Shown piece after piece: positions 1 through 64,000 of a stretch of DNA of 64,000 nt. The notes beneath the pieces are model-generated. The model did no database searches, was not told the origin of the DNA, and worked only from the letters and a program-made list of their open reading frames with translations. Both the position numbers and the translations under genes were made by a program. This stretch comes from Pseudomonadota bacterium. Lineage in GTDB: Bacteria; Pseudomonadota; Gammaproteobacteria; Burkholderiales; SG8-39. The stretch covers positions 81,428 to 145,427 of the forward strand of contig JAJZPQ010000001.1 of the NCBI GenBank assembly GCA_021811085.1. The letters run 5' to 3'. Numbering within the stretch: position 1 is the first letter of the stretch; every line of letters begins with the position of its first letter.

Positions 1-220
1 GCCCGAGCGCGTGCTCGCGCTGTTCGCGCACCGGCGCGCGGCGAAAGTGACGCGCTACGACCTGCCGCTGTTGCGGGCCTTCAATTTCGTCATCGACGAC
101 GTGCTCGAGGGCGGGGTGAACGGCAGCCTCAATCTCGACGGCCACGGCAAGACCAATTCGTTCCGCCTGCTGAGTCTGCCGGTGGACGTGCCGCGCCGGC
201 TGGTGCGCGCGCCGCGCTGA
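1..220 (+). CDS. AtuA-related small protein, 3' part (5' end outside the window)
   Basis: Frame is open from the window edge; RYDLPLLRAFNFVIDDVLEGGVNGSLNLDGHGK resembles AtuA-like C-terminal domain proteins. Confidence 0.55.
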   Translation, partial: PERVLALFAHRRAAKVTRYDLPLLRAFNFVIDDVLEGGVNGSLNLDGHGKTNSFRLLSLPVDVPRRLVRAPR

Positions 221-236
221 ACGCGGTTACGAAGCT

Positions 237-590
237 TCAGCCGATCAGCTTGCGCAGCACGTGGCGGCGGTTGCGCGTATAGGGGCGCACCTCGCCCGGC
301 CAGCGGCCCGAGTCCACCGCTTTCGCCCAGGCTTCGCTCACGAGCACCTCGGGGCTTTCCAGCTCGTAGAACGCCATGTACTTCGGCTCGCCTTCCATGA
401 CGACGGTCTTTCTTTCGCCGCCGATGATCATGGCCAGCGGCTCCAGCTTGCAGCGCTTCGCCGATACGACGCCGGGTACTTTGAGCAGCAGCGGAATGTG
501 CTCGGTGTCGTAGACCTCGTTGAACAGCGCTTCCTTGTCGGCGTCGACGTCCATGCTGATGCTGAGAATGTAGTTCGCTTTGGCGGTCAT
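237..590 (-). CDS. EthD/DUF4286-like dimeric alpha-beta barrel protein
   Basis: MDVDADKEALFNEVYDTEHIPLLLKVPGV and KYMAFYELES motifs; start moved to the ATG at 590. Confidence 0.65.
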   Translation of the reverse strand: MTAKANYILSISMDVDADKEALFNEVYDTEHIPLLLKVPGVVSAKRCKLEPLAMIIGGERKTVVMEGEPKYMAFYELESPEVLVSEAWAKAVDSGRWPGEVRPYTRNRRHVLRKLIG

Positions 591-738
591 GAGAGTGCGT
601 CGCTCCTGGAATGGTCGATATTGCGCTGAATTGCGCGCGCACGATTCTACCAAGTTTGCCCGGGACATCAGCGCGCGTTTCCTTGATGCGCGTCCATCGG
701 TTATGATTCCGCCACCGCGGGCGCAGCAAGGCTGATAC

Positions 739-1230
739 ATGGCATCACATCGCGACGGTTTTACCATGATGGAGCTGATGGTGGTCATCGCGATCATCTG
801 CATCCTGGCTTTGATTGCGGCACCCAGCTATCTCGACCAGATGATCAGGAAGCAAATCGTCGACGCCGTCCCGCTCGCCGACATCGTAAAGACGCCGATC
901 GCGGCCGCGTGGGCCATCCAGCATTCCCTGCCGCGCGACAACGCCGGCGCCGGATTGCCGGCCGCCGACAAGATCGTGAACAACTTCATCAGTTCGGTGA
1001 CGGTGCAGGACGGCGCAATCCAGATCGTTTTCGGCAACAGCGTCAATTCCGCCATTAAAGGGAAAGTCCTCAGCCTCCGCCCGGCCGTGGTGGAAGACGC
1101 GCCTATCGTGCCGGTCGCCTGGGTGTGCGGCAATGCGCCGGTGCCGGGCAAGATGACGATCAAGGGCGAAAACAAGACCAATATTCCCGCGGCCTACCTG
1201 CCGCTCAATTGCCGCAAGCCCGGCACCTAG
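739..1230 (+). CDS. Type IV pilin (PilA/PilE-like)
   Basis: Prepilin cleavage motif G|FTMMELMVVIAII with Glu5; C-terminal Cys pair (WVC...NC). Confidence 0.9.
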   Translation: MASHRDGFTMMELMVVIAIICILALIAAPSYLDQMIRKQIVDAVPLADIVKTPIAAAWAIQHSLPRDNAGAGLPAADKIVNNFISSVTVQDGAIQIVFGNSVNSAIKGKVLSLRPAVVEDAPIVPVAWVCGNAPVPGKMTIKGENKTNIPAAYLPLNCRKPGT

Positions 1231-1238
1231 TGGGAACG

Positions 1239-2213
1239 ATGACTGCGCTGCTGCAGGTGGAAGGATTGCGCGTCGAAATCCCGACGCCGATGGGCCGGCT
1301 GCATGCGGTGCGCGGCGTGGATCTCGCGCTCGGAGCCGGCGAGACCTTGTGCCTGGTGGGCGAATCCGGCTGCGGCAAGTCGCTCACCGCACTCGCGCTG
1401 ATGGGTTTGCTGCCGCGCGCGGCGCGGCGCAGCGCGACGCGCTTCGCGTTCGCGGGCGAGGATTTGCAGCGCGCGGGGGAGCGGCGCATGGCCGATCTGC
1501 GCGGCAATCGCCTGGCGATGATTTTCCAGGAGCCGATGACTTCGCTCAATCCGTCCTGGTCCATCGGCAACCAGCTCGAGGAGGGCTGGCTGCGCCATCG
1601 CGGCGGGCACCGGGCGGCGGCGCGCGAGCGCGCGCTGCACCTGCTCGAGCGCGTGGGCATCACCGGCGCCGCGCAGCGCCTGGGGCAATACCCGCATGAA
1701 CTCTCGGGCGGCCTGCGCCAGCGCGTGATGATCGCGATGGCGCTGATGTGCGCGCCGGCGCTGATGATCGCGGACGAGCCGACCACGGCGCTGGACGTCA
1801 CGGTGCAGGCGCAGATCCTGCATCTGCTGAAGGAGCTGCAGCGCGAATTCGGCATGGGCCTGATCCTGATCACCCATGACCTGGGCATCGTCGCGCGCGT
1901 GGCCGACCGCGTGGCGGTGATGTATGCGGGCGAAATCGTCGAGCAGGGCCCGGTGGCGCAGCTGTTCGCGCGGCCGGCGCATCCGTATACGCGCGGGCTG
2001 CTCGCCTGCATCCCGGTGCCGGGACGGCTCGCGCCGGGCGAGCGCCTGGGCACGATTCCCGGCGTGGTGAGCCCCCCGATCGGGACGCTCACCGGCTGCC
2101 AGTTCCGCAACCGCTGCGCCGAGGCCGAAGACCAATGCGCCACGCGCGCGTTCGAGCTGCGCGGACTGGGCGGCAGCCACCGCCTGCGCTGCAGGCTGGG
2201 CAACGCAATATGA
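1239..2213 (+). CDS. Peptide/nickel ABC transporter ATP-binding protein (DppD/OppD-like)
   Basis: Walker A GESGCGKS, LSGG signature, DEPTTALD, C-terminal CQFRNRC. Confidence 0.92.
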   Translation: MTALLQVEGLRVEIPTPMGRLHAVRGVDLALGAGETLCLVGESGCGKSLTALALMGLLPRAARRSATRFAFAGEDLQRAGERRMADLRGNRLAMIFQEPMTSLNPSWSIGNQLEEGWLRHRGGHRAAARERALHLLERVGITGAAQRLGQYPHELSGGLRQRVMIAMALMCAPALMIADEPTTALDVTVQAQILHLLKELQREFGMGLILITHDLGIVARVADRVAVMYAGEIVEQGPVAQLFARPAHPYTRGLLACIPVPGRLAPGERLGTIPGVVSPPIGTLTGCQFRNRCAEAEDQCATRAFELRGLGGSHRLRCRLGNAI

Positions 2214-3178
2214 GTGAAGCGCTGCTCGAACTGGTCGAGGTCGAGCGGCGCTTCAGCGTGAGCGCGGGGCTGTTCCGCGGCCGGCGCGCGCTGCATGCGG
2301 TGAACGGCGTGTCGCTCGCGCTGCGCCGCGGCGAGGTGCTCGGGCTGGTAGGTGAATCCGGCTGCGGCAAATCGACGCTCGGAAGGATGCTGCTGGGCTT
2401 GATGCCGGCGAGCGCGGGCGAAATCCGGCTCGAAGGGCGGCCGCTCGCCGCGTTCAGCACGCGCGAGCTCGCGCGGCGGGTGCAGCCCATATTCCAGGAT
2501 CCCTATTCCTCGCTCAATCCGCGCAAGACCGTAGGCGCGATCGTCGGGCTGCCGCTGGCGGTGCACGGCATCGAAGCCGACGCGCGCGCCAGGCGCAAGC
2601 GGGTGCAGGAGACCATGGAGCGCGTCGGCCTGCCGCCGCGTTTTTTTCACAGCTACCCGAATCAGCTCTCCGGCGGCCAGCGCCAGCGCGTCGCGATCGC
2701 GCGCGCGCTGGTGATGCGGCCGGAAATCCTGATCTGCGACGAGCCGACCTCGGCGCTCGATGTGTCGGTGCAGTCGCAGATCCTGAACCTGCTCGAAGAC
2801 ATGCGGCGCGAATTCGATCTCACCTATCTCCTGATCAGCCACAACCTTGCGGTGGTGGAACACATCGCCACGCGCGTCGCGGTCATGTATCTCGGGCGCA
2901 TCGTCGAGGAGGCCGACACCGTGCAGCTGTTCCGCGCGCCGCGCCACCCCTATACGCGCGCGCTGCTCGCTTCTGTGCTCACGCCCGAACCGGGGCTGGG
3001 CGTGCCGGACACGCATCTGGGCGTGAGCTATCCGAATCCCCTGGATCCGCCGCCGGGCTGCACGTTTCACCCGCGCTGCGGCGAAGCGATGCCGGTCTGC
3101 CGCGAGCGCGCGCCCGCGGCGCTCGCCGACGTGCGCGGCCGCGTCGAATGCCATCTATATGACAATGCGGTAAAGTAG
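2210..3178 (+). CDS. Peptide ABC transporter ATP-binding protein (DppF/OppF-like)
   Basis: GESGCGKST, LSGGQRQR, DEPTSALD, GCTFHPRC; ATGA overlap with the previous gene. Confidence 0.92.
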   Translation: MSEALLELVEVERRFSVSAGLFRGRRALHAVNGVSLALRRGEVLGLVGESGCGKSTLGRMLLGLMPASAGEIRLEGRPLAAFSTRELARRVQPIFQDPYSSLNPRKTVGAIVGLPLAVHGIEADARARRKRVQETMERVGLPPRFFHSYPNQLSGGQRQRVAIARALVMRPEILICDEPTSALDVSVQSQILNLLEDMRREFDLTYLLISHNLAVVEHIATRVAVMYLGRIVEEADTVQLFRAPRHPYTRALLASVLTPEPGLGVPDTHLGVSYPNPLDPPPGCTFHPRCGEAMPVCRERAPAALADVRGRVECHLYDNAVK

Positions 3179-3205
3179 CTGCGTCAACCAAGGAGGAGAA
3201 CAACC

Positions 3206-4729
3206 ATGACTTCGTACCGCAAGCTGCTTCGTGTCACGCTGCTCGCCGCGGCCCTCGCCTTCACCCTGCCGGCCGAAGCGGGCAAGCGCGACAATTCCAT
3301 CAAGTGGGCGGCCAACCAGGTGCCCGAGAGCCTGGACGCGTATTTCAACAACGTGCGCATCGGCGTGATCCTCGCGCACTACATCTGGGACACGCTCGTC
3401 TACCGCGACCCGAAGACGAACGAATACAAGCCTTCACTGGCGACCGCCTGGCGCTGGGTCGACGACAAGACGCTCGAGTTCGACCTGCGCCATGGCGTCA
3501 AATTCCACAACGGCGAGGCCTTCGATGCCGACGACGTGGTGTACACGCTCAACTTCGTGTCCAAGCCCGAGAACAAGTCGACCACGCAGCAGAACGTGAA
3601 TTGGATCGCATCGGCCGAGAAGATCGATCAGTTCAAGGTGCGCATCCATCTGAAGAAGCCCTTCCCCGCGGCGCTGGAGTACCTCGCCGGCCCGGTCGCG
3701 ATCTATCCAGGCAAGTATTACGCCAAGGTCGGACCCAAAGGCATGAGCGAGAAGCCGGTCGGCTCCGGGCCTTACATGGTGGTGGAGAACCAGCCGGGGC
3801 GGCTGGTGCGGATGAAGCGCAACCCCAACTATTTCAAGGACAGCCCCAAGCCTCAGCCGCAGATCGAGACGCTGGAACTGCGCCTGATTCCGGACCAGAA
3901 CACGCAGACGGCGGAGCTGATGGCCGGCGGCCTGGACTGGATTTTCAACGTGCCGCCGGACCAGGCCGAGCAGCTGAAGACCGTGCCGACGCTGCGGGTG
4001 AAGGCCGGCGAGACCATGCGCGTGGTGTTCCTGACCATGGCCTCGGGCGACAAGACGCCGACGCCGATACTGAAGGACATACGCGTGCGCAAGGCCATCA
4101 TCCACGCGATCAACCGCCAGGCCATGCTGAAGACCGTGGTCGGCGAATCGGCGCGCATGATCAACACGTTGTGCTTCCCGGCCCAGTTCGGCTGCACCGA
4201 CGAGGGGGCGCCGCGCTACGACTACAATCCGGCGAAAGCGAAGGCGTTGCTGGCCGAGGCCGGCTATCCGAACGGCTTCGACATCGATCTGTACGCCTAC
4301 CGCGAGCGACCGCAGACCGAGGCGGTGATCGGCTACCTGCGCGCGGTCGGCATCCGCGCCAATCTGCGCTTCATGCAATACGCGGCGATGCGCGATGCGA
4401 TACGCGAGCACAAGGCCGGCTTCGCGCACCAGACCTGGGGCTCGTTCTCCGTGAACGACGTTTCCGCGATGACCCCGGTGTATTTCAAGTTCTCCGCCGA
4501 CGACGTCACGCGCGATCAGCAAGTGCGCGATCTGCTCGAGGCCGGCGACACCTCGGTCAAGCCCGAAATGCGCAAGGTGGCGTACAAGAACGCGCTCAAG
4601 CGCATCGCCGAGGAGGCCTACGTGGTGCCGATGTACTCGCTGCCTGTCTACTATGCGTACGCCAAGGACCTGCAGTTCCAGCCCTATCCGGACGAGATTC
4701 CGCGCTTCTGGGAGTCCCGCTGGAAATGA
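3206..4729 (+). CDS. ABC transporter substrate-binding protein, family 5
   Basis: Signal peptide; LATAWRWVDDKTLEFDLRHGVKFHNGEAFDADDV and PVGSGPY motifs; RBS AGGAG. Confidence 0.92.
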   Translation: MTSYRKLLRVTLLAAALAFTLPAEAGKRDNSIKWAANQVPESLDAYFNNVRIGVILAHYIWDTLVYRDPKTNEYKPSLATAWRWVDDKTLEFDLRHGVKFHNGEAFDADDVVYTLNFVSKPENKSTTQQNVNWIASAEKIDQFKVRIHLKKPFPAALEYLAGPVAIYPGKYYAKVGPKGMSEKPVGSGPYMVVENQPGRLVRMKRNPNYFKDSPKPQPQIETLELRLIPDQNTQTAELMAGGLDWIFNVPPDQAEQLKTVPTLRVKAGETMRVVFLTMASGDKTPTPILKDIRVRKAIIHAINRQAMLKTVVGESARMINTLCFPAQFGCTDEGAPRYDYNPAKAKALLAEAGYPNGFDIDLYAYRERPQTEAVIGYLRAVGIRANLRFMQYAAMRDAIREHKAGFAHQTWGSFSVNDVSAMTPVYFKFSADDVTRDQQVRDLLEAGDTSVKPEMRKVAYKNALKRIAEEAYVVPMYSLPVYYAYAKDLQFQPYPDEIPRFWESRWK

Positions 4730-4771
4730 ACGAAGTTGATGCGCTCGACGCAATATGTGTCGCGTCCTCAT

Positions 4772-4848
4772 TGTCATCCTGAGCGAAGCGAAGGATCTGC
4801 TTTTTTCGTGGAAGAACAAGCAGATTTCTCGCTGCGCTCGAAATGACA
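4772..4848. repeat. REP-like palindromic element
   Basis: TGTCATCCTGAGCGAAGCGAAGGATCTGC ... GCAGATTTCTCGCTGCGCTCGAAATGACA imperfect inverted repeat between operon genes. Confidence 0.75.
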
Positions 4849-4877
4849 TGTCGTTCATCGGTAGTCGCTGAGCGGCC

Positions 4878-5795
4878 ATGCTGCAATACGCGCTCAAGCG
4901 GGCGGTATTGGCGCTGCTGGTGGCGCTCACGGTCTCGCTCATCTGCTTCCTGCTGGTGAACCTCTCGACCGACGTGGCCACGGCCATGGCGGGCGAAGGT
5001 GCAACGGCGGAAACGATAGACGCGATCCGCCACCAGTACGGCTTGGACCGGCCGCTCGCGGTGCAGTATTTCGAGTGGCTGGGCCACGCGGCGCGGGGCG
5101 ACTTCGGCGATTCGCTCTACTTTCACACGCCGGTGGCGGCGCTGGTGGCCGAGCGCATGCCCACCACCATGGTGCTCGGCGCCGCGGCGCTCGGCTTCGC
5201 GCTGCTCTTGTCAATACCGCTGGGCGTGATTGCCGCGCTCAAGCCCAACAGCTGGATCGACCGGCTCGCGCTGACCATCGCTGTGGTCGGCCAGGCGATG
5301 CCCACGTTCTGGTTTGCGCTGCTGCTGATGTACCTGTTCGGCGTTACGCTGCATCTCCTGCCCATATCCGGCGGCGACACCTGGCAGCATTTCATCCTGC
5401 CTTCGGTCGCGCTCGGCTACTACGCGACGCCGGCGATCATGCGCCTGACGCGCTCGGGCATGCTCGAAGTGCTCGAATCCGATTACATCCGCACCGCGCG
5501 CGCGAAAGGCCTCAGAAACACGAGCGTGCTGTTCAAGCATGCGCTCAGGAACGCCGTCGCGCCGGTGGTTGCGCTGGCTGCGGTGCAGCTCGGATTCCTG
5601 CTCGGCGGCTCGGTGGTGATCGAAACCGTATTCGCGCTGAACGGCCTGGGTTATCTCGCCTGGGAAGCCATAGGCCACAACGATTTCCCGGTGGTGCAGG
5701 CGGTGGTGCTGCTGATTTCGCTGGTCTACATCGTGCTGACGCTGCTCGCGGACCTGGCCAACGCCTGGCTCGATCCGCGCATCCGCATTGCCTGA
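4878..5795 (+). CDS. ABC transporter permease (DppB-like)
   Basis: YGLDRPLAVQYFEWL and DYIRTARAKGL EAA loop. Confidence 0.92.
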   Translation: MLQYALKRAVLALLVALTVSLICFLLVNLSTDVATAMAGEGATAETIDAIRHQYGLDRPLAVQYFEWLGHAARGDFGDSLYFHTPVAALVAERMPTTMVLGAAALGFALLLSIPLGVIAALKPNSWIDRLALTIAVVGQAMPTFWFALLLMYLFGVTLHLLPISGGDTWQHFILPSVALGYYATPAIMRLTRSGMLEVLESDYIRTARAKGLRNTSVLFKHALRNAVAPVVALAAVQLGFLLGGSVVIETVFALNGLGYLAWEAIGHNDFPVVQAVVLLISLVYIVLTLLADLANAWLDPRIRIA

Positions 5796-5799
5796 GGCC

Positions 5800-6711
5800 A
5801 TGAGCAATCACGCTGCCACCGTCGATGCTACTCTGACGGAATCGTTCGCCGGACCCTCGCCGGGCGAGTTGCTGCGCCGGCGCATACGCGGCCACGCGGG
5901 CCTGTTGATAGGCGCGGGAGTGCTCGCGCTGATCGTGCTGATGGCGTTCGCCGCGCCCTGGCTCGCGCCGCAGGACCCGTACGCGCAGGACCTCGCCAGC
6001 CGGCTGATTCCGCCGCTGTGGCACGAGAACGGAAGCTGGGTGCATCCGCTGGGCACCGACATGCTCGGCCGCGACTACCTGTCGCGCGTGGTCTACGGCT
6101 CGCGCATTTCGCTCCTGATCGGTTTCTCGGTGATGCTGATTTCGGGGGTGATCGGCGCCGTGCTCGGCATCGTGGCCGGCTATTTCGGCGGACGCACCGA
6201 CCTCGTCGTGACTTATCTGATCACGGTGCGCCTGTCGCTGCCGGTGATCCTGGTCGCGCTCACCACCGTGGCGCTGGCCGGCAGTTCGCTGTGGATGGTG
6301 ATCCTGGTGCTGGGCCTGCTGAAGTGGGACCGCTACGCCGTGGTGCTGCGCAGCGCGACGCAGCAGGTGCGCAACCTCGATTACGTGACCGCGGCGCGCG
6401 CGATCGGCTGCCCGACCTGGCGCGTCATCGCGGGCGAGGTGCTGCCGAACGTATCCAGCCATTTGATTGTCGTCGCGACGCTGGAAATGGGCAGCGCGAT
6501 CCTGCTCGAGGCGGCGCTGTCCTTCCTCGGTCTGGGCGTGCAGCCGCCCGCGCCCTCCTGGGGTCTGATGATCTCGGAGGCGAAAGGCTATATGTTTTTC
6601 AGCCCCTGGCTGATCAGCATTCCGGGCCTGGCGCTGTTCGCGCTGGTGCTCGCGATCAACCTGCTCGGCGACGGCGTGCGCGACGTGACCGCACCCGAAG
6701 GCCGCAGCTGA
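5800..6711 (+). CDS. ABC transporter permease (DppC-like)
   Basis: HPLGTDMLGRDYLSRVVYGSRISL; EAALSFLGLG. Confidence 0.92.
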   Translation: MSNHAATVDATLTESFAGPSPGELLRRRIRGHAGLLIGAGVLALIVLMAFAAPWLAPQDPYAQDLASRLIPPLWHENGSWVHPLGTDMLGRDYLSRVVYGSRISLLIGFSVMLISGVIGAVLGIVAGYFGGRTDLVVTYLITVRLSLPVILVALTTVALAGSSLWMVILVLGLLKWDRYAVVLRSATQQVRNLDYVTAARAIGCPTWRVIAGEVLPNVSSHLIVVATLEMGSAILLEAALSFLGLGVQPPAPSWGLMISEAKGYMFFSPWLISIPGLALFALVLAINLLGDGVRDVTAPEGRS

Positions 6712-6738
6712 GCACTTCAATTATTCCGGAGCAATACC

Positions 6739-8136
6739 ATGACACGTGCGGCGGCGATCAAGCAGAGCGAACGCTATTTCGACGACGGCGGCTTTTTCGC
6801 CGACCTGGCGCGGCGCGTGGCGATCAAAAGTGAAAGCCAGAATCCGGCGCGGCGCGCCGAACTGTCGGACTACCTCGAAAAGGAGATGCAGCCCAGCCTC
6901 GAGCGCTTGGGCTTTCGCTGCAGCCTGCTCGCGAATCCTGCGGACAAGGGCGGGCCGTTCCTCTACGCCGAGCGCATCGAGGACGCAGCACTGACGACAG
7001 TACTCAGCTACGGCCACGGCGACGTGATCCGGGGACAGGAGGAACAGTGGCGCACGGGTCTCGATCCCTGGGTGCTCAAGCGTGAAGGCGAGCGCCTGTA
7101 CGGCCGAGGCAGCGCCGACAACAAGGGCCAGCACACGATCAATCTGGGTGCGCTGGCGGTGGTGCTGCAGACGCGCGGGCGGCTGGGCTTCAACGTGAAG
7201 CTGCTGATCGAAACCGGCGAGGAAACCGGATCGCCCGGCCTGCGCCAGCTGTGCGAGCAGAACCAGCAGCGCTTCGCCGCCGACGTGCTCATCGCCTCCG
7301 ACGGGCCGCGGCTTACGCCTGCGCGCGCGACGATTTACCTCGGTACGCGCGGTGCGCAGAACTTCGATTTGAGCGTGGACCTGCGCGCGGGCGGGCATCA
7401 CTCCGGCAACTGGGGCGGGCTGCTCAGGAATCCAGCCATCGTGCTGGCGCAGGCGCTGGCCTGCATTACCGATGCGCGCGGCGCGATTCGCGTGCCCGAG
7501 TGGCGGCCGGATTCGCTTACCCCTGCGGTGCGCGCGGCGCTCGCCGATCTGGTCGTGGAAGGCGGTGCGGACGGCCCCGGCATCGATGCGGACTGGGGCG
7601 AGCCCGGGCTCACGCCGGCGGAACGCGTGTTCGGTTGGTGCAGCTTCGAGGTGCTCGCCTTCGTTGCCGGCAACCCGGACAAGCCGGTGAATGCGATTCC
7701 GCCGCGCGCGAGCGCGCACTGCCAGCTGCGCTACGTCGTCGGCGTGGACCCGGCCGACATCGTGCCGGCGCTGCGACGGCACCTGGATCGCAATGGCTTT
7801 GGCTTGGTGCAGCTGGCGCCGGCGCGCGACGGTTTCTTTGCGGCGACCCGCCTCGCGCCGGATCATCCCTGGGTCAGATGGACCGCCGCATCGATACAGC
7901 GCACGCTGGGGGCTGCGCCTGCGATTCTGCCCAATCTCGGCGGCTCCCTGCCCAACGACGTGTTCGCCGATGTGCTCGGTCTGCCTACGGTCTGGATTCC
8001 GCATTCCTATGCCGCCTGTTCGCAGCACGCGCCGAACGAGCACCTGCTCGCGCCGCTGGTGCGGGAGGCGCTCGCGCTCATGGCCGGGATTTTCTGGGAC
8101 CTGGGCGAAGCCGGAATTCCGGCGCGCGCCGCTTGA
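6739..8136 (+). CDS. M20 family metallopeptidase/amidohydrolase
   Basis: [23 protein letters not shown] and QHAPNE metal-binding motifs. Confidence 0.9.
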
Positions 8137-8242
8137 AGCGTGCTGCGGGGCACTTCGCACGTATATTATTGTCACAATGCCATGTTGGAGTAGGTCGCGG
8201 GACGATAAACTGATTCAGACGCCACAGAAGGAGGAGACCAGC

Positions 8243-8701
8243 ATGAAGACGAAATACCGACAGCCGGGTTTAATTGTGGTCTATGCGGCGGCGGTCTTGA
8301 CGCTGTCGCTTGCAGGCTGCGGCGACAAGCCCGCGACCGGGTTAGCGAGCGCAAAAATCGAGACCGCTGCCGACGTCGCTGCGCGTCAGGCGAAAGAAGC
8401 GGCTGCAGCGGCGCAGAAGCAAAAAGCCGAGCAGGAAAAGGCGCAGGCCGAGGCGGCGCAAAAGGCCGCGGACGCAAAAGCCGCAGCCGATCGCGAGTTG
8501 GCGAGCAAGGTGAAGGCGGCGCTGGCCGCGAGACCAGGCCTGAAACATCTGGCGCTGGATGTGAACGCTTCCGACGGCAACGTGACGCTATTCGGCACCG
8601 CGGACAGCAACGCGCAGCGGCGCGAGGCGGAAAAGATCGCCTCGCATGTGGCGGGCGTGCACGCGGTCAAGGACGCGCTGCAAATCGTCAGAGGCTCATA
8701 G
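8243..8701 (+). CDS. BON domain lipoprotein
   Basis: Lipobox LAGC after RBS GGAG; Ala/Lys-rich linker; BON motif LDVNASDGNVTLFGTA...VAGVHAVKDAL. Confidence 0.85.
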   Translation: MKTKYRQPGLIVVYAAAVLTLSLAGCGDKPATGLASAKIETAADVAARQAKEAAAAAQKQKAEQEKAQAEAAQKAADAKAAADRELASKVKAALAARPGLKHLALDVNASDGNVTLFGTADSNAQRREAEKIASHVAGVHAVKDALQIVRGS

Positions 8702-8713
8702 CCGCGCCCTGCG

Positions 8714-8890
8714 ATGCGCAGCATAGCCATACTGCACCCGGGCGGGGCGGGCGCGGCGATCGGCGCCGGTCTGCGCGCGGGTTTTCACCTGGCTGCGGCG
8801 GATGTCTACCGCAGGCTGGAGGAATTCGGGGATGCCGCCGAACCGCCGCCCGTGGACGAGGTCAAGGCCGCACTTCTGCATCGACCTTAG
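8714..8890 (+). pseudogene. Internally deleted NAD(P)-dependent oxidoreductase (DUF1932/6PGD-like) remnant
   Basis: My translation, 58 aa: MRSIAILHPGGAGAAIGAGLR|AGFHLAAADVYRRLEEFGDAAEPPPVDEVKAALLHRP*. A Rossmann-like start is joined directly to a C-terminus-like segment. Confidence 0.55.
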
Positions 8891-8982
8891 CCGGTTCCCG
8901 TAGGTTCAGGTCTCGCGTAAACACGCCCCAAAAGGGCGTGGACAAGAGTAGTATGCTCCCCTTTTTTTTGGAACCTTCCGCC

Positions 8983-9618
8983 ATGGCCTATTCGGTCAAG
9001 GAAATCTTCTACACCTTGCAGGGCGAAGGCGCGAACACGGGCCGGCCGGCGGTGTTCCTGCGCTTTGCGGGGTGCAATCTGTGGTCGGGGCGCGAGGCCG
9101 ACCGCGCCGAAGCCGTGTGCCGCTTTTGCGACACCGAGTTTGTCGGCACCGATGGCACAGGTGGCGGCAAGTTCGAAACCGCCGCAGCGCTGGCGCTTGC
9201 AGTCGAGCAGGCCTGGCCCGCGCCGCATGCGGCGCAGCGCCTGGTGGTATGCACTGGCGGCGAGCCGCTGCTGCAGCTCGATGCGGTCTTGGTCGCGGCC
9301 CTGCGCGCGCGCGGCTTCATGCTTGCGGTGGAAACGAACGGCACGCTCACCCCGCCCGCGGGCGAACTGTGGCTGACGGTGAGCCCGAAGGCCGGGGCGC
9401 CGCTCAGGCTGACGCAGGGCGACGAGCTGAAGTTGGTGTATCCGCAGACGGGCATCGAGCCGGAAGACTACGTGCAGCTGGCATTCAGGCATTTCTTTCT
9501 GCAGCCCATGGACGGCCCGGAGAAGGCGCGCAACACACGCCTCGCGACGGAGTACTGTCTCGCCCATCCGCGTTGGCGCCTGTCGCTGCAGACGCACAAA
9601 TTGATAGGAATACGTTGA
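8983..9618 (+). CDS. queE: 7-carboxy-7-deazaguanine synthase (radical SAM)
   Basis: [11 protein letters not shown]; CX14CX2C ([19 protein letters not shown]); CTGGEP; WRLSLQTHK. Confidence 0.95.
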
Positions 9619-9983
9619 TGGAAATCTGGAAGGCATTCACGCTCGAATCGGCACACCGGCTGCCCAACGTCCCGCCGGGGCACAAGTGCGCACGCGTCCA
9701 CGGCCATTCGTTCCGCGTCGAGATCCACCTGAGCGGCGAGCTCGATCCGAAGCTGGGCTGGGTGCAGGATTTCGGCGACGTCTCAGCCGCGTTTCAGCCG
9801 CTGTACGAGCAGCTCGACCATCGCTACCTCAACGATATTCCCGGTCTGGAGAACCCGACCAGCGAGCAGCTCGCGCGCTGGATCTGGGCGAGGCTCAAAC
9901 CGGCGCTGCCTCTGCTCGCGCAGGTGGTGGTACACGAGACTTGCACCTGCGGCGCGATTTATCGCGGCGAGGACCAAACATGA
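9618..9983 (+). CDS. queD: 6-carboxytetrahydropterin synthase
   Basis: [41 protein letters not shown]; TGATG overlap with queE. Confidence 0.95.
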
Positions 9984-10026
9984 ATGCGGCCAGCGGCATG
10001 CGCCGGTAACTGAAGGGAGGAAAACG

Positions 10027-10800
10027 ATGGATTTGGAACTCAAGGGCAAGGTCGCGATCGTCACCGGTGCTTCGCAGGGCATAGGCAAGGCCGCGGCCTT
10101 GCGTCTCGCCGCCGAAGGCGCGCGCGTAGTCATTGCCGCGCGCGGTCGGGAGTTGCTGGATCGCGTCGCGCAGGAGATACGCGCGGCCGGAGGCAGCGTC
10201 GCCGCGGTGCCGGCGGACGTGAGCCGCGCCGAGGATTGCGCCAGGCTGGTGGCGGAGGCGGTCAAAGCCTTCGGCCGGCTCGACATCCTCGTCAACAATG
10301 CCGGCACTTCGGCCACCGGCGCCTTCGAGTCGGTGACCGACGAACTGTGGCAGGCCGACTTCGAGCTCAAACTGTTTGCCGCGATACGGCTGGCGCGCCT
10401 GGCGCTGCCGCATATGAACCGGCAGGGCGGCGGACGCATCGTCAACATCACCAATATCGGCGCGAAGCAGCCGCGCGCAAAATCGATGCCGACAACGGTC
10501 ACGCGCGCCGCAGGACTCGCGTTTACCAAGGCGCTGTCGAAGGAGTTCGCGCCGCAGCAGATCCTGGTCAACAGCATCTGCATCGGCTCGGTGCGCGCCG
10601 GACAGCATGAAGCGAAAGCGGCCAAGGCCGGTGTCGCGCTGGAGCAGTACTACGCCAACCTGGCGAAGGACATCCCCTTGGGGCGCGTCGGCCGCGCGGA
10701 GGAGGTCGCGAACGCGATCGCCTTTCTCGCCTCGGGCGCGGCGAGCTTCATTACCGGCAGCAGCATCAATTTGGACGGCGGTGCGTCGGCGGTGCTGTAG
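10027..10800 (+). CDS. Short-chain dehydrogenase/reductase
   Basis: TGASQGIG, LVNNAG; atypical active site (TTVTR in place of YxxxK). Confidence 0.88.
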   Translation: MDLELKGKVAIVTGASQGIGKAAALRLAAEGARVVIAARGRELLDRVAQEIRAAGGSVAAVPADVSRAEDCARLVAEAVKAFGRLDILVNNAGTSATGAFESVTDELWQADFELKLFAAIRLARLALPHMNRQGGGRIVNITNIGAKQPRAKSMPTTVTRAAGLAFTKALSKEFAPQQILVNSICIGSVRAGQHEAKAAKAGVALEQYYANLAKDIPLGRVGRAEEVANAIAFLASGAASFITGSSINLDGGASAVL

Positions 10801-10832
10801 GGCGCGGACACTGTAATTTTGGGGAGCGGATT

Positions 10833-11600
10833 ATGAGCCAAGCATTCGATCTTTCCGGCAAAGTGGCGATCGTCACCGGCGGCAACGGCGGCATCGGCCT
10901 GGGCATGGCCACGGGGCTGGCGCAAGCCGGCGCGGCGCTGCTGATCGCCGGGCGCAATGCGGCCAAGAACGTGGCCGCCGTGAAAGCGCTGGAGGCGCTG
11001 GGGGCAAAAGCGTCTGCGGTTCAGGCAGACGTGACCGATCAGGCCGCATGCCGCATGCTCATCGAGGCCACACAGACGACCTACGGCCGCCTAGACATCC
11101 TTGTGAACAACGCGGGCACCAACATCCGCAAGCAGCCGCAGGAATACACGCTCGATGAATGGAAGTCCGTGCTCGACACCAACCTCACCAGCGCCTTCCT
11201 TTGCAGCCAGGCGGCCTACCCGGCGATGCTCACGGCGGGTGGTGGCAAGATCATCAACATCGGCTCCATGCTGTCGATATTCGGGGCCGCTTTCGCCGGA
11301 CCCTATGGCGCGAGCAAGGGCGGCATGGTGCAGCTGACCAAATCGCTCGCCTGCGCCTGGGCGAAAGACAATATCCAGGTGAACGCGGTGCTGCCGGGCT
11401 GGATCGACACCGATCTCACGCGCCGCGCGCGCCAGGACGTACCCGGCCTGCACGAGCGCGTGCTCGCGCGTACGCCGGCGGGCCGCTGGGGCGAGCCCGG
11501 CGATTTCGCCGGCATTGCGGTATTCCTCGCGAGCAGCGCGGCGGATTTCGTCACCGGCGCGGCGATCGCGGTCGACGGCGGATATTCTTCGCAAGGTTGA
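10833..11600 (+). CDS. Short-chain dehydrogenase/reductase (KduD-like)
   Basis: TGGNGGIG, LVNNAG, YGASK catalytic motif, DGGY. Confidence 0.9.
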   Translation: MSQAFDLSGKVAIVTGGNGGIGLGMATGLAQAGAALLIAGRNAAKNVAAVKALEALGAKASAVQADVTDQAACRMLIEATQTTYGRLDILVNNAGTNIRKQPQEYTLDEWKSVLDTNLTSAFLCSQAAYPAMLTAGGGKIINIGSMLSIFGAAFAGPYGASKGGMVQLTKSLACAWAKDNIQVNAVLPGWIDTDLTRRARQDVPGLHERVLARTPAGRWGEPGDFAGIAVFLASSAADFVTGAAIAVDGGYSSQG

Positions 11601-11669
11601 CGCGGCCGCGGGGGCGGCCGCAGGCCGATCCGGTTGCGTTTTGGTCCGGACGGGCCTAGAATTAGAACC

Positions 11670-12356
11670 ATGGTTCAAAATTCGAATTCGAGTTCAAACA
11701 AACCCGGCTCGGCGCGCGTGCGGCGCAAGAGCGAGGCGCGGCGCCTGGAAATCCTGCGCGCAGCGGCACGGGTATTCCGCCGCAGCGGCGTCGCCGCCGC
11801 GGGCATGCGCGATATCGCCGAAGAGGCGGACCTGTCGCCGGGCAATCTTTATTACTATTTCGCCGGCAAGGACGAACTGCTGTTCTTCTGCCAGGATCAG
11901 ACCGTAGACCGCATGCTGGAGGCGGCCGAGGCGGCACGCGCCTCGACCCTGCCCGTCGCGGACCAGCTGCGCGCCGTGATCCGCGCCCACCTGCACTACA
12001 CGCTGGAAGAACTCGAGGGCGCGACCGCCCACCTCGAAATCGATATGCTGGCGGAAGATCTGCGCCGGCCGCTGATCGAAAAGCGCGACAAATACGAGCA
12101 GGCGGTGCGCGCGCTGATTGCAAAAGGGATCAAGCGCGGTGAATTCGCGCCCTGCGATACTGCGCTGGTCGCGCGTGCCATACTCGGGGCGCTCAACTGG
12201 GCCTCGCGCTGGTACCGCCCCGACGGCAAGCAAAGCGTCAGCGCGATTGCGCAGGGGCTGGCCGATTACCTGGTGCGCGGCCTCGCCGGCCCGCCGAAAG
12301 CAAATCCGAATGCCAATACTGCGCCCGCGAGGGCGATATCCGGAGGTCAAACATGA
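11670..12356 (+). CDS. TetR family regulator (KstR2-like C-terminal domain)
   Basis: MRDIAEEADLSPGNLYYYFAGKDELL HTH; ILGALNWASRWYRPDG; start uncertain. Confidence 0.9.
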   Translation: MVQNSNSSSNKPGSARVRRKSEARRLEILRAAARVFRRSGVAAAGMRDIAEEADLSPGNLYYYFAGKDELLFFCQDQTVDRMLEAAEAARASTLPVADQLRAVIRAHLHYTLEELEGATAHLEIDMLAEDLRRPLIEKRDKYEQAVRALIAKGIKRGEFAPCDTALVARAILGALNWASRWYRPDGKQSVSAIAQGLADYLVRGLAGPPKANPNANTAPARAISGGQT

Positions 12357-12868
12357 ACACCGCGCTGCAGAAAGTCGATCAACGCAAGGCGCATATCACG
12401 CTGCGCGTGAACGGCGAGGAAGTCGAGGTTTCGTTCGCGCCGTACAAGACACTGCTCGAAGTGCTGCGCGAGGAACTCGATCTCACCGGCACCAAGCACG
12501 GCTGCGAACTGGGCGAATGCGGCGCCTGTGCGGTGCTGGTCGACGGCGAGCCGCTCTTGTCCTGCCTCAAGCTTGCGCTCGAGTGCGACGGCGCATCGAT
12601 CGAAACCGTCGAAGGCCTGGCCGAAGGTCCGGAATTGCATCCGCTGCAGGCTGCATTTTCCGACCACGGCGGCTCGCAGTGCGGCTACTGCACGCCGGGC
12701 GTGCTGATGACGGCGAAGGGGCTTCTCGACCGCGAGCCCAACCCCAGCCGCGAGCGCATCAAGGAGGCGCTGTCGGGGAATCTGTGCCGCTGCACCGGCT
12801 ATCAGCAGATCGTCGATTCGGTGGCCGATGCCGCCCGGACCCTGCGTGAACGGGGAGTAAAGGCATGA
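12353..12868 (+). CDS. hcrC: 2x[2Fe-2S] subunit of a 4-hydroxybenzoyl-CoA reductase-like molybdoenzyme
   Basis: GCELGECGAC and QCGYC...NLCRCTGY; C-A-B gene order. Confidence 0.75.
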   Translation: MNTALQKVDQRKAHITLRVNGEEVEVSFAPYKTLLEVLREELDLTGTKHGCELGECGACAVLVDGEPLLSCLKLALECDGASIETVEGLAEGPELHPLQAAFSDHGGSQCGYCTPGVLMTAKGLLDREPNPSRERIKEALSGNLCRCTGYQQIVDSVADAARTLRERGVKA

Positions 12869-15324
12869 GCACCGCGAAAAGACTCGATGTCATCGGCCAT
12901 GCGCGCAGGCGCGTAGACGGCCGCGAGAAGGTCACCGGCCAATTGCGCTATGCCGACGACATGAAGCTGCCGCGCATGCTGCACATGAAGCTGCTGCGCT
13001 CCTCCCATCCGCATGCGCTGATCGAAGCCATCGACACCGCGCGTGCGCAAGCCTATCCGGGCGTGCACTTGGTGCTGACGGGCAAGGATTTTCCGGTGCC
13101 TTTCGGCATCATGCCGGTGGCGCAGGACGAATACCCGCTCGCGCCGGAGCATGTGCGCTATGTCGGCGATCCGCTCGCGGCAGTGGTGGCGACGGACGAA
13201 CAGACCGCGAGCGCCGCGCTGCAATTGATCGAAGTGAAATACAAGCCCCTGCCCACGATTGCGACGCCCGAGGAGGCGCTGGCGCAGCCCGAGGTGCGCA
13301 TCCACGACTATACCGACGTGGGCAATATCCACCGCAACCAGGCGTTCGAGTTCGGCGACGTGGAGGAGGCGCTCAGCAAATCGGACCACGTATTCGAAGA
13401 CCTGTTCTTCTACGAGGGCGACAACCACATGGCGATGGAACAGCATGCTTCGCTTGCGCGCGCCGAGGGCGAGGGCAAGCTCACGCTGTGGTCGAGCACC
13501 CAGGATCCGCACTACCTGCATCGCCAGCTGGCGCGCGTGCTGCAAATGCCGGCGGCGCATATACGCGTCATCGCCTGCGACAACGGCGGCGGCTTCGGCG
13601 GCAAGTGCGATCCGGCTGGGCATGAATTCGTGGTGTCCAAGGCTGCACTGATGCTGGGCCGGCCGGTGAAGATCTGCCTTACGCGCGAGGAAGTGTTTTA
13701 CCTGCATCGCGGCCGGCATCCGGTGCTGATGAAATTCCGCACCGGCGTCACCAAGGACGGCAAGCTCACCGGCATGCACCTGCAGACCCTGCTCGACGGC
13801 GGCGCCTACGGTTCGCACGGACCGGCGAGCACGTTCTACACCGGCGTGCTGACGCCGCTCACCTACGAGCTGCCGCGCTTCAAGTTCGACGCCTGCCGCG
13901 TGTTTACGAACAAGCCCGCCTGCGGACCCAAGCGCGGCCACGGCACGCCGCAGCCGCGCTTCGGCCAGGAAGTACAGCTCGACAAGATCGCGGAAATGCT
14001 GAAGCGCGATCCGGCCGAGCTGCGGCTCAATATGGTGACCCAGGCGAATTCGCTTACCGCGAGCTGGCTCAAGATCGGCAGCAACGGCCTCGCCGAATGC
14101 ATCCGCCAGGTGGTCGCGGGCTCGGGCTGGAAGCAAAAGCACGGCAAGCTGCCGCAGGGCCGCGGCGTCGGCATCGCCTGCGGCTCGTATATGTGCGGCG
14201 CGGGCGTTTCGATCTACTGGAACAAGATGCCGCACTCGGGCGTGCAGCTCGCGCTCGATCGCAGCGGCCAGGTGACGGTGTTCTGCGGCGCGACCGAGAT
14301 CGGCCAGGGCTCGGACGACGTGCTCGCCGCAATCGTGGCGGAAACGCTGGGCATCAGCACCAAGGAGGTGCGCTGCATCACCGGCGATACCGGGATCACG
14401 CCGATCGACCTGGGCTCCTACTCCAGCCGCGTCACGATCATGATGGGCAACGCCGCGCTGCAGGCGGCAGGGCGTGCGCGCGACATGATCGTCACAGCGG
14501 TGGCCGAACAACTCGAGGTGCTGCCCGAGAGCGTCGTGCTCTCGCGCGGGCGCGTGTTCGCTGCCGGCGATGCGGCGAAGAGCATGAGCTTTGCCGAGGC
14601 GGTGGTGTATGCCGAATCCAAGTTCGGCACCCTGGGCACGGTGGGCTCCTACACGCCGCCCAAGCCGCCGGGGAAATTCAAGGCCGCGGGCGTAGGGCCG
14701 TCGCCCGCATATTCCTTCAGTGCCTGCGTGGTCGAGGTCGAAGTCGATGAGCATACCGGCTGGATCAACGTGCCCAAGGTGTGGATCGCGCATGACATCG
14801 GCCGCGCGCTCAATCCGGTGCTCGCGCGCGGACAGGTCATAGGCGGGGTCTACATGGGACTGGGCGAGGCGCTGATGGAAGAGCAGGTGTTCCGGCGGCT
14901 GCCGCCCAAGCTCTCCAGCGCGCTGGTGCACAAGATTCCTTCGCTTTTGGAATACAAGAGCATTACTTCGCTCGACATGCCCGAGGTCGAGGTCATGCTG
15001 GTCGAGGACCCGGATCCCAACTGCCCGTTCGGCGCGAAGGAGGTCGGCCAGGGGCCGCTATTGCCGGTGATGCCGGCGGTGGCCAACGCGATTTTCGACG
15101 CGGTCGGCGTGCGCATCGACGAAGTGCCGCTCACGCCGGAAAAAGTGCTGCGCGCGCTGCACCTGAAGCGCGAAGGCAAGAACCCGCGCGTGGGTCCGGA
15201 GCGGTTCCCCGACGTGCCCTATCCCGAGCCCACGTTCGTGCTGCCGCCCGGAGAAGGCGGCGACGGCAACGAAAGCAAAATGGCGAAGCGGGCGGACAGA
15301 GTCATGGAAAGGAGCGCATCATGA
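12865..15324 (+). CDS. hcrA: Molybdopterin-binding subunit, xanthine oxidase family (HcrA-like)
   Basis: GGGFGGK, RGHGTPQ, EIGQGS, GAKEVGQG motifs. Confidence 0.75.
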   Translation: MSTAKRLDVIGHARRRVDGREKVTGQLRYADDMKLPRMLHMKLLRSSHPHALIEAIDTARAQAYPGVHLVLTGKDFPVPFGIMPVAQDEYPLAPEHVRYVGDPLAAVVATDEQTASAALQLIEVKYKPLPTIATPEEALAQPEVRIHDYTDVGNIHRNQAFEFGDVEEALSKSDHVFEDLFFYEGDNHMAMEQHASLARAEGEGKLTLWSSTQDPHYLHRQLARVLQMPAAHIRVIACDNGGGFGGKCDPAGHEFVVSKAALMLGRPVKICLTREEVFYLHRGRHPVLMKFRTGVTKDGKLTGMHLQTLLDGGAYGSHGPASTFYTGVLTPLTYELPRFKFDACRVFTNKPACGPKRGHGTPQPRFGQEVQLDKIAEMLKRDPAELRLNMVTQANSLTASWLKIGSNGLAECIRQVVAGSGWKQKHGKLPQGRGVGIACGSYMCGAGVSIYWNKMPHSGVQLALDRSGQVTVFCGATEIGQGSDDVLAAIVAETLGISTKEVRCITGDTGITPIDLGSYSSRVTIMMGNAALQAAGRARDMIVTAVAEQLEVLPESVVLSRGRVFAAGDAAKSMSFAEAVVYAESKFGTLGTVGSYTPPKPPGKFKAAGVGPSPAYSFSACVVEVEVDEHTGWINVPKVWIAHDIGRALNPVLARGQVIGGVYMGLGEALMEEQVFRRLPPKLSSALVHKIPSLLEYKSITSLDMPEVEVMLVEDPDPNCPFGAKEVGQGPLLPVMPAVANAIFDAVGVRIDEVPLTPEKVLRALHLKREGKNPRVGPERFPDVPYPEPTFVLPPGEGGDGNESKMAKRADRVMERSAS

Positions 15325-16343
15325 TGCGCCTGCCGTGGTTCCAATATCAACGGCCCGCGAGCGTGGCCGAAGCCGCGCGCATGCTCGCGGCTGAAGGCCC
15401 GCGCGGCATGCTGATCGCGGGCGGCACCGACCTGTTGCCCAACATGAAGCGCCGGCAGCAGACGCCGGCGACCTTGATTTCGCTATCCCGGGTCGAGGGC
15501 TTGAAGAAAATAACGAACGGCTCCGGCCTCACGCTCGGCGCCGGGCTGACGCTGACCGAAGTCGTGGGCACGGGTGCCGTGCGCGAAAAATATCGCGGCC
15601 TGTGGCAGGCGGCGGCGCAGGTGGCCTCGCCGCATTTGCGCAACATGGGCACGCTGGGCGGCAACCTGTGCCTCGATACGCGCTGCAACTACTACAACCA
15701 GAACGAGGAGTGGCGCGAGGCCATAGGCTATTGCATGAAAAAGGAAGGCAAGACCTGCTGGGTCGCCACCGCGAGCAAGCGCTGTCTTGCGGTGTCCTCG
15801 ACCGACACGGCGCCGGCCTTGATCGCCTTGGATGCGAAGGTGCGCCTGGTGTCGGCGGCTGGCGAGCGCGAGCTCGCGCTCGCCAGCCTGTACAACAACG
15901 ACGGCATCAACTACATCACGCGCAAACCCGACGAAATCCTGACCGAAGTCGTGCTGCCGCAACTGGACGGCTGGAGCAGCACCTACTGGAAGCTGCGCCG
16001 GCGCGGTTCCTTCGACTTCCCGCTGCTCGGCGTTGCGGCGGCGGCGCGCATGGCGCCCGACGGCAGCGTGCTCGAGGCGCGCGTGGTGCTCGGCGCTGTG
16101 TCCTCGCAGCCGCTGCCGCTGGCCAAGGCGAGCGAGTTCCTCGTCGGCAAGAAATTGAACGACGAGGTCATCGCCGAAGCCGGAGTCTTGGCCGCGTCCA
16201 GGGCGAAGCCGATGGACAACACCGACCTCGATGTCTATTGGCGCAAGGAAGTCGTGCCCAGTTTCGTCGGCTATGCGCTGCGCGAAATCCGCGGCGACGA
16301 CATGCGCGCGATGCGCATGCGCATTTCGCGGCAGGCGTTGTAA
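15321..16343 (+). CDS. hcrB: FAD subunit with [4Fe-4S] insertion (HcrB-like)
   Basis: AGGTDLLPNMK; insertion RCNYYNQNEEWR..YC..C..RC with four Cys, typical of HcrB. Confidence 0.8.
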   Translation: MMRLPWFQYQRPASVAEAARMLAAEGPRGMLIAGGTDLLPNMKRRQQTPATLISLSRVEGLKKITNGSGLTLGAGLTLTEVVGTGAVREKYRGLWQAAAQVASPHLRNMGTLGGNLCLDTRCNYYNQNEEWREAIGYCMKKEGKTCWVATASKRCLAVSSTDTAPALIALDAKVRLVSAAGERELALASLYNNDGINYITRKPDEILTEVVLPQLDGWSSTYWKLRRRGSFDFPLLGVAAAARMAPDGSVLEARVVLGAVSSQPLPLAKASEFLVGKKLNDEVIAEAGVLAASRAKPMDNTDLDVYWRKEVVPSFVGYALREIRGDDMRAMRMRISRQAL

Positions 16344-16390
16344 GCTTCGCGCGCATCCGCGCCGATGCGGCGCGGATGCTGCCCTGCCTT

Positions 16391-18313
16391 ATGCGCATCG
16401 AACCCGCCGCGCTTGCATTTGACATTGACGGAACGCCGTACTCGCCGGTCTACGGCGATGTGTACCACAGCGCGCAATCCGGCCCGGCACAGGCGCAGCA
16501 CGTGTTCCTCGACGGCAACGATCTGCCGCGCAGGTGGGCGCATGCGCGCGTGTTTACCATACTCGAGACCGGATTCGGCCTGGGGCTGAATTTCCTCGCG
16601 ACCTGGAGGCAATGGCGCGACGACCCCGCGCGTTGCGCCCGGCTGCACTACGTGTCCGTCGAAAAGCATCCGTTCGCGCGCGCTGCGCTGGAACAGCTGC
16701 ATGCGCGCTATCCCGAATTCGCGCCGCTGGCGCGGCAGCTGCAGGACGTTTGGCCGCCGCTCGTGGGTGGTATGCACCGCCTGCATTTCGAGCACGAGCG
16801 GCTCACGCTGACGCTGGCATTCGCCGACGTGGCCGAGGCTGTGCCGCGGCTGCGCCTGCGCGCCGATGCGATTTACCTGGACGGTTTCGCGCCGCGGCTG
16901 AATCAGGACATGTGGTCGCCGCGACTGCTGCAGCGCCTGGCGCGGCTCGCGCACCCCGGCGCCACGATCGCGACCTACTCCAGCGCGGCGCTGGTGCGCG
17001 ACGGGCTGCAGGCGGCCGGCTTCGCCGTCGAAAAATGTGCGGGATTCGGGCGCAAGCGCGACATGCTGCGCGGCAGCCATGCGCCGCGGCGGCCGCAGCC
17101 TGCGGCGAGCGCGCCCGGCAGTCGGCATGCCGTCGTGATCGGCGCGGGTATCGCTGGCGCCGCGGTCAGCGAACGCCTGGTGCGGCGCGGCTGGAACATC
17201 GACTTGATCGAGGCTCGCGCGCTGCCTCCGACGCAGGCGCCGGCGCGGTACGCGGGCGTGTTTCATCCACATATTTCGCGCGACGACTGCATCCTGTCGC
17301 GTGCGTCGCGCAATGGCTACCTCTATGCGCTCAGACACTGGCTCGCGCTCGCGCAGTCGGGCGAGACGCTCGACTGGTCGCGCTGCGGCGTGCTGCAGCT
17401 CCTGGGCGAGGCCGAACGCAAAGAGCGCATGATCGCGGCCATTGCGGCACAGGGTTTTCCGGCAGAGTTTGCGCGCTACCTGGAACGCGGCGCAGCCGAA
17501 GCGCTCGCGGGCTGCGCCCTGGCCGGGGGCGGCTGCTGGTTTCCCGGCGGCGGCTGGATGCGTCCCATGAGCCTGGTCGCCGCGCAGTTCGCGGCAGCCG
17601 GTGCGGCGCTGCGCGCGCATTTCGGCCTCAGGGTGGAGCGCATCGCGCGCAGCGGCGAGTTGTGGCAGGCGCTGGCCGCGGACGGCAGACTCATTGCCGC
17701 CGCACCGGTGCTGGTGCTCGCCAATTCGAACGACATGACGCGGCTGGCTCCGGTGGCGCAGCCACTGCAGCAGATCCGCGGGCAGATCAGTTATGTGCCC
17801 GCTGCGAGCCTAGCGGCACCGCGCATCGTACTGGCCGGCGCAGGCTACGTGCTGCCGGCTTTCGACGGGATGGTGGTAAGCGGCAGCACCTATGACCGCG
17901 GCAACGACGACCCCGAGCCGCAGCTGCAGGGGCATGCGTCCAATCTCGCGCGCCTGGCGCAATTGCTGCCGCAGGCGCGGATCGCGGCCGATGCGGCGCA
18001 GATCGAGGGCGCGGTGGGTTTTCGCTGCGCGGCGCCGGACCACCTGCCGCTGGTGGGCGCGCTGCCGGACGTGGCAGCCGCAGCCGGGCGCAAGCTTAGT
18101 CTCGGCGGCGTGCAGCTCGCCGAATTGCCCCGGCGCGACGGTCTGTATTGCGCCACGGCTTATGCTTCGCGCGGGCTGGTCTGGGCGGCGCTCGCGGGCG
18201 AATTGCTTGCGAGCCAGATCGAAAACGAACCGCTGCCGCTAGAGGGCGACCTGGCCGATGCGCTGGATCCCGGGCGCTTTGTGATGAAACAAGCGCGGCG
18301 CGGAACTCTGTAA
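16391..18313 (+). CDS. mnmC: Bifunctional tRNA mnm5s2U34 biosynthesis protein
   Basis: YGDVYHS, ETGFGLGLNF, YLDGFAP..N.DMW, GFGRKRDML, then FAD oxidase GAGIAG and SRGLVWA. Confidence 0.93.
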   Translation: MRIEPAALAFDIDGTPYSPVYGDVYHSAQSGPAQAQHVFLDGNDLPRRWAHARVFTILETGFGLGLNFLATWRQWRDDPARCARLHYVSVEKHPFARAALEQLHARYPEFAPLARQLQDVWPPLVGGMHRLHFEHERLTLTLAFADVAEAVPRLRLRADAIYLDGFAPRLNQDMWSPRLLQRLARLAHPGATIATYSSAALVRDGLQAAGFAVEKCAGFGRKRDMLRGSHAPRRPQPAASAPGSRHAVVIGAGIAGAAVSERLVRRGWNIDLIEARALPPTQAPARYAGVFHPHISRDDCILSRASRNGYLYALRHWLALAQSGETLDWSRCGVLQLLGEAERKERMIAAIAAQGFPAEFARYLERGAAEALAGCALAGGGCWFPGGGWMRPMSLVAAQFAAAGAALRAHFGLRVERIARSGELWQALAADGRLIAAAPVLVLANSNDMTRLAPVAQPLQQIRGQISYVPAASLAAPRIVLAGAGYVLPAFDGMVVSGSTYDRGNDDPEPQLQGHASNLARLAQLLPQARIAADAAQIEGAVGFRCAAPDHLPLVGALPDVAAAAGRKLSLGGVQLAELPRRDGLYCATAYASRGLVWAALAGELLASQIENEPLPLEGDLADALDPGRFVMKQARRGTL

Positions 18314-18319
18314 TTTGAT

Positions 18320-19066
18320 TCAGCGTCCGCCCGAGAGGGTGAGTATGCTGCCTATCATGTAGGCGGCCTCGCCCGAGAGCAGCCACAGAATCGCCTCGGC
18401 GCATTCTTCCGCGGTGCCGAGGCGGCCCATCGGTACGGTAGGCGCTATTTTCTGCAGCCGCTCGCCTATGCCCGCCTCGGCGTGGATCTCCGTATCGATG
18501 AGCCCGGGACTGATGCCGTTCACGCGTATGCCTTCGGCCGCGACCTCTTTCGCCAGGCCGATGGTGAAGCTGTTGATCGCGCCCTTCGCCGCGGCATAGG
18601 GAATCCACTGATTGGCCCCGCCCAGGGTCGCGGCGAGCGAGGATACGTTGACGATGGCGCCGCCGGCGCCGCCGTTCTTGGTCGACATGCGCCGCACCGC
18701 CTGCTGCGCGCAGAACATCGCACCGGCCACATTCACTTCGAGCACGCGCCGAATCGCCGCCGCATTGAAGCTGTCCAGGCGCCCGGCACGCCCGGTGATG
18801 CCGGCGTTGTTGACGAGCGCGCTGACCGGCCCGAGCTCCAGATCGACGCGCTCGAACAGCCGGATGACCTCGTCCTCGTTCGCTGTATCGGCCTGCACCA
18901 TGATCGCCTTGCCGCCGCCCGCGCGGATTTCGGCCACGACGGCATCGGCACGCGCCTCGTTCTTCAGGTAATTCACGCACACGGCGTAGCCGCGGTGCGC
19001 CGCGAGCCTGGCTGCGGCCGCGCCTATGCCGCGCCCGGAACCGGTGACGATCGCTACGCCAGACAT
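18320..19066 (-). CDS. Short-chain dehydrogenase/reductase
   Basis: TGSGRGIG, LVNNAG, YAAAK. Confidence 0.9.
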   Translation of the reverse strand: MSGVAIVTGSGRGIGAAAARLAAHRGYAVCVNYLKNEARADAVVAEIRAGGGKAIMVQADTANEDEVIRLFERVDLELGPVSALVNNAGITGRAGRLDSFNAAAIRRVLEVNVAGAMFCAQQAVRRMSTKNGGAGGAIVNVSSLAATLGGANQWIPYAAAKGAINSFTIGLAKEVAAEGIRVNGISPGLIDTEIHAEAGIGERLQKIAPTVPMGRLGTAEECAEAILWLLSGEAAYMIGSILTLSGGR

Positions 19067-19099
19067 GGTATTTCCCCCGCGTTTGAATTGATTTCGGGC

Positions 19100-19291
19100 A
19101 TGCTAGCACTCGCGCGTGCGCATCGCGTCGCCGCGAAAATCGAAGTCGGCATCAGCTGGGTCAATTGCTGGTTCCTGCGCGACCTGCGCACCCCGTTCGG
19201 CGGCTCCAAGCAGTCGGGCATCGGCCGCGAGGGCGGCGTGCACTCGCTCGAGTTCTATACCGAGTTGCGCAACGTCTGCGTGAAACTGTAG
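19100..19291 (+). pseudogene. 3' remnant of an aldehyde dehydrogenase (2-hydroxymuconic semialdehyde dehydrogenase-like)
   Basis: AHRVAAKIEVGISWVNCWFLRDLRTPFGGSKQSGIGREGG..SLEFYTELRNVCVKL* is an ALDH C-terminus; the upstream catalytic part is absent. Confidence 0.8.
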
Positions 19292-19412
19292 CGGTCATAC
19301 TAAATGAGGGGATATCCCCTACGGGGACTTCCTTCGGGGCGTCTCCCCTCATACTCCCCTAAGTCAGGGGCCATTTCGGTAATTCTGAAATGGCCTCTTA
19401 GTGACGGTCTTG
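19292..19412. repeat. Multi-hairpin intergenic element
   Basis: ATGAGGGGA...TCCCCTCAT and GGCCATTTC...GAAATGGCC inverted repeats between two broken genes. Confidence 0.5.
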
Positions 19413-20017
19413 CGGCGCCGCTCGCGCGCTATAACGTGGCGCCCGCGACCGATCAGCTGGTGATCCTCGAGGAGGGCGGGCGCAGGGTGGCGCGCTGGCT
19501 GCATTGGGGGCTGGTTCCGCATTGGGCCAAGGACAAGGCGATAGGCTACAAGACCATCAATGCGCGCGGCGAGAGCGTCGCGGCGAAGCCGGCTTTCCGC
19601 GCGGCTTTGCGGCAGCGCCGCTGCCTGGTCCCGGCGACCGGCTTCTACGAATGGAAAGCGCTCGCGGGGCGCAAGCAGCCCTACCTGATCCGGCTCAAAA
19701 GCGGCGCGCTGTTCGCGTTCGCCGGGCTGTGGGAATCCTGGACCGGGCCCGAGGGCGAGCTGCGCTCCTACACCATCATCACCACCGCGCCGAACGAGCT
19801 GATGGCGCGCATCCACGAGCGCATGCCGGCGATCATCGCGCGCGAACACTATGCGCGCTGGCTCGACCCGGCACTGCGCGACCCGGCGCAGGCGCAGGCG
19901 ATGATCGCGAGCTACCCGGCGGGCGAGATGCAGGCGCTGCCGCTGGGCAGCGCAATCAACAACGCGCGCAACCAGGGCGCCAGCCTGATCGAGCCGGTGG
20001 GCGAACCTTTGGTCTGA
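19413..20017 (+). pseudogene. SOS response-associated peptidase (SRAP/YedK), N-terminus missing
   Basis: RYNVAP, RWLHWGLVPHWAKD, INARGE, RRCLVPATGFYEWK, IHERMP all present; the conserved MCGR N-terminus is absent in all frames upstream. Confidence 0.75.
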
Positions 20018-20187
20018 TGCCTCGGGACGGCGTGAATTCGTTCCTATGCCAAACCGGGATGGCAAAGGTTAGAATGGCAGCATGAGGGGCGGCGGGAGGG
20101 CGCCGCGCGATGCCGGCGCTGTGCCGACAGGGATACAAAAAATACAAGGGACAAAGGGGAATCGGCTTGGCGGAGCAAACCTTTGAA

Positions 20188-21459
20188 ATGGATCTGAGCC
20201 TGCAGATCGGCAAATACGATATCCGCAGGCAGCTCGGCAAGGGCGCGACCGGTACCGTGTATCTAGCCGTGGACACCTTTTCCGGCAAGGAAGTCGCGCT
20301 CAAGGTCATCGAGCCCGAGGTGTTCAAGGACCCCGAGTTCGGTTCGGTGTACCGCTCGCAGTTCCTCAATGAGGCTTCGCTCGCGGGCAAGCTCAAGCAC
20401 CCGCATATCGTGGGCATTCTCGATGCGGTGGTGCAGGAGGACTCCGGCCACATCGCGATGGAAGTGGTCGCCGGCGGCGACCTGTCGCAGCATGTCAGCG
20501 CCGACACGCTGCTGCCCGTCGCCGACGTGCTGCAGATCGGCTTCAAGTGCTGCGGCGCGCTCGCCTACGCGTTCAACGAGGGCATCGTCCACCGCGACAT
20601 CAAGCCGGCGAACATCATGATCGCGCAGGGCACCAACGTGAAAATCGCCGATTTCGGCGCGGCGCTGCTGCGCAAGGCGCAGGCGGTGCAGACGGCGAGC
20701 ATCGGTTCGCCTTATTACATGTCGCCGGAGCAGCTGGAGGAAGCGCCGCTCACGCACCACAGCGACATGTACTGCCTCGGCGTGGTGCTGTACGAACTGC
20801 TCACCGGACAACGGCCGTTCATGGCCGACAGCCTGCAGATGCTGGTCGAAAAGATACTGCACCAGCAGGCGGCGCCGCCGAGCAGCCTGCGCCCCACGCT
20901 GCCGAAGGAAATCGACCGCGTCGTATTGCGCGCCATGGGCAAGAAACCCGAGTTTCGCTACGAAACCTGGGCCGATTTCGCGCTCGCGCTCTCCGACGTG
21001 GGCAAGCTGGTGCTGCCGCCGGACGCGATCATGGACAGCGAGAAATACGTGGCGTTGAAGCGCGTGGAAATGCTGGCGAACCTTTCCGACGCAGAGCTGT
21101 GGGAGCTGACGAATGCCGGGCGCTGGACGCGCGTCGCGGCGAAGCAGGCCATCATCCGCGAGAACGAACCGGGCAAGAGCTTTTTCTTCCTCGCGCAGGG
21201 GCAGGTCAAGGTCACGCTGGACGGACATCTGCTCAACACGATCGGCGAAGGCGAGAGCTTCGGCGAAATGGCCTATATCCGCGGCGGCGTGATGCCGCGG
21301 CATGCGACGGTGGAGTCGATGACCGGCATCTTGCTCGCGGAATTCGAGCCCGAGGCGCTGGACCTGATGAGTCTGGGCGCGCAGCTGCAGCTCACCCGCG
21401 CCTTGGTGCGCAATCTCGTCGACCGGCTCGAACTGGCCAACGCGAGGCTCGCCAAGTGA
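20188..21459 (+). CDS. Ser/Thr protein kinase with C-terminal cyclic-nucleotide-binding domain
   Basis: GKGATG, VALK, HRDIKPAN, DFG, MSPEQ; C-terminal GESFGEMAY...PRHATV. Confidence 0.9.
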   Translation: MDLSLQIGKYDIRRQLGKGATGTVYLAVDTFSGKEVALKVIEPEVFKDPEFGSVYRSQFLNEASLAGKLKHPHIVGILDAVVQEDSGHIAMEVVAGGDLSQHVSADTLLPVADVLQIGFKCCGALAYAFNEGIVHRDIKPANIMIAQGTNVKIADFGAALLRKAQAVQTASIGSPYYMSPEQLEEAPLTHHSDMYCLGVVLYELLTGQRPFMADSLQMLVEKILHQQAAPPSSLRPTLPKEIDRVVLRAMGKKPEFRYETWADFALALSDVGKLVLPPDAIMDSEKYVALKRVEMLANLSDAELWELTNAGRWTRVAAKQAIIRENEPGKSFFFLAQGQVKVTLDGHLLNTIGEGESFGEMAYIRGGVMPRHATVESMTGILLAEFEPEALDLMSLGAQLQLTRALVRNLVDRLELANARLAK

Positions 21460-21503
21460 AAGTGAATAATTGCAGCCGTGTCTTAAACGCCGCCGGCGGA
21501 TTT

Positions 21504-21595
21504 GCGCGCTGCGCGCGCCAACCGCGTTTTCTGAACGGATGAAAAGCGCATCCGTTCAGAAAGCACGGTTATGGTTAAAAGCAAGAACAGGTTGG
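21504..21595 (+). repeat. ~90-bp dispersed repeat, copy 1
   Basis: Aligns by eye with the reverse complement of 23982-24072; core hairpin CTGAACGGATG-AAAAGCG-CATCCGTTCAG. Confidence 0.75.
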
Positions 21596-21750
21596 GGTTA
21601 TACAAGATCGTCGATTGCGCGCGGATGTGTTTTTCATCCGCGCGCAATCGGCGATCCGCGCGGACGGTTTCTCGTCCGCGCAATATCGCAGCCCTTCAAT
21701 AGCGGAAGGGACGATCTGAGTCCGCACGTATAGCGAGGGAAGGGTAGAGC

Positions 21751-22644
21751 ATGCCTAAGAACGTTGGAGTCATCGGCCTCGGCGCCATGGGCCTGGGGGT
21801 GGCGCGCTCGCTGCTGCGCGCGGGTTTCCGCACTCACGCCTGCGATGTGCGGCGCGAAGTGCTCGCTGCATTTGCTGCCGAAGGCGGCATCGCTTGCGCC
21901 ACGCCGGCGGAACTGGGCGCAGCCTGCGAGGTGGTGCTCACACTGGTGGTGAATGCGCAGCAGACGGAAAGCGTGCTGCTCGGCGCAGACGGCGCGGCCG
22001 GCGCGATGCGCGCGGGATCGGTGGTGATCGCGAGCGCCACCGTCGCACCCGAATTCGCCGAAACGCTCGCGTCCCGGCTCGCGGCGCTGGGCTTGGGCAT
22101 GATAGACGCGCCCGTTTCCGGCGGTGCGGCCAAGGCGGCCAGCGGCCAGATGACCGTGATGGCGGCAGGCAGCCCGGAGCATTTCGCCAAGGTCGACGAC
22201 GTGTTCAAGGCGATCGCGCAGAAAGTGTATCGTCTGGGCGACGCGCCCGGGGCGGGCTCCAAAGTGAAAATGATCAATCAACTGCTTGCCGGCGTGCACA
22301 TCGCCGCGGCGGCCGAGGCGATGGCCATGGGCATACGCGCCGGCGCCGATCCGGCCGTGCTGTACGAAGTGATATCGAACAGCGCGGGCTCATCGTGGAT
22401 GTTCCAGAACCGCGTGCCGCATATTCTTGCCGGCGACTACACGCCGCTGTCTGCGGTCAATATATTCGTCAAGGACCTCGGCATCGTGCTCGACACGGCG
22501 AAGAAGTCGGCGTTTCCCCTGCCGCTGACCGCGACTGCGCACCAGATGTTTCTGGCGGCCGCAGCCGCCGGCCGCGGCGGCGAGGACGATTCGGCCGTGA
22601 TCAAGAATTTCCCAGGCATAGAGCTGCCGCAGAAAAAGGGCTAG
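21751..22644 (+). CDS. ltnD: L-threonate dehydrogenase
   Basis: GLGAMG, DAPVSGG, KMINQLLAGVH, NRVPHILAGDYTPLSAVNIFVKDL; otn gene context. Confidence 0.9.
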   Translation: MPKNVGVIGLGAMGLGVARSLLRAGFRTHACDVRREVLAAFAAEGGIACATPAELGAACEVVLTLVVNAQQTESVLLGADGAAGAMRAGSVVIASATVAPEFAETLASRLAALGLGMIDAPVSGGAAKAASGQMTVMAAGSPEHFAKVDDVFKAIAQKVYRLGDAPGAGSKVKMINQLLAGVHIAAAAEAMAMGIRAGADPAVLYEVISNSAGSSWMFQNRVPHILAGDYTPLSAVNIFVKDLGIVLDTAKKSAFPLPLTATAHQMFLAAAAAGRGGEDDSAVIKNFPGIELPQKKG

Positions 22645-22647
22645 GTC

Positions 22648-23913
22648 ATGCTGCTCGGTTGCATCGCCGACGATTTCACCGGCGCTACCGACCTCGCCAA
22701 CAATCTGGTGCGCAGCGGCATGCGCACGCTGCAGACCATAGGCGTTCCCGCCGCGTCGCTGGCGGCGGATGTCGATGCCGTGGTGGTCGCGCTCAAGTCG
22801 CGCACCATTGCCGCGGACGCGGCGGTGGCGCAATCGCTGGCTGCGCTGGCATGGCTCAAGCGCGCCGGCTGCCGCCAGTTCTATTTCAAATACTGCTCGA
22901 CCTTCGACTCCACGCCGCAGGGCAACATCGGGCCGGTGGCCGAGGCGCTCATGGATGCGCTGGGCGCGAATATCGCCATCGCCTGCCCGGCATTCCCGAC
23001 CAATGCGCGCACCATCTACATGGGCAACCTGTTCGTGGGCGAAGTGCCGCTGTCGGAGTCCGGCATGCGCGATCACCCGCTCACGCCCATGACCGACGCA
23101 AATCTGGTGCGCGTGCTGCAGGCGCAGTCGCACGCCAGAGTCGGCCTGGTTCCCTGGACCGCCGTGGCTGCGGGCGAGGCGGCGATACGCGCGCGCTTCG
23201 CGGCACTCGTTACCGCAGGGGTACGCCTCGCGGTGGTCGATGCGCTCAGCGACACGGATTTGTATGCGATCGCCGCGGCCTGCGCCGACCACCCCCTGAT
23301 CACGGCGGGCTCGGGCGTCGCGCTCGGCCTGCCCGAGAATTTCCGTCGCGCGGGCCTGCTGCCGCAGCGCGCCGATGCGGCCGACTTGCCGCGCGTGCCG
23401 GGACTGGCCGCGGTGATCTCGGGCTCGTGCTCGCAGGCGACCAACGGTCAGGTTGAGCACTGGATCGCCTCCGGCCGCCCGGCGATCCGCATCGATCCCA
23501 TGGAAATCGCGCGCGGCGCGAACGTCGCCGCTGCGGCATTGCAGCAGGCCACCTCGCTCCTCGCCGGCGCGCCGGTACTGTTCTATGCCACGGCCGCGCC
23601 CGATGCAGTCAAGTCGGTGCAGGCCGAACTCGGCGTGGCCGAGGCCGGCGCCCTGGTCGAGCAGGCGCTGGCGGCGATCGCGCAGGGCCTGATTGCGCGC
23701 GGTGTGAAACGGCTGGTGGTCGCGGGCGGGGAGACCGCCGGTGCGGTGGTGCAGGCCTTGGGTGTCGCTGCGCTGAAGATCGGGCCGCAGATCGATCCCG
23801 GCGTGCCCTGGACCGCGACGCTGGGCGCGCAGACTATCCTGCTCGCACTCAAGTCGGGCAATTTCGGCAGCCGCGATTTTTTTGCGAAATCGCTGGCGCA
23901 GTTGGACGCGTGA
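22648..23913 (+). CDS. otnK: 3-oxo-tetronate kinase
   Basis: LGCIADDFTGATDLA, FKYCSTFDST, AGGETAGAVV, LKSGNFG. Confidence 0.92.
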   Translation: MLLGCIADDFTGATDLANNLVRSGMRTLQTIGVPAASLAADVDAVVVALKSRTIAADAAVAQSLAALAWLKRAGCRQFYFKYCSTFDSTPQGNIGPVAEALMDALGANIAIACPAFPTNARTIYMGNLFVGEVPLSESGMRDHPLTPMTDANLVRVLQAQSHARVGLVPWTAVAAGEAAIRARFAALVTAGVRLAVVDALSDTDLYAIAAACADHPLITAGSGVALGLPENFRRAGLLPQRADAADLPRVPGLAAVISGSCSQATNGQVEHWIASGRPAIRIDPMEIARGANVAAAALQQATSLLAGAPVLFYATAAPDAVKSVQAELGVAEAGALVEQALAAIAQGLIARGVKRLVVAGGETAGAVVQALGVAALKIGPQIDPGVPWTATLGAQTILLALKSGNFGSRDFFAKSLAQLDA

Positions 23914-23981
23914 AAATGCGCGATGACCCCAATCGAGATCTTCGTTGTTGCGGAGCCATGCTCTTGGATAAATGCAAACCC

Positions 23982-24072
23982 GAACCGCTTTTGTTTTTTA
24001 TTCATAACCATGTTTCCCGTGCGGATACGCTTTTCATCCGCGCGGAAAACACGGTTGGCGCGCGGAGCGCGC
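23982..24072 (-). repeat. ~90-bp dispersed repeat, copy 2 (inverted)
   Basis: Reverse complement GCGCGCTCCGCGCGCCAACCGTGTTTTCCGCGCGGATGAAAAGCGTATCCGCACGGG matches copy 1. Confidence 0.75.
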
Positions 24073-24130
24073 AATGGTCGCTCTTGGCATGCAGCGGCAT
24101 TGCGACGCCACACTTCGAGCTGAAAAGAGC

Positions 24131-24766
24131 ATGAACGAACACGCATTGCGCGAACAGATTTGCGAGCTCGGGCGCTCGATGTTCGAGCGCGGCCTCACCC
24201 ATGGCAGCACCGGCAACATCAGTGCCCGCTGCGACGACGGCTGGCTGCTCACGCCCACCGGATCCAGCCTGGGCAGGCTCGATCCGGCGCGCCTGTCCAA
24301 GCTCGACTGGCAGGGCAAGCTCATTTCGGGCGATCCGCCGTCGAAGGAAAACTTCCTGCACCTCGCGATGTACCAGGAGCGCAGCCGCAACCAGGCGGTG
24401 GTGCACCTGCACGCGACGCACTCGGTCGCCGTGTCGGTGCTGGAGGAAATCGACCCCGCCGACGTGCTGCCGCCGCTCACCGCCTATTACGTGATGCGCA
24501 TCGGCAGCCTGCCGCTGGTGCCTTACTATGCGCCCGGCGACATGGAACTCGCCCAGGCGGTGCGCGCTCTCGCCGGCAAGCACCACGCGCTGCTGCTCGC
24601 CAATCATGGGCCGGTGGTCGCGGGCAGCAGCCTCGCGGCCGCCGCCGACGCGGTGGAGGAACTCGAAGCCACTGCGCGCATCTACCTGCTGTTGCAGGGG
24701 CGGCGCGCGCGCATGCTCACGCCGGAGCAGGTCGCCGCCATCCGCCGCCGCTACCCCGCAGGCTAA
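24131..24766 (+). CDS. otnC: 3-oxo-tetronate 4-phosphate decarboxylase (class II aldolase)
   Basis: [30 protein letters not shown]. Confidence 0.9.
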
Positions 24767-24783
24767 ATACTCGGAAGAAAGCC

Positions 24784-25560
24784 ATGCCCAGATTCGCCGC
24801 CAACCTGTCGATGATGTACCAGGAACACGATTTCATGAATCGCTTCGGCGCCGCCGCGAAGGACGGATTCAAGGGCGTCGAATTCCTGTTTCCGTATGCC
24901 TACCCGGCGGCCGAGTTGCGCGCGCGCCTCACCGAGCACGGCCTGACCCAGGCGCTGTTCAACGGGCCTCCCGGCAATTGGGAGGCGGGCGAGCGCGGGC
25001 TCGCCTCGCTGCCCGGGCGCGAAGCCGAATTCAGGAAAAGCGTCGAAACTGCGCTGGAATACGCGCGCGTTCTCGGCAACGAGCGCGTGCACCTGATGGC
25101 GGGCCTGATCCGCCCGGGCGCAGAGCGCGCGCGCCATCGCGAGACCTACGTGCGCAATCTGGCCTATGCGGCGGCTGCCGCCTCCACGGCCGGCGTCACG
25201 GTCGTGATCGAGCCGATCAACACGCGCGACATTCCGGGATTTTTCCTCAATCGCCAGGACGACGCGCATGCGGTCTGCGCCGAAGTCGGCGCATCCAATC
25301 TCAAAGTGCAGATGGATTTCTATCACTGCCAGATCGTCGAGGGCGATCTGGCGATGAAGCTCAGGCAATACATCGGCGGCGTCGGCCATATCCAGATCGC
25401 GGGCGTGCCCGAGCGCCACGAACCCGACCTGGGCGAAATCAATTATCCTTACCTGTTCCGGCTCATGGACGAACTCGGCTACGCCGGCTGGGTCGGCTGC
25501 GAGTACCGCCCCAAAGCCGCGACCAGCGCCGGGCTCGGCTGGCTGCGGCCCTACCTATGA
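24784..25560 (+). CDS. otnI: 2-oxo-tetronate isomerase (Hyi family)
   Basis: [44 protein letters not shown]. Confidence 0.9.
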
Positions 25561-25570
25561 GCGGGCGCAG

Positions 25571-27184
25571 GTGAGCGCGCCTGAAGCGCAGCAGCCGGAC
25601 AGGGACGACCTGCTGCGCACGCTCGCCGACAATGTGCCGGCGATGATCGCGTATTACGAGCCGCAGCAGCTCAGGTGCGTGTTCGCCAACAAGCGCTACG
25701 CCGAGGCGAACGGCTGGAGCGTCGACACCATTCTCGGCAAGACCGTGCGCGAAGCGATCGGCGAGGAGGCATGGCGCCTGATCGAGCCGCAGGTCGCGCG
25801 CGTGCTCCAAGGCGAGAAAGTCGAGTACGTGCGCCCGATGACCCTGCCGGGCGGAGAGCAGCGCTTCATCGAGGTCAACCTGATCCCGCATTTCGACGAG
25901 CGCGCGCAAATGGTCGGCGCATTCGTGCTGATTACGGATATCACGCGGCATCAGGAAGCCGAGCGCGCGATCCGCGACAGCGAAGAGCGCATGCGCAAGT
26001 TTGCGGCGGCGACCAACGAGGGGATCTTCTTCCACAAGAACGGCGTGCTCACCGACGTCAACGACGCGCTGCGCGCGATCTCCGGCCATACGTGCGAGGA
26101 ATTGATCGGGCATAACACGCTGGAGTTCGTCGCGCCCGAGTGGGTGGAGGCGGCGACCGAGTACATGCGCGCCGAACGCGAAGACCCTTACGAAATCGAG
26201 CTGGTGCACAAGAACGGGCGCCACCTCGCGGTCGAGATCGTGGGCAAGAGCGTGCGCAGCAACAACGAAGTCTCGCGCATGGGCGTGGTGCGCGACATCA
26301 CCGCGCGCAAGCACGCCGAGGCGCGCATCCAGTATCTCGCGCACCACGACATGCTCACCGGCCTGCCCAACCGCGCCTACCTCACCGAACGGCTGACGAC
26401 GATCCTCGCGCTGGCGCGGCGCCATGGGACGCTGGTCGCGATCATGTTCATCGATCTGGACAACTTCAAGACCGTCAACGATTCGCTCGGACATCACGTG
26501 GGCGACGTGCTGCTGCAGCAGGTGGCTACGCGCATCAAGGAAGTGCTGCGCGAAGCGGACATGGTGTCGCGCCTCGGCGGCGACGAATTCCTCGCGATCC
26601 TGGCCGATTTCGCCGCGCCTGATGACGCGGCCAAGGTCGCGGAAAAGCTGCTGCAGGTGATCTCCGCCCCGATCGAGCTCGAAGGCCGCACGGTCTGCGC
26701 CAATGCGAGCATAGGCATTAGCGTGTTCCCGCGCGACGGCGACAATGCCGATGATCTGATCCGCCACGCCGACGCCGCCATGTACAGCGCCAAGGAGCGC
26801 GGCCGCGGCCACAGCCGGTTCTATACGCCGGGCCTGTCGGATGCGGCGGCCGAAACGCTGGCGCGGGAATCCCGCCTGCGCGAAGCGCTGCGGGCCGGGG
26901 AATTCGTGCTGTTCTACCAGCCGCAACTGCGCGTCGAAGACCAGCGCCTGATCGGGATCGAAGCGCTGGTGCGCTGGCGCCGGCGCCGCTCATTGGATGA
27001 CGATGTTGGCCTCGTGCGCGATCTTGAGCCATTTCTCGTAAATCGCTTCAACATGTATTCTCCTCCAAGGGTTAATATTGTTCCCGGACGACTTGCGACT
27101 GCCGTCGTTCTCGCGCGGACCACATGGTTACAGATTGGGCGCGCGACAGAAGGGACTACCCTTGCGGTAAAGACGGCGCAATAA
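25571..27184 (+). CDS. PAS-PAS-GGDEF protein with truncated EAL domain
   Basis: Two PAS repeats, HDMLTGLPNR, RLGGDEF; the EAL domain stops after YQPQ...EALVRW (~26977) and reads into unrelated sequence. Confidence 0.8.
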   Translation: MSAPEAQQPDRDDLLRTLADNVPAMIAYYEPQQLRCVFANKRYAEANGWSVDTILGKTVREAIGEEAWRLIEPQVARVLQGEKVEYVRPMTLPGGEQRFIEVNLIPHFDERAQMVGAFVLITDITRHQEAERAIRDSEERMRKFAAATNEGIFFHKNGVLTDVNDALRAISGHTCEELIGHNTLEFVAPEWVEAATEYMRAEREDPYEIELVHKNGRHLAVEIVGKSVRSNNEVSRMGVVRDITARKHAEARIQYLAHHDMLTGLPNRAYLTERLTTILALARRHGTLVAIMFIDLDNFKTVNDSLGHHVGDVLLQQVATRIKEVLREADMVSRLGGDEFLAILADFAAPDDAAKVAEKLLQVISAPIELEGRTVCANASIGISVFPRDGDNADDLIRHADAAMYSAKERGRGHSRFYTPGLSDAAAETLARESRLREALRAGEFVLFYQPQLRVEDQRLIGIEALVRWRRRRSLDDDVGLVRDLEPFLVNRFNMYSPPRVNIVPGRLATAVVLARTTWLQIGRATEGTTLAVKTAQ

Positions 27185-27196
27185 AGGAGAATTCAG

Positions 27197-28558
27197 ATGA
27201 CGGGCTTGACCGATAGCATCGCGCATTTCGTGAGCGCGGGCACCACCGTTCCGGAAGAAGCGGCGCGCATCGTGCGCACCGGCTTCATCGACACCATTTC
27301 CACCATGATCGCGGGCAGAAACGAGCCCGTGGTGGGCATCGTGCGCGAGTTCGTGGCGGCGCGGCGCTCGACGGCGCAGGAGGCGCGCGTGCTGTTCGGT
27401 GCCGAGCGTGTCGCCGCCGCGGATGCCGCGCTGATCAACGCCACGGCGGCGCACGCACTCGATTACGACGACGTCGCGCTCGGCGGACATCCGAGCACGG
27501 TATTGGTGCCGGCGATCCTGGCCGAAGGCGAGCATCTGGGCGCATCCGGCGCGGATGCCTTGCGCGCCTATCTGGTCGGGTATGAAGTCTGGGCCGAGTT
27601 GCTTGCGCGCGAACCCGACGCCTATCATCTCAAAGGCTGGCATCCGACCGCGGTGATGGGCACGGTGGGCGCGGCGGCCGCCGTGGCGCATCTGCACAAG
27701 CTGTCACCGCAGCAATGCCGCAATGCGCTCGCGCTCGCGGCGAGCATGGCGAGCGGGCTGGTCGCGAATTTCGGCACCATGACCAAGCCGCTGCATGCCG
27801 GCCGCGCCGCGTCCTGCGCAATCGAAGCCGTGCGCCTCGCGGCGCTGGGCCTGACCGCTGCGCCCGACGCGTTCGAGCATCACGCCGGGTACCTTGCCGC
27901 GCTCTCGCCCAAGGGGCGCGCCGAACGCGAGCGCCCGGTCTCCGGCCTGGGCAAGCAACTGCGCATCCTCAACACCGGCTTGTCGATCAAGAAATACCCG
28001 ATGTGCTATGCCACGCACCGCGTGATCGACGCGGTGCTCGACCTCGCCGCGGCCAACGACGTGAAGGCGCAGGACATCAAACAGGTCGACGCCACCATAG
28101 GCGTGGCGCAGGCCTCGATGCTGCGCAACCATGCGCCCGCAACCGGGCTCGAAGCCAAGTTCAGCCTGGAATTCGCCGTCGCCTCCGCGCTGGTCGCGCG
28201 CAAAGTCGGGCTGGCGCAGCTCACCGACAAATTCGTGGCCGAGGCGCCGGTGCGTGAGGCGATGGGCAAGGTGAAAATCGCTACCGTGGACACGAGCTGC
28301 CCGATCGAGCCGATATTCTCGCTGACCGACCGCGTGGTACTGGAACTGAAAGACGGACGCAAACTCGATTCGGGGGAGGTACGCTTTGCGCGCGGCAACG
28401 CCAAGCTGCCGCTCAAGGACGAGGAACTCAAGACGAAATTCCTCGACTGCGCTGCGGGCGCGGGCAAGCTTGATGCAGGCGGCTTGTACCGGGCCTTAAC
28501 CAAGCTGGGCGAACAGGCGAGCTTGCGCCAGCTCGGGGTGAGCACCGTGGCCGCCTGA
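27197..28558 (+). CDS. MmgE/PrpD family protein
   Basis: AHALDYDD, GHPS, GWHPT, TKPLHAG, KKYPMCYATH. Confidence 0.9.
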   Translation: MTGLTDSIAHFVSAGTTVPEEAARIVRTGFIDTISTMIAGRNEPVVGIVREFVAARRSTAQEARVLFGAERVAAADAALINATAAHALDYDDVALGGHPSTVLVPAILAEGEHLGASGADALRAYLVGYEVWAELLAREPDAYHLKGWHPTAVMGTVGAAAAVAHLHKLSPQQCRNALALAASMASGLVANFGTMTKPLHAGRAASCAIEAVRLAALGLTAAPDAFEHHAGYLAALSPKGRAERERPVSGLGKQLRILNTGLSIKKYPMCYATHRVIDAVLDLAAANDVKAQDIKQVDATIGVAQASMLRNHAPATGLEAKFSLEFAVASALVARKVGLAQLTDKFVAEAPVREAMGKVKIATVDTSCPIEPIFSLTDRVVLELKDGRKLDSGEVRFARGNAKLPLKDEELKTKFLDCAAGAGKLDAGGLYRALTKLGEQASLRQLGVSTVAA

Positions 28559-28634
28559 CCGATCCTGCTAGCCAGAAACGGGAAATGGGCCCAGACTAAA
28601 GCGCTATTCAATCGCAGTTCAATTGGAGGTTTCC

Positions 28635-28781
28635 ATGAGTCACGCAAGCATGCTGAAGACCAGACGGGCAAAGCAAAGAACCAGGAAGGATCTCGCGGGG
28701 ATCGCCAAGCACGCGAAGAAGGCGAAGCGGGAGGAGGTCAAGGCGGCCGCCGCGGACGCCGCGAAGAAGCAGTCCAGCTAG
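28635..28781 (+). CDS. Small basic hypothetical protein (48 aa)
   Basis: RBS GGAGG 5 nt before ATG; MSHASMLKTRRAKQRTRKDLAGIAKHAKKAKREEVKAAAADAAKKQSS*; fits between neighbours without overlap. Confidence 0.6.
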   Translation: MSHASMLKTRRAKQRTRKDLAGIAKHAKKAKREEVKAAAADAAKKQSS

Positions 28782-28786
28782 TCCTC

Positions 28787-29131
28787 ATGGCGACGCCCAA
28801 TGCGATCGATCTGAGCCACAAGCAAGCGCTGGATGCCGTGCTGCTGAAACTCCCGGGTGTGGAAGCGGGAGAGATGACCGGCCTGTTCGCCTATTTCGTC
28901 GGCAAGAGGATGTTCGCCTGCGTCTGCAATGGTGGCGTAGGGGTAAGGCTCTCCGCCGCCGCCGCCGCAAATCTGCAGTTCTCCAAGGACAATGTCGTCC
29001 CGTTCGAACCCAAGGGCAGGAAGAGCACCCGGGAATGGATACAGATCAATCACGCGGATTCCGCCGATTACGCGAACGATCTGGAAATCTTTGAGTCCTC
29101 CATCGCGTTCGTCCGGGCCGCAAAGGGCTAG
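28787..29131 (+). CDS. TfoX N-terminal/YjbR-like small protein
   Basis: GEMTGLFAYFVGKRMFACV...VRL and EWIQI pattern. Confidence 0.55.
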   Translation: MATPNAIDLSHKQALDAVLLKLPGVEAGEMTGLFAYFVGKRMFACVCNGGVGVRLSAAAAANLQFSKDNVVPFEPKGRKSTREWIQINHADSADYANDLEIFESSIAFVRAAKG

Positions 29132-29192
29132 ACTGCGATGAAATACCGGGTGGACCACCTGAGCGCGGCCGCCTGGTCCTGATTCGTGACGC

Positions 29193-30629
29193 TCAGTCAT
29201 GACCCGCGCGCCGGCCCTTTCGCGCGCGGGAGAGATCGCTCCATAATCCGACGACAGCGACTACGAAGGGCAGGATCAGCAGGAACAGGAAGCTTCGATC
29301 GAGCGACTGAAACCATTGGGCCCAAATGCGGTAGTCGAACATTTCGAGCGCCGACTGCGGTACCGCGCGGAAGCAGAAAACGGCAACAATTGTCGGCGGC
29401 AGCGCCGCAAAGAAGAGCCCCAGGGGATTGATCGACTGCTCGTCGAAGGAGTTCTTCAGAATCGCGAAGCCCGCCGGGTTCGGCGCATTGGCGATGACCG
29501 TGAGTCCGCCTCCGGTGACGGCACCGGCAACCAAGGCGTACTTGAACTCGTCGGTTACGCCGCTGACCAAGGATCCCAGATAGGTCAGCGCCGCATTGTC
29601 GGTGATCGCCGTCAATGCCGTCGCGCCGTAATACAGCGTCGTTTCGTTGAGGCTGGACAAGACCGCCTGCAGCCACCATTGCTGCTGCCCGCCAAGAACC
29701 ACGAGTCCGGCCAGGAAAAACGCCACCATGAGCCCCTCGCGCAGCATCAGGCCGTCGTGATGCCTCTTGTACGCCTCGGCCAGTCCGAGAAACAACAGAA
29801 ACAGGCCCACGAACATCTCGGGATGGTGACTGGTGGCCACGACTCCGGCCAGAATCGCAAGATTGACCAGGACGAAAGCAGCAGGCGCGCGCGTCCTGGT
29901 GCCATGCACGTTGGCGTTGGCCTTCTGCGTGAGTTCCTTTTTGAACAAAAGCGTCAGGACTAGCGCGTTGGTCGCGACTGCGACGAGCGCCTTCCAGCCG
30001 AACATGGAGAATACCGTTCCCGTGTCCCATCCCCATTTCGCCGCGACCATGAGTATCGGCGGCGCGGCAAAATTGGTCAGCGTCCCGCCTATGGACACGT
30101 TGACGAAAAGCACCCCCAGGGTCAGATACTTCAGTCTGTTCGAGGCCTGGCGGGAGAAAATCACGTCGCGCAGCATCAGTGCCGCCAGGGTCATCGCAGC
30201 AGGTTCGGTGACGAAGGAACCGAACAGCGGCACCACCGACAGGGCAAGAAAATAGTAGGCCACGGCGGCCGGCAGCGGAACGACCAGCGCCAGCCGCCTG
30301 ACCGCGTCCGACACGAGCTGCAGGATCGGTTTGCTCGCCGCAATCACCATGATGACGAACACGAACATGGGCTCGACGAAGCGGCTCTGGTCGAGATAAT
30401 CGGACGCCGCCCCCCAACCCAGCGCCGCGGCCATGAAGACCAACAGCACGAAGGACCAAAAGCCGAAGACGGTCTCAACCTCGCCCAGCAGATGCCACAA
30501 GCCTGCGTGGCCGGGCCGCGTGTGCGCGAGATGCTCGAAATATTTGGTGGAAAAGGTATGCAGGATGGCCAGGCCGAACAGCGTGGCCCCGGTTAACTCG
30601 ATCCAGGTGACAGCGATCATCGTTTGCAT
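29193..30629 (-). CDS. Putative Na+/H+ antiporter (DUF1504-like)
   Basis: HLLGEVETVFGFW, SFVTEPAAMTLAA, NVSIGGTLTNFAAPP, GGGLTVIANAPNPAG; many TM segments. Confidence 0.8.
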   Translation of the reverse strand: MQTMIAVTWIELTGATLFGLAILHTFSTKYFEHLAHTRPGHAGLWHLLGEVETVFGFWSFVLLVFMAAALGWGAASDYLDQSRFVEPMFVFVIMVIAASKPILQLVSDAVRRLALVVPLPAAVAYYFLALSVVPLFGSFVTEPAAMTLAALMLRDVIFSRQASNRLKYLTLGVLFVNVSIGGTLTNFAAPPILMVAAKWGWDTGTVFSMFGWKALVAVATNALVLTLLFKKELTQKANANVHGTRTRAPAAFVLVNLAILAGVVATSHHPEMFVGLFLLFLGLAEAYKRHHDGLMLREGLMVAFFLAGLVVLGGQQQWWLQAVLSSLNETTLYYGATALTAITDNAALTYLGSLVSGVTDEFKYALVAGAVTGGGLTVIANAPNPAGFAILKNSFDEQSINPLGLFFAALPPTIVAVFCFRAVPQSALEMFDYRIWAQWFQSLDRSFLFLLILPFVVAVVGLWSDLSRARKGRRAGHD

Positions 30630-30773
30630 GGAGCTGCCTCTCTTGAAGAATGCCAGGAGCCCCGATATTAGAGTCGGCCGCACACGATGAAAATTCGCAT
30701 TTTGACGTAAGCAAATTTACGTACTTGCCATCGACGACCTCCGGTCCCATCATTAGACATTCCCGGTCGAACG

Positions 30774-32399
30774 ATGCGTAACGTATTGATGCTGGCTGAT
30801 CTCTCAATGTTCGGATCGCGCCGTTCGCTTGCTGCGCACGTCAGGGATGCGGTCCTGTTCGCTGTGTGCTATGTGGCGCTTGACTGGGCGAGCTACATCT
30901 ACCCGCTCGGTCCGTTCAATATCACGCCCTGGAATCCTCCGCCTGCGCTCAGCATCGTCTGGATGATGCTCGGCGGCTTGGGTTACGCACCCGTTATATT
31001 CGGCACCATCTTCATTGCCGACATCATCATCCGGCAGGCACCCGGAGGTATCCTGATCACAGCGCTGACCTCGCTGGTGCTGGCCGGGGGCTACACCGCA
31101 ATCGCGGGAACGCTGCGCTATTTCCTCAAATCCGATTCGAGGCTCGGCGACACGCGGCAGTTATGGATTTTTGTCGCCGTTACGACGAGCGGAACTGTGA
31201 TCGTCGGGACTCTCTACGTCGGGCTGCTGTGGGCGAATGGCTTTCTCGTCGGCGAGTTGTTCAGCGCCGCCGTGTTCCGGTTCTGGCTCGGCGATGCGGT
31301 AGGCGTGCTGATTACCGCGCCCCTGCTGTTGCTGGCTGCGGATAACGCCGCACGTGAGCATTTGCGCAATTTCCTGCGCAAACCCGATACTCCCCTCCAG
31401 TTCGCGGTGATGGTGGCGACGGTGTATTTCGTATTCAAGGGTGCGGGCGGCGATCCGTCGAAGTTTTTCTATCTCCTGTTCCTGCCGCTGATCTGGATCG
31501 CTTTGCGCGGCGGGTTCGTCGGCGCTGCGCTGGCCTCCGGCGTGGTCCAGCTTGGCGTGGTCTTGGGTTCCCACGGCGGGCCGGTGCACTCGCTGGCGCT
31601 GGTCGAATTGCAGGCACTGGTGGCCGCGCTCTCGCTTACCGGGCTGTTTCTCGGCGTCATGGTCGACGAGCGGGAGCGGGCAACGGAAAGCCTCAAGGCG
31701 TCGCTGCGGCTCGCCGCGGCGGGTGAGATGGCCGGTGCCATCGCCCACGAAATCAATCAGCCGCTAGCCGCGCTGAGCAACTACGGCAGGGCCTGCCAGC
31801 TCTTTCTGGAGCGCGGCGAAGGCAAGATTCCCTATGCCGAGCTCAACGCCACGATTGAAAAGATGCTGGGTGAGTCCAAGCGCGCCGCCGAGGTGGTGGG
31901 CCGCCTGCGGGATTTCTTCCGGAGCGGGACCACGCGCCTGGAACACGTGACGGTGGAAAGCCTGCTGGCAAGGGCGCAGCGCATCGGCAGCAAGCTCGAC
32001 CCGACCGGCGAGGCCGATTTCAGGATCGAGAACAACGCGGGCACAACGGTGTTGCTGGCGGATCGACTGCAAATCGAATTGGTCCTGCGCAATTTGATTG
32101 CAAATGCGTTCGAGGCGATAGCCAATCTGCCAAAGGGAGAGAAAGGCGTCACAGTTTCGGCCCAGAGCGTAGAGGCGGGCCAGATTCTGTTCCGGGTTAG
32201 GGATAGCGGGCCGGGACTCACGCCTTCGGCACGCAAGCTGTTGTTCGAACCCTTCTCGACCACCAAGCCCATGGGAATGGGATTGGGTCTGGCCATAAGC
32301 CAGGCGATCGCCGAAGCGCACGGCGGATCGCTCAGTGCCGCGCGCACCAAACACGGCGAATTTCACCTGCTGCTTCCAGGACTTGCGGCCGATGAGTAG
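30774..32399 (+). CDS. MASE1 membrane sensor histidine kinase
   Basis: N-terminal TM region (PWNPPPAL); H-box AIAHEINQPL; N, G1, F and G2 boxes (DSGPG, FSTTKPMGMGLGL). Confidence 0.88.
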   Translation: MRNVLMLADLSMFGSRRSLAAHVRDAVLFAVCYVALDWASYIYPLGPFNITPWNPPPALSIVWMMLGGLGYAPVIFGTIFIADIIIRQAPGGILITALTSLVLAGGYTAIAGTLRYFLKSDSRLGDTRQLWIFVAVTTSGTVIVGTLYVGLLWANGFLVGELFSAAVFRFWLGDAVGVLITAPLLLLAADNAAREHLRNFLRKPDTPLQFAVMVATVYFVFKGAGGDPSKFFYLLFLPLIWIALRGGFVGAALASGVVQLGVVLGSHGGPVHSLALVELQALVAALSLTGLFLGVMVDERERATESLKASLRLAAAGEMAGAIAHEINQPLAALSNYGRACQLFLERGEGKIPYAELNATIEKMLGESKRAAEVVGRLRDFFRSGTTRLEHVTVESLLARAQRIGSKLDPTGEADFRIENNAGTTVLLADRLQIELVLRNLIANAFEAIANLPKGEKGVTVSAQSVEAGQILFRVRDSGPGLTPSARKLLFEPFSTTKPMGMGLGLAISQAIAEAHGGSLSAARTKHGEFHLLLPGLAADE

Positions 32400-33015
32400 C
32401 CCGGTTCATGACGTTCTCACCGTCTATATCGTCGAGGACGATGCCGCCATGCGCGACTCGCTGTCGCTGATGCTTGGGCTCCTGGGTTTTCGCACGGTAT
32501 CGTTCGAAAGCGCCGAAGCGTTCCTCGACACGTATCGGGACCAATGGGCCGGCTGCGTGGTGGCAGACCTCCGGCTTCCGGGAATGAGCGGAATCGAGCT
32601 GCAGGCAGACCTGCGTGCGAGAGGGAAGAAACTGCCCTTTGTGATTATCACCGGACACGGGGACGTGAAATCGGCCCGTGCCGCATTCCAATCGGAAGCG
32701 GTCGATTTCATCGAAAAGCCGTTCGATGAAGCGGAGCTGCGGCTGGCGATCGAAAAGGGCTTCGAGCGGGAGTCCAAGCGCATTCAGAGCGCGGAAACCG
32801 GCAACGACCAGACATTGCGGCTGGCGAAGCTGACGCAGCGCGAGCGCGAAGTTCTGGAACTGGTCGGGAAAGGACTGCATGCGAAGGAAATCGCAGCCTC
32901 GCTCAACATCAGCGCGCGTACGGTCGAGGTGCACAAGGCCCGCCTGATGGCCAAACTCGAAGCACGCAACGTTTCCGAGCTGGTCCGGTTCGCGCTCGCC
33001 GCGGAGAAGGGGTAG
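32392..33015 (+). CDS. FixJ/LuxR family response regulator
   Basis: VEDD, DLRLPGMSG, ITGHGD, LTQREREVL HTH. Confidence 0.92.
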   Translation: MSSPVHDVLTVYIVEDDAAMRDSLSLMLGLLGFRTVSFESAEAFLDTYRDQWAGCVVADLRLPGMSGIELQADLRARGKKLPFVIITGHGDVKSARAAFQSEAVDFIEKPFDEAELRLAIEKGFERESKRIQSAETGNDQTLRLAKLTQREREVLELVGKGLHAKEIAASLNISARTVEVHKARLMAKLEARNVSELVRFALAAEKG

Positions 33016-33085
33016 CTCGATGCGGCAGCGCGAGAAGGGGACCTCTCAAATTCCGTCGCGGCGCACGCAGGCTCGCGCGCCCCGT

Positions 33086-34249
33086 TCAATACGAGCGCGG
33101 CATGCCGAGGATGTGCTCGCCGATGTAGGACAGCACCAGGTTGGTCGAGATCGGCGCGATCTGAAACAGGCGCGTCTCGCGCCATTTTCGCTCGACGTCG
33201 TATTCGCGCGCGTAGCCGAAGCCGCCGTGGGTCTGCATGCAGGCTTCGGCCGCATGCCAGGCCGCTTCCGAGGCGAGCAGCTTGCCCAGGTTGGCTTCGT
33301 CGCCGCAGGGCAGGCCGGCCTGAAACAGTGCCGCGGCTTTGCGCAGCATCAGGTCCGCCGCCTGGGTTTCGGCGTAGGCGCGCGCGATCGGGAACTGCAC
33401 GCCCTGGTTCTGTCCGATCGGCCGGTCGAACACCACGCGCTCTGTCGCGTAGGCCACCGCCTTCTGCGTGAACCAGCGCGCGTCGCCGAGCGCTTCGCAG
33501 GACACGAGAATGCGCTCGGCGTTCATGCCGTCGAGGATGTATTTGAAGCCCCTGCCCTCTTCGCCGATCAGGTTCTCCGCGGGCACGCGCGCGCCGTCGA
33601 AGAACACCTCGGTGGCGTTGTGGTTGACCATCGCCGGCAGGGGCTTGATTTCCAGGCCCTTGCCGCGGCAGTCGCGGATGTCGAGCAGGAACACCGACAG
33701 GCCGTCGGTTTTCTTTTTTACCTGGTCCACGGGCGTGGTGCGCGCGAGCAGCAGCATGAGGTCGGAGTGCAGCGCGCGCGAGGTCCACACCTTCTGACCG
33801 TAGATCAGGTAGTGGTCGCCTTGCCGCACCGCGCGCGTCTTCAGCTTGGTGGTGTCGGTGCCGGTGGTCGGTTCGGTCACGCCGAAGGCCTGCAGCCGCA
33901 GCGCGCCGCTCGCGATCTGCGGCAGGTATTGCGTCTTCTGCCTCGCGTTGCCGTGGCGCAGCAGCGTGCCCATGATGTACATCTGCGCGTGGCAGGCGCC
34001 GGCGTTGCAGCCGGAGGCATGAATCTCCTCCAGGATCGCGGCGGCCGCGCGCAAGGGGAGGCCCGCGCCGCCGTATTCCTCCGGAATCAGCGCCGCGAGG
34101 TAACCGGCCTCGGTCAGCGCGCGCACAAACTCGGTCGGGTAGGCTTCGCGCGCCTCCAGTTCGCGCCAATAAGCGCCCGGGAATTGCGCGCAAATGCGGC
34201 GCACGCTATCGCGGATTTCGGGAAAGTCCTCGCCCAGCGCGAAGCTCAC
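33086..34249 (-). CDS. Acyl-CoA dehydrogenase
   Basis: FGVTEP, GQKVWTSR, GGFGYAREYDVER; GTG start after GAGGA. Confidence 0.9.
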   Translation of the reverse strand: MSFALGEDFPEIRDSVRRICAQFPGAYWRELEAREAYPTEFVRALTEAGYLAALIPEEYGGAGLPLRAAAAILEEIHASGCNAGACHAQMYIMGTLLRHGNARQKTQYLPQIASGALRLQAFGVTEPTTGTDTTKLKTRAVRQGDHYLIYGQKVWTSRALHSDLMLLLARTTPVDQVKKKTDGLSVFLLDIRDCRGKGLEIKPLPAMVNHNATEVFFDGARVPAENLIGEEGRGFKYILDGMNAERILVSCEALGDARWFTQKAVAYATERVVFDRPIGQNQGVQFPIARAYAETQAADLMLRKAAALFQAGLPCGDEANLGKLLASEAAWHAAEACMQTHGGFGYAREYDVERKWRETRLFQIAPISTNLVLSYIGEHILGMPRSY

Positions 34250-34302
34250 GTCCTCAATTCTTGGTGCGGCACCCATGTCCGGCGTTCCTCTTGTCTATCT
34301 GC

Positions 34303-35247
34303 CTATGCCGCGCGGCGCGCGCTTGCAGGCACATAATTGCGCGGCAGGCCGGCGCGCGCGAGCGCGCCGTGCATCTCGATGTCGGGCAGGGCGGCGCGCA
34401 CGATTTCGCGCACGGCGAGCAGCTTCTCCAGGTCGACGCCGGTGGTGAGCCCCATCGAATCGAGCATGAAGCACAGGTCGTCCATCACGATATTGCCGGT
34501 CGCACCCGGCGCGAACGGGCAGCCGCCCAGGCCCGCGAGCGAAGCATCGAAGGCCCGCACGCCGCATTCGAGCGCGGCATCGACGTTGGCGAGCCCCGTG
34601 CCGCGCGTATTGTGGAAATGCGCCGCCACGGGCAGCTTGCCCACCGCCGCCGTCACCGCGCGGAATACCGCGCGCACCTGCGCCGGATCGCCGTAGCCGA
34701 CGGTGTCGGCCACCACCAGTTCGTCGGCGCCGGCCTCGGCCAACTGCACTGCATACTTGACCACGTCGTCCACCGGCACCCGCCCTTCGTAAGAGCAGCC
34801 CAGCGCCGTGGACAGCCCGCCGACGATCAGCGGCCGCTCGAGCGCGGGCTTGGCGCGCACGAGTTCGACGATGCGCCTGAAGTCGGCGACCGACTCCTCG
34901 CGTTCGCGCCGCACGTTCTTGAGGTTGTGCGTCTTGCTCACCGACATGACGAAATTGAGCTTGTGCACGCCCAGCGCGAGGCCGCGTTCCGCGCCCTTGG
35001 AATTCGGGATCAGCGCCGCGACCGTGAGTCCCGGGACGGCGAGCGCGCGCCGCGTGACTTTCTCGGCATCGACGAACTGCGGGATCAGCTTCGGCGGCAC
35101 GTAGGAAGTGACCTCGATTTCGCTCACGCCCGCCGCGGCCTCGGCCTCGATCCAGGCGATCTTGCTCGCGGTCGGCATGAACGTGGCGTGGATCTGCAGG
35201 CCGTCGCGCAAGCCCACTTCGCGCACGATGACGTCGACATTGTTCAT
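34303..35247 (-). CDS. HMG-CoA lyase family protein
   Basis: REVGLRDGLQ, HFHNTRG, LGGCPFAPGATGN. Confidence 0.9.
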   Translation of the reverse strand: MNNVDVIVREVGLRDGLQIHATFMPTASKIAWIEAEAAAGVSEIEVTSYVPPKLIPQFVDAEKVTRRALAVPGLTVAALIPNSKGAERGLALGVHKLNFVMSVSKTHNLKNVRREREESVADFRRIVELVRAKPALERPLIVGGLSTALGCSYEGRVPVDDVVKYAVQLAEAGADELVVADTVGYGDPAQVRAVFRAVTAAVGKLPVAAHFHNTRGTGLANVDAALECGVRAFDASLAGLGGCPFAPGATGNIVMDDLCFMLDSMGLTTGVDLEKLLAVREIVRAALPDIEMHGALARAGLPRNYVPASARRAA

Positions 35248-35248
35248 T

Positions 35249-36046
35249 TCATTGTCCTTTGAATACAGGTTTGCGCTTTTCGTTGAACGCCTTGATGCCC
35301 TCGTAACGGTCCTCGGTTTCCACGAGGTGGTTGTACGCTTCGACTTCGAAGCGGTAGGCGGTCTTCAGTTCCATCTGCATGCCGAAGCGCACCGATTTCT
35401 TCACCTGGCGGATGGACAGCGGCGCGTTGCCGGCGATGGTGCGCGCGGTGTCGAGCACCTTGGGCATGAGTTCGCCCGGCTCGCAGATGTCGTTGACCAC
35501 GCCCCAGGCTAGCGCCTGCTGTGCGGAAAACGGGCGCGCGGTCATGATGATCTCCTTGGCGCGGCGCTCGCCCACGGCGCGCGGCAGGTTCTGCGTGCCG
35601 CCGGCGCCGGGCATGATGCCCAGGGTCACTTCGGTCAGCGCGAAGCGCGCAGTCTTGACCGCATAGGCGAAGTCGCAGGAGAGCACGGCTTCGAAACCGC
35701 CGGCATAGGCATGGCCGTTGACCGCTGCGATCACCGGCACGGGCAGGTCGGTCATCGCCCAATAATGGCGCTCGAACAGTTCGTGCTGGCGCCGCCATTG
35801 TTCGCGCGTCATGCCGTTCCTTTCCTTCAGGTCGGCGCCGGCGCAGAACACCCGGTCGCCCGCGCCGGTGAGCACGACGCAGCGCACGTCGCCCGCGTCT
35901 TCGGTCAGGCGCGTCCACAGGTCGATGAAATCGCGCCCCATCTGGGTGTTGAGCGCATTCGCGACCTCGGGGCGGTTGAGCGTGACCAGCAGCACATGCG
36001 GCGCCGCGATCTCGGTCTTGAGGGTGGCATAGTCGGGCAGGTCCAT
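35249..36046 (-). CDS. Enoyl-CoA hydratase/isomerase
   Basis: LNRPEVANAL, FCAGADLKE, AYAGGFE, PGAGGTQ. Confidence 0.9.
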   Translation of the reverse strand: MDLPDYATLKTEIAAPHVLLVTLNRPEVANALNTQMGRDFIDLWTRLTEDAGDVRCVVLTGAGDRVFCAGADLKERNGMTREQWRRQHELFERHYWAMTDLPVPVIAAVNGHAYAGGFEAVLSCDFAYAVKTARFALTEVTLGIMPGAGGTQNLPRAVGERRAKEIIMTARPFSAQQALAWGVVNDICEPGELMPKVLDTARTIAGNAPLSIRQVKKSVRFGMQMELKTAYRFEVEAYNHLVETEDRYEGIKAFNEKRKPVFKGQ

Positions 36047-36053
36047 AGTCGTC

Positions 36054-37196
36054 TCACTTGTCGGTTTTGAAAATTTCGTTGGTATGCTCGCCCAGCTTGG
36101 GCGGGCGGCCGCGGATCGCGGGGCGCTTGCCGTCGAAGCTGAGCGGCAGGCCGATGAACTTCATCGCGCTGTCGGGTACGTCCTGCATCAGGCCGAGCGC
36201 GCCGGTCTGTTCGTGCGCGATCATCTCGGCCACGTTCTGCACCGGGGCACAGGGAATGCCGGCCGCCTCGAGCAGGGCGGTCCACTCGGCGGTGCCGCGC
36301 TTTTTCATTTCCGTTTCGATCATGGCGTATAGCTCGCCCTGGTTCGCGACTCGCTTGGGGTTGGTGAGGAAACGCGCGTCTTCGCCCCATTCCGGGTGGC
36401 CGAGCACCTGCGCCAGCTTGCGGAACAGCGCTTCGCTGCCGGCGGCGACGACGAGGTCGCTGTCGCGCGTCGCATAGGCGCGATAGGGCACGATGCCGAT
36501 CGCGCCCGAGCCCAGCCGCTTGGGCAATTCACCCGAGGCCTGATAGTTGGCGGCGAGCAGCGACATCCAGCCGGCCGCGGTTTCGAACAGCGACACGTCG
36601 ACGACGCCGCCGCGGCCGGTCTCGGCGCGGCGCTTGAGCGCGGTCAGCATGCCGATCACCGCCCACATGCCGGTGCCGAGGTCGATGATGGAGGGGCCGA
36701 CGCGCACCGGCGGCCGCCCTTCCTCGCCGGTGGTGCTCATGATGCCGCCGAAGGCCTGCATCAGCGGGTCGTAGCCCGGGCGGTCCTTGAGCGGGCCCCT
36801 GCTGCCGAACGCGCCGAGATTGCAGTAGATCAGCGCCGGCTTGTCCGCGCACAGCGCGGCGCCGTCGAGGCCGAGCTTCTCCACCTGGCCCGGGCGCATG
36901 TTCTGCAGCACGATGTCGGCGCGATCATGGATCAGGCGTTTGAGCGCGCCGAGCTGCGCCGCGTCGCGCAGATCGCACACCACGGATTTCTTGTTGCGGT
37001 TGAGCGGCTGGAACGTGGCCGACGCCCCCTCCCAGAACGGCGGCCCCCAATGGCGTGCATCGTCGCCTTCGGCTTTCTCCACCTTGATCACCTCTGCGCC
37101 GAGATCCGCGAGGATCTGGCCGGCAAAAGGCGCGGCGACGCTGTGGCCCAGCTCGATCACCGTCAGACCCGCGAGCGGTGTGCCGTTTTCATTCAT
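36054..37196 (-). CDS. CaiB/BaiF family III CoA-transferase
   Basis: LAGLTVIELG, LGAEVIKVE, NRNKKSV, QNMRPG, GYDPLMQA. Confidence 0.9.
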   Translation of the reverse strand: MNENGTPLAGLTVIELGHSVAAPFAGQILADLGAEVIKVEKAEGDDARHWGPPFWEGASATFQPLNRNKKSVVCDLRDAAQLGALKRLIHDRADIVLQNMRPGQVEKLGLDGAALCADKPALIYCNLGAFGSRGPLKDRPGYDPLMQAFGGIMSTTGEEGRPPVRVGPSIIDLGTGMWAVIGMLTALKRRAETGRGGVVDVSLFETAAGWMSLLAANYQASGELPKRLGSGAIGIVPYRAYATRDSDLVVAAGSEALFRKLAQVLGHPEWGEDARFLTNPKRVANQGELYAMIETEMKKRGTAEWTALLEAAGIPCAPVQNVAEMIAHEQTGALGLMQDVPDSAMKFIGLPLSFDGKRPAIRGRPPKLGEHTNEIFKTDK

Positions 37197-37210
37197 GCCG
37201 GAGCGCTGCG

Positions 37211-38083
37211 TCACTTTTTCGGGCCGCCGAGGAAACTCTCGCCCCAGCGCGCGTAATCGGCTTCGCGGCTGACCTGCTGCATCAGCTGCGCCGAGGCCAG
37301 GTTCGCCAGCTTGGCCGGCGGCGTGCCCTCGCGCAGCGCTTTCATGGTTTCGCGCACCGCCGCCACCGCGGCCATGAACGGCTGATGCCCCTGCAGGCTG
37401 ATGCGCACCCCGTGCTCGCCCAGAAACTCGCGGTCGTTCAGGTCGGCGCCGACGCCGCCGAGCACGATCGGAATCCTGCATTCGCCCGCGAGCGCTTCGA
37501 GCTGGGCGCGCGTGCGCACGCCGAGGAAGAACAGCGCGTCGACGCCCGCCGCGGCGTAGGCCCGCCCGCGTGCGAGCGCGTCCTCGAGGCCGCTGACCGC
37601 CATGGCGCTGGTGCGTCCGACGATGGCAAGGCGCGGATCGCGCCGCGCGGCGAGCGCGGCTTTCATCTTGCCTACGCCCTCGTCGATCGAAGTCAGCTTT
37701 ATTGCGCCGCCTGCGCCGTAGGCCTGGGGCAGGACGGTGTCCTCTATGGTGAGCGCGGCGACGCCGGCGGTCTCGATCTCTTCCACCGTGCGCATGACGT
37801 TGAGCGCATTGCCGTAGCCGTGGTCCGCGTCCACCAACAGCGGCAACGTGCCGGCGCGGCAGATGCGACGCGCCTGCGCGGCGAATTCCGTCAACGTGAT
37901 CAGCGTCTGGTCGGGCGCGCCCAGCACCGTCAGCGAGGCAACCGAGCCGGCGAACATGCCGAGCTCGAAGCCCAGGTCTGCCGCGATGCGGGCCGAGACC
38001 GGATCGAATACCGAAGCCGGATGGATGCAAGCCTTGCCCTCCAGTATTGCGCGCAAGCGCTCGCGCTGTTCAGTCCATCGCAT
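37211..38083 (-). CDS. Oxaloacetate decarboxylase, isocitrate lyase/PEP mutase family
   Basis: ASVFDPVSARIA, LLVDADHGYGNALNV, TIEDT. Confidence 0.82.
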   Translation of the reverse strand: MRWTEQRERLRAILEGKACIHPASVFDPVSARIAADLGFELGMFAGSVASLTVLGAPDQTLITLTEFAAQARRICRAGTLPLLVDADHGYGNALNVMRTVEEIETAGVAALTIEDTVLPQAYGAGGAIKLTSIDEGVGKMKAALAARRDPRLAIVGRTSAMAVSGLEDALARGRAYAAAGVDALFFLGVRTRAQLEALAGECRIPIVLGGVGADLNDREFLGEHGVRISLQGHQPFMAAVAAVRETMKALREGTPPAKLANLASAQLMQQVSREADYARWGESFLGGPKK

Positions 38084-38124
38084 GTTGTTCGGTGCCTTTG
38101 TGTGATTCGGGGTTTCGTCGCCGC

Positions 38125-39207
38125 TCAGTAAAAAGCCTGTTCTTCGAGCGTGAGCAGCGGGAATGCGCTCAGGGCCGCGCCGGTACTGACCGGAGGCGCC
38201 GGATGCAGATAGCTCCGGTCGAGGCCGGCCCAGGAGTTGACGCCGAGCAATCCGAGGCAGATGTGTATCTCCTGTTCCAGGATCTCGAGCAGGCGCACCA
38301 GACCCGCCTGTCCGCCCGCAGCCAGGCCGATGCATTGCATGCGGCCGATGCCGACCAGGCTCGCGCCGGCAGCGAGCGCCTTGACGATGTCCGTGCCGCG
38401 GTTGAATCCGCCGTCGATGATGATGGGGGTGCGTCCGCCGACCGCGGCGGCGATTTCGGGCAGCACGTCCATGGCGCCGCGGCCGTAATCGAGCTGGCGC
38501 CCGCCGTGATTCGAGACGTAGATCATGTCCACGCCGTGCTCCAGCGCGAGCGTGGCGTCCTCCGCCGTGGCGATGCCTTTGAGGATCAGCGGGAGCGCGA
38601 ACTTGGCCTTGAGCCGGGCGACGTCGCTCCAGGTGAGCCGCGCCTGAAATTCCCGTTGCGGCATCGGGCCGCTGCGGCTGTGGCGTTTGGCCAGGTCGCG
38701 CTCGCGCCGGCTGTAATAGGCGGTATCGACGGTGAGGCAGAATGCGCCGTAGCCGGCCGCAATGGCGCGCTCGGCCATCGCATCGACCCAGGCGGCGTCG
38801 CCGCGCGTGTAGAGCTGGAACATGCGCAAGGCATCGGGCGCGGCCTGCGCCACGGCTTCCAGGCCCGGATCACACACCGAACTCAGCATGTGCGCCACGC
38901 CGAACTGCTGCGCTGCCTTGGCCGCCGCGCCGCCGCCTTCGGGCGCGAACAGCTCCAGGCCGCCGATAGGCGCGAGCACCAGCGGCAGGCGCAGCGTGCG
39001 CCCGAGGAATTTTGTCGAAGCATCGATATGGCTGACGTCGCGCAGCACGCGCGGGCGGAAGGCGAGGGAATCGAGCGCGAGCCGGTTGCGCCGGAGCGTC
39101 GTTTCGGTCTCGGCGCCGCCGACAATATAGTCCCAGTTGTCGTGGTTCAGTTTTTGCCGGGCTTTTTTGACCAGCTCGTGCAGCGTCAGAAATTGGGGTG
39201 CGGTCAT
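38125..39207 (-). CDS. FMN-dependent alpha-hydroxy acid oxidase/dehydrogenase
   Basis: LILKGI, SNHGGRQLD, DGGFNRGTD. Confidence 0.9.
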   Translation of the reverse strand: MTAPQFLTLHELVKKARQKLNHDNWDYIVGGAETETTLRRNRLALDSLAFRPRVLRDVSHIDASTKFLGRTLRLPLVLAPIGGLELFAPEGGGAAAKAAQQFGVAHMLSSVCDPGLEAVAQAAPDALRMFQLYTRGDAAWVDAMAERAIAAGYGAFCLTVDTAYYSRRERDLAKRHSRSGPMPQREFQARLTWSDVARLKAKFALPLILKGIATAEDATLALEHGVDMIYVSNHGGRQLDYGRGAMDVLPEIAAAVGGRTPIIIDGGFNRGTDIVKALAAGASLVGIGRMQCIGLAAGGQAGLVRLLEILEQEIHICLGLLGVNSWAGLDRSYLHPAPPVSTGAALSAFPLLTLEEQAFY

Positions 39208-39264
39208 CGTGATTTTGTTGAACGGCAGGGCCGCGGATGGATCTTGCACTTTACAAGACAATCG

Positions 39265-39278
39265 AATGTACGTACATT
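39265..39278. promoter_or_regulatory. Perfect 14-bp palindrome, candidate GntR-type operator
   Basis: AATGTACGTACATT in the divergent promoter between the oxidase gene and dctP. Confidence 0.55.
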
Positions 39279-39345
39279 GAAACGCACGCCGGGTTCCGCT
39301 GTCAATCGAACCGGCGATAAAAACATAATTTTTTGAGGAGAGGAC

Positions 39346-40377
39346 ATGAAACGAGCATTGAGCACTATCGCGCTGGCGCTCGCCGGCGCGGCCGCACTGA
39401 CGCTGCCGCATGGCACTGCTTTCGCACAGGAAAAAATGCGCGTGTCGCTGGATACCAACGCGACGCACGTGCGCAACAAGGGCACCGAGGCGTTCGCCGC
39501 CGAACTGAAAAAACACATCGGCGACAAGATCGCGGTCGAGATTTATCCCAGCGCGCAGCTGTTCCGCGACCGCGACATTCCCAAGGCGTTGCGCCAGAAC
39601 GCGATCGAGATGGGCATCCCGGGTACCTGGCAGCTCGACGGCATCGAGCCCAACACGGCGATCCAGACGCTGCCGATGTTCTACGGCGTGGACGCCGATA
39701 CCGTGCACAAGATCATGGACGGCAAGCTCGGCGACTTCCTCAACAAGCGCATGGAAGAGCGGCTCAAGGTCAAGATCCTGGGCAAGTGGATGGACCTCGG
39801 CTTCCAGCATTTCTACAGCGTGTCCAAGGCGATCAACAAATACGACGACTTGAAGGGCTTGAAAATCCGCTACCCCGGCGGCTCGGCCAACGCTGCGCGC
39901 ATCAAGGCGCTCGGCGCCACGCCGACGCTGATTCCCTGGCCCGATCTGCCGCTCGCGCTGTCCCAGGGGGTGGTCGATGCCGTGACCACCACGCATGAGA
40001 GCTCCGTCACCGCGAAGCTGTGGGATTCCGGCCTCAAATACAGCTTCGAGGATTTCCAGTTCTTCGGCCAGTACGTGCCCATGGTGAGCCTGGACTTCTG
40101 GAACAAGCAGCCGAAGGCCGTGCAGGATGCGCTCAAGGCCTCCTGGGACGCCACGGTAGGGGAGCAGCGCAAGAATGCAGCCGAAGCGCAGCTGAAGGCG
40201 CGCGATATCCTGCTGCAGCATGGGATCAAGATCGCGAGTCCGTCGAAGGCGGAGATCACCGCCGCGAGAAAGCGTCTGATGACGACTCAGGCCGACTTGG
40301 TCAAGGACATGAAAATCGATGCCGACGCAGTGAAGATCGGCTTGGAGGAGCTGCGCGCGGCCGGGGTTGAGTATTGA
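39346..40377 (+). CDS. dctP: TRAP transporter substrate-binding protein
   Basis: Signal peptide; VEIYPSAQLF, DLKGLKIR; followed by the small and large TRAP subunits. Confidence 0.88.
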   Translation: MKRALSTIALALAGAAALTLPHGTAFAQEKMRVSLDTNATHVRNKGTEAFAAELKKHIGDKIAVEIYPSAQLFRDRDIPKALRQNAIEMGIPGTWQLDGIEPNTAIQTLPMFYGVDADTVHKIMDGKLGDFLNKRMEERLKVKILGKWMDLGFQHFYSVSKAINKYDDLKGLKIRYPGGSANAARIKALGATPTLIPWPDLPLALSQGVVDAVTTTHESSVTAKLWDSGLKYSFEDFQFFGQYVPMVSLDFWNKQPKAVQDALKASWDATVGEQRKNAAEAQLKARDILLQHGIKIASPSKAEITAARKRLMTTQADLVKDMKIDADAVKIGLEELRAAGVEY

Positions 40378-40413
40378 TGGGCGGCGCGCGACTCGACCGA
40401 CGCTGATCTAGAC

Positions 40414-40980
40414 GTGACTGTCAGCGCGCCCTCTGAGGTGCCGGGGCAGGCCAAGCTGTCTGCCGCCCTCGCCGAAAAGGCCGAGGCCGAGCTCGCGCCG
40501 CATGCGGCACCGCGCTCGGCCTGGACCAGGATCGAGGAGTCCGTGGTCGGCGGCCTGGCGCTGGCCGCGCTGCTGGTCTGCTCCTACAACGTGTTCGTGC
40601 GCTACTTCGTGCCGCGCTTCACCTGGGAGGCGTCGGACGAGGTGCAGGTCTATCTCGTGATCTGGGGGGTGTTCCTTGCGCTCGGCCTGGTTACCGCGGC
40701 CGATCGCCATGTCCGGGCGGATTTGTTCGTCGCCATGTTCCCGGCCGGTTTTCGCCGCTTCGTCGGCGTCTTCGGCGAACTGCTCGGACTCGCGTTCGCG
40801 CTGCTGCTGCTGGGCTACGGCACTGCCATCACCTGGCAGACCTGGTCCTACGGCGACGTCTCCACCACCGAGCTGCGCTTTCCGCTGTGGATCTATTCGG
40901 CGGCACTCCCGGTCGGCGCGCTGCTGATGAGCGTGGCTTATGTGCAGCGCTGCCTGAAGCTGCTGCGAAAGAAGACATGA
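40414..40980 (+). CDS. dctQ: TRAP transporter small permease
   Basis: VFVRYF, four TM segments, HVRADLF. Confidence 0.85.
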   Translation: MTVSAPSEVPGQAKLSAALAEKAEAELAPHAAPRSAWTRIEESVVGGLALAALLVCSYNVFVRYFVPRFTWEASDEVQVYLVIWGVFLALGLVTAADRHVRADLFVAMFPAGFRRFVGVFGELLGLAFALLLLGYGTAITWQTWSYGDVSTTELRFPLWIYSAALPVGALLMSVAYVQRCLKLLRKKT

Positions 40981-40984
40981 AGCC

Positions 40985-42256
40985 TTGACCTTCGTCTTCC
41001 TCATCCTGTTTCTCGCGCTGCTGGTACTCGGCATTCCGATCTACCTCGCGATGGGCACGACCGGCGCGGTGATGTTCGGCTCGGAGGGCACGCTGCTCGC
41101 GTTCGCGCAGAAGCTCATCGACGAACTCAATTCGCAGACGCTGCTGGCGGTGCCGTATTTCGTGATCGCGGCCACGCTGATGGAGCGCGGCGGCGTGGCC
41201 AAGGCGCTGATCGGGGCCGCCGAGGCCTGGGTCGGCCAGGTGCGCGGCGGCCTCGGCCTGGTGTGCGTGTTCTCCTGCACCGTGTTCGCCGCGATGTGCG
41301 GCTCGTCGGTGGCGACCGCCATCGCCATGGGCACCATCCTGGTGCCGGCGATGCGCGCGCGCGGTTATGAACCGCGTTTCGCCGCGGGCATCGTCGGCGC
41401 CTCGGGCACGCTCGGCATCCTGATTCCGCCCAGCCTCGCCTTCGTCGTGTTCGGCGTGCTCGCCGACGAATCGATTCCGCGGCTGTTCCTCGCGGGCGTG
41501 GTGCCGGGTCTGATCCAGGCTTCGCTGCTCGCGAGCTATATCTTCTGGTACAGCCATCGCCACAATTACGCGCGCGGCGAGCGCCTGCCCGGTGCCGAGC
41601 GCCTGCGCCGCACCGTCTACGCGATACCGGCGTTCATGGTGCCGGTGATCGTGCTCGGCGGGCTGTACAGCGGCATCGTCACGCTGACCGAATCGGCCGC
41701 GCTGTCGGCGGTGGTGGCGATCGTGCTGTCGCTGTTCGTCTATCGCGGCATGCGCATGCGCGAATTGTTGCCGGTGCTGGCCGATGCGATCCGCAACGCC
41801 GCGGCGATCATGATCATCATCGCGGTGGCGCTCGCGTTCGGCCACTGGATCACGGAGACCGGCATCGCCACGCGCGCGGTGGAACTGGTTACCGAGTGGC
41901 GCATCCAGGGCTGGCAGTTCCTGGTGGTGGTCAACATCGTGCTGCTGATCCTGGGCATGTTCCTGGAAGTGTTCTCGGTGATGTTGCTGACGCTGCCGGT
42001 GATTATTCCGATGCTGAAGCCGCTGGGCATCGATCCGATTCATTTCGGCGTGGTCATGGTGATCAATATGGAACTCGCGCTGCTCACGCCGCCGGTCGGA
42101 CTGAACCTGTTCGTGATCGCGAACATCTCGCGCACGCCGCTGGCCGAGGTGGTGCGCGGCACGCTGCCTTTCATCGTGCTCATGCTCGGCTTGCTGCTGT
42201 TGATCACCTATGTGCCGATAATTTCAACCTGGCTGCCGCATCTGCTGATGCACTGA
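40985..42256 (+). CDS. dctM: TRAP transporter large permease
   Basis: LLAVPYF, GSSVATA, LGILIPPS, LLTPPVGLNLF. Confidence 0.92.
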   Translation: MTFVFLILFLALLVLGIPIYLAMGTTGAVMFGSEGTLLAFAQKLIDELNSQTLLAVPYFVIAATLMERGGVAKALIGAAEAWVGQVRGGLGLVCVFSCTVFAAMCGSSVATAIAMGTILVPAMRARGYEPRFAAGIVGASGTLGILIPPSLAFVVFGVLADESIPRLFLAGVVPGLIQASLLASYIFWYSHRHNYARGERLPGAERLRRTVYAIPAFMVPVIVLGGLYSGIVTLTESAALSAVVAIVLSLFVYRGMRMRELLPVLADAIRNAAAIMIIIAVALAFGHWITETGIATRAVELVTEWRIQGWQFLVVVNIVLLILGMFLEVFSVMLLTLPVIIPMLKPLGIDPIHFGVVMVINMELALLTPPVGLNLFVIANISRTPLAEVVRGTLPFIVLMLGLLLLITYVPIISTWLPHLLMH

Positions 42257-42259
42257 GGT

Positions 42260-43444
42260 TCATGCGGTCACGGCGCGCCTGAGCGCGGCAGCGCGGTCGG
42301 TCTTCTCCCAGGTGAAGTCCGGAAGCTCGCGCCCGAAGTGACCGTACACCGAGGTCTGCGCGTAGATCGGACGCTGCAGATCGAGCGCCGCGATGATGCC
42401 CGCGGGCGTGAAATCGAAAAATGCGCGCATGACCTCCTCCAGCATCGCCTCGTCCACGCTGCACGTGCCGTGGGTATCGAGGCCGACGCACAGCGGCTCG
42501 GGTACGCCGATGGCATAGGCGAGCTGCAGCGTGCAGCGGCGCGCGAGTCGCGCCGCCACCACCTGCTTCGCCGCGTAGCGCGCCATGTACGCCGCGGAGC
42601 GGTCGACCTTGGTCGGATCCTTGCCGGAAAAGCTGCCGCCGCCGTGCGCGCAGCTGCCGCCGTAGCTGTCGACGATGATCTTCCTGCCGGTGAGCCCGGT
42701 GTCGCCCTTGGGGCCGCCGACGACGAAGCGTCCGGTGGGATTGATCAGGCACTCGAAGCGGGGCGAGCGCAACTGCGCCGGGATCGCAGCCTCGATGATT
42801 TCGCGGCGCACGGCGCGGCGCAATGCGTCCAGGCCGACCCCGCGCGCATGCTGGGTGGAGAGCACGACCTTTTCCACTGCCAGGGCGCCGCCGTCCTCGC
42901 AGCGCAGCGTCACCTGCGCTTTTGCGTCCGGGCGCAGCCATGGCAGGGCACCCGATCTTCTGACCTCGGCCTGGCGCCGCACCAGCGCATGCGCGAGCAA
43001 CGGGGCGAGCGGCATCAGCTGCGGCGTCTCGTCACAGGCGAAACCGAACATCATGCCCTGGTCGCCGGCGCCGATCACGCCGCCGCCGCGGCTCACTCCC
43101 TGGTCGATGTCGGGCGACTGCCGATTGAAGGCGAGCCTCACTTCGACCGCATCCGGATCGCAACCGGTGTCGGCGTCCTCGGTGCTGGCGCGATAGCCGA
43201 TTCGGCGCAGCGTCTGGCGCACGATGTCGGCGGCTCCGGCTTCGATCGCGCTGAACACGGGCGCGGCGGTCCTGAATTCGCCGGCCACGACGATGAGGCG
43301 GTGGGTGACGAAGGCCTGGCAGGATACGTGCGCCGCCGAATCTTCGCGCAGGAACGCGTCGAGAACCGCGTCCGAGATTTGATCGGCGATCTTGTCCGGA
43401 TGGCCTTCGGACACCGATTCGGAGGTGAACAGACGGCTGCGCAT
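42260..43444 (-). CDS. metK: S-adenosylmethionine synthetase (divergent copy)
   Basis: FTSESVSEGHPDK, GAGDQG, GLTGRKIIVD, SGKDPTKVDRS. Confidence 0.92.
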   Translation of the reverse strand: MRSRLFTSESVSEGHPDKIADQISDAVLDAFLREDSAAHVSCQAFVTHRLIVVAGEFRTAAPVFSAIEAGAADIVRQTLRRIGYRASTEDADTGCDPDAVEVRLAFNRQSPDIDQGVSRGGGVIGAGDQGMMFGFACDETPQLMPLAPLLAHALVRRQAEVRRSGALPWLRPDAKAQVTLRCEDGGALAVEKVVLSTQHARGVGLDALRRAVRREIIEAAIPAQLRSPRFECLINPTGRFVVGGPKGDTGLTGRKIIVDSYGGSCAHGGGSFSGKDPTKVDRSAAYMARYAAKQVVAARLARRCTLQLAYAIGVPEPLCVGLDTHGTCSVDEAMLEEVMRAFFDFTPAGIIAALDLQRPIYAQTSVYGHFGRELPDFTWEKTDRAAALRRAVTA

Positions 43445-43459
43445 GAGCCCCCGCAACGC

Positions 43460-45094
43460 TTAATCGACGCTGCGCAAAAACGGCTTCGGCTTGGCGATGC
43501 CGAAGCCCTGCGCATAATCGACGCCGGCCGCCCGCAGCAGCTCCAGACCGTCGTCGCTCTCGACCATTTCTGCGATGGTGCGCATCCCGATTACCTTGCT
43601 CACGCGCTGTATCGCGCGTACTTTGGCCAGCGCCTCCGGCACGCGCAGGATCTGCAGAATGATGCTGCCGTCAATCTTGAGGAAATCCAGCGGCAGCGCC
43701 TTGACGTGCTCGAAGCCGATGCCGCCGCGGCCAAATCCGTCGAGCGTGATGCGGCAGCCCAGCGGCTTGAGCTCGCGCGCACAGCGCGTGGCCTCGGGCA
43801 GACAGGCAAGCGCATCGCCGTCGTCTATCTCGAAGCACAGAGCCTGACCCGAGACGCGGCTATGCTCCAGGGTGCGCGCGACGAACTCCGGAAACGAGCG
43901 GTCCTCGATGGTGCTGCGTGCGAGGTTGATGCACAGTACCGCGGCGGCGGCCCCGTTTGCCGCCGCACCCGCCGCCGCGCGCGCGGCGATCGCCTTGCGC
44001 ACTACGAAGCGGTCGATGTCGGGCATCATGTTGAAGCGCTCGGCAATGGGCAGGAAAGTGCCCGGCGGCACCATGTTGCGTTCCTCGTCGTGCATGCGGA
44101 TGAGCAGTTCTTGCATGGTCTTGAGCTGCGCATCGGCGCCCAGGGCGACGATGTCCTGTGCATACAGATCGAAGCCGTCGTGCTGGATCGCATCGAGGAT
44201 GCGCTCGCGCGGATTGCCCCAGCCGCTCAGCTCCTCAGTAAGCGAACTGAGGTAGACCGCGTTGCCGCTTTCGTCGGCAATCATGAGCTTGGTCGCGCCA
44301 TGCCGCGCTGCGCCTGTTGCGTCCACCTCTGGCGCATGCTCCGCCGCCGCGGCGGGCGCCTGCTCCTCCTTGATCAGCAACAGTGCGCCGCCGACCGCAT
44401 TGGCGGCGTCGCGCCGCGGAAAGCACTCAGCCGTGACGCGCTGCTCGCTGCCGTCGCGCCGCAGCAGGGTCAGCGCGAGCTGACCCGCGCGTCCGGCGAG
44501 TGCATCGAGCAGCAGCGGGCGCAGCAGTTCGGCGTTGCGCGGCGGCAGCGCGTCTTCGAATGCGAAACCGTCGATGCGCTCTGAGGGCACGCCGGTCCAG
44601 GCGGAAAATGCGCGTGTATGGAAACGGTAACGCCGGCTTTGATCGACATAAGCCGCGATTTCTCCGAGGTGCAGCCCGAGCATCGCCAGCATGCTTTCCG
44701 CGGCGAGCTTGCCGCGCGCCGCGCCCTGGTGCGCTTCAGCTTCGCGCGTGAGGCGCGCGCGATCCTGCTGGTGCAGTGCAAGTTCGCGCTCCAGCTGCTC
44801 GCGCGTTCCGCGATGCTGCTCGATTTCCGCGCTCAGGCGCTGTCTGAAATGCGCGACTTCGGCCGTGCGCCGCGCCATGCGCCAGCCGCTTTTCCAGGTG
44901 GCGCTGACCAGCGACAGCACCGAGGCGAACAGAATGCCGGCGAGGAACGTGACCCATTGCCAGTCGAAATCGGTGAAGAACATCGTGATCACCAGCAGCA
45001 CGATCAGGATCAGCGTGAATACCGAGGGCAGCAGTACGCGCAGCAGCGGTCCTAGGCGCAGGCGTCGGCGTAGGCGTTCGTTGGGCTCGGTCAT
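43460..45094 (-). CDS. Membrane-anchored PAS + EAL domain protein
   Basis: Two N-terminal TM segments, coiled coil, PAS-like region; EAL domain (ELLIRM, INLA, FEI, LDGFG, LKIDGS, IAEMVE, AQGF); no GGDEF. Confidence 0.82.
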   Translation of the reverse strand: MTEPNERLRRRLRLGPLLRVLLPSVFTLILIVLLVITMFFTDFDWQWVTFLAGILFASVLSLVSATWKSGWRMARRTAEVAHFRQRLSAEIEQHRGTREQLERELALHQQDRARLTREAEAHQGAARGKLAAESMLAMLGLHLGEIAAYVDQSRRYRFHTRAFSAWTGVPSERIDGFAFEDALPPRNAELLRPLLLDALAGRAGQLALTLLRRDGSEQRVTAECFPRRDAANAVGGALLLIKEEQAPAAAAEHAPEVDATGAARHGATKLMIADESGNAVYLSSLTEELSGWGNPRERILDAIQHDGFDLYAQDIVALGADAQLKTMQELLIRMHDEERNMVPPGTFLPIAERFNMMPDIDRFVVRKAIAARAAAGAAANGAAAAVLCINLARSTIEDRSFPEFVARTLEHSRVSGQALCFEIDDGDALACLPEATRCARELKPLGCRITLDGFGRGGIGFEHVKALPLDFLKIDGSIILQILRVPEALAKVRAIQRVSKVIGMRTIAEMVESDDGLELLRAAGVDYAQGFGIAKPKPFLRSVD

Positions 45095-45233
45095 GGCGTT
45101 TCGCTTTCGAGCGCGCGCCCGCGCTCCCGCGGCAGGGCACAGGAAAGCTGCGCCACGGGGCACTGGGCGGCGTGGATCCGATTCGAAGGGGATATTGTAG
45201 CCTGCGCCAAGGTAGTCCGAGCCAACGGGGCGT

Positions 45234-46835
45234 TCACGCCGGCTCCAGACCGAGGCGGCGCGCCAGCGCAGCCGCTTCGGGCGCGGCGACGCCGCGCTCC
45301 GCGTCGATGGTCATCGTGTACCCGGCCTCCTCCGGCGCGGGCGCTTGCGCGCGCGCCATCTGGAGATCGAGCACGGCGAGACCGGCCTCGGAGGCGTCGC
45401 GCGCTTCGTGCTCGCGCGCGCGCACGCGCTGGCGCAGCGTGGCCGGCGAAGCGCTGCACGCGGCGATGACAAAGCGCGCGCCTGCGTCGCGCGCCAGCGC
45501 GGCAAAGCGGTCGCGCTCGGCGCGTTGCAGAAAAGCCGCGTCGACGATGACCGGATAGCGCGCCGCGAGCGCGCCGCGCGCAAGCTCGCGCAGGCGCGCA
45601 TAGGTGCGCTCATTCGCCTCCGGCGCATACAGACCCGCGCCCAGCCCCGAGTCCGAGCGCGCCTGCGGCGCGATGCCAAACAGGCGTTTGCGCTCCACGT
45701 CCGAGCGCAGGCGCACCGCGCCCAGCGCTTCGAGCAGGCTCTGCGCGACGGTGGTTTTGCCCGAGCCCGACAGTCCGTGCATGATCAGCAGCGCTGCGTG
45801 CGCGTGCGTGCTCAGGCGCGCAGCCAGCTGCAGGCGGCGCCGGTAGGCGTGCTCGACCTCGCCCCTGTCTTCGCGCGCAAGGTCCGTCTGATGCGCCCGC
45901 AGGCAGGATACTTTCGCGCGTACCAGCGCGCGATAGACGAGGTAGAAACGCAGCACGCGCAGGCCGCCGTAGTCGCCGGTTACTTCCAGATAGGCATTGA
46001 GAAAGCGAAACGCGAGCCGCGACAGCCCATGATCGAGCAAGTCCATCATCAGGAACGCAACTTCATTGATGACGTCGGTCCAGCGGAAGTCCGCGTTGAA
46101 CTCGATGCAGTCGAACGGCGTAGGCACGCCGTCGAGCAATGCGATGTTGCCGAGGTGCAGGTCGCCATGGCATTCGCGCACCCAGCCGTCACGCTTGCGC
46201 ACGGCGAATTCCGCCGAGAGTGCCGCGTATTCGCGCTCGGCCCAGTCGCGCAGCCGCGCGAGCAGCGCGATATCGGTCCTGGCGCTTGCGAGCGGCAGCA
46301 TCTGGTCGAAGTTCTGCAGCGCCGGGGCAAGGATGCGCTGCGGACTGCCGTAGGCGTCGCTTGGGTCCGCACGCTCGATCTGCGCGTGAAACGCGGCGAC
46401 GCCGCGCGCAAGCGCGTCGACGTGCGCAGGCAGGAGCGCGCCGCGCCGCGCCATGCGGTCGAGCAGGTGCTTCTGCTCGAAGCGGCGCATGCGCAGCGCA
46501 TATTCGATCGGCGCGCCGCCACCGCCGATCACCGGCGCCGATGGGCTGCCGCCGATCGCGATCACGTCCAGGTACAGTGCGGGCGCGGTGCGCCGGTTCA
46601 AGCGCAGTTCTTCCTCGCAATAGTGGCGGCGCGCGGCGAGCGTGCTGAAATCCAGAAAGCCGAGGTTGACCGGTTTCTTGATCTTGTAGGCATAGTCACC
46701 GGCCAGCAGGATGCACGAGATGTGCGTTTGCAGCAGTTCGACGCGCTCGACCGCATGCGCATAGCGCGCAGGCTCGCGCAGCGCCGCGAGCAGCCGGTCC
46801 AGCGCGGCGGCGCCGCTGTCGTGCGCGGTGTCCAA
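45234..46835 (-). CDS. Bifunctional APH-like/AAA_33 kinase protein
   Basis: LQTHISCILL..YAYKIKKPVNLGFLDFST, RECHGDLHLGN, GLSGSGKT; TTG start inferred. Confidence 0.82.
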   Translation of the reverse strand: MDTAHDSGAAALDRLLAALREPARYAHAVERVELLQTHISCILLAGDYAYKIKKPVNLGFLDFSTLAARRHYCEEELRLNRRTAPALYLDVIAIGGSPSAPVIGGGGAPIEYALRMRRFEQKHLLDRMARRGALLPAHVDALARGVAAFHAQIERADPSDAYGSPQRILAPALQNFDQMLPLASARTDIALLARLRDWAEREYAALSAEFAVRKRDGWVRECHGDLHLGNIALLDGVPTPFDCIEFNADFRWTDVINEVAFLMMDLLDHGLSRLAFRFLNAYLEVTGDYGGLRVLRFYLVYRALVRAKVSCLRAHQTDLAREDRGEVEHAYRRRLQLAARLSTHAHAALLIMHGLSGSGKTTVAQSLLEALGAVRLRSDVERKRLFGIAPQARSDSGLGAGLYAPEANERTYARLRELARGALAARYPVIVDAAFLQRAERDRFAALARDAGARFVIAACSASPATLRQRVRAREHEARDASEAGLAVLDLQMARAQAPAPEEAGYTMTIDAERGVAAPEAAALARRLGLEPA

Positions 46836-47075
46836 TCCGGGGCGGGTGGGCAAGGGCAATCTCCGAATGCGGTACTTCCTTGCGCTCAAGCTACTCCGCC
46901 TGCGCCGCGCCCGCTTGAGCAAGATCAAGCATGGGCAGCTGCGCCGGCGCCGGCTCGGCACCAAGACCCTGTGGCAATCATGGGTATGCATAGCGGGCGG
47001 ATGTGGCATATTGCGGCTGCGGCAACGACAATAACAAGACATAAATAACTAAAAACTCAGGGTGGGGCTGGACGC

Positions 47076-47789
47076 ATGAACGTAAAAGCCGAGTCGAAGG
47101 CGCTTGAGCCGCTGCGGCCTCAGGCCGTTCCCGGTTACCTGCAGGAAACCTACTGGTGGGCCTACGTCCACCCGAACGCGGTGAGTTTTTTCGAGCGGCA
47201 GTGGCTGGTCAATCTGATTCTGTGGGGCAACTTCGCGCGGCTGCGCGACGCCGCGTTGGCGGAGCTCGGGCGCGAAGTTCCAGGGCGCACGCTGCAGGTC
47301 GCCTGCGTCTATGGCAATTTTACCGAGCATCTTGCTGCGCGCGTGGCTCCGGGCGGCCAGCTCGACGTCGTCGATGTGCTGCCGATCCAGTTGCGCAATC
47401 TGCGCCAGAAACTTTCGCCCTTGGCGCCGGTAACGCTGCACCAGTACGACTCGACTGCGCTTGGCTTCGAGGGCGCGAGCTTCGATCAGGCGATCGTGTT
47501 TTTTCTGTTGCACGAACAGCCGGCGGCGGCGCGCAGGCAGACGCTGCGCGAAGCGCTGCGGGTGGTCAAACCCGGCGGCAAGCTGGTGCTGGTCGATTAT
47601 CACCTGCCGCGCCGGCTGCATCCGCTGCGCTATCTGTTCCGGCCGGTGTTGCATGCGCTCGAGCCGTTCGCGCTCGATCTGTGGCGGCACGAGATCATGG
47701 AATGGCTGCCCGAGGGTGTGAGTGCGGCGCAGATACGCAAACAGACTTATTACGGCGGTCTCTATCAGAAGCTGGTGATCTCGGTGTAG
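47076..47789 (+). CDS. rquA: Rhodoquinone biosynthesis protein RquA
   Basis: VPGYLQETYWWAYVHP..V.FFERQWLVNLILWGN, LQVACVYG, FFLLHEQP are the characteristic RquA sequence. Confidence 0.9.
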   Translation: MNVKAESKALEPLRPQAVPGYLQETYWWAYVHPNAVSFFERQWLVNLILWGNFARLRDAALAELGREVPGRTLQVACVYGNFTEHLAARVAPGGQLDVVDVLPIQLRNLRQKLSPLAPVTLHQYDSTALGFEGASFDQAIVFFLLHEQPAAARRQTLREALRVVKPGGKLVLVDYHLPRRLHPLRYLFRPVLHALEPFALDLWRHEIMEWLPEGVSAAQIRKQTYYGGLYQKLVISV

Positions 47790-47811
47790 TTCGCGACTGA
47801 TCGCACCAAGC

Positions 47812-47825
47812 TTGACCTTGATCAA
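47812..47825. promoter_or_regulatory. FNR/ANR-type box (one mismatch)
   Basis: TTGAC-CTTG-ATCAA, followed by TATAGT/TATGAT at 47854-47864. Confidence 0.55.
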
Positions 47826-48036
47826 ATGCGGCAGTGCTAGCCGGCGAACGGTTTATAGTATGATTCGCGTAGGGGGATAAGCTGCCGTAGCGCGGCCTAG
47901 TCCCGGACCCGCCCCCGCTGGGCTGATGCCAGCGCGCCGAGGCTTGCACCTTGGGCGGAGTTCTGAAGCGGCACGGGCCGCACACAGCGCGGCGTAAGCC
48001 GTGCGCCGCAAGCAGGCACTGGGTGCCACCGCAGCG

Positions 48037-48310
48037 TTAGGGTCTGTTAACGCTTATCGCATGAGACGCGTTGTCTCCAAATGCGGATGACTGCAAGGCG
48101 CGCGACGAAGCCAAGGGTGGTTCCCTTGGCGAGGAGCGCAACGCCGCAGGCGCCGCATTTGGAGGCAACCCGAAGGGATGGGGATAATTTGGGCGCATCG
48201 CGGCGTTGCTCGTCGCTTGTTTGGAATGACCAAACGGCACTCCTCGCGCCTTGCGCTGCATCCCAAATTATCCCCATCGCGCTCATGCGATAAGCGTTAA
48301 CAGACCCTAA
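48037..48310. mobile_element. MITE-like element with 29-bp perfect terminal inverted repeats
   Basis: TTAGGGTCTGTTAACGCTTATCGCATGAG (48037-48065) and its exact reverse complement (48282-48310); no transposase inside; internal hairpins. Confidence 0.8.
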
Positions 48311-48347
48311 AGCGCGTTCCCAAGGGAAAATACGGAGAGCTATTGGC

Positions 48348-48776
48348 ATGAACACACGAATGGCAAGCGACGAAGTCACCGACGACATCGCCGCGATCGA
48401 GATGCATCGACAGGGTACCGAGCAGGAATCGGGACTGGTGATGGCGTGCAGCGAGGCGCTGCGCAAATTGCAGGCTTTGCTTGAACAGGAGAAAGAAGCC
48501 CTGCGCTTGCACGGTCAGGAATCGGTGCATGCGATCAATGTCGAAGTGGTGGCCAACGAAATCAAGCGCGTGCAGTCCATGACCGGCGGCAAAGGCCAGG
48601 GCGCAATGCCCAGAAATGCGAATGCGCGGCCGCGAGGGCAGCAGCCGCCGCGTCCGGAGAAAGCACATAATGCCCCGAGGAATCGCGGCCGCAGGACCAT
48701 GGGTCGCAGCGGTGGTCGCGGCGGTGGCCGCGGCGGCGGCGGTAACGGTGGCGGCGCGGGGCCCGGCGTTCGTTAG
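48348..48776 (+). CDS. Hypothetical protein with helical N-terminus and RGG-rich tail
   Basis: RBS GGAG; C-terminus GRSGGRGGGRGGGGNGGG. Confidence 0.65.
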   Translation: MNTRMASDEVTDDIAAIEMHRQGTEQESGLVMACSEALRKLQALLEQEKEALRLHGQESVHAINVEVVANEIKRVQSMTGGKGQGAMPRNANARPRGQQPPRPEKAHNAPRNRGRRTMGRSGGRGGGRGGGGNGGGAGPGVR

Positions 48777-48816
48777 TTCATTTTCATGTTCGCGCCGATA
48801 CCCTGCGGGAGCTTGC

Positions 48817-49371
48817 ATGTCTGAAACGATAGACCTGTGGCAGGCCGAGCACAGGCATTTTTCCCGGCTGCTGGATCTCCTGGAACGGCAGGTCGCTGCG
48901 TTCCACGCGGACAATCAGCCGAATTTCGAGCTGATGCTCGATCTCGTAAGCTATCTGCGTTACTTTCCGGATCGCTATCATCATCCGCGCGAAGACGTGG
49001 GGTTCGCGCGCATGGCCGAGCGCGAGCCGCAACTCAAACCCATGGTCGAGCAGCTGTTGCAGGAGCATCGGGTGATTGCCGCCGCGGGCAGCGAATTGCT
49101 CAAATACCTCGAACAAGTCGTGGACGATGTGGTGGTTGAGCGCGCCAAAGTGGAAGCCGCGGCCGCGACCTACCTGGTGTATTACCGCCGCCACCTCGCG
49201 CTGGAAGACCGCGACATCGTGCCGCGCGCGGAGCAGCTGTTGACTCCGGCGGACTGGGAGGCGGTCATGGCCGCGATTCCGCACGGCCCGGACCCGCTGT
49301 TCGGCGAAGACTTCGAGCCGCGCTATAAAGAATTGCGCCGCCAGATCGCACTCGAATCAAAAGAGGCCTGA
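48817..49371 (+). CDS. Hemerythrin-domain protein
   Basis: EHRHF, YHHPRED, LLQEH, HLALED His/Glu pattern. Confidence 0.88.
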   Translation: MSETIDLWQAEHRHFSRLLDLLERQVAAFHADNQPNFELMLDLVSYLRYFPDRYHHPREDVGFARMAEREPQLKPMVEQLLQEHRVIAAAGSELLKYLEQVVDDVVVERAKVEAAAATYLVYYRRHLALEDRDIVPRAEQLLTPADWEAVMAAIPHGPDPLFGEDFEPRYKELRRQIALESKEA

Positions 49372-49435
49372 CAGGGCCGTCATTCGCCGGCCCTTGTCGA
49401 GACGGCCAAGCGCACATTAGCGCAGCGGGGATACG

Positions 49436-50719
49436 ATGAATCCAAAACATGCATTGCCCTCCTATCTGGAACCGGCTGGCGTCGGCTCCTGGGGTGTGTT
49501 CCTGCAGCAGGTCGACCGCGTCGCAGCGTCCATGGGCGAACTTGCCTATCTGCTGGAGACGCTGAAGCGGCCCAAGCGCATCCTCATCGTCGACGTTCCG
49601 ATCAAGCGCGACGACGGCAGCGTCGCGCACTTCGAGGGCTATCGCGTGCAGCACAATGTCTCGCGTGGCCCGGGCAAGGGCGGCGTGCGTTTTCACCAGG
49701 ATGTCACGCTGTCCGAGGTGATGGCGCTCGCCGGCTGGATGAGCATCAAGAACGCGGTCATCGGCGTGCCCTTCGGCGGCGCCAAGGGCGGTGTGCGCGT
49801 CGACCCGCGCTTGCTGTCGCAACGCGAGCTCGAGCACCTGACCCGGCGCTATACCAGCGAGATCGGCATCGTCATCGGCCCGGACAAGGACATCCCGGCA
49901 CCCGATGTCAACACCAACGAAAAAATCATGGCCTGGATGATGGATACCTATTCCATCATGCACGGCGCGACTTCGACCGCGGTGGTCACGGGCAAACCGC
50001 TGTCGCTGGGCGGCAGCCGCGGGCGCCGCGACGCCACCGGGCGCGGCGTGTTCGTGTGCGGGCGCGTGGCCGCGGCCAAGATCGGCCTGCCCATCGCGGG
50101 CGCGCGCGTGTGCGTGCAGGGCTTCGGCAATGTCGGCAACGCCGCGGCGCGCTGTTTTGCCGAGGCCGGCGCCAAAGTGATCGCGGTGCAGACGGTAGAG
50201 GGTACGCTGCATGCTCCGTCAGGACTCGATGTCGCAAGGCTGGTCGCGCATCAGGACGCGCAGCGTCCGCTGGGCGAGTTTGCCGGTGCAACGATGATTC
50301 CGGATGCGGCATTCTGGGAAATCGAGTCGGAATTCCTGATTCCCGCTGCGCTGGAAAACCAGATCACTGACGCCAATGCCGGCCGGATACGCACGCGCGT
50401 GCTGCTCGAAGGGGCGAATGGCCCGACCACGCCGGAGGCCGACGATATCCTCGCCGCGAACGGCGTCGTGGTGGTGCCCGATGTGATCGCGAACGCCGGC
50501 GGCGTCACCGTGAGCTATTTCGAGTGGGTACAGGACATCTCCAGCTATTTCTGGTCCGAGGAAGAGGTCAACGGCAGGCTGGACAAAATCATGAGCGATG
50601 CTTTCAACGCGCTGTGGGAGGCCGCTACCGCGGCGCGCGTCACGCTGCGCACCTCGGCCTTCATCCTGGCCTGCCGGCGCATCCTCGAAGCGCGGCATTT
50701 GCGCGGCCTGTACCCTTAA
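49436..50719 (+). CDS. gdhA: Glutamate dehydrogenase (Glu/Leu/Phe/Val family)
   Basis: [50 protein letters not shown]. Confidence 0.9.
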
Positions 50720-50991
50720 GACGCGACTGCAGTAGGCGCAGGACGCAGCCCAAGCTGTCCTGCGAGGGTCTCCTTCCGCCGCGTTGCGCCATCGATGCGG
50801 CAATCTAAGTTCGTACCATCGAAGTGATCGGCCCAAACCCGAGACCGGACGCCGGCCCATCCCTACGCCCGCATCAGAACGCACGCGAGTAGCGCGCGTC
50901 TGGCGGTGCACGACCAATTTAGTCTGGAATTTCGCGGCGGCAACGGGCGTGAGCCAAGGTTCAATCCCGTGCAGGCAGAAACGCAGCGGGT

Positions 50992-51005
50992 TTGATCTAC
51001 ATCAA
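50992..51005. promoter_or_regulatory. Perfect FNR box upstream of mtrC-1
   Basis: TTGAT-CTAC-ATCAA; -10-like TAATCT at 51026-51031 (class II spacing). Confidence 0.8.
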
Positions 51006-51200
51006 ACCGCGTTTAGGTGCCACGGGTAATCTCCAGCTAGCATACTTATGGACTCAATGCAATTAGGGAAAACGTAGATAGGGTTAACGCTTATGCCGGT
51101 GGGGATGACGCAAATCGAGGTTCGGTCAACGTAGCAAATGGTCAAGGGCGCGACCCCATCCGGGGTCGCTCTAGCGGTTTCGCAAACGAGGGAGAAGCAG

Positions 51201-53936
51201 ATGAAATCCAAGCTTTTTAGATGGGGACTTACGGCCTTGATGGTCGGCACGCTGGCGGCCTGCGGCGGTGGAGGCGGCGGCGATACTACGGCTGCGGCTC
51301 CTGGCACCGGTACGGGCACGGGTGGCGGCACCACGACTACCACCACGCCGACCGTCGCGGTTCCGACCGGTACTTCGCCCGTGACCTTGACGGCCGCCAC
51401 CCCGGCGGCGACGTTCGCGGCGCTCACGCCGGCTGTACCGGCAGTCGCGGTGTCGATCAATAGCCCGCCCAAGGTCACCTTTTCGCTGACAGACGGCAAC
51501 GGCAACCCGATCATCGGTTTCGGGAGCAAATCGCAAAGCGCGACTGCAACGGTCGCGAGCTATCCCAACCTCGCCTTCGGCTTGGCCAAGCTGGTTCCCG
51601 GCGCGAACGGCGCCCCGAGCAAGTGGGTCAACTACATCGTGACCACGGTGCCGACCTATAAAAGCGCGACCGACAAGACCATCGTCCCTGCCGCCCCCAG
51701 AGGGCCGATCTACGACCGAGAAGGAACATTGGTCGACAACGGCAACGGCACTTATACCTACACTTTCTACCGCGACATCACCAAGGTCAAGGACGAGGTC
51801 GCGGCAGCCACGCTGACTGCACCCAACGTCGCGGCGGATCTGGGCGATCTGACCTTCGATCCGAATGCGGTTCACCGCCTGACCATCGAGATTTCCGGCT
51901 ACGCCCCGGGCACGGGCACCAACACTGCCGACGGCGTGCAAAAGACCGCCGGTGTTCGGATGGCAAATCCGGTCAACGTCATTTATGACTTCATCCCTGC
52001 CACCGGCAAAGCGGTGAGCGCCACGGATCCCTCGCGGGAAATCGTCGCGATTGCCAAGTGCAACGAGTGCCACGGCAAGCTCGCGATGCATGGGGCGGGG
52101 AAGATAGACACCAGATATTGCGTCGTTTGTCACACCGATCAGCGTAAATATGGCAGAAGTGAAGCGACGACCACTGCCACCGGCTATGACGCCACAAAGG
52201 GCACCTACCTGATCAATAGCATTACGATCGGCAACTTCCCCACCGAAATCCACAAAATTCACATGGGTAAGGAACTGACGAAGACCGGCTACAACTACGC
52301 CAACGTGCTGTTCAACGAAGTCACCTTTCCGCAGCCGATCACCAATTGCGTCAAATGCCATGATGGCTCGGCGACCTCTACCGCGAAGACCGCGAACGGC
52401 GACAACTGGAAGAGCGTGCCGACCCGGCTCGCCTGCGGCGCCTGCCACGACGGCATCAATTTCGCCACCGGCAAAGGCTTCACCTTGGCCGATGCGGCGG
52501 CGGGCAACACGACCAGTGTTGGCCACATCGGCGGCGCAAAAGCCGACGACAGCCAGTGCGCGCTGTGCCACGACGCAACGACCATCCCGGTCTACCATGT
52601 CACGGTCGATCCGACCGGCGCAAACGGCCGCGGCGGCTACCCGCTGAACACGGCAACGGACACGCCCACGGTGGGTTTCCCCGCGGGCCAAGGTCCTTCG
52701 ATCCCGCTCGCCTCGCAGCTCAATCTGCCGTCCGGCGTGTACAAGATCAATTTCGAGATCAAGCAGGTCACAGTCGCCGGTGCAGCCGGCGCCAAGAAAG
52801 CGACCGTCGTCTATCGCATCCTGAAAGACGGCCAGCCGGTGACCTTGAATGCGACCGGCAACCTGATCACCGGAGTCGATGGCTCGCCCGGCATCTATAT
52901 CGCCTACGCGACCGCGCAGGACGGCATCGCGGCTCCGGCCGATTGGAATGCGACCAAGAGCGCCTCAGTCAAGGCCATGCGCGACAAGACCGGCGGGAAC
53001 TCGCAGACCGGCCCGGACGCCAGCGGCTTCTACACCGCGACGCTGGGCGCCACCATCCCGGATGACGCGAAGATGGTCACGGCGGCAGTTGGCGTCGATT
53101 ACAACGGCTTCGTGCAACTGAATCATGCCGACTATCCGAAGGGCATCAGGCTGCGTGAGCCGCAATTCGTGATGAAAGTCGCGGATGGCTTCACGCCGCG
53201 CCGCAGCATCGTCGCCAACGCCAAGTGCAATCAGTGCCATGGTCAGCTGGGTATCAGCCCATCGTTCCATAGCGGTGCACGCAACAACGGCGAAGGCTGC
53301 GCAATTTGCCACGATGCCAACCGTGCTACGGGCCACGTCGGTGCAGCAAATGGCTTCGGCGGTGGCTGGTCGGTCGGCGTCAAGAGCCTGGTGCACTCTA
53401 TCCACGCGTCGTCCAAGCGCGAGCAGGCGTTCAGCTACGAAGCCACCGCGGCGAATCCGAACGGCTTCAAGGAAGTCACGTATCCGGGCATCCTGAAGAA
53501 CTGCGAAACCTGCCACGTGGCCGGTAGCTACGACTTCAGCGGGACGGCAAACAACGCCGCTCTGCCCTATCTGCTCTGGACCACAGAGGCGAAAGGGGAC
53601 ATGAGCAACCCGACGAACGCGGCTTCCATCGGGCTTTCACCTTGGGTGACGACCTTGGGCAAAGGGCAGATCGACTACAGGAGCGACAACCTAGTCAGCT
53701 CGCCGATCGCGTCGGCCTGTTTCGGTTGCCACGACAGCAGCCTCGCGGTTCAGCATATGCAGTCGAACGGCGGCACGCTCTATGCGCTGTTCTCGAGCGT
53801 ATCCTCGCTCGGCACCACTGCAGCGCGTCCGGCTGTTGGTACCGCTTCGACCATGACGTTCACGAAGAGCGAGCAGTGCACGCTGTGCCACCTGTCGGGC
53901 AAGGTGGCGGACATCAAGGCCATGCATGCGAAGTAA
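51201..53936 (+). CDS. mtrC: Decaheme OmcA/MtrC family outer-membrane cytochrome lipoprotein 1
   Basis: Lipobox LAAC; 10 CxxCH motifs in a 5+5 arrangement; IHKIH and VHSIH distal His motifs. Confidence 0.92.
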   Translation: MKSKLFRWGLTALMVGTLAACGGGGGGDTTAAAPGTGTGTGGGTTTTTTPTVAVPTGTSPVTLTAATPAATFAALTPAVPAVAVSINSPPKVTFSLTDGNGNPIIGFGSKSQSATATVASYPNLAFGLAKLVPGANGAPSKWVNYIVTTVPTYKSATDKTIVPAAPRGPIYDREGTLVDNGNGTYTYTFYRDITKVKDEVAAATLTAPNVAADLGDLTFDPNAVHRLTIEISGYAPGTGTNTADGVQKTAGVRMANPVNVIYDFIPATGKAVSATDPSREIVAIAKCNECHGKLAMHGAGKIDTRYCVVCHTDQRKYGRSEATTTATGYDATKGTYLINSITIGNFPTEIHKIHMGKELTKTGYNYANVLFNEVTFPQPITNCVKCHDGSATSTAKTANGDNWKSVPTRLACGACHDGINFATGKGFTLADAAAGNTTSVGHIGGAKADDSQCALCHDATTIPVYHVTVDPTGANGRGGYPLNTATDTPTVGFPAGQGPSIPLASQLNLPSGVYKINFEIKQVTVAGAAGAKKATVVYRILKDGQPVTLNATGNLITGVDGSPGIYIAYATAQDGIAAPADWNATKSASVKAMRDKTGGNSQTGPDASGFYTATLGATIPDDAKMVTAAVGVDYNGFVQLNHADYPKGIRLREPQFVMKVADGFTPRRSIVANAKCNQCHGQLGISPSFHSGARNNGEGCAICHDANRATGHVGAANGFGGGWSVGVKSLVHSIHASSKREQAFSYEATAANPNGFKEVTYPGILKNCETCHVAGSYDFSGTANNAALPYLLWTTEAKGDMSNPTNAASIGLSPWVTTLGKGQIDYRSDNLVSSPIASACFGCHDSSLAVQHMQSNGGTLYALFSSVSSLGTTAARPAVGTASTMTFTKSEQCTLCHLSGKVADIKAMHAK

Positions 53937-54018
53937 CAGCCTGACCGAAGTTTGGTCAGGCCAATAATGCCGGGGTGCGCTTAGGCGTGCCTCGGTACAA
54001 GTGGAGAAACACCGCAAT

Positions 54019-54059
54019 AAACGACCCGGGGCGGCAACGCTACCGGGTCGTTTCTTTTT
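54019..54059 (+). terminator. Intrinsic terminator after mtrC-1
   Basis: AAACGACCCGG...CCGGGTCGTTT stem followed by a T-run. Confidence 0.75.
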
Positions 54060-54379
54060 ATGACGCCATAAGCGGCTCTTGCGATCGATTTGCTCGGCAG
54101 CTGCGATGGCCTCGAGCAATCGGCCATCGTCAGGCAGATGGGAAATCCAAGAGGGGGTTCCCAATTTCGTTGAACGCGGCGATCAATACTGGTTTCTGAT
54201 CGAATAAGCTCCTGACGCGTAAGCGAGATTCGCGCTAGGGTGCCGGTGCGCCCAGATCACCGCGATGTCGTAAATGTGGGCGACCAAGGCAACGTTCGTC
54301 AAGTCGAGACCGAGCGTCAAATCGCCGTCGCGCGGATCCCATACGCGCTTTGTAGGCGCTCTTGCACCCAAACTGGCAT

Positions 54380-54393
54380 TTGATCCAGATCAA
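54380..54393. promoter_or_regulatory. Perfect FNR box upstream of mtrC-2
   Basis: TTGAT-CCAG-ATCAA; -10-like TACTTT at 54415-54420. Confidence 0.8.
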
Positions 54394-54531
54394 GATGGTT
54401 TGGTTCCAAAGATGTACTTTTACACAAAGCCATTTTGCGAAAAACCAGCCAGAGGCAGCCCTTGACCAGTTGCCCGCAGCGAACCCTGACCGAAATTCAT
54501 CATTTAACCTTGACCAGCTGAGGAGACCGAA

Positions 54532-57399
54532 GTGAAGATTCCTAACCTAATGAGCGAGAACAGGTCCACTTTACGGTGGATCAGTTGCGTCGCGGCGGGT
54601 CTGTTGACCGCCGCGCTAGCCGGTTGCGGCGGTGGCGGCGGAGGTGGCGACACCACGGCAGCCGCGGGCGGCACTGGCGGTACTACCACACCTCCTCCCA
54701 CAACTACGGTCACTGCGCCAGCGGGCGTACCGCAAAATGGAACCAACTCGGTTGCCGCCACTACGGCGACAACTGCAGCCTGGACGGCACTTTCGCCGCA
54801 GGTCACGGTGTCCAGCGTCACCATCAACAGTCCTCCCGTCGTCAAATTCACGGTTAAGGATGCCGCCGGCAATCCGGTAGTGGGACTGGGCAATAAGTCC
54901 CTGAACGCAAGCACGGGCATTGTCGGCCTGACCAACCTCGGTTTCACCCTGGCCAAGCTGGTGCCTGGCAGCAATGGTGCGCCGAGCAAGTGGGTCAACT
55001 ATCTGGTGTTTACCCCGGCAACCATTGCGCAGAAGACCGCCGTGCCCGCGACTGCGTCGTGCGATGCAGCGACCAATGCGACCTGGTGCGGCAGCTTTCC
55101 GACTTACGATAGGGAAGGCACGCTTATCGATTTCGGCGACGGCAGCTATCAATACACCTTCTACCGCAATCCCAAGGATGCGGCCACTATTGTCGCGAGC
55201 CTGATTGACTCCGCTGACGGCCTGTCGAAGAAAGCCGACCTTGGCGACGTGAGCTTCGATCCGACCGCGACCACCCGTCTGGGGATCCAGATCGGCGGCA
55301 TCGCTCCTGGCACAGGCACCAATTACGTTGACGCCACCACATTTGCGCCGATCTCCGGCGGTCCGGCCAGAGTTGATATGGTTAACCCCGCAAATCTCGT
55401 GTATGACTTCCGGCCCGATGGCGCAACGGTTGCGAACACGCGCAATGTGGTCACAGTCGATTCCTGCAGCGATTGCCATGCCGGGAAAGTGCTGAATCAC
55501 GTCAGCCGCAAGGACCCGAATTATTGCGCGACCTGCCACACCGACCAGATCAAGTACAGCTTCGATCAGGAAGCGCCCATGCTCGCGGACGGCATTACGT
55601 TCTCCGTGCAGACCGGAACGAATGCTCAGGTTCGCCCGAATCAGGCCGTCGTCAATGGCCGGGCCGTGGGTAACCTGCCCAATATGGTGCACAAGATTCA
55701 CATGGGCGAGGGCCTAGTCAAACAAGGCTATCACTACAACAACGACGACCTGGGCCTGTTCAACGAGGTCAAGTTCCCGCAGGATATCCGCAATTGCACC
55801 AAGTGCCACGACGGTTCTGCGAACGCAACGCACAAGACTGCCGACGGCGACAACTGGAAGAACGTCCCGAGCCGGCTCGCCTGCGGCGCCTGCCACGACG
55901 GCATCAACTTTGCGACGGGCAAAGGCATTACGCTCGAGGATGCAGCTTTGATCGCTCTGGGCAAAACCCCGACCGGCGTTGGCCACATCGGCGGTGCAAA
56001 AGCCGACGACAGCCAGTGCGTGCTGTGCCATGACGCAACGACGATTCCGGTGTACCACACCCCGGTGACCCCGATCGCTGCTTCGATCCAGATCAGCGGT
56101 GTCGCCAGCGGTTATACGAATGCGGCATCGGTCGCGGCCAATCAAAACAACCTGCCGACAGGCGCGATCAAAGTCACCTATGACGTGAAGAGCGTCGCGC
56201 GCAACACGAGCAAGCAGCCGGTGATTGTGTTCCGCATCCTGCAAAACGGCGCGCGCGCCGACTTCAATACCTATAGCGCCACCGGCAAGACGGAGCTGTG
56301 GGACAATTACGTCGGCTCGCCGAGTGCGTATTTCGTGTATGCGGTGCCGCAGGATGGCATTACCGCTCCAGCCGATTTCAACGTCTCCGCGTCCGCTTCC
56401 GTCAAACGTTTGTGGAATGGCACGGCGACCGGCACCAGCGCCGGCACGTTGACTGGTCCGGATTCGAACGGCTACTACACGGCAACGCTGACCGGCGTGG
56501 TGATTCCCGACAGCGCGGTGATGCTCACGGGCGGTATCGGATTCACCTACGACTTGCCGAACAATCCGCCGCTGACCCAGACCAATTTGTCTGACTATCC
56601 GTACAATACGACCAGCAAGATCGGCGGTCTCATCGTGGCGGCGCCTACGGCGCAACTGGTTGCAAGCTCAGGCGCCGCAACGGGCGGCACCGGCGGTGCC
56701 TATACGGGGCGCCGGCAGATCGTGGAAAGCGCGCGTTGCAACAAGTGCCACGAGAAACTGGGTGTGTTTACCGAGGAAGCCTTCCACGCCGGGCAGCGCA
56801 ACGACGCCAATACCTGCGCCTGGTGCCACCGGCCGAATCAAACCAGCAGCGGCTGGTCCGCGGATTCGGAAGTGTTCGTCCACGGTATCCACGCGGCGGA
56901 CAAGCGCAGTGTGCCGTTCACCTGGCATGCGACCGATCCGTCCGACAATTTCTCCAACATTGGCTATCCGGGCGTACTGAAGAAATGCGAAACCTGCCAC
57001 CTGCCGGGAACGTACGACTTCAGCGCGAGCGCGTCGGCCAGCGCTTTGCCGAATCGCTTGTACAGGACGGTGGCGACGGGCACGCTCGCTTCGACTGCAA
57101 GCAATGCGTTCACGTTCTCGCCTTACATTACCAAGGATAACAACTATGGCGCCGGCTTCACCTTTAACGCTGCTACCGGTGTCACCACTGCTGAAGCTGC
57201 AGGCACGACACTGGTGAACTCGCCGATCGCGGCAGCCTGCTTCTCCTGCCACGACACCGCTCTTGACAAGGACCACATTACGTCAAATGGCGGTTCGCTC
57301 TACGAAGCGCGCAGCACGGCGCTGGCCAAGACCGAGCAATGCACGCTGTGCCACCTGGCGGGCAAAGTGGCGGATATCAAGGTCATGCATGCGAAGTAA
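54532..57399 (+). CDS. mtrC: Decaheme OmcA/MtrC family cytochrome lipoprotein 2
   Basis: RBS GAGGAG and GTG start; lipobox LAGC; 10 CxxCH motifs. Confidence 0.92.
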   Translation: MKIPNLMSENRSTLRWISCVAAGLLTAALAGCGGGGGGGDTTAAAGGTGGTTTPPPTTTVTAPAGVPQNGTNSVAATTATTAAWTALSPQVTVSSVTINSPPVVKFTVKDAAGNPVVGLGNKSLNASTGIVGLTNLGFTLAKLVPGSNGAPSKWVNYLVFTPATIAQKTAVPATASCDAATNATWCGSFPTYDREGTLIDFGDGSYQYTFYRNPKDAATIVASLIDSADGLSKKADLGDVSFDPTATTRLGIQIGGIAPGTGTNYVDATTFAPISGGPARVDMVNPANLVYDFRPDGATVANTRNVVTVDSCSDCHAGKVLNHVSRKDPNYCATCHTDQIKYSFDQEAPMLADGITFSVQTGTNAQVRPNQAVVNGRAVGNLPNMVHKIHMGEGLVKQGYHYNNDDLGLFNEVKFPQDIRNCTKCHDGSANATHKTADGDNWKNVPSRLACGACHDGINFATGKGITLEDAALIALGKTPTGVGHIGGAKADDSQCVLCHDATTIPVYHTPVTPIAASIQISGVASGYTNAASVAANQNNLPTGAIKVTYDVKSVARNTSKQPVIVFRILQNGARADFNTYSATGKTELWDNYVGSPSAYFVYAVPQDGITAPADFNVSASASVKRLWNGTATGTSAGTLTGPDSNGYYTATLTGVVIPDSAVMLTGGIGFTYDLPNNPPLTQTNLSDYPYNTTSKIGGLIVAAPTAQLVASSGAATGGTGGAYTGRRQIVESARCNKCHEKLGVFTEEAFHAGQRNDANTCAWCHRPNQTSSGWSADSEVFVHGIHAADKRSVPFTWHATDPSDNFSNIGYPGVLKKCETCHLPGTYDFSASASASALPNRLYRTVATGTLASTASNAFTFSPYITKDNNYGAGFTFNAATGVTTAEAAGTTLVNSPIAAACFSCHDTALDKDHITSNGGSLYEARSTALAKTEQCTLCHLAGKVADIKVMHAK

Positions 57400-57472
57400 A
57401 GCGATCGAGGTTTGATCGTTGCAATGAAACCCGGGGCATGGCTAGCCATGCCCCGGAGCAAGCAGGACCAAG

Positions 57473-57510
57473 CGACCCGGGGCGGCGACGTCACCGGGTC
57501 GTGTTTTTTT
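57473..57510 (+). terminator. Intrinsic terminator after mtrC-2 (homologous to the mtrC-1 terminator)
   Basis: CGACCCGG-GGCGGCGACGTCA-CCGGGTCG followed by a T-run. Confidence 0.75.
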
Positions 57511-57532
57511 GGCAATCGCCCCATGCTTCGTG

Positions 57533-57561
57533 TTGACAAGGGGTCGTATGTTTCCTATAAA
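57533..57561 (+). promoter_or_regulatory. Near-consensus sigma70 promoter of the ComEA-like gene
   Basis: TTGACA (57533-57538), 17-bp spacer, TATAAA (57556-57561). Confidence 0.75.
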
Positions 57562-57593
57562 CGCTATTCGTATTCCATCTCGGGAGTTCTTTC

Positions 57594-57959
57594 ATGCAAA
57601 ACCGCATCATCAATTCCGTAGTGATTGCTCTCGCCTTGCTGCTGTCAGCGGGTGTTTCCGTGGCCGCCGAAAGCAAGGCAGGTACGCCGGCGGAAGCAAA
57701 GCCGGCCGCTAAGGCCAAAGCGCCCGAAAAGAACGCCAAGGCAAAACCTGCCAAGGCGGCCGCGAAAGTCAAACTCGTGGACATCAACAGCGCGAGCAAG
57801 GCGGAGCTGACGAAACTTCCGGGCATCGATGACGCGACGGCCGACAAGATCATCGCCGGCCGCCCGTACAACAGCAAAGCGCGCCTGGTCACAAACAAGA
57901 TCATTACGACGGGCACATACGGGAATATCAAGCACCTAATCATCGCCAAACAGAAGTGA
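57594..57959 (+). CDS. Exported ComEA-like helix-hairpin-helix protein
   Basis: Signal peptide, Ala/Lys linker, VDINSASKAELTKLPGI..A.KIIAGRPY. Confidence 0.85.
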   Translation: MQNRIINSVVIALALLLSAGVSVAAESKAGTPAEAKPAAKAKAPEKNAKAKPAKAAAKVKLVDINSASKAELTKLPGIDDATADKIIAGRPYNSKARLVTNKIITTGTYGNIKHLIIAKQK

Positions 57960-58228
57960 GTTCGGAGCGGGAAGTCAAGCCGGAATAATTCCAGAAAACG
58001 CAGTGACGCCGGCGTGTTGCTTGAATGCTGCGTTTATTTGCAAGATAAGCCAATCTGACATAGCATTCAGCGTGGTTTTTCGCTGTAGCGAGGCGGCTGC
58101 TGGACTTGGAGCTTTCGCAGGCTTTGCCAAGTCCCGGACGGTGTAGGGGCCGAGCGATTTGTGTAACGGGGACGCGCAAAGACTTTCTAAGCAGTGGGGG
58201 CAGCCAGTCCCCAAATAACGGGGTGGTC

Positions 58229-60544
58229 ATGAGAAAAAATCGATCGTCATACCAATGGATCGACGTTGTTCCGCGAGCCGGGGATATTGCTAGAGGTCTG
58301 GTGGCGGGTTTGCTGGCCCTCGTGCTGGCTGGCTGCGGGGGCGGTGGTGGCGGTGGCGGCAGCACAGGAACCGCGGCCGGTCCCGGATCGGCGACGGGCG
58401 GAGCGGCGGCGCTCGCCGCGTCCACGGCACTGAACATGACGATCACCAGTGTGACGATCAACAGTCCGCCGGTGGTGAATTTCACCGTTACCAACGAAGC
58501 GGGCGTAGGCATGGCCGGCCTCACTGCGGCAGATCTGCGCTTCAACATCGCCAAGCTGGTGCCGGGATCGAACGGCGGCCCGAGCACCTGGCAAAATTAC
58601 ATCAACCGCGCCAACGGCGGTGCGGTGCAGGGCACGCAGGAGCGTTCAGCTGCCGGCTACGCTTTCGGCACCTTGGCGAACAACGGCAACGGCAGCTATA
58701 CATATACCTTCGCTACCGACATCAAGACCGCTACTTGTCCTGCGCCGTGTACCGACGCCGACGGCAAGGCCCTCGATATCAGCTATCAACCGGGCCTGAC
58801 GCACCGGGTCACGATCCAACAGGCCAACAGCACCTATCCGAAGAGTGCTGGGGTATACGATTTCGTGCCCTCTGGCGCCACGCTAACAACGACGCGCGAT
58901 ATCGTCTCCAACGCCAAATGCAACGCCTGCCATAGTCAGCTGAGCGCGCATGGCACGCGCGTCGACACCAAATTGTGCGTTACCTGCCATAACCCGGGCT
59001 CCTGGGTTGCCGGAGCGCCCAATACGCCTGTGGATTTCAAGGTAATGATCCACAAGATTCACGATGGCGACGCATTGCCGAGCGTGCTCGCCGGCACGCC
59101 GTATGTGGTCAACGGAACCAATTTCTCCTCGGTCGCGTTCCCGCAGGATGTGCGCAACTGCACCAAGTGCCATGACGGTACTCCGGGTGCGGCGAATGCA
59201 ACCGCGCAGGGCGATAACTGGAAAATGCAACCGAGCATGGAGGCCTGCGGCGCCTGCCACGACGATGTCTACTTCGGTACAAAGCCGGATCCGGCCAAAC
59301 CGTATCAGACGGTGGTGCACCCCGGCGGCGTGCAGACCGATAACAGCGCTTGCTCGACGTGCCACACGGCGGGCAAGTTTCCGGACGCCAAGGATATTAT
59401 CGTGGCGCATAACTTCCCGACACGCTTCAAGGCGGCATCGGCGAAATTCCAGTACAACATTATCAGCGTCACACCGACGACGGCAGGTTCGAAGCCGGTC
59501 GTCACGTTCTCGGTCACGGATCCGACCAACGGCGACAAGCCCTACGACCTCAAAGCCGATCCGGCTTTCACGGCCACGGCAAGCGGCACGAGCCGACTGG
59601 CGGTCAGCATCGGCTGGAGTACAACGGACTTCGGCAACAGCAGCAGCGGCCAGAAATACGGCCAACCGATCAGCATCGACGCCCTGGCAACTTCGGTCGC
59701 CGGTGCCGCGGCCGGGACCTATACCGTGACTTCTCCGGTCGCGGTTCCCGCGGCGCAGACCGGCACGCTGCGTGTCACCATCGATGGCCACCCCGCGGGC
59801 GATGTCACCACGGCGGGAACGTTTACCGACCGGTTGAAAGTCAGGAGCGTGTTCAAGGATGCTGCGATCACTGGCAGCGTAACGGCGCGCCGGGTAGTCG
59901 TGGACGTCGCCAAATGCGACGTTTGCCATGGCGTGCTGAGTCTGCACGGAAATAATCGCACCGACGAGCCGAGTGTATGCGTTGTCTGCCACAATCCGGA
60001 TGCGACCGATGCGGGCCGGCGTCCGGCTACATTGGGCGTGCTCACCGGCGGTGTGGACGGCAAGCTGGAGGAGTCGATCGACTTCAAGAGGATGATCCAC
60101 GCGATCCATGCGGGACAAGCGAGCAACGGCGGATTCCGCACCAAGGGCATCGTCGTATATGGCTTCGGCGGCAGCGTGAACGACTTCAGCAAAGTCGTGT
60201 TCCCCGGAAAGCTGAACGATTGCTCGGTCTGCCATGCCGGCACTTCGTATCAATTGACGGGTACCTGGGCGGCGCCCGTGGCCAACGGCGTTGCCGGAAG
60301 CACCATCAGCACGGGCGCTTCTGCGACTGATCCTGCGGATAACCTGAGAATCACGCCCACCGCGGCGGTGTGCTCGTCGTGTCATGACAGCGCGGTAGCG
60401 CAGACGCACATGCAGGACAGCTTCAATGCCGGCAACTTCTCGGCGACGCAGGCGACCATCAAGGCTGCCGCGCCGGAAGCTTGCACCTTCTGCCACGGGC
60501 CGGGTAAAGCGCTCGACGTTCAGACGGTGCACGGTGTACAGTAA
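58229..60544 (+). CDS. mtrC: Decaheme OmcA/MtrC family cytochrome lipoprotein 3
   Basis: Lipobox LAGC; 10 CxxCH motifs; MIHKIH and MIHAIH. Confidence 0.92.
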   Translation: MRKNRSSYQWIDVVPRAGDIARGLVAGLLALVLAGCGGGGGGGGSTGTAAGPGSATGGAAALAASTALNMTITSVTINSPPVVNFTVTNEAGVGMAGLTAADLRFNIAKLVPGSNGGPSTWQNYINRANGGAVQGTQERSAAGYAFGTLANNGNGSYTYTFATDIKTATCPAPCTDADGKALDISYQPGLTHRVTIQQANSTYPKSAGVYDFVPSGATLTTTRDIVSNAKCNACHSQLSAHGTRVDTKLCVTCHNPGSWVAGAPNTPVDFKVMIHKIHDGDALPSVLAGTPYVVNGTNFSSVAFPQDVRNCTKCHDGTPGAANATAQGDNWKMQPSMEACGACHDDVYFGTKPDPAKPYQTVVHPGGVQTDNSACSTCHTAGKFPDAKDIIVAHNFPTRFKAASAKFQYNIISVTPTTAGSKPVVTFSVTDPTNGDKPYDLKADPAFTATASGTSRLAVSIGWSTTDFGNSSSGQKYGQPISIDALATSVAGAAAGTYTVTSPVAVPAAQTGTLRVTIDGHPAGDVTTAGTFTDRLKVRSVFKDAAITGSVTARRVVVDVAKCDVCHGVLSLHGNNRTDEPSVCVVCHNPDATDAGRRPATLGVLTGGVDGKLEESIDFKRMIHAIHAGQASNGGFRTKGIVVYGFGGSVNDFSKVVFPGKLNDCSVCHAGTSYQLTGTWAAPVANGVAGSTISTGASATDPADNLRITPTAAVCSSCHDSAVAQTHMQDSFNAGNFSATQATIKAAAPEACTFCHGPGKALDVQTVHGVQ

Positions 60545-60585
60545 AAGCGAAGATCAACAAGAGCCATGCTAACGGACAGACAACG

Positions 60586-61563
60586 ATGAAACTCAAGAAA
60601 CCATTATTTGCAGCGCTGCTACTGTTGTCTGGTTTTGCGTTCAGCGCCGCCGCGGAGGATAAGCCTGCGGCGAAGGCCGCCGAGCCGCCGCCGGCGCCGA
60701 TGAGCATGGGCACGGAATACACCGAGAAGGGCGCCGACACCTGCCTGCAGTGCCACGTCGAGGGCGGCGATTTTCCGGTGTACGAGATTTTCAAGACCAA
60801 GCACGGCAATCGCGCCGACAAGCGCACGCCCTTTGCCCCCGGGCACTTGCAATGCGAGGCCTGCCACGGCCCGGGCAAGAAGCATGCCGATAACGGCGGC
60901 GGCCCGGACGGCATCAACAGCCAGAAGCGCACTTCCTTCCTGACACCGCAGCAGCGCAACAAGTATTGCCTGGCATGCCACCAGAATGGCGCGCGCACCG
61001 GCTGGATCGCGAGCACGCACGACGCGAACAATGTCGCCTGCAGCGATTGCCACAAGATCCATGCCGAGCGCGATCCTGTGCTCACGAAAGCGACCCAACC
61101 GGATGTCTGCTACAAATGCCACAAGAAGGAACGCGCGGACTTTTCCAAGCCGTCGGCGCACCCGGTTCGATTCGGCACCATGACTTGCAGCGACTGCCAC
61201 GCGCCGCATGGCGCGAATACGGCTGCCTTGCTGGTAAAGCCGACCGTGAATCAGACCTGCTACACCTGCCACGCGGAAAAGCGCGGGCCCTTCCTGTGGG
61301 AGCATGCGCCGGTGGCGGAGGACTGCACCTTGTGCCATTACCCGCACGGCTCGGTCAATCAATGGCGGCTGAAGAAGAATCCGCCGCTGCTGTGCCAGCA
61401 GTGCCATTCGGTGGCAGGGCACCCGTCAGTCGCGCGCACCAGCGCCTCGTTGCCTGGAGGCGCAGGCGGCGGGCAGGCCTTCCTGCTCGCAGGCAGCTGC
61501 CTCAATTGCCATTCGCAGATACACGGTTCGAACCATCCGTCCGGATATAAGCTGATGCGCTAG
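60586..61563 (+). CDS. mtrA: Decaheme periplasmic cytochrome, MtrA/DmsE family
   Basis: Signal peptide; 10 CxxCH motifs; EKRGPFLWEHAPV and HGSNHPSG. Confidence 0.95.
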   Translation: MKLKKPLFAALLLLSGFAFSAAAEDKPAAKAAEPPPAPMSMGTEYTEKGADTCLQCHVEGGDFPVYEIFKTKHGNRADKRTPFAPGHLQCEACHGPGKKHADNGGGPDGINSQKRTSFLTPQQRNKYCLACHQNGARTGWIASTHDANNVACSDCHKIHAERDPVLTKATQPDVCYKCHKKERADFSKPSAHPVRFGTMTCSDCHAPHGANTAALLVKPTVNQTCYTCHAEKRGPFLWEHAPVAEDCTLCHYPHGSVNQWRLKKNPPLLCQQCHSVAGHPSVARTSASLPGGAGGGQAFLLAGSCLNCHSQIHGSNHPSGYKLMR

Positions 61564-61624
61564 CCGGCGCGCGAACGACGATGCGAGCAGCGACGACGAG
61601 ATAAACCGCACACAGGACAAGAAC

Positions 61625-63718
61625 ATGAAGACCTCAAATCAACTGCTACTGCTAGGCGTGCTGTCGGCGCTGTCATCGGCGACAGCGGCCGCGGCCGACG
61701 GCGCTGCCGCTGTCGATACCTCGCAGTGGAAATGCGAGTCCTGCAAATTCGAGCAGGGGGTCAGCGGGACGCTGGACGTGGGGGCGGGGACGGTTTCGGA
61801 CAAGTCGGCCGAATTCGGCCAATACAACGGCCTGCAAAAGAAAGGTGGATTTTTCATCGGCGGCGCCTCGGTGCGCTCGCGCGGCGCGGACGGAACCTAC
61901 TGGAATCTCGATGCATCGAATCTCGGCCTGGACACGCGCTCCGTCGATGCCGAGGGCGGAAAGCAGGGCAGTTATAAGCTGCGGCTGAAGTATGACGAGA
62001 CGCCGCACCGCATCTGGGACGGTGCGCTGACGCCTTTCGCCGGCAGCGGCGGCGCGTCGCTGACCCTGCCCGCAGGTTTCGCCGCGGCCACGACCGCCGG
62101 CATGCCTTTGGCCGGCCAGCTCAACCAGGTCGACCTGGCCACGCAAAGAAAGCAAGTGGGCGTGGGCGGATCCTGGATCCCCAACACGAACTGGGAATAC
62201 GCATTCAATTATCGCCACGAGACGCGCGATGGCAACAAGGCGACGGCCGGCTCGTTCTTCGTCAATTCCACCCAGCTGATCGAACCCACGGACTATGTGA
62301 CCGATCAGGTGGACGCATCCGCTTCCTACGCCAGCAAGAAATTTCAGCTGAAATTTGCCTATTACGGATCGAAGTTCACCAACAGCAACCACTCGTTGAC
62401 TTGGGCTGACCCCTACGGTACGGCCGCTTTTCTTGGGACGTTTCCCGGCGCTGCCGCTGGTCAGCTGGCGCTGCCGCCGGACAATCAATTTCATCAGGTC
62501 TCGGCCACAGCCGGATACCAGATCAGCGACAAGACGCGATTCAGCGGCGACATCGCTATAGGCCGCATGACGCAGAACGACAGCTTCCTTCCGTATGGCA
62601 CCGCTGTTCCGGGCCCAGGCGGTTCGCTGAATGGCAGGGCGAAGACCTTGGACGCAGGCCTGAAACTCAGTTCGGCCGTCACCGATCGGCTGCGGCTGAA
62701 CGCGGCGTATACGCATAACGATCGCGACAACGAGACGCCGCAATCGCTCTACGCGGTAATATCGACCGATATGTTTCCCGGGGCGCCCAGAACGAATCTG
62801 CCCTACAGCTTCAAGCAGGATAAATTGAAGTTGAGCGCCGATTACCGGGTCTCGGAGCGCCTGCGCGGCGCGGTGGGTGCGGATTTCGATTCGCACAAGC
62901 GCACCTATGCGGAAGTCGATACGACGCACGAGAACACGGCCTGGGGCAAGGTCACTTCGAGTCTGACGGACAAGATCGACCTGACGTTGAAGCTCGCACA
63001 TGGCGAGCGCAGGAATTCGGGCACGTTCCAGCCGATCGCCGGGATTACGCCGCCCGAGAATCCGCTGCTCAGACGATTCAATCTGGCGAATCGCACGCGG
63101 GATACGGTGGGCCTGCGCGGTGACTTTACGCCGATGGAACGCCTCAGCATCGGACTCGGACTGGATACGTCCGAGGACAAATACGCCGATTCAACGATCG
63201 GTCTGACCAACGCCAAGGATTACAATTTGAACGGCGACGTGTCGCTGGTCGTGTCGGAGCGCACCAATTTGCGGCTTTTCGCGATTCATCAAGAGATCAA
63301 GTCGAAACAAGCCGGCAGCCAGACATTTTCAGTCCCCGATTGGTTTGCCGACAACAAGGATACGATCGATACGTTCGGCCTTGGCATAAAGCATGCAGCA
63401 ATCAAGGACAAGCTCGACATCGGCGCGGACTGGAGCGCCTCGCGCTCGCGCAGCCAGATCGACGTCAGCACCGGCGTCTCGAATCCGGCCTTCCCCGACA
63501 TCAGGGCTAAACTGGATACGCTGAAGCTCTACGCCACGTATCGCCTGAAGGAGAGCATGTCGCTGCAGGCGGGCTACTGGATCGAACGCTATAGCACTCA
63601 GGACTGGATGCTGGACAACGTTGTGCCCAGCACCATCCCCAATGTCCTGACCATGGGACTGCAGGCGCCGCAGTACCACGTGAACGTTCTGAGCCTGGCG
63701 CTGAGGTACAAGTTCTAG
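61625..63718 (+). CDS. mtrB: MtrB/PioB family outer-membrane beta-barrel
   Basis: Signal peptide; N-terminal CxxC (WKCESC); LPPDNQFHQ; C-terminal aromatic residue (RYKF). Confidence 0.93.
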   Translation: MKTSNQLLLLGVLSALSSATAAAADGAAAVDTSQWKCESCKFEQGVSGTLDVGAGTVSDKSAEFGQYNGLQKKGGFFIGGASVRSRGADGTYWNLDASNLGLDTRSVDAEGGKQGSYKLRLKYDETPHRIWDGALTPFAGSGGASLTLPAGFAAATTAGMPLAGQLNQVDLATQRKQVGVGGSWIPNTNWEYAFNYRHETRDGNKATAGSFFVNSTQLIEPTDYVTDQVDASASYASKKFQLKFAYYGSKFTNSNHSLTWADPYGTAAFLGTFPGAAAGQLALPPDNQFHQVSATAGYQISDKTRFSGDIAIGRMTQNDSFLPYGTAVPGPGGSLNGRAKTLDAGLKLSSAVTDRLRLNAAYTHNDRDNETPQSLYAVISTDMFPGAPRTNLPYSFKQDKLKLSADYRVSERLRGAVGADFDSHKRTYAEVDTTHENTAWGKVTSSLTDKIDLTLKLAHGERRNSGTFQPIAGITPPENPLLRRFNLANRTRDTVGLRGDFTPMERLSIGLGLDTSEDKYADSTIGLTNAKDYNLNGDVSLVVSERTNLRLFAIHQEIKSKQAGSQTFSVPDWFADNKDTIDTFGLGIKHAAIKDKLDIGADWSASRSRSQIDVSTGVSNPAFPDIRAKLDTLKLYATYRLKESMSLQAGYWIERYSTQDWMLDNVVPSTIPNVLTMGLQAPQYHVNVLSLALRYKF

Positions 63719-63729
63719 CAAACACCGAA

Positions 63730-63822
63730 GTACGTGGTTCGTAGCTCGTTGTTCGTGGGCGACTAACGAACTACGAACAACATCACGAACCACGAACCAC
63801 GAACCACGAACCACGTACTACG
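63730..63822. repeat. Heptamer tandem repeat within an inverted repeat
   Basis: (CACGAAC)x4 at 63784-63811; GTACGTGGTTCGT (63730-63742) pairs with ACGAACCACGTAC (63806-63818). Confidence 0.75.
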
Positions 63823-63826
63823 TTTC

Positions 63827-64000
63827 TCACGCCGGCCACAGCGGTGGCTCGTCCATGAGCGCGATCTGCTCGCGCAGCTCCAGTATCCGGTCTTGCCAGT
63901 AGCGCTGCGTGTTGAACCAGGGGAAAGCGGCGGGGAAGGCGGGGTCGTCCCAGCGCCGCGCGATCCAGGCCGAGTAGTGGATCAGGCGCAGCGTCCGCAG
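63827..64000 (-). CDS. srkA: Stress response kinase SrkA/RdoA, 3' part
   Basis: LRTLRLIHYSAWIARRWDDPAFPAAFPWFNTQRYWQD. Confidence 0.9.
   Translation of the reverse strand: MRTLRLIHYSAWIARRWDDPAFPAAFPWFNTQRYWQDRILELREQIALMDEPPLWPA

Follow-up and report, generated by a model that had tools for sequence, protein, structure and literature searches.

In Shewanella oneidensis, electrons leave the menaquinol pool through the NapC/NirT-type tetrahaem cytochrome CymA and pass, via STC or FccA, to MtrCAB, in which decahaem MtrA is held in the MtrB barrel and decahaem lipoproteins (MtrC/OmcA) lie at the surface. Geobacter CbcL, a multihaem cytochrome c fused to a cytochrome b of the FdnI/HydC type, oxidises menaquinol as well. 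RquA, an atypical SAM-dependent aminotransferase, converts ubiquinone to rhodoquinone. Published work gives potentials of −63 mV for rhodoquinone, −80 mV for menaquinone and +100 mV for ubiquinone, identifies Shewanella CymA as a menaquinol oxidiser, and reports that the Fe(III) reducer Rhodoferax ferrireducens produces rhodoquinone (PMC6529003; PMC12175506). The only physiological role known for RquA systems such as that of Rhodospirillum rubrum lies in the reduction of fumarate (Stairs et al. 2018; Neupane et al. 2022); rquA adjoins frd or complex II genes, 'cytochrome' genes near it having been mentioned in general terms only (Stairs et al. 2018), and co-occurs with O2-independent ubiquinone synthesis (PMC11707229). 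The betaproteobacterial Group 4 mtrCAB clusters, including that of Rhodoferax (Albidoferax) ferrireducens T118, adjoin frd and carry frdABCD, ccm and HhH as 'passenger' genes, with HhH next to mtrC; frd was there ascribed to succinate supply for haem synthesis or to bidirectional electron transfer, and rquA, rhodoquinone and ubiquinone are not mentioned (Baker et al. 2022, mBio, PMC8805035).

The locus described here lies in a 64,000-nucleotide window of a genome (98% complete) from an uncultured Burkholderiales genus that appears, from its gene content, to be ubiquinone-only. Its genes are, in order, rquA, a small ORF, a hemerythrin-domain gene, gdh, mtrC1, mtrC2, an HhH gene, mtrC3, mtrA and mtrB (Table 1). 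The original prediction had placed rquA about 3.4 kb upstream of a porin-cytochrome cluster with 40 haem motifs, with a hemerythrin gene in between, and this was borne out by profile scores above their cut-offs, by a distance of 3.35–3.4 kb from the rquA stop to mtrC1, by the PF01814 match and by an exact CXXCH count of 4 x 10 (mtrC1, mtrC2, mtrC3 and mtrA). As in Shewanella, decahaem MtrA, an MtrB barrel with an N-terminal CXXC and surface decahaem lipoproteins are encoded in the order mtrC-mtrA-mtrB, with several MtrC paralogues and predicted anaerobic induction. As in Group 4 clusters, the paralogues are accompanied by an HhH gene, and one MtrC of the window shares 70% identity with an MtrC from Rhodoferax (locus L048).

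Table 1. Features of the rquA-mtr region, in window coordinates
Feature	Position	Strand	Evidence and remarks
FNR-type box	46915-46928		TTGAGCAAGATCAA, 1 mismatch; 148 bp 5′ of rquA ATG
rquA	47076-47789	+	NCBIfam equivalog NF038261, 307.5 bits (cut-off 175)
FNR-type box and -10-like TATAGT	box 47812-47825, TATAGT 47854-47859	+	TTGACCTTGATCAA, 1 mismatch
Likely MITE (274 bp)	48037-48310		29-bp terminal inverted repeats; in 5′ leader of small ORF
Small ORF, 142 aa	48348-48776	+	conserved N-terminal part, Arg/Gly-rich tail
Hemerythrin HHE-domain gene, 184 aa	48817-49371	+	PF01814, 54 bits
gdh (glutamate dehydrogenase)	49436-50719	+	PF00208, PF02812
FNR-type box	50992-51005		TTGATCTACATCAA, perfect; 5′ of mtrC1
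mtrC1	ORF 51138-53936, likely start 51201	+	TIGR03507, 593 bits; PF22113; 10 CXXCH; lipobox LAAC
FNR-type box	54380-54393		TTGATCCAGATCAA, perfect; 5′ of mtrC2
mtrC2	ORF 54532-57399, likely start 54550	+	TIGR03507, 449 bits; 10 CXXCH; lipobox LAGC
HhH gene (secreted, ComEA-like helix-hairpin-helix)	57594-57959	+	PF12836, 36.6 bits
mtrC3	ORF 58106-60544, likely start 58229	+	TIGR03507, 521 bits; 10 CXXCH; lipobox LAGC
mtrA	60586-61563	+	TIGR03508, 300.5 bits (cut-off 192); 10 CXXCH; signal peptide
mtrB, outer-membrane beta-barrel	61625-63718	+	TIGR03509, 542 bits; PF11854, 607 bits

By its equivalog score the rquA product belongs to the same enzyme family as the characterised RquA proteins; the RquA-type motif LQVACVYG replaces the usual methyltransferase motif I, and identity among genus relatives is 80–88%. 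The small ORF, which has no match in Pfam, NCBIfam or PDB, shows three-base periodicity of conservation (14 loci). The hemerythrin-domain protein has His/Glu motifs resembling di-iron ligands, and its gene (74–89% identity in the genus) invariably lies 0.8 kb 3′ of rquA. The three mtrC genes, each with a likely start shortly 5′ of the lipobox cysteine, are predicted to encode outer-surface decahaem lipoproteins of the OmcA/MtrC family (TIGR03507 cut-off, 209 bits); mtrC3, the best-conserved paralogue with 68–79% identity across the genus, is the core MtrC of the mtrC-mtrA-mtrB operon, and mtrC1 and mtrC2 are accessory. MtrA is the predicted periplasmic decahaem cytochrome threaded into MtrB, whose only two cysteines are those of the N-terminal CXXC motif (CESC); the first cysteine of this motif is required for Fe(III) reduction in Shewanella (PMC12175506). 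The HhH gene between mtrC2 and mtrC3 is the counterpart of the Group 4 'HhH' gene. Glutamate dehydrogenase is a variable insert found in some genus members only (it is missing between the hemerythrin gene and mtrC in G003, G009, G015, G020, G021 and G022) and is probably unrelated to the system. The MITE-like insertion is no part of it: it is missing from all 13 of the other genus loci aligned, and a second copy (C118:18407-18668, 93% identical) and fragments lie elsewhere. The small ORF, the HhH gene and this insertion had not been listed in the original prediction.

Within the genus, a kinase gene is followed by rquA, the small ORF, the hemerythrin gene, gdh in some members, one or more mtrC genes, mtrA and mtrB. 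This order was kept on every genus contig of sufficient length (G000, G001, G003, G009, G013, G015, G020, G021 and G022, the last seen only as far as the contig end). In one genome (G004) precisely the mtr block is lost and rquA and the hemerythrin gene are retained, which indicates that rquA has an Mtr-independent role; the hemerythrin gene thus tracks rquA, not mtr.

The original prediction had reported three FNR-type boxes (TTGAT-N4-ATCAA) and proposed FNR control. We found four, two perfect and two with one mismatch, before rquA, the small ORF, mtrC1 and mtrC2, at positions kept in 10–18 related genus loci. The whole window has six matches with at most one mismatch, versus 0.86 expected, and none of 100 shuffles reached six. 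The first box sits in the divergent intergenic region of about 216 bp between rquA and the kinase-like gene, and occupies the same position in at least 12 genus loci with the consensus TTGAG-N4-ATCAA. The second is followed by TATAGT, which begins 28 nt after it, both being (nearly) invariant in an alignment of 14 genus loci; together they form a predicted promoter for the small ORF and the hemerythrin gene. Perfect or one-mismatch boxes precede mtrC genes in all genus loci; none, even at up to two mismatches, was found for the core operon, mtrC3-mtrA-mtrB. FNR control gains further support from two FNR homologues in the genome in which both the Cys cluster and the recognition helix (E--SR) are intact.

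A search of this genome for menaquinone genes found no MenA, MenC or MenD by tblastn with E. coli queries, no match to the MenD model at its cut-off and no MqnA or MqnD; UbiA, UbiE, UbiB and the O2-independent UbiTUV are present. Unlike Shewanella, then, the genome has no men/mqn genes and no CymA, and it has rquA beside the conduit. The window encodes no quinol dehydrogenase. Two candidates lie elsewhere: a CbcL-like pair on contig C17 (a 7-haem cytochrome and a cytochrome b, a split homologue) and an NrfC/NrfD-type complex on contig C9, whose hexahaem cytochrome bears a PdsA-like domain; the likeness is at family level only, as NetB, PdsA and FdnI model matches all fall below their cut-offs. 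The C17 pair corresponds to the multihaem-c and cytochrome-b genes that adjoin rquA in other genomes, and the two candidates resemble the Geobacter CbcL and Aeromonas NetBCD-PdsA modules. The studied enzymes of these modules oxidise menaquinol, whereas the low-potential quinol available here would be rhodoquinol.

The linkage of rquA with conduits of the outer membrane and with multihaem quinol dehydrogenases, of which we found no earlier description, recurs beyond the genus. Of 72 rquA loci outside it, 15 have MtrAB or MtrCAB genes no further than 10 kb away; of the 29 whose flanks both extend for 8 kb or more, 10 have porin-cytochrome genes at such a distance. Operon-like arrangements include mtrA-mtrB-rquA-frdAB (G768, G770), FNR box-cymA-mtrC-mtrA-mtrB-rquA-frdAB (G622), cbcL-like-mtrC-mtrA-mtrB-rquA-frdAB (G607, G668), rquA-c-cymA-mtrA-mtrB (G526) and, in a Steroidobacteraceae MAG (L043), mtrCAB-pdsA-cymA-rquA. 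Fused or split multihaem-c and cytochrome-b genes adjoin rquA in about 19 loci; in L070 and L092 a cbcL-like gene is adjacent to it, and in L071, L075, L076 and L078 cymA lies beside rquA-ccm, in all six with no frd nearby. Of 50 further rquA-bearing genomes, 37 encode an MtrB-family protein at some other genomic site.

Co-occurrence of rquA with mtr depended on the sample, in statistics that ignore shared ancestry and transfer of the genes as one island. In the Rhodoferax family (301 genomes; RquA in 21, MtrB family in 26) both were present in 18 genomes versus 1.8 expected (odds ratio 204, p 5e-20), and RquA was found in 13 of 14 MtrC-bearing genomes; mtrB and rquA are directly adjacent in six genomes, and rquA and an MtrB-family gene lie within 6 kb of each other in 8 of the 18 having both. 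An even sample of the order (401 genomes), however, showed no enrichment (6 observed versus 5.4 expected, p 0.81), with rquA in just two of seven MtrC-bearing genomes. In the other five, drawn from other families and including G387 of this genome's family, no rquA, MenD or MqnA/D was found, so MtrCAB can occur without a rhodoquinone gene or these menaquinone markers. It could be argued that rquA, mtr and the hemerythrin gene have nothing to do with one another and are neighbours by chance, given that an unrelated gdh intervenes in this genome and that about 3.4 kb separates rquA from mtrC1. This is very improbable, since the linkage recurs in at least five gene orders and several families, the FNR-type boxes are shared and conserved, and proximity given co-occurrence has a binomial p of 1e-5 in the order sample and 3e-16 in the family sample.

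A weightier alternative, which we nevertheless consider unlikely, is that rquA serves only a rhodoquinol:fumarate reductase and that rhodoquinol passes no electrons to Mtr. The adjacency would then be the legacy of a transferred 'anaerobic island' (mtr, frd, rquA and ccm) under shared FNR control, frd having simply relocated in this genus. Related islands have frdABCD, cymA (mtoC) and ccm; unlike in Group 4 clusters, frd is unlinked in this genus, and rquA and the hemerythrin gene remain beside mtr. Fumarate reductase is the established rhodoquinol consumer and could by itself account for rquA. In most islands its genes are found next to rquA and mtr or between the two; in about 45 of 80 loci frdA is no more than 10 kb from rquA, and in many it abuts rquA directly. 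Linkage of rquA with complex II had been published before (Stairs et al. 2018). In this genome FrdABC is encoded on contig C86, unlinked to the window, with a perfect FNR-type box 5′ of frdA. The G004 locus, the five MtrC-bearing genomes described above and the lower GC of the mtr block (0.61 versus 0.66 in the flanks), as expected of a separately acquired cassette, point the same way. Against this, several lineages (this genus, L043, L090, L118, L070, L092, L071, L075, L076 and L078) have mtr, cymA or cbcL-like genes linked to rquA and no frd in the flank, and elsewhere rquA stands after mtrB and before frdA in a single co-directional string, not merely beside frd. Besides rhodoquinol, no low-potential donor is evident in a ubiquinone-only cell for CymA- or CbcL-type enzymes, the studied homologues of which use menaquinol.

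Electrons might also run inward, MtrCAB taking them from Fe(II), reduced humic substances or a cathode to the quinone pool, with rhodoquinone and fumarate reductase (or nitrate reductase) as the sink; rhodoquinone and Mtr would then be coupled in the oxidative direction. Oxidative electron transfer has been implicated for several MtrCAB-bearing Betaproteobacteria, it was proposed that frd might serve both directions (Baker et al. 2022, PMC8805035), and many rquA-linked conduits are MtrAB-only, MtoAB/PioAB-like and without the CXXC motif. The window, however, encodes three MtrC proteins along with an MtrB that bears the CXXC motif, and these are marks of reductive systems; transfer from Fe(II) to rhodoquinone (−63 mV) would be uphill, ubiquinone being the better acceptor; and R. 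ferrireducens, the sole cultured relative with both traits, reduces Fe(III). We therefore regard inward flow as quite improbable.

The reading towards which we lean, if only somewhat, is that rhodoquinol is coupled to Mtr in an FNR-type, oxygen-regulated anaerobic respiration island of a ubiquinone-only Burkholderiales genus. At low O2, FNR would turn on rquA, the small ORF and hemerythrin gene, the accessory genes mtrC1 and mtrC2, and also frdABC(D), which lies outside the island. RquA would turn part of the ubiquinone pool, which UbiTUV could supply without O2, into rhodoquinone (E0′ about −63 mV), and rhodoquinol would be the low-potential donor for two exits. One, the established exit, is quinol:fumarate reductase. 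Through the other, we infer, a multihaem quinol dehydrogenase (the C17 pair or the C9 complex being candidates) would pass electrons to periplasmic cytochromes; these would hand them on to MtrA/MtrB and the three MtrC lipoproteins at the cell surface, which would in turn reduce Fe(III), Mn(IV), humic substances or electrodes. The original prediction knew of no description of this coupling; we found no paper connecting rhodoquinone with Mtr, although the rquA-frd and frd-Group 4 mtr neighbourhoods were already published. Its proposal that rhodoquinone may replace menaquinone as the Mtr donor is supported by the missing menaquinone genes and the enriched rquA-mtr linkage; all the refuting checks it had named that sequence data can answer thus went its way. 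The pairing of rquA with mtr, which recurs in many relatives and often in a single operon, suggests that in this genus rhodoquinone may take the part played by menaquinone in classical metal reducers.

The original prediction had placed rquA, a hemerythrin gene, three mtrC genes and mtrAB together in this region, and every gene that it named was confirmed by ORF listing and profile searches, although it had overlooked a small ORF and a helix-hairpin-helix gene. UbiE-type models scored below 40 bits on RquA, and NF038261 exceeded its cut-off in none of 14 control genomes. SAM-binding motif I of RquA reads LQVACVYGN and is altered relative to UbiE-type methyltransferases, as described for RquA by Stairs et al. 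(2018); residues Q74, A76, V78, Y79 and G80 are invariant across our RquA alignment (A1). The predicted 40 haem motifs were recovered as ten CXXCH in each of four cytochromes. The core conduit has the order C-A-B, with intergenic gaps of 41 and 61 bp. All three MtrC lipoproteins carry lipoboxes (LAAC/LAGC) followed by Gly-rich linkers, MtrA and MtrB have signal peptides, and the sole two cysteines of MtrB form its N-terminal CXXC (CESC at about residue 37). The helix-hairpin-helix gene corresponds to the 'HhH' gene of betaproteobacterial Group 4 mtr clusters (Baker et al. 2022). In the Group 4 mtrCAB island frdABCD is adjacent, whereas here frdABC lies on another contig (C86:8415-11351). Adjacency of this type was seen in related islands, not in this genome.

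Features of the rquA-mtr region, in order of position
Feature	Position	Strand	Description
FNR-type box	46915		148 bp ahead of rquA start codon
rquA	47076-47789		NF038261 equivalog, 307.5 bits (cut-off 175), profile positions 1-216 of 218
FNR-type box	47812		directly downstream of rquA
Likely MITE	48037-48310		274 bp, 29-bp terminal inverted repeats, within conserved 5' leader of small ORF
Small ORF	48348-48776	plus	142 aa, between rquA and hemerythrin gene, 40 bp before the latter
Hemerythrin gene	48817-49371		HHE domain
Glutamate dehydrogenase gene (gdh)	49436-50719		between hemerythrin gene and mtrC1
FNR-type box, perfect	50992		upstream of mtrC1
mtrC1	start 51138		OmcA/MtrC-family decahaem, TIGR03507 593 bits (cut-off 209)
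FNR-type box, perfect	54380		upstream of mtrC2
mtrC2	start 54532		OmcA/MtrC-family decahaem, TIGR03507 449 bits (cut-off 209)
Helix-hairpin-helix gene	57594-57959		secreted, between mtrC2 and mtrC3
mtrC3	start 58106		OmcA/MtrC-family decahaem, TIGR03507 521 bits (cut-off 209)
mtrA	60586-61563		DmsE/MtrA-family decahaem, TIGR03508 300 bits (cut-off 192)
mtrB	61625-63718		MtrB/PioB-family barrel, TIGR03509 542 bits (cut-off 240)

Mtr-type respiration of metals and electrodes was elucidated in Gammaproteobacteria that contain menaquinone. Ubiquinol is too oxidising a donor for enzymes of the CymA type, and we know of no explanation for how an Mtr conduit is driven in Betaproteobacteria that have only ubiquinone, Rhodoferax ferrireducens among them. 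The proposal that rhodoquinone might take the place of menaquinone is in keeping with our search of the genome (4.48 Mb, 98% complete) for men and mqn genes. E. coli MenA, MenC and MenD queries gave no tblastn match, the best match to the MenD model scored 79 bits against a cut-off of 244, and PF02621 (MqnA/D) had no match; the Shewanella-type Mtr pathway differs in this respect, as menaquinone biosynthesis is present there. The only MenB-like match (51%) belongs to the broad crotonase family. Genes for synthesis of ubiquinone, the substrate of RquA, are available: UbiA, UbiE and UbiB are 52, 58 and 52% identical to the E. coli proteins, and the O2-independent UbiU/V/T are present at 60/44/38% identity. 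Taken with the lack of Men/Mqn matches, this gene content suggests that the cell could make ubiquinone and, via RquA, rhodoquinone. Such a combination fits the published pattern, in which rquA accompanies O2-independent ubiquinone synthesis and seldom menaquinone (PMC11707229). The genome also encodes, at C107:60268-61059, a protein of 263 aa whose N-terminus has a transmembrane helix. RquA is its best family match, though under the cut-off (111 bits against 175), and nearly every genome of the genus has a copy, the rquA-less ones included.

FNR control of the region, as originally predicted, found further support. Six TTGAT-N4-ATCAA sites with at most one mismatch occur in the window (0.86 expected), and four keep their relative positions in 18 related loci of the genus. 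In the alignment of rquA-hemerythrin spacers, an invariant TATAGT lies 28 nt past the box at 47812, and a GC-rich conserved leader of about 250 nt and then the small ORF follow; because these elements come after it, this box is the predicted promoter of the small ORF and hemerythrin gene. A one-mismatch box at 49736, inside gdh, is conserved as coding sequence, and the mtrC3-mtrA-mtrB core operon has no FNR-type box upstream at up to two mismatches. A generic scan for sigma-70 promoters and terminators gave counts equal to or under those of shuffled sequence. Contig C38 encodes two FNR homologues with C-x2-C-x5-C, a central Cys and an E--SR recognition helix. Conserved sites in promoter regions and cysteine-bearing FNR proteins, both read from sequence, argue for an FNR regulon; the unlinked fumarate reductase operon on C86 has a perfect FNR-type box too.

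The protein encoded by the small ORF is helical in its N-terminal part and rich in Arg and Gly in its tail, and conservation of the ORF among the genus loci of the spacer alignment shows codon periodicity. No match to it was found in Pfam, NCBIfam or PDB, nor to the hemerythrin protein in PDB. A minus-strand ORF at 48047-48466 was not accepted as a gene, since the conservation in that stretch belongs to the plus-strand ORF. None of 13 related loci contains the likely MITE; C118:18407-18668 carries another copy of it at 93% identity, and fragments occur on C63, C109, C148 and C130. Synteny in the genus, including the locus of G004 described below, associates the hemerythrin gene with rquA and not with mtr. 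Purified RquA requires O2 in vitro, and the oxidant in vivo is assumed but unknown (Neupane 2022). We speculate that an FNR-controlled hemerythrin, always encoded after rquA in the genus, could supply or buffer the O2 oxidant for RquA.

Within the genus, RquA was found above cut-off in 17 of 23 genomes and MtrB in 18. The common order, which holds in every contig long enough to show it, is a divergent kinase-like gene followed by rquA, the small ORF, the hemerythrin gene, gdh in some, two to four mtrC, mtrA and mtrB. The gdh insert, found in this genome (G000), G001, G013 and three short contigs and lacking in other members of the genus, looks unrelated to rquA and mtr. Counted naively, these metagenome-assembled genomes (MAGs) comprise 13 with both genes, 4 with rquA only, 5 with mtrB only and 1 with neither, which could be read as no association. 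We set this reading aside because repeated mtrC paralogues break the assemblies, and rquA often sits on contigs of 3-5 kb; G022, counted as lacking mtrB, has an mtrC fragment at a contig end. The genomes with only one of the two genes mostly reflect such breaks. The G004 locus (L016, on G004:C183) is of another kind: directly after rquA, the small ORF and the hemerythrin gene come the ABC-ATPase and EamA-like genes found beyond mtrB in G000, and the whole mtrC-mtrB block is cleanly absent. Since the RquA tree places G004 amid relatives that carry mtr, loss is the simplest view, and together with the GC content of the mtr block (0.61, against 0.66 in its flanks) this locus indicates that the block is a separable cassette, lost by G004.

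Scanning GTDB species genomes with the RquA alignment yielded 80 rquA loci (58-88% identity). Fumarate reductase lies within 10 kb of rquA in about 45 of them; Stairs et al. (2018) had reported rquA near complex II genes and, in general terms only, near 'cytochrome' genes. Outside the genus, 15 of 72 loci have MtrAB or MtrCAB genes near rquA; among the 29 that extend 8 kb or more on each side, the count is 10. A NapC/NirT (CymA-type) tetrahaem gene lies within 2.5 kb in eight loci, and a CbcL-like multihaem cytochrome c plus cytochrome b, fused or split, is near rquA in about 19. Where the rquA flank held no conduit, 37 of 50 further rquA-bearing genomes had an MtrB-family gene elsewhere. The conduit-linked loci are dispersed over two betaproteobacterial clades of the RquA tree, and their MtrB proteins span subfamilies with 70%, 48% and 23-30% identity to that of the window. 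Co-directional strings in the Rhodoferax family include mtrA-mtrB-rquA-frdAB, rquA-c-cymA-mtrA-mtrB, FNR box-cymA-mtrC-mtrA-mtrB-rquA-frdAB and cbcL-like-mtrC-mtrA-mtrB-rquA-frdAB, and a Steroidobacteraceae MAG has mtrC-mtrA-mtrB-pdsA-cymA-rquA. Four loci from Rhodoferax and Polaromonas MAGs (L071, L075, L076 and L078) have a divergent monohaem-CymA-monohaem unit on one side of rquA and, on the other, a co-directional run of putative ccmABC...EFG genes, an assignment based solely on the sizes of the genes and a single weak ATPase match. The arrangement suggests that quinone, quinol dehydrogenase and haem-attachment functions share one locus.

Co-occurrence of rquA and mtr, another expectation of the original prediction, held in the family that contains Rhodoferax and failed across the order. 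Among 301 genomes of the family, 21 encode RquA, 26 an MtrB-family protein and 18 both, against 1.8 expected (odds ratio 204, p 5e-20, from raw counts that ignore shared ancestry and island transfer). RquA is present in 13 of the 14 MtrC-bearing genomes, and in 8 of the 18 with both genes these are at most 6 kb apart, the mtrB-rquA gap being under 160 bp in six. In contrast, the 401 genomes sampled evenly across families of the order, which hold mostly Mto/Pio-type conduits and other RquA clades, showed no enrichment (RquA in 39, MtrB family in 56, both in 6 against 5.4 expected), and rquA in two of seven MtrC-bearing genomes was not significant. Of the six genomes that encode both proteins, three have rquA and the MtrB-family gene no more than 15 kb apart (p 1e-5, a raw value that ignores kinship and island transfer). 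In the five MtrC-bearing genomes of the order sample without rquA (G387, G152, G177, G356 and G361), menaquinone could have made up for its lack; this was rejected, as none has MenD or MqnA/D. In Mtr-bearing genomes without rquA and menaquinone markers, the conduit may work oxidatively. G387, which belongs to the same family and another genus, is a natural comparison: its locus (L101, on G387:C18) has mtrC-mtrC-(mtrA)-mtrB, 57-64% identical to the window's, in another neighbourhood.

The Shewanella-type pathway feeds Mtr through the NapC/NirT-family tetrahaem CymA. We found no ORF of CymA layout (about 190 aa, four haems) in this genome, and tblastn with two CymA-like proteins of related islands returned nothing. 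Two other complexes, both unlinked to mtr, are present instead. The first, at C17:11559-13462, is a split CbcL-like pair (a 7-haem cytochrome c and a PhsC/FdnI-type cytochrome b), 35% and 55% identical to the pair adjoining rquA in a Rhodoferax MAG. The second, at C9:1219-4261, is an NrfC/NrfD-type complex with a membrane-anchored hexahaem cytochrome; the C-terminal half of this cytochrome is similar to PdsA, a periplasmic shuttle (PdsA-like dihaem domain). Both are candidate quinol:cytochrome c dehydrogenases, and one of them may feed Mtr. The C17 pair adjoins a sigma-54-type two-component system. The genome also has a pair of octahaem paralogues of the tetrathionate-reductase family, at C3:6628-8917 and C130:176851-179088. 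The C3 copy scores 624 bits on TIGR04315, and both have a C-terminal anchor and a neighbouring PhsC-like cytochrome b.

Full-text literature searches returned nothing relevant on rhodoquinone or rquA coupled with MtrC, MtrCAB or extracellular electron transfer; the original prediction likewise knew of no description of the coupling. Baker et al. (2022), who reported frdABCD beside Group 4 mtrCAB and offered succinate for haem synthesis or bidirectional transfer as reasons, nowhere mention rquA, rhodoquinone, ubiquinone or a methyltransferase. Our best reading is of an FNR-controlled island in which RquA would provide a low-potential quinol pool in a ubiquinone-only cell, with rhodoquinol going to fumarate reductase and probably also to a multihaem enzyme, a quinol dehydrogenase that passes electrons to MtrCAB. 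A direct link between rquA and Mtr is favoured because rquA is found again and again in operon-level proximity to mtr, cymA and cbcL-like genes, frd-less loci included. Three points call for caution: the lack of enrichment across the order, the existence of Mtr-bearing genomes with neither rquA nor menaquinone markers, and the established role with fumarate reductase.

We regard as possible, if somewhat short of probable, a wider reading: in Betaproteobacteria that have only ubiquinone, extracellular electron transfer of the Mtr and porin-cytochrome kinds would draw in general on rhodoquinone as its low-potential quinone. CymA-like and CbcL-like proteins would then be rhodoquinol:cytochrome c oxidoreductases, rquA would separate reductive, mineral-respiring Mtr from oxidative Mto/Pio-like systems, the frdABCD-mtrCAB neighbourhood would be accounted for, and, in this genus, the FNR-controlled hemerythrin may supply or buffer O2 as the oxidant for RquA, allowing rhodoquinone synthesis close to anoxia. 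If rhodoquinol is the donor for Mtr, acquiring rquA instead of a whole men pathway would let engineered ubiquinone-only hosts run Mtr, and the fumarate reductase that travels with Group 4 mtr clusters would be explained. The roles of rhodoquinone would extend past fumarate reduction, and rquA, one small gene, would be a genomic marker by which environmental Burkholderiales (groundwater, permafrost, wastewater) capable of reductive electron transfer could be recognised.

Follow-up and report, generated by a model that had tools for sequence, protein, structure and literature searches.

A single Mtr conduit with three, probably interchangeable, MtrC cytochromes under apparently split transcriptional control in a freshwater betaproteobacterium

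Why do many mtr gene clusters hold several mtrC genes for each outer-membrane conduit? Extracellular electron transfer is far less studied in the Betaproteobacteria than in Shewanella. One to four extra mtrC genes are counted in 44% of all mtrCAB clusters (Baker et al. 2022, mBio, PMC8805035). The question is raised by a 64-kb stretch of DNA (here called the window) from a freshwater betaproteobacterium whose genome (4.48 Mb in 148 contigs) is 98% complete. Our analysis suggests that one Mtr conduit is probably served by three interchangeable surface cytochromes placed under split transcriptional control.

Three tandem mtrC paralogues were found upstream of the sole mtrA and mtrB genes, which adjoin each other, with all genes of the cluster in the same orientation (Table 1). 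Each paralogue matched the TIGR03507 profile over its full length (positions 2/3 to 672; 593 bits for mtrC-1, 449 for mtrC-2 and 521 for mtrC-3, against a cut-off of 209). Their products are lipoproteins (lipoboxes LAAC, LAGC and LAGC) whose ten CXXCH motifs are arranged 5+5; the mtrA product likewise has ten haems. In the 98%-complete genome, the profile cut-offs were exceeded by just three MtrC, a single MtrA and a single MtrB. Thus, the claim of the first-pass annotation that three paralogues accompany a single conduit held, and the additional mtrAB copy that it had considered as a possible partner for mtrC-1 and mtrC-2 was not found elsewhere in this genome; neither were additional cytochromes found downstream of mtrB. 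The AlphaFold2 model of MtrC-2 was too poor (mean pLDDT 52) to judge the family's four-domain fold (barrel, pentahaem, barrel, pentahaem) by; nonetheless, all 13 of its Foldseek hits in the PDB at E <= 1e-3 were MtrC, OmcA or MtrF, the best being 6qyc (8e-20; TM 0.48-0.53). Recent gene conversion between mtrC-1 and mtrC-2 was rejected, as identity at third codon positions stays at 0.5-0.7 throughout and no tract is nearly identical. Recent tandem duplication was rejected too: the two products share 43% identity, and for both of them closer relatives occur in other genomes.

Table 1. Features of the mtr locus, in window coordinates.
Feature	Coordinates	Strand	Description
FNR-type box TTGATCTACATCAA	50992..51005	+	Perfect; upstream of mtrC-1; equivalents precede clade-X mtrC genes of relatives
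-10-like hexamer TAATCT	51027..51032	+	21 nt past the mtrC-1 box; predicted transcription start near 51039
mtrC-1	51201..53936	+	Decahaem lipoprotein, clade X; 60-residue Gly/Thr/Ala/Pro tether behind the lipid-anchored Cys
Three-hairpin 3' module of mtrC-1	53939..54060	+	Last hairpin (54019-54053) and U-run form a predicted intrinsic terminator
FNR-type box TTGATCCAGATCAA	54380..54393	+	Perfect; upstream of mtrC-2
-10-like hexamer TACTTT	54415..54420	+	21 nt past the mtrC-2 box
mtrC-2	54532..57399	+	Decahaem lipoprotein, clade X; GTG start behind GAGGAG; 61-residue tether
Three-hairpin 3' module of mtrC-2	57400..57510	+	Terminator stem 57472-57502, then U-run
Sigma-70-type promoter TTGACA-17-TATAAA	57533..57561	+	Upstream of the HhH gene; read from sequence, partly conserved in relatives
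Exported helix-hairpin-helix (HhH) protein	57594..57959	+	121 aa; signal peptide, Lys/Ala-rich linker, HHH_3 domain
Promoter-like block TTGCAA-17-TAGCAT	58038..58066	+	Directly upstream of mtrC-3; conserved
mtrC-3	58229..60544	+	Core decahaem lipoprotein; 36-residue tether
mtrA	60586..61563	+	Periplasmic decahaem cytochrome; TIGR03508, 300 bits (cut-off 192)
mtrB	61625..63718	+	Outer-membrane barrel, MtrB/PioB family; TIGR03509, 542 bits (cut-off 240)

Gene layout and content of this kind have already been published; what appears to be new is the regulatory wiring and the docking prediction. Baker et al. 2022 (PMC8805035) describe betaproteobacterial "Group 3" clusters with extra "Group 4-type" mtrC genes and the same order as here (accessory mtrC, HhH, core mtrC, mtrA, mtrB), and explicitly note the HhH gene. 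The term FNR is absent from that paper, and FNR boxes, class II spacing, the three-hairpin module and the core promoter were not found described in its accessible text. A further precedent is Georgfuchsia toluolica G5G6, placed by nearest hits in the same bacterial family. According to its proteome study (Atashgahi et al. 2021, PMC9290046), which contains no promoter analysis, this organism has one mtrCAB and three further decahaem MtrC homologues, the extra genes lying about 15 genes away and being described as one operon. In the present locus, by contrast, two accessory mtrC genes stand directly upstream of the core unit, each with what appear to be its own promoter and terminator.

Do the two accessory proteins dock on the conduit themselves? 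The phylogenetic tree reproduced two separate MtrC clades, as in Baker et al. 2022, and placed MtrC-1 and MtrC-2 in a fast-evolving clade of their own (clade X; SH-aLRT 90-95), apart from Shewanella OmcA, MtrF and MtrC. Verified OmcA references (4lmh, E ~1e-300) clustered with Shewanella MtrC and MtrF, and a sequence search of the PDB matched MtrC-1 and MtrC-2 to neither OmcA nor UndA. The idea that these proteins might be OmcA orthologues was therefore not borne out. All three paralogues share the haem-4/5 block GDNWK..P..ACGACHD.I/V.F...H.GG..D(D/N)S.C..CH, whose NW, IDF and DNS features are, at the level of motif comparison, common to Shewanella MtrC and MtrF and absent from OmcA. The solved structure of MtrCAB shows MtrC in contact with MtrAB, and hydrogen-bonded to it, through the region around haem C5 (Edwards et al. 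2020, PMC7198977). Moreover, some clusters (arranged Cx-HhH-MtrAB, with no core mtrC) encode no MtrC other than a close relative of MtrC-2. Retention of the MtrC-type block, together with the occurrence of these relatives as sole MtrC, favours alternative caps over pure relays; from these sequence features, MtrC-1 and MtrC-2 most likely plug into MtrAB themselves. The MtrAB of loci lacking a core mtrC is more divergent (43-46% MtrB identity), and docking as it occurs there may not transfer to the present MtrAB.

A rather doubtful alternative is that MtrC-3 alone docks, with MtrC-1 and MtrC-2 held at the periphery on their long tethers (some 60 residues, against 36 in MtrC-3), where they would take over electrons from MtrC-3 and, under anoxia, enlarge the reactive surface. 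This is consistent with the distance correlations, by which MtrC-3 co-evolves with MtrA and MtrB (r ~0.7, compared with 0.95 between MtrA and MtrB) and the accessory proteins do not (only ~0.07). It would also agree with the situation in Shewanella oneidensis, whose omcA-mtrCAB cluster likewise places several surface decahaems on one MtrAB conduit, and where PomcA is more active anaerobically and PmtrC aerobically (Kasai et al. 2015, PMC4417206), a split resembling the one described below, although it is governed by CRP instead of FNR. Against it stand the position of both proteins outside the OmcA/UndA clade, their MtrC-type haem-5 block and the clusters served by a MtrC-2-type protein only. 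Hence, of the analogy with OmcA drawn in the first-pass annotation, the regulatory split stood, while orthology and the haem-5 region spoke against it.

Turning to regulation, the perfect FNR-type box TTGAT-N4-ATCAA occurs only twice in the window, before mtrC-1 and before mtrC-2; these two are among 21 perfect copies in the 4.48-Mb genome. Both boxes had been proposed earlier, and they proved to be conserved in relatives. Boxes allowing one mismatch at most precede 15 of 23 clade-X genes and none of the 18 core mtrC genes of composite loci, a pattern repeated in further genomes of the family. The interval between mtrC-2 and mtrC-3 contained no FNR match with two mismatches or fewer. In loci without a core mtrC, the Cx genes have no FNR box nearby. 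Of the 15 boxes listed, about 13 have a TAnnnT-type hexamer 21-22 nt further on. Class II FNR promoters have their palindrome centred some 41.5 bp ahead of the transcription start, about 22 nt before the -10 motif. The mtrC-1 and mtrC-2 boxes fit this geometry, which would make both genes FNR-dependent if transcription begins at the predicted starts. The genome encodes an FNR protein with Cys31/34/40/122 and an ETVSR helix (NF008365, 252 bits; cut-off 228), and a perfect box lies between the divergent fnr and hemN genes (TIGR00538, 579 bits for hemN).

The 3' ends of the accessory genes are equally distinctive. Compared with shuffled sequences, the regions following mtrC-1 and mtrC-2 gave folding z-scores of -7.7 and -5.4, respectively. 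The terminator stem measures 9-11 bp; its loop is of the GNRA type, reading GCGA behind mtrC-2 and GCAA both behind mtrC-1 and in the majority of relatives. All three hairpins are conserved in the alignment of relatives (A1), with compensatory changes at 12 of 26 pairs, and a scan of positions 50700-58300 against Rfam matched the modules to no known RNA family. Box, spacing and hairpins recur at orthologous genes in many betaproteobacterial MAGs, and never before the core mtrC of clusters of this kind. The GC-rich stem-loop, the U-run and their conservation are those of intrinsic terminators, as the first-pass annotation had supposed for both genes, and transcription would be expected to stop there.

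The HhH gene lies between mtrC-2 and mtrC-3, a position conserved in relatives. Its product scored 36.6 bits against Pfam HHH_3 (cut-off 27); identification as ComEA was rejected (TIGR01259, 27.6 bits; cut-off 152). This gene, its promoter and the promoter of mtrC-3 were all omitted from the first-pass annotation. The distances of the HhH protein correlate with those of MtrA and MtrB (~0.65), so that it co-varies here with MtrAB and not with the accessory mtrC genes, a point of difference from Baker et al. 2022. Before core mtrC, a TTGCAA-17-TAGnAT block with the same 17-nt spacing is found in 9 of 13 composite loci. Inspection of the core promoter by eye for Fur- and CRP-like sites yielded nothing convincing. 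Neither the region 3' of the HhH gene (folding z -0.2) nor the gaps separating mtrC-3 from mtrA (41 bp) and mtrA from mtrB (61 bp) contained a stable structure. The tight spacing, the absence of an FNR box and the conservation in relatives support a core mtrC-3-mtrA-mtrB unit, as originally proposed.

Could the FNR promoters nonetheless induce the whole cluster, the terminators acting as partial attenuators within a nested polycistron that would yield a high MtrC:MtrAB ratio? The genes are all co-oriented and, in gammaproteobacterial clusters with a single mtrC, an FNR box precedes the core mtrC, which places the entire operon under FNR control. Still, such read-through seems improbable given the very stable hairpins and U-runs behind mtrC-1 and mtrC-2, conserved through compensatory changes, and the independent, conserved sigma-70-type promoters before the HhH gene and mtrC-3; furthermore, the core proteins of Georgfuchsia are reported as constitutive (PMC9290046).

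The genome also encodes two Cys-less Crp/Fnr paralogues of the Dnr/Nnr type with the same E--SR recognition helix as FNR; the TTGAT-N4-ATCAA box could be a target of these as well, in which case the signal may be NO rather than oxygen. That a Dnr/NnrR-type regulator reads the boxes and ties MtrC-1 and MtrC-2 to denitrification (e.g. nitrate-coupled Fe(II)/Mn(II) oxidation), with electrons flowing inward, would suit the bidirectional Mtr homologues of some Betaproteobacteria (Baker et al. 2022, PMC8805035) but is very improbable, as the classical fnr-hemN pair carries the same perfect box and the extra MtrCs of Georgfuchsia are prominent under Fe(III)-reducing conditions (PMC9290046).

We thus favour split control of one conduit with three caps. 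The mtrC-3, mtrA and mtrB genes would be transcribed from sigma-70-type promoters devoid of an FNR site, one before the HhH gene and one directly before mtrC-3. In turn, mtrC-1 and mtrC-2 would constitute self-contained cassettes, each made of a class II FNR promoter (with the centre of its box some 41 bp before the predicted start), the gene and three hairpins, the last one an intrinsic terminator. Upon a drop in oxygen, the four-Cys FNR protein would turn on both cassettes, adding the two long-tethered decahaem lipoproteins to the cell surface. There, they would cap MtrAB directly, rather than merely take electrons from MtrC-3.

More tentatively, and with some doubt, we suggest that the unit formed by FNR promoter, mtrC and three hairpins is an exchangeable module shuffled among lineages, allowing caps to be switched or mixed under anoxia on a fixed MtrAB instead of adding an OmcA-like relay. 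Shuffling of cassettes would decouple accessory mtrC from MtrAB evolution; a looser association would explain just as well why Cx does not co-evolve with MtrAB.

These findings bear on the question of why many mtr clusters hold several mtrC genes per conduit. The conserved regulatory logic, with a core cap lacking FNR control and accessory caps bearing class II FNR promoters and strong predicted terminators, offers a directly testable handle, and the haem-5 docking block of the accessory proteins predicts that they are able to replace the core cap. If they do, the way in which surface cytochrome diversity is read from metagenomes would change. If caps are indeed switched, the substrates served by a single conduit would be tuned by condition.

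Profile searches of the whole source genome (a 4.48 Mb assembly, 98% complete, in which the window is contig C115) yielded exactly three MtrC and one each of MtrA and MtrB above cut-off. Therefore, the ratio of three surface cytochromes to one MtrAB conduit, proposed in the first-pass annotation, is real; an additional mtrAB pair serving mtrC-1 and mtrC-2 was not found above cut-off in this 98%-complete genome. The products of the three mtrC genes (C1, C2 and C3) matched the NCBIfam OmcA/MtrC family TIGR03507 over the full length of the profile (593, 449 and 521 bits, respectively; cut-off 209 bits). The gaps previously noted between mtrC-3 and mtrA (41 bp) and between mtrA and mtrB (61 bp) were confirmed, and no cytochrome genes were found downstream of mtrB.

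Features of the mtr region (window coordinates)
Feature	Position	Strand	Remarks
rquA (rhodoquinone biosynthesis methyltransferase)	47076-47789	+	NF038261, 307 bits (cut-off 175)
Hemerythrin-domain gene	48616-49371		between rquA and mtrC-1
Glutamate dehydrogenase gene	49436-50719		between rquA and mtrC-1
FNR box, mtrC-1 promoter	50992-51005		perfect TTGAT-N4-ATCAA palindrome; motif search
mtrC-1	51201-53936	+	ten CXXCH, lipobox; ORF open from 51138
Three-hairpin 3' module, mtrC-1	53939-54060		in the alignment of 3' modules
FNR box, mtrC-2 promoter	54380-54393		perfect TTGAT-N4-ATCAA palindrome; motif search
mtrC-2	54532-57399	+	ten CXXCH, lipobox
Three-hairpin 3' module, mtrC-2	57400-57510		in the alignment of 3' modules
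Near-consensus promoter, TTGACA-17-TATAAA	57533-57561		upstream of HhH gene
HhH gene (121 aa)	57594-57959	+	signal peptide, Lys/Ala-rich linker, Pfam HHH_3; between mtrC-2 and mtrC-3
Promoter-like block, TTGCAA-17-TAGCAT	58038-58066		immediately upstream of mtrC-3
mtrC-3	58229-60544	+	ten CXXCH, lipobox; ORF open from 58106
mtrA	60586-61563	+	ten haem motifs; TIGR03508 match
mtrB	61625-63718	+	TIGR03509 and Pfam MtrB_PioB matches

The identity between C1 and C2 is 43%, versus about 27-35% between either protein and C3. Among solved structures, the best sequence match of all three was MtrF (3pmq), most strongly for C3, and none matched the OmcA or UndA structures. In a maximum-likelihood tree of 83 MtrC-family proteins, including Shewanella references verified as OmcA and MtrF, C1 and C2 fell within a supported clade made up of accessory genes only, C3 within a clade of mtrA-adjacent (core) genes, and Shewanella MtrC, MtrF and OmcA formed a third group. 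Orthology of the accessory paralogs with OmcA, to which they were likened on first reading, was thus not supported. The closest relatives of C1 and of C2 lie in other genomes rather than in each other, and no trace of gene conversion between the two was seen; they are either old paralogs or were acquired separately. The closest MtrA proteins came from MAGs labelled Sterolibacterium (90%), Georgfuchsia (79%) and Burkholderiales/Betaproteobacteria. In a sample of 60 genomes from the same family, several had two to four tandem mtrC genes with a single mtrB, among them one genome of the same genus with four copies.

The predicted FNR boxes of mtrC-1 and mtrC-2 proved to be perfect palindromes, the only two in the window out of 21 in the genome, with a spacing kept in relatives. 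The reported lack of a box at mtrC-3 also held, as the interval between mtrC-2 and mtrC-3 contains no match with two or fewer mismatches. A third perfect box occupies the intergenic region between the divergent fnr and hemN genes (NF008365, 252 bits; TIGR00538, 579 bits). The fnr product has Cys31/34/40/122 and an ETVSR recognition helix, and the two genes with their shared box are a classical FNR pair. The boxes could alternatively be read by two Cys-less Dnr-like paralogs present in the same genome. Hexamers resembling −10 motifs (TAATCT for mtrC-1, TACTTT for mtrC-2) each begin 21 nt past the box; with transcription starts inferred from this spacing, the box would lie near −41, in class II FNR geometry. 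Of the 15 boxes listed from the window and related loci, about 13 were followed by a TAnnnT-type hexamer at a distance of 21-22 nt. When boxes with at most one mismatch were counted within 450 bp upstream of genes in loci fetched around MtrA homologues, they preceded 15 of the 23 C1/C2-clade genes versus 0 of 18 core mtrC genes in composite clusters (accessory mtrC, HhH, core mtrC, mtrA, mtrB). This accessory-only pattern was repeated in four further genomes of the family. Six loci (L042, L044, L045, L054, L056 and L057) combine an accessory-type mtrC with HhH, mtrA and mtrB and have no core-type mtrC; no box was found within 450 bp upstream in any of them. At L044, however, a perfect box occurs 1.2 kb upstream, and the operon of this locus may thus begin further upstream.

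Other FNR-like sites were noted. rquA, 3.4 kb upstream of mtrC-1, has one-mismatch boxes on either side (46915 and 47812). On contig C71 (about 10300-11900, minus strand), outside the window, a gene 65 bp downstream of a perfect box encodes a 538-aa protein in which one N-terminal CXXCH is followed by a long C-terminal part rich in beta structure. From its sequence this protein, for which NCBIfam gave no match, resembles a Cyc2-type cytochrome-porin fusion.

Three strong hairpins follow the stop codons of mtrC-1 (126 nt, z −7.7 versus shuffles) and mtrC-2 (113 nt, z −5.4). The last combines a 9-11 bp GC-rich stem, a GNRA-type loop (GCAA and GCGA, respectively) and a U-run, and is conserved in relatives, bearing out the terminators proposed for both genes. 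The module also lies behind orthologous genes in 11 other loci; all three helices are kept in the consensus fold, with compensatory double changes in 12 of 26 pairs, and no Rfam family matches it. Its nucleotide sequence is conserved, whereas the accessory proteins are only about 50% identical; it could be an mRNA stabiliser, a source of 3'-derived small RNA or a site at which cassettes are exchanged by recombination. Short, frame-broken minus-strand ORF pieces, which may be a degraded gene remnant, lie in the 320 bp that separate the mtrC-1 terminator from the mtrC-2 box (54060-54390).

Missing from the first-pass annotation was a gene for a predicted exported helix-hairpin-helix (HhH) protein, whose position is kept in many relatives. 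The protein scores under the ComEA cut-off; its gene is the sole ComEA-like one in the genome, the one other HHH_3 match lying inside an 820-aa frame. Folding revealed no stable RNA structure downstream of it. The promoter-like block before mtrC-3, also previously missed, recurs in 9 of 13 composite loci with its spacing unchanged. Given putative promoters before both the HhH gene and mtrC-3, the core unit would have its own FNR-independent promoters. The spacer and −10 of the mtrC-3 promoter overlap with a conserved block, ATCTGAnnTAGnATT, after which comes a conserved GGTTTT...GCTGCGYAGCGGCTG stretch (58044-58110 region); this region may be an operator or 5'-UTR element.

How the accessory cytochromes contact the conduit was judged from three indirect lines of evidence. 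In MtrC, the surroundings of haem C5 are conserved within the MtrC clade and form hydrogen bonds to MtrAB (Edwards et al. 2020, PMC7198977). The haem 3-5 block is the best-conserved part between C1 and C2 (80-85% identity), and also between accessory and core clades; alignment with the Shewanella proteins showed it to be of the MtrC/MtrF type in C1, C2 and C3 but not in OmcA. Secondly, the C2 subclade includes proteins that act as the only MtrC, in clusters of accessory mtrC, HhH, mtrA and mtrB. Both observations speak against a pure relay, in which accessory MtrCs would not dock on MtrAB themselves. The third line favours it: across ten composite loci, distance-matrix correlations, which are confounded by paralog replacement, were 0.95 for MtrA-MtrB and about 0.7 for C3 with MtrA/B, versus about 0.07 (none) for the accessory gene beside HhH, which evolved nearly twice as fast. 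On balance a pure relay seems less likely, and we tentatively prefer accessory MtrCs as alternative caps predicted to dock on MtrAB. The C2 monomer model was poor (pLDDT 52); in structure comparison it matched MtrC, OmcA and MtrF significantly, and nothing else. HhH divergence tracked MtrA/MtrB (r about 0.65) and not the preceding accessory mtrC; therefore, the HhH protein may functionally belong to the core conduit unit.

Baker et al. (2022, PMC8805035) report that 44% of mtrCAB clusters carry one to four extra mtrC genes, that in Group 3 Betaproteobacteria a core mtrC occurs alongside Group 4-type copies, and that behind these copies lies a conserved HhH gene; FNR is nowhere mentioned in the paper. 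Thus, the gene content is already known. In Georgfuchsia, three extra MtrC ranked with the proteins of highest abundance under Fe(III) (Atashgahi et al. 2021, PMC9290046). In Shewanella, omcA and mtrC are each driven by their own promoter, and the two promoters respond to oxygen in opposite ways (Kasai et al. 2015, PMC4417206); both are CRP-dependent, whereas FNR-type boxes mark the accessory mtrC genes here. The conserved FNR cassette, terminator module, core promoter and docking-block argument are modest additions. Since boxes are often found directly before the mtrC of gammaproteobacterial single-mtrC clusters as well, FNR control of Mtr seems to be widespread and, in composite clusters, restricted to the accessory genes.
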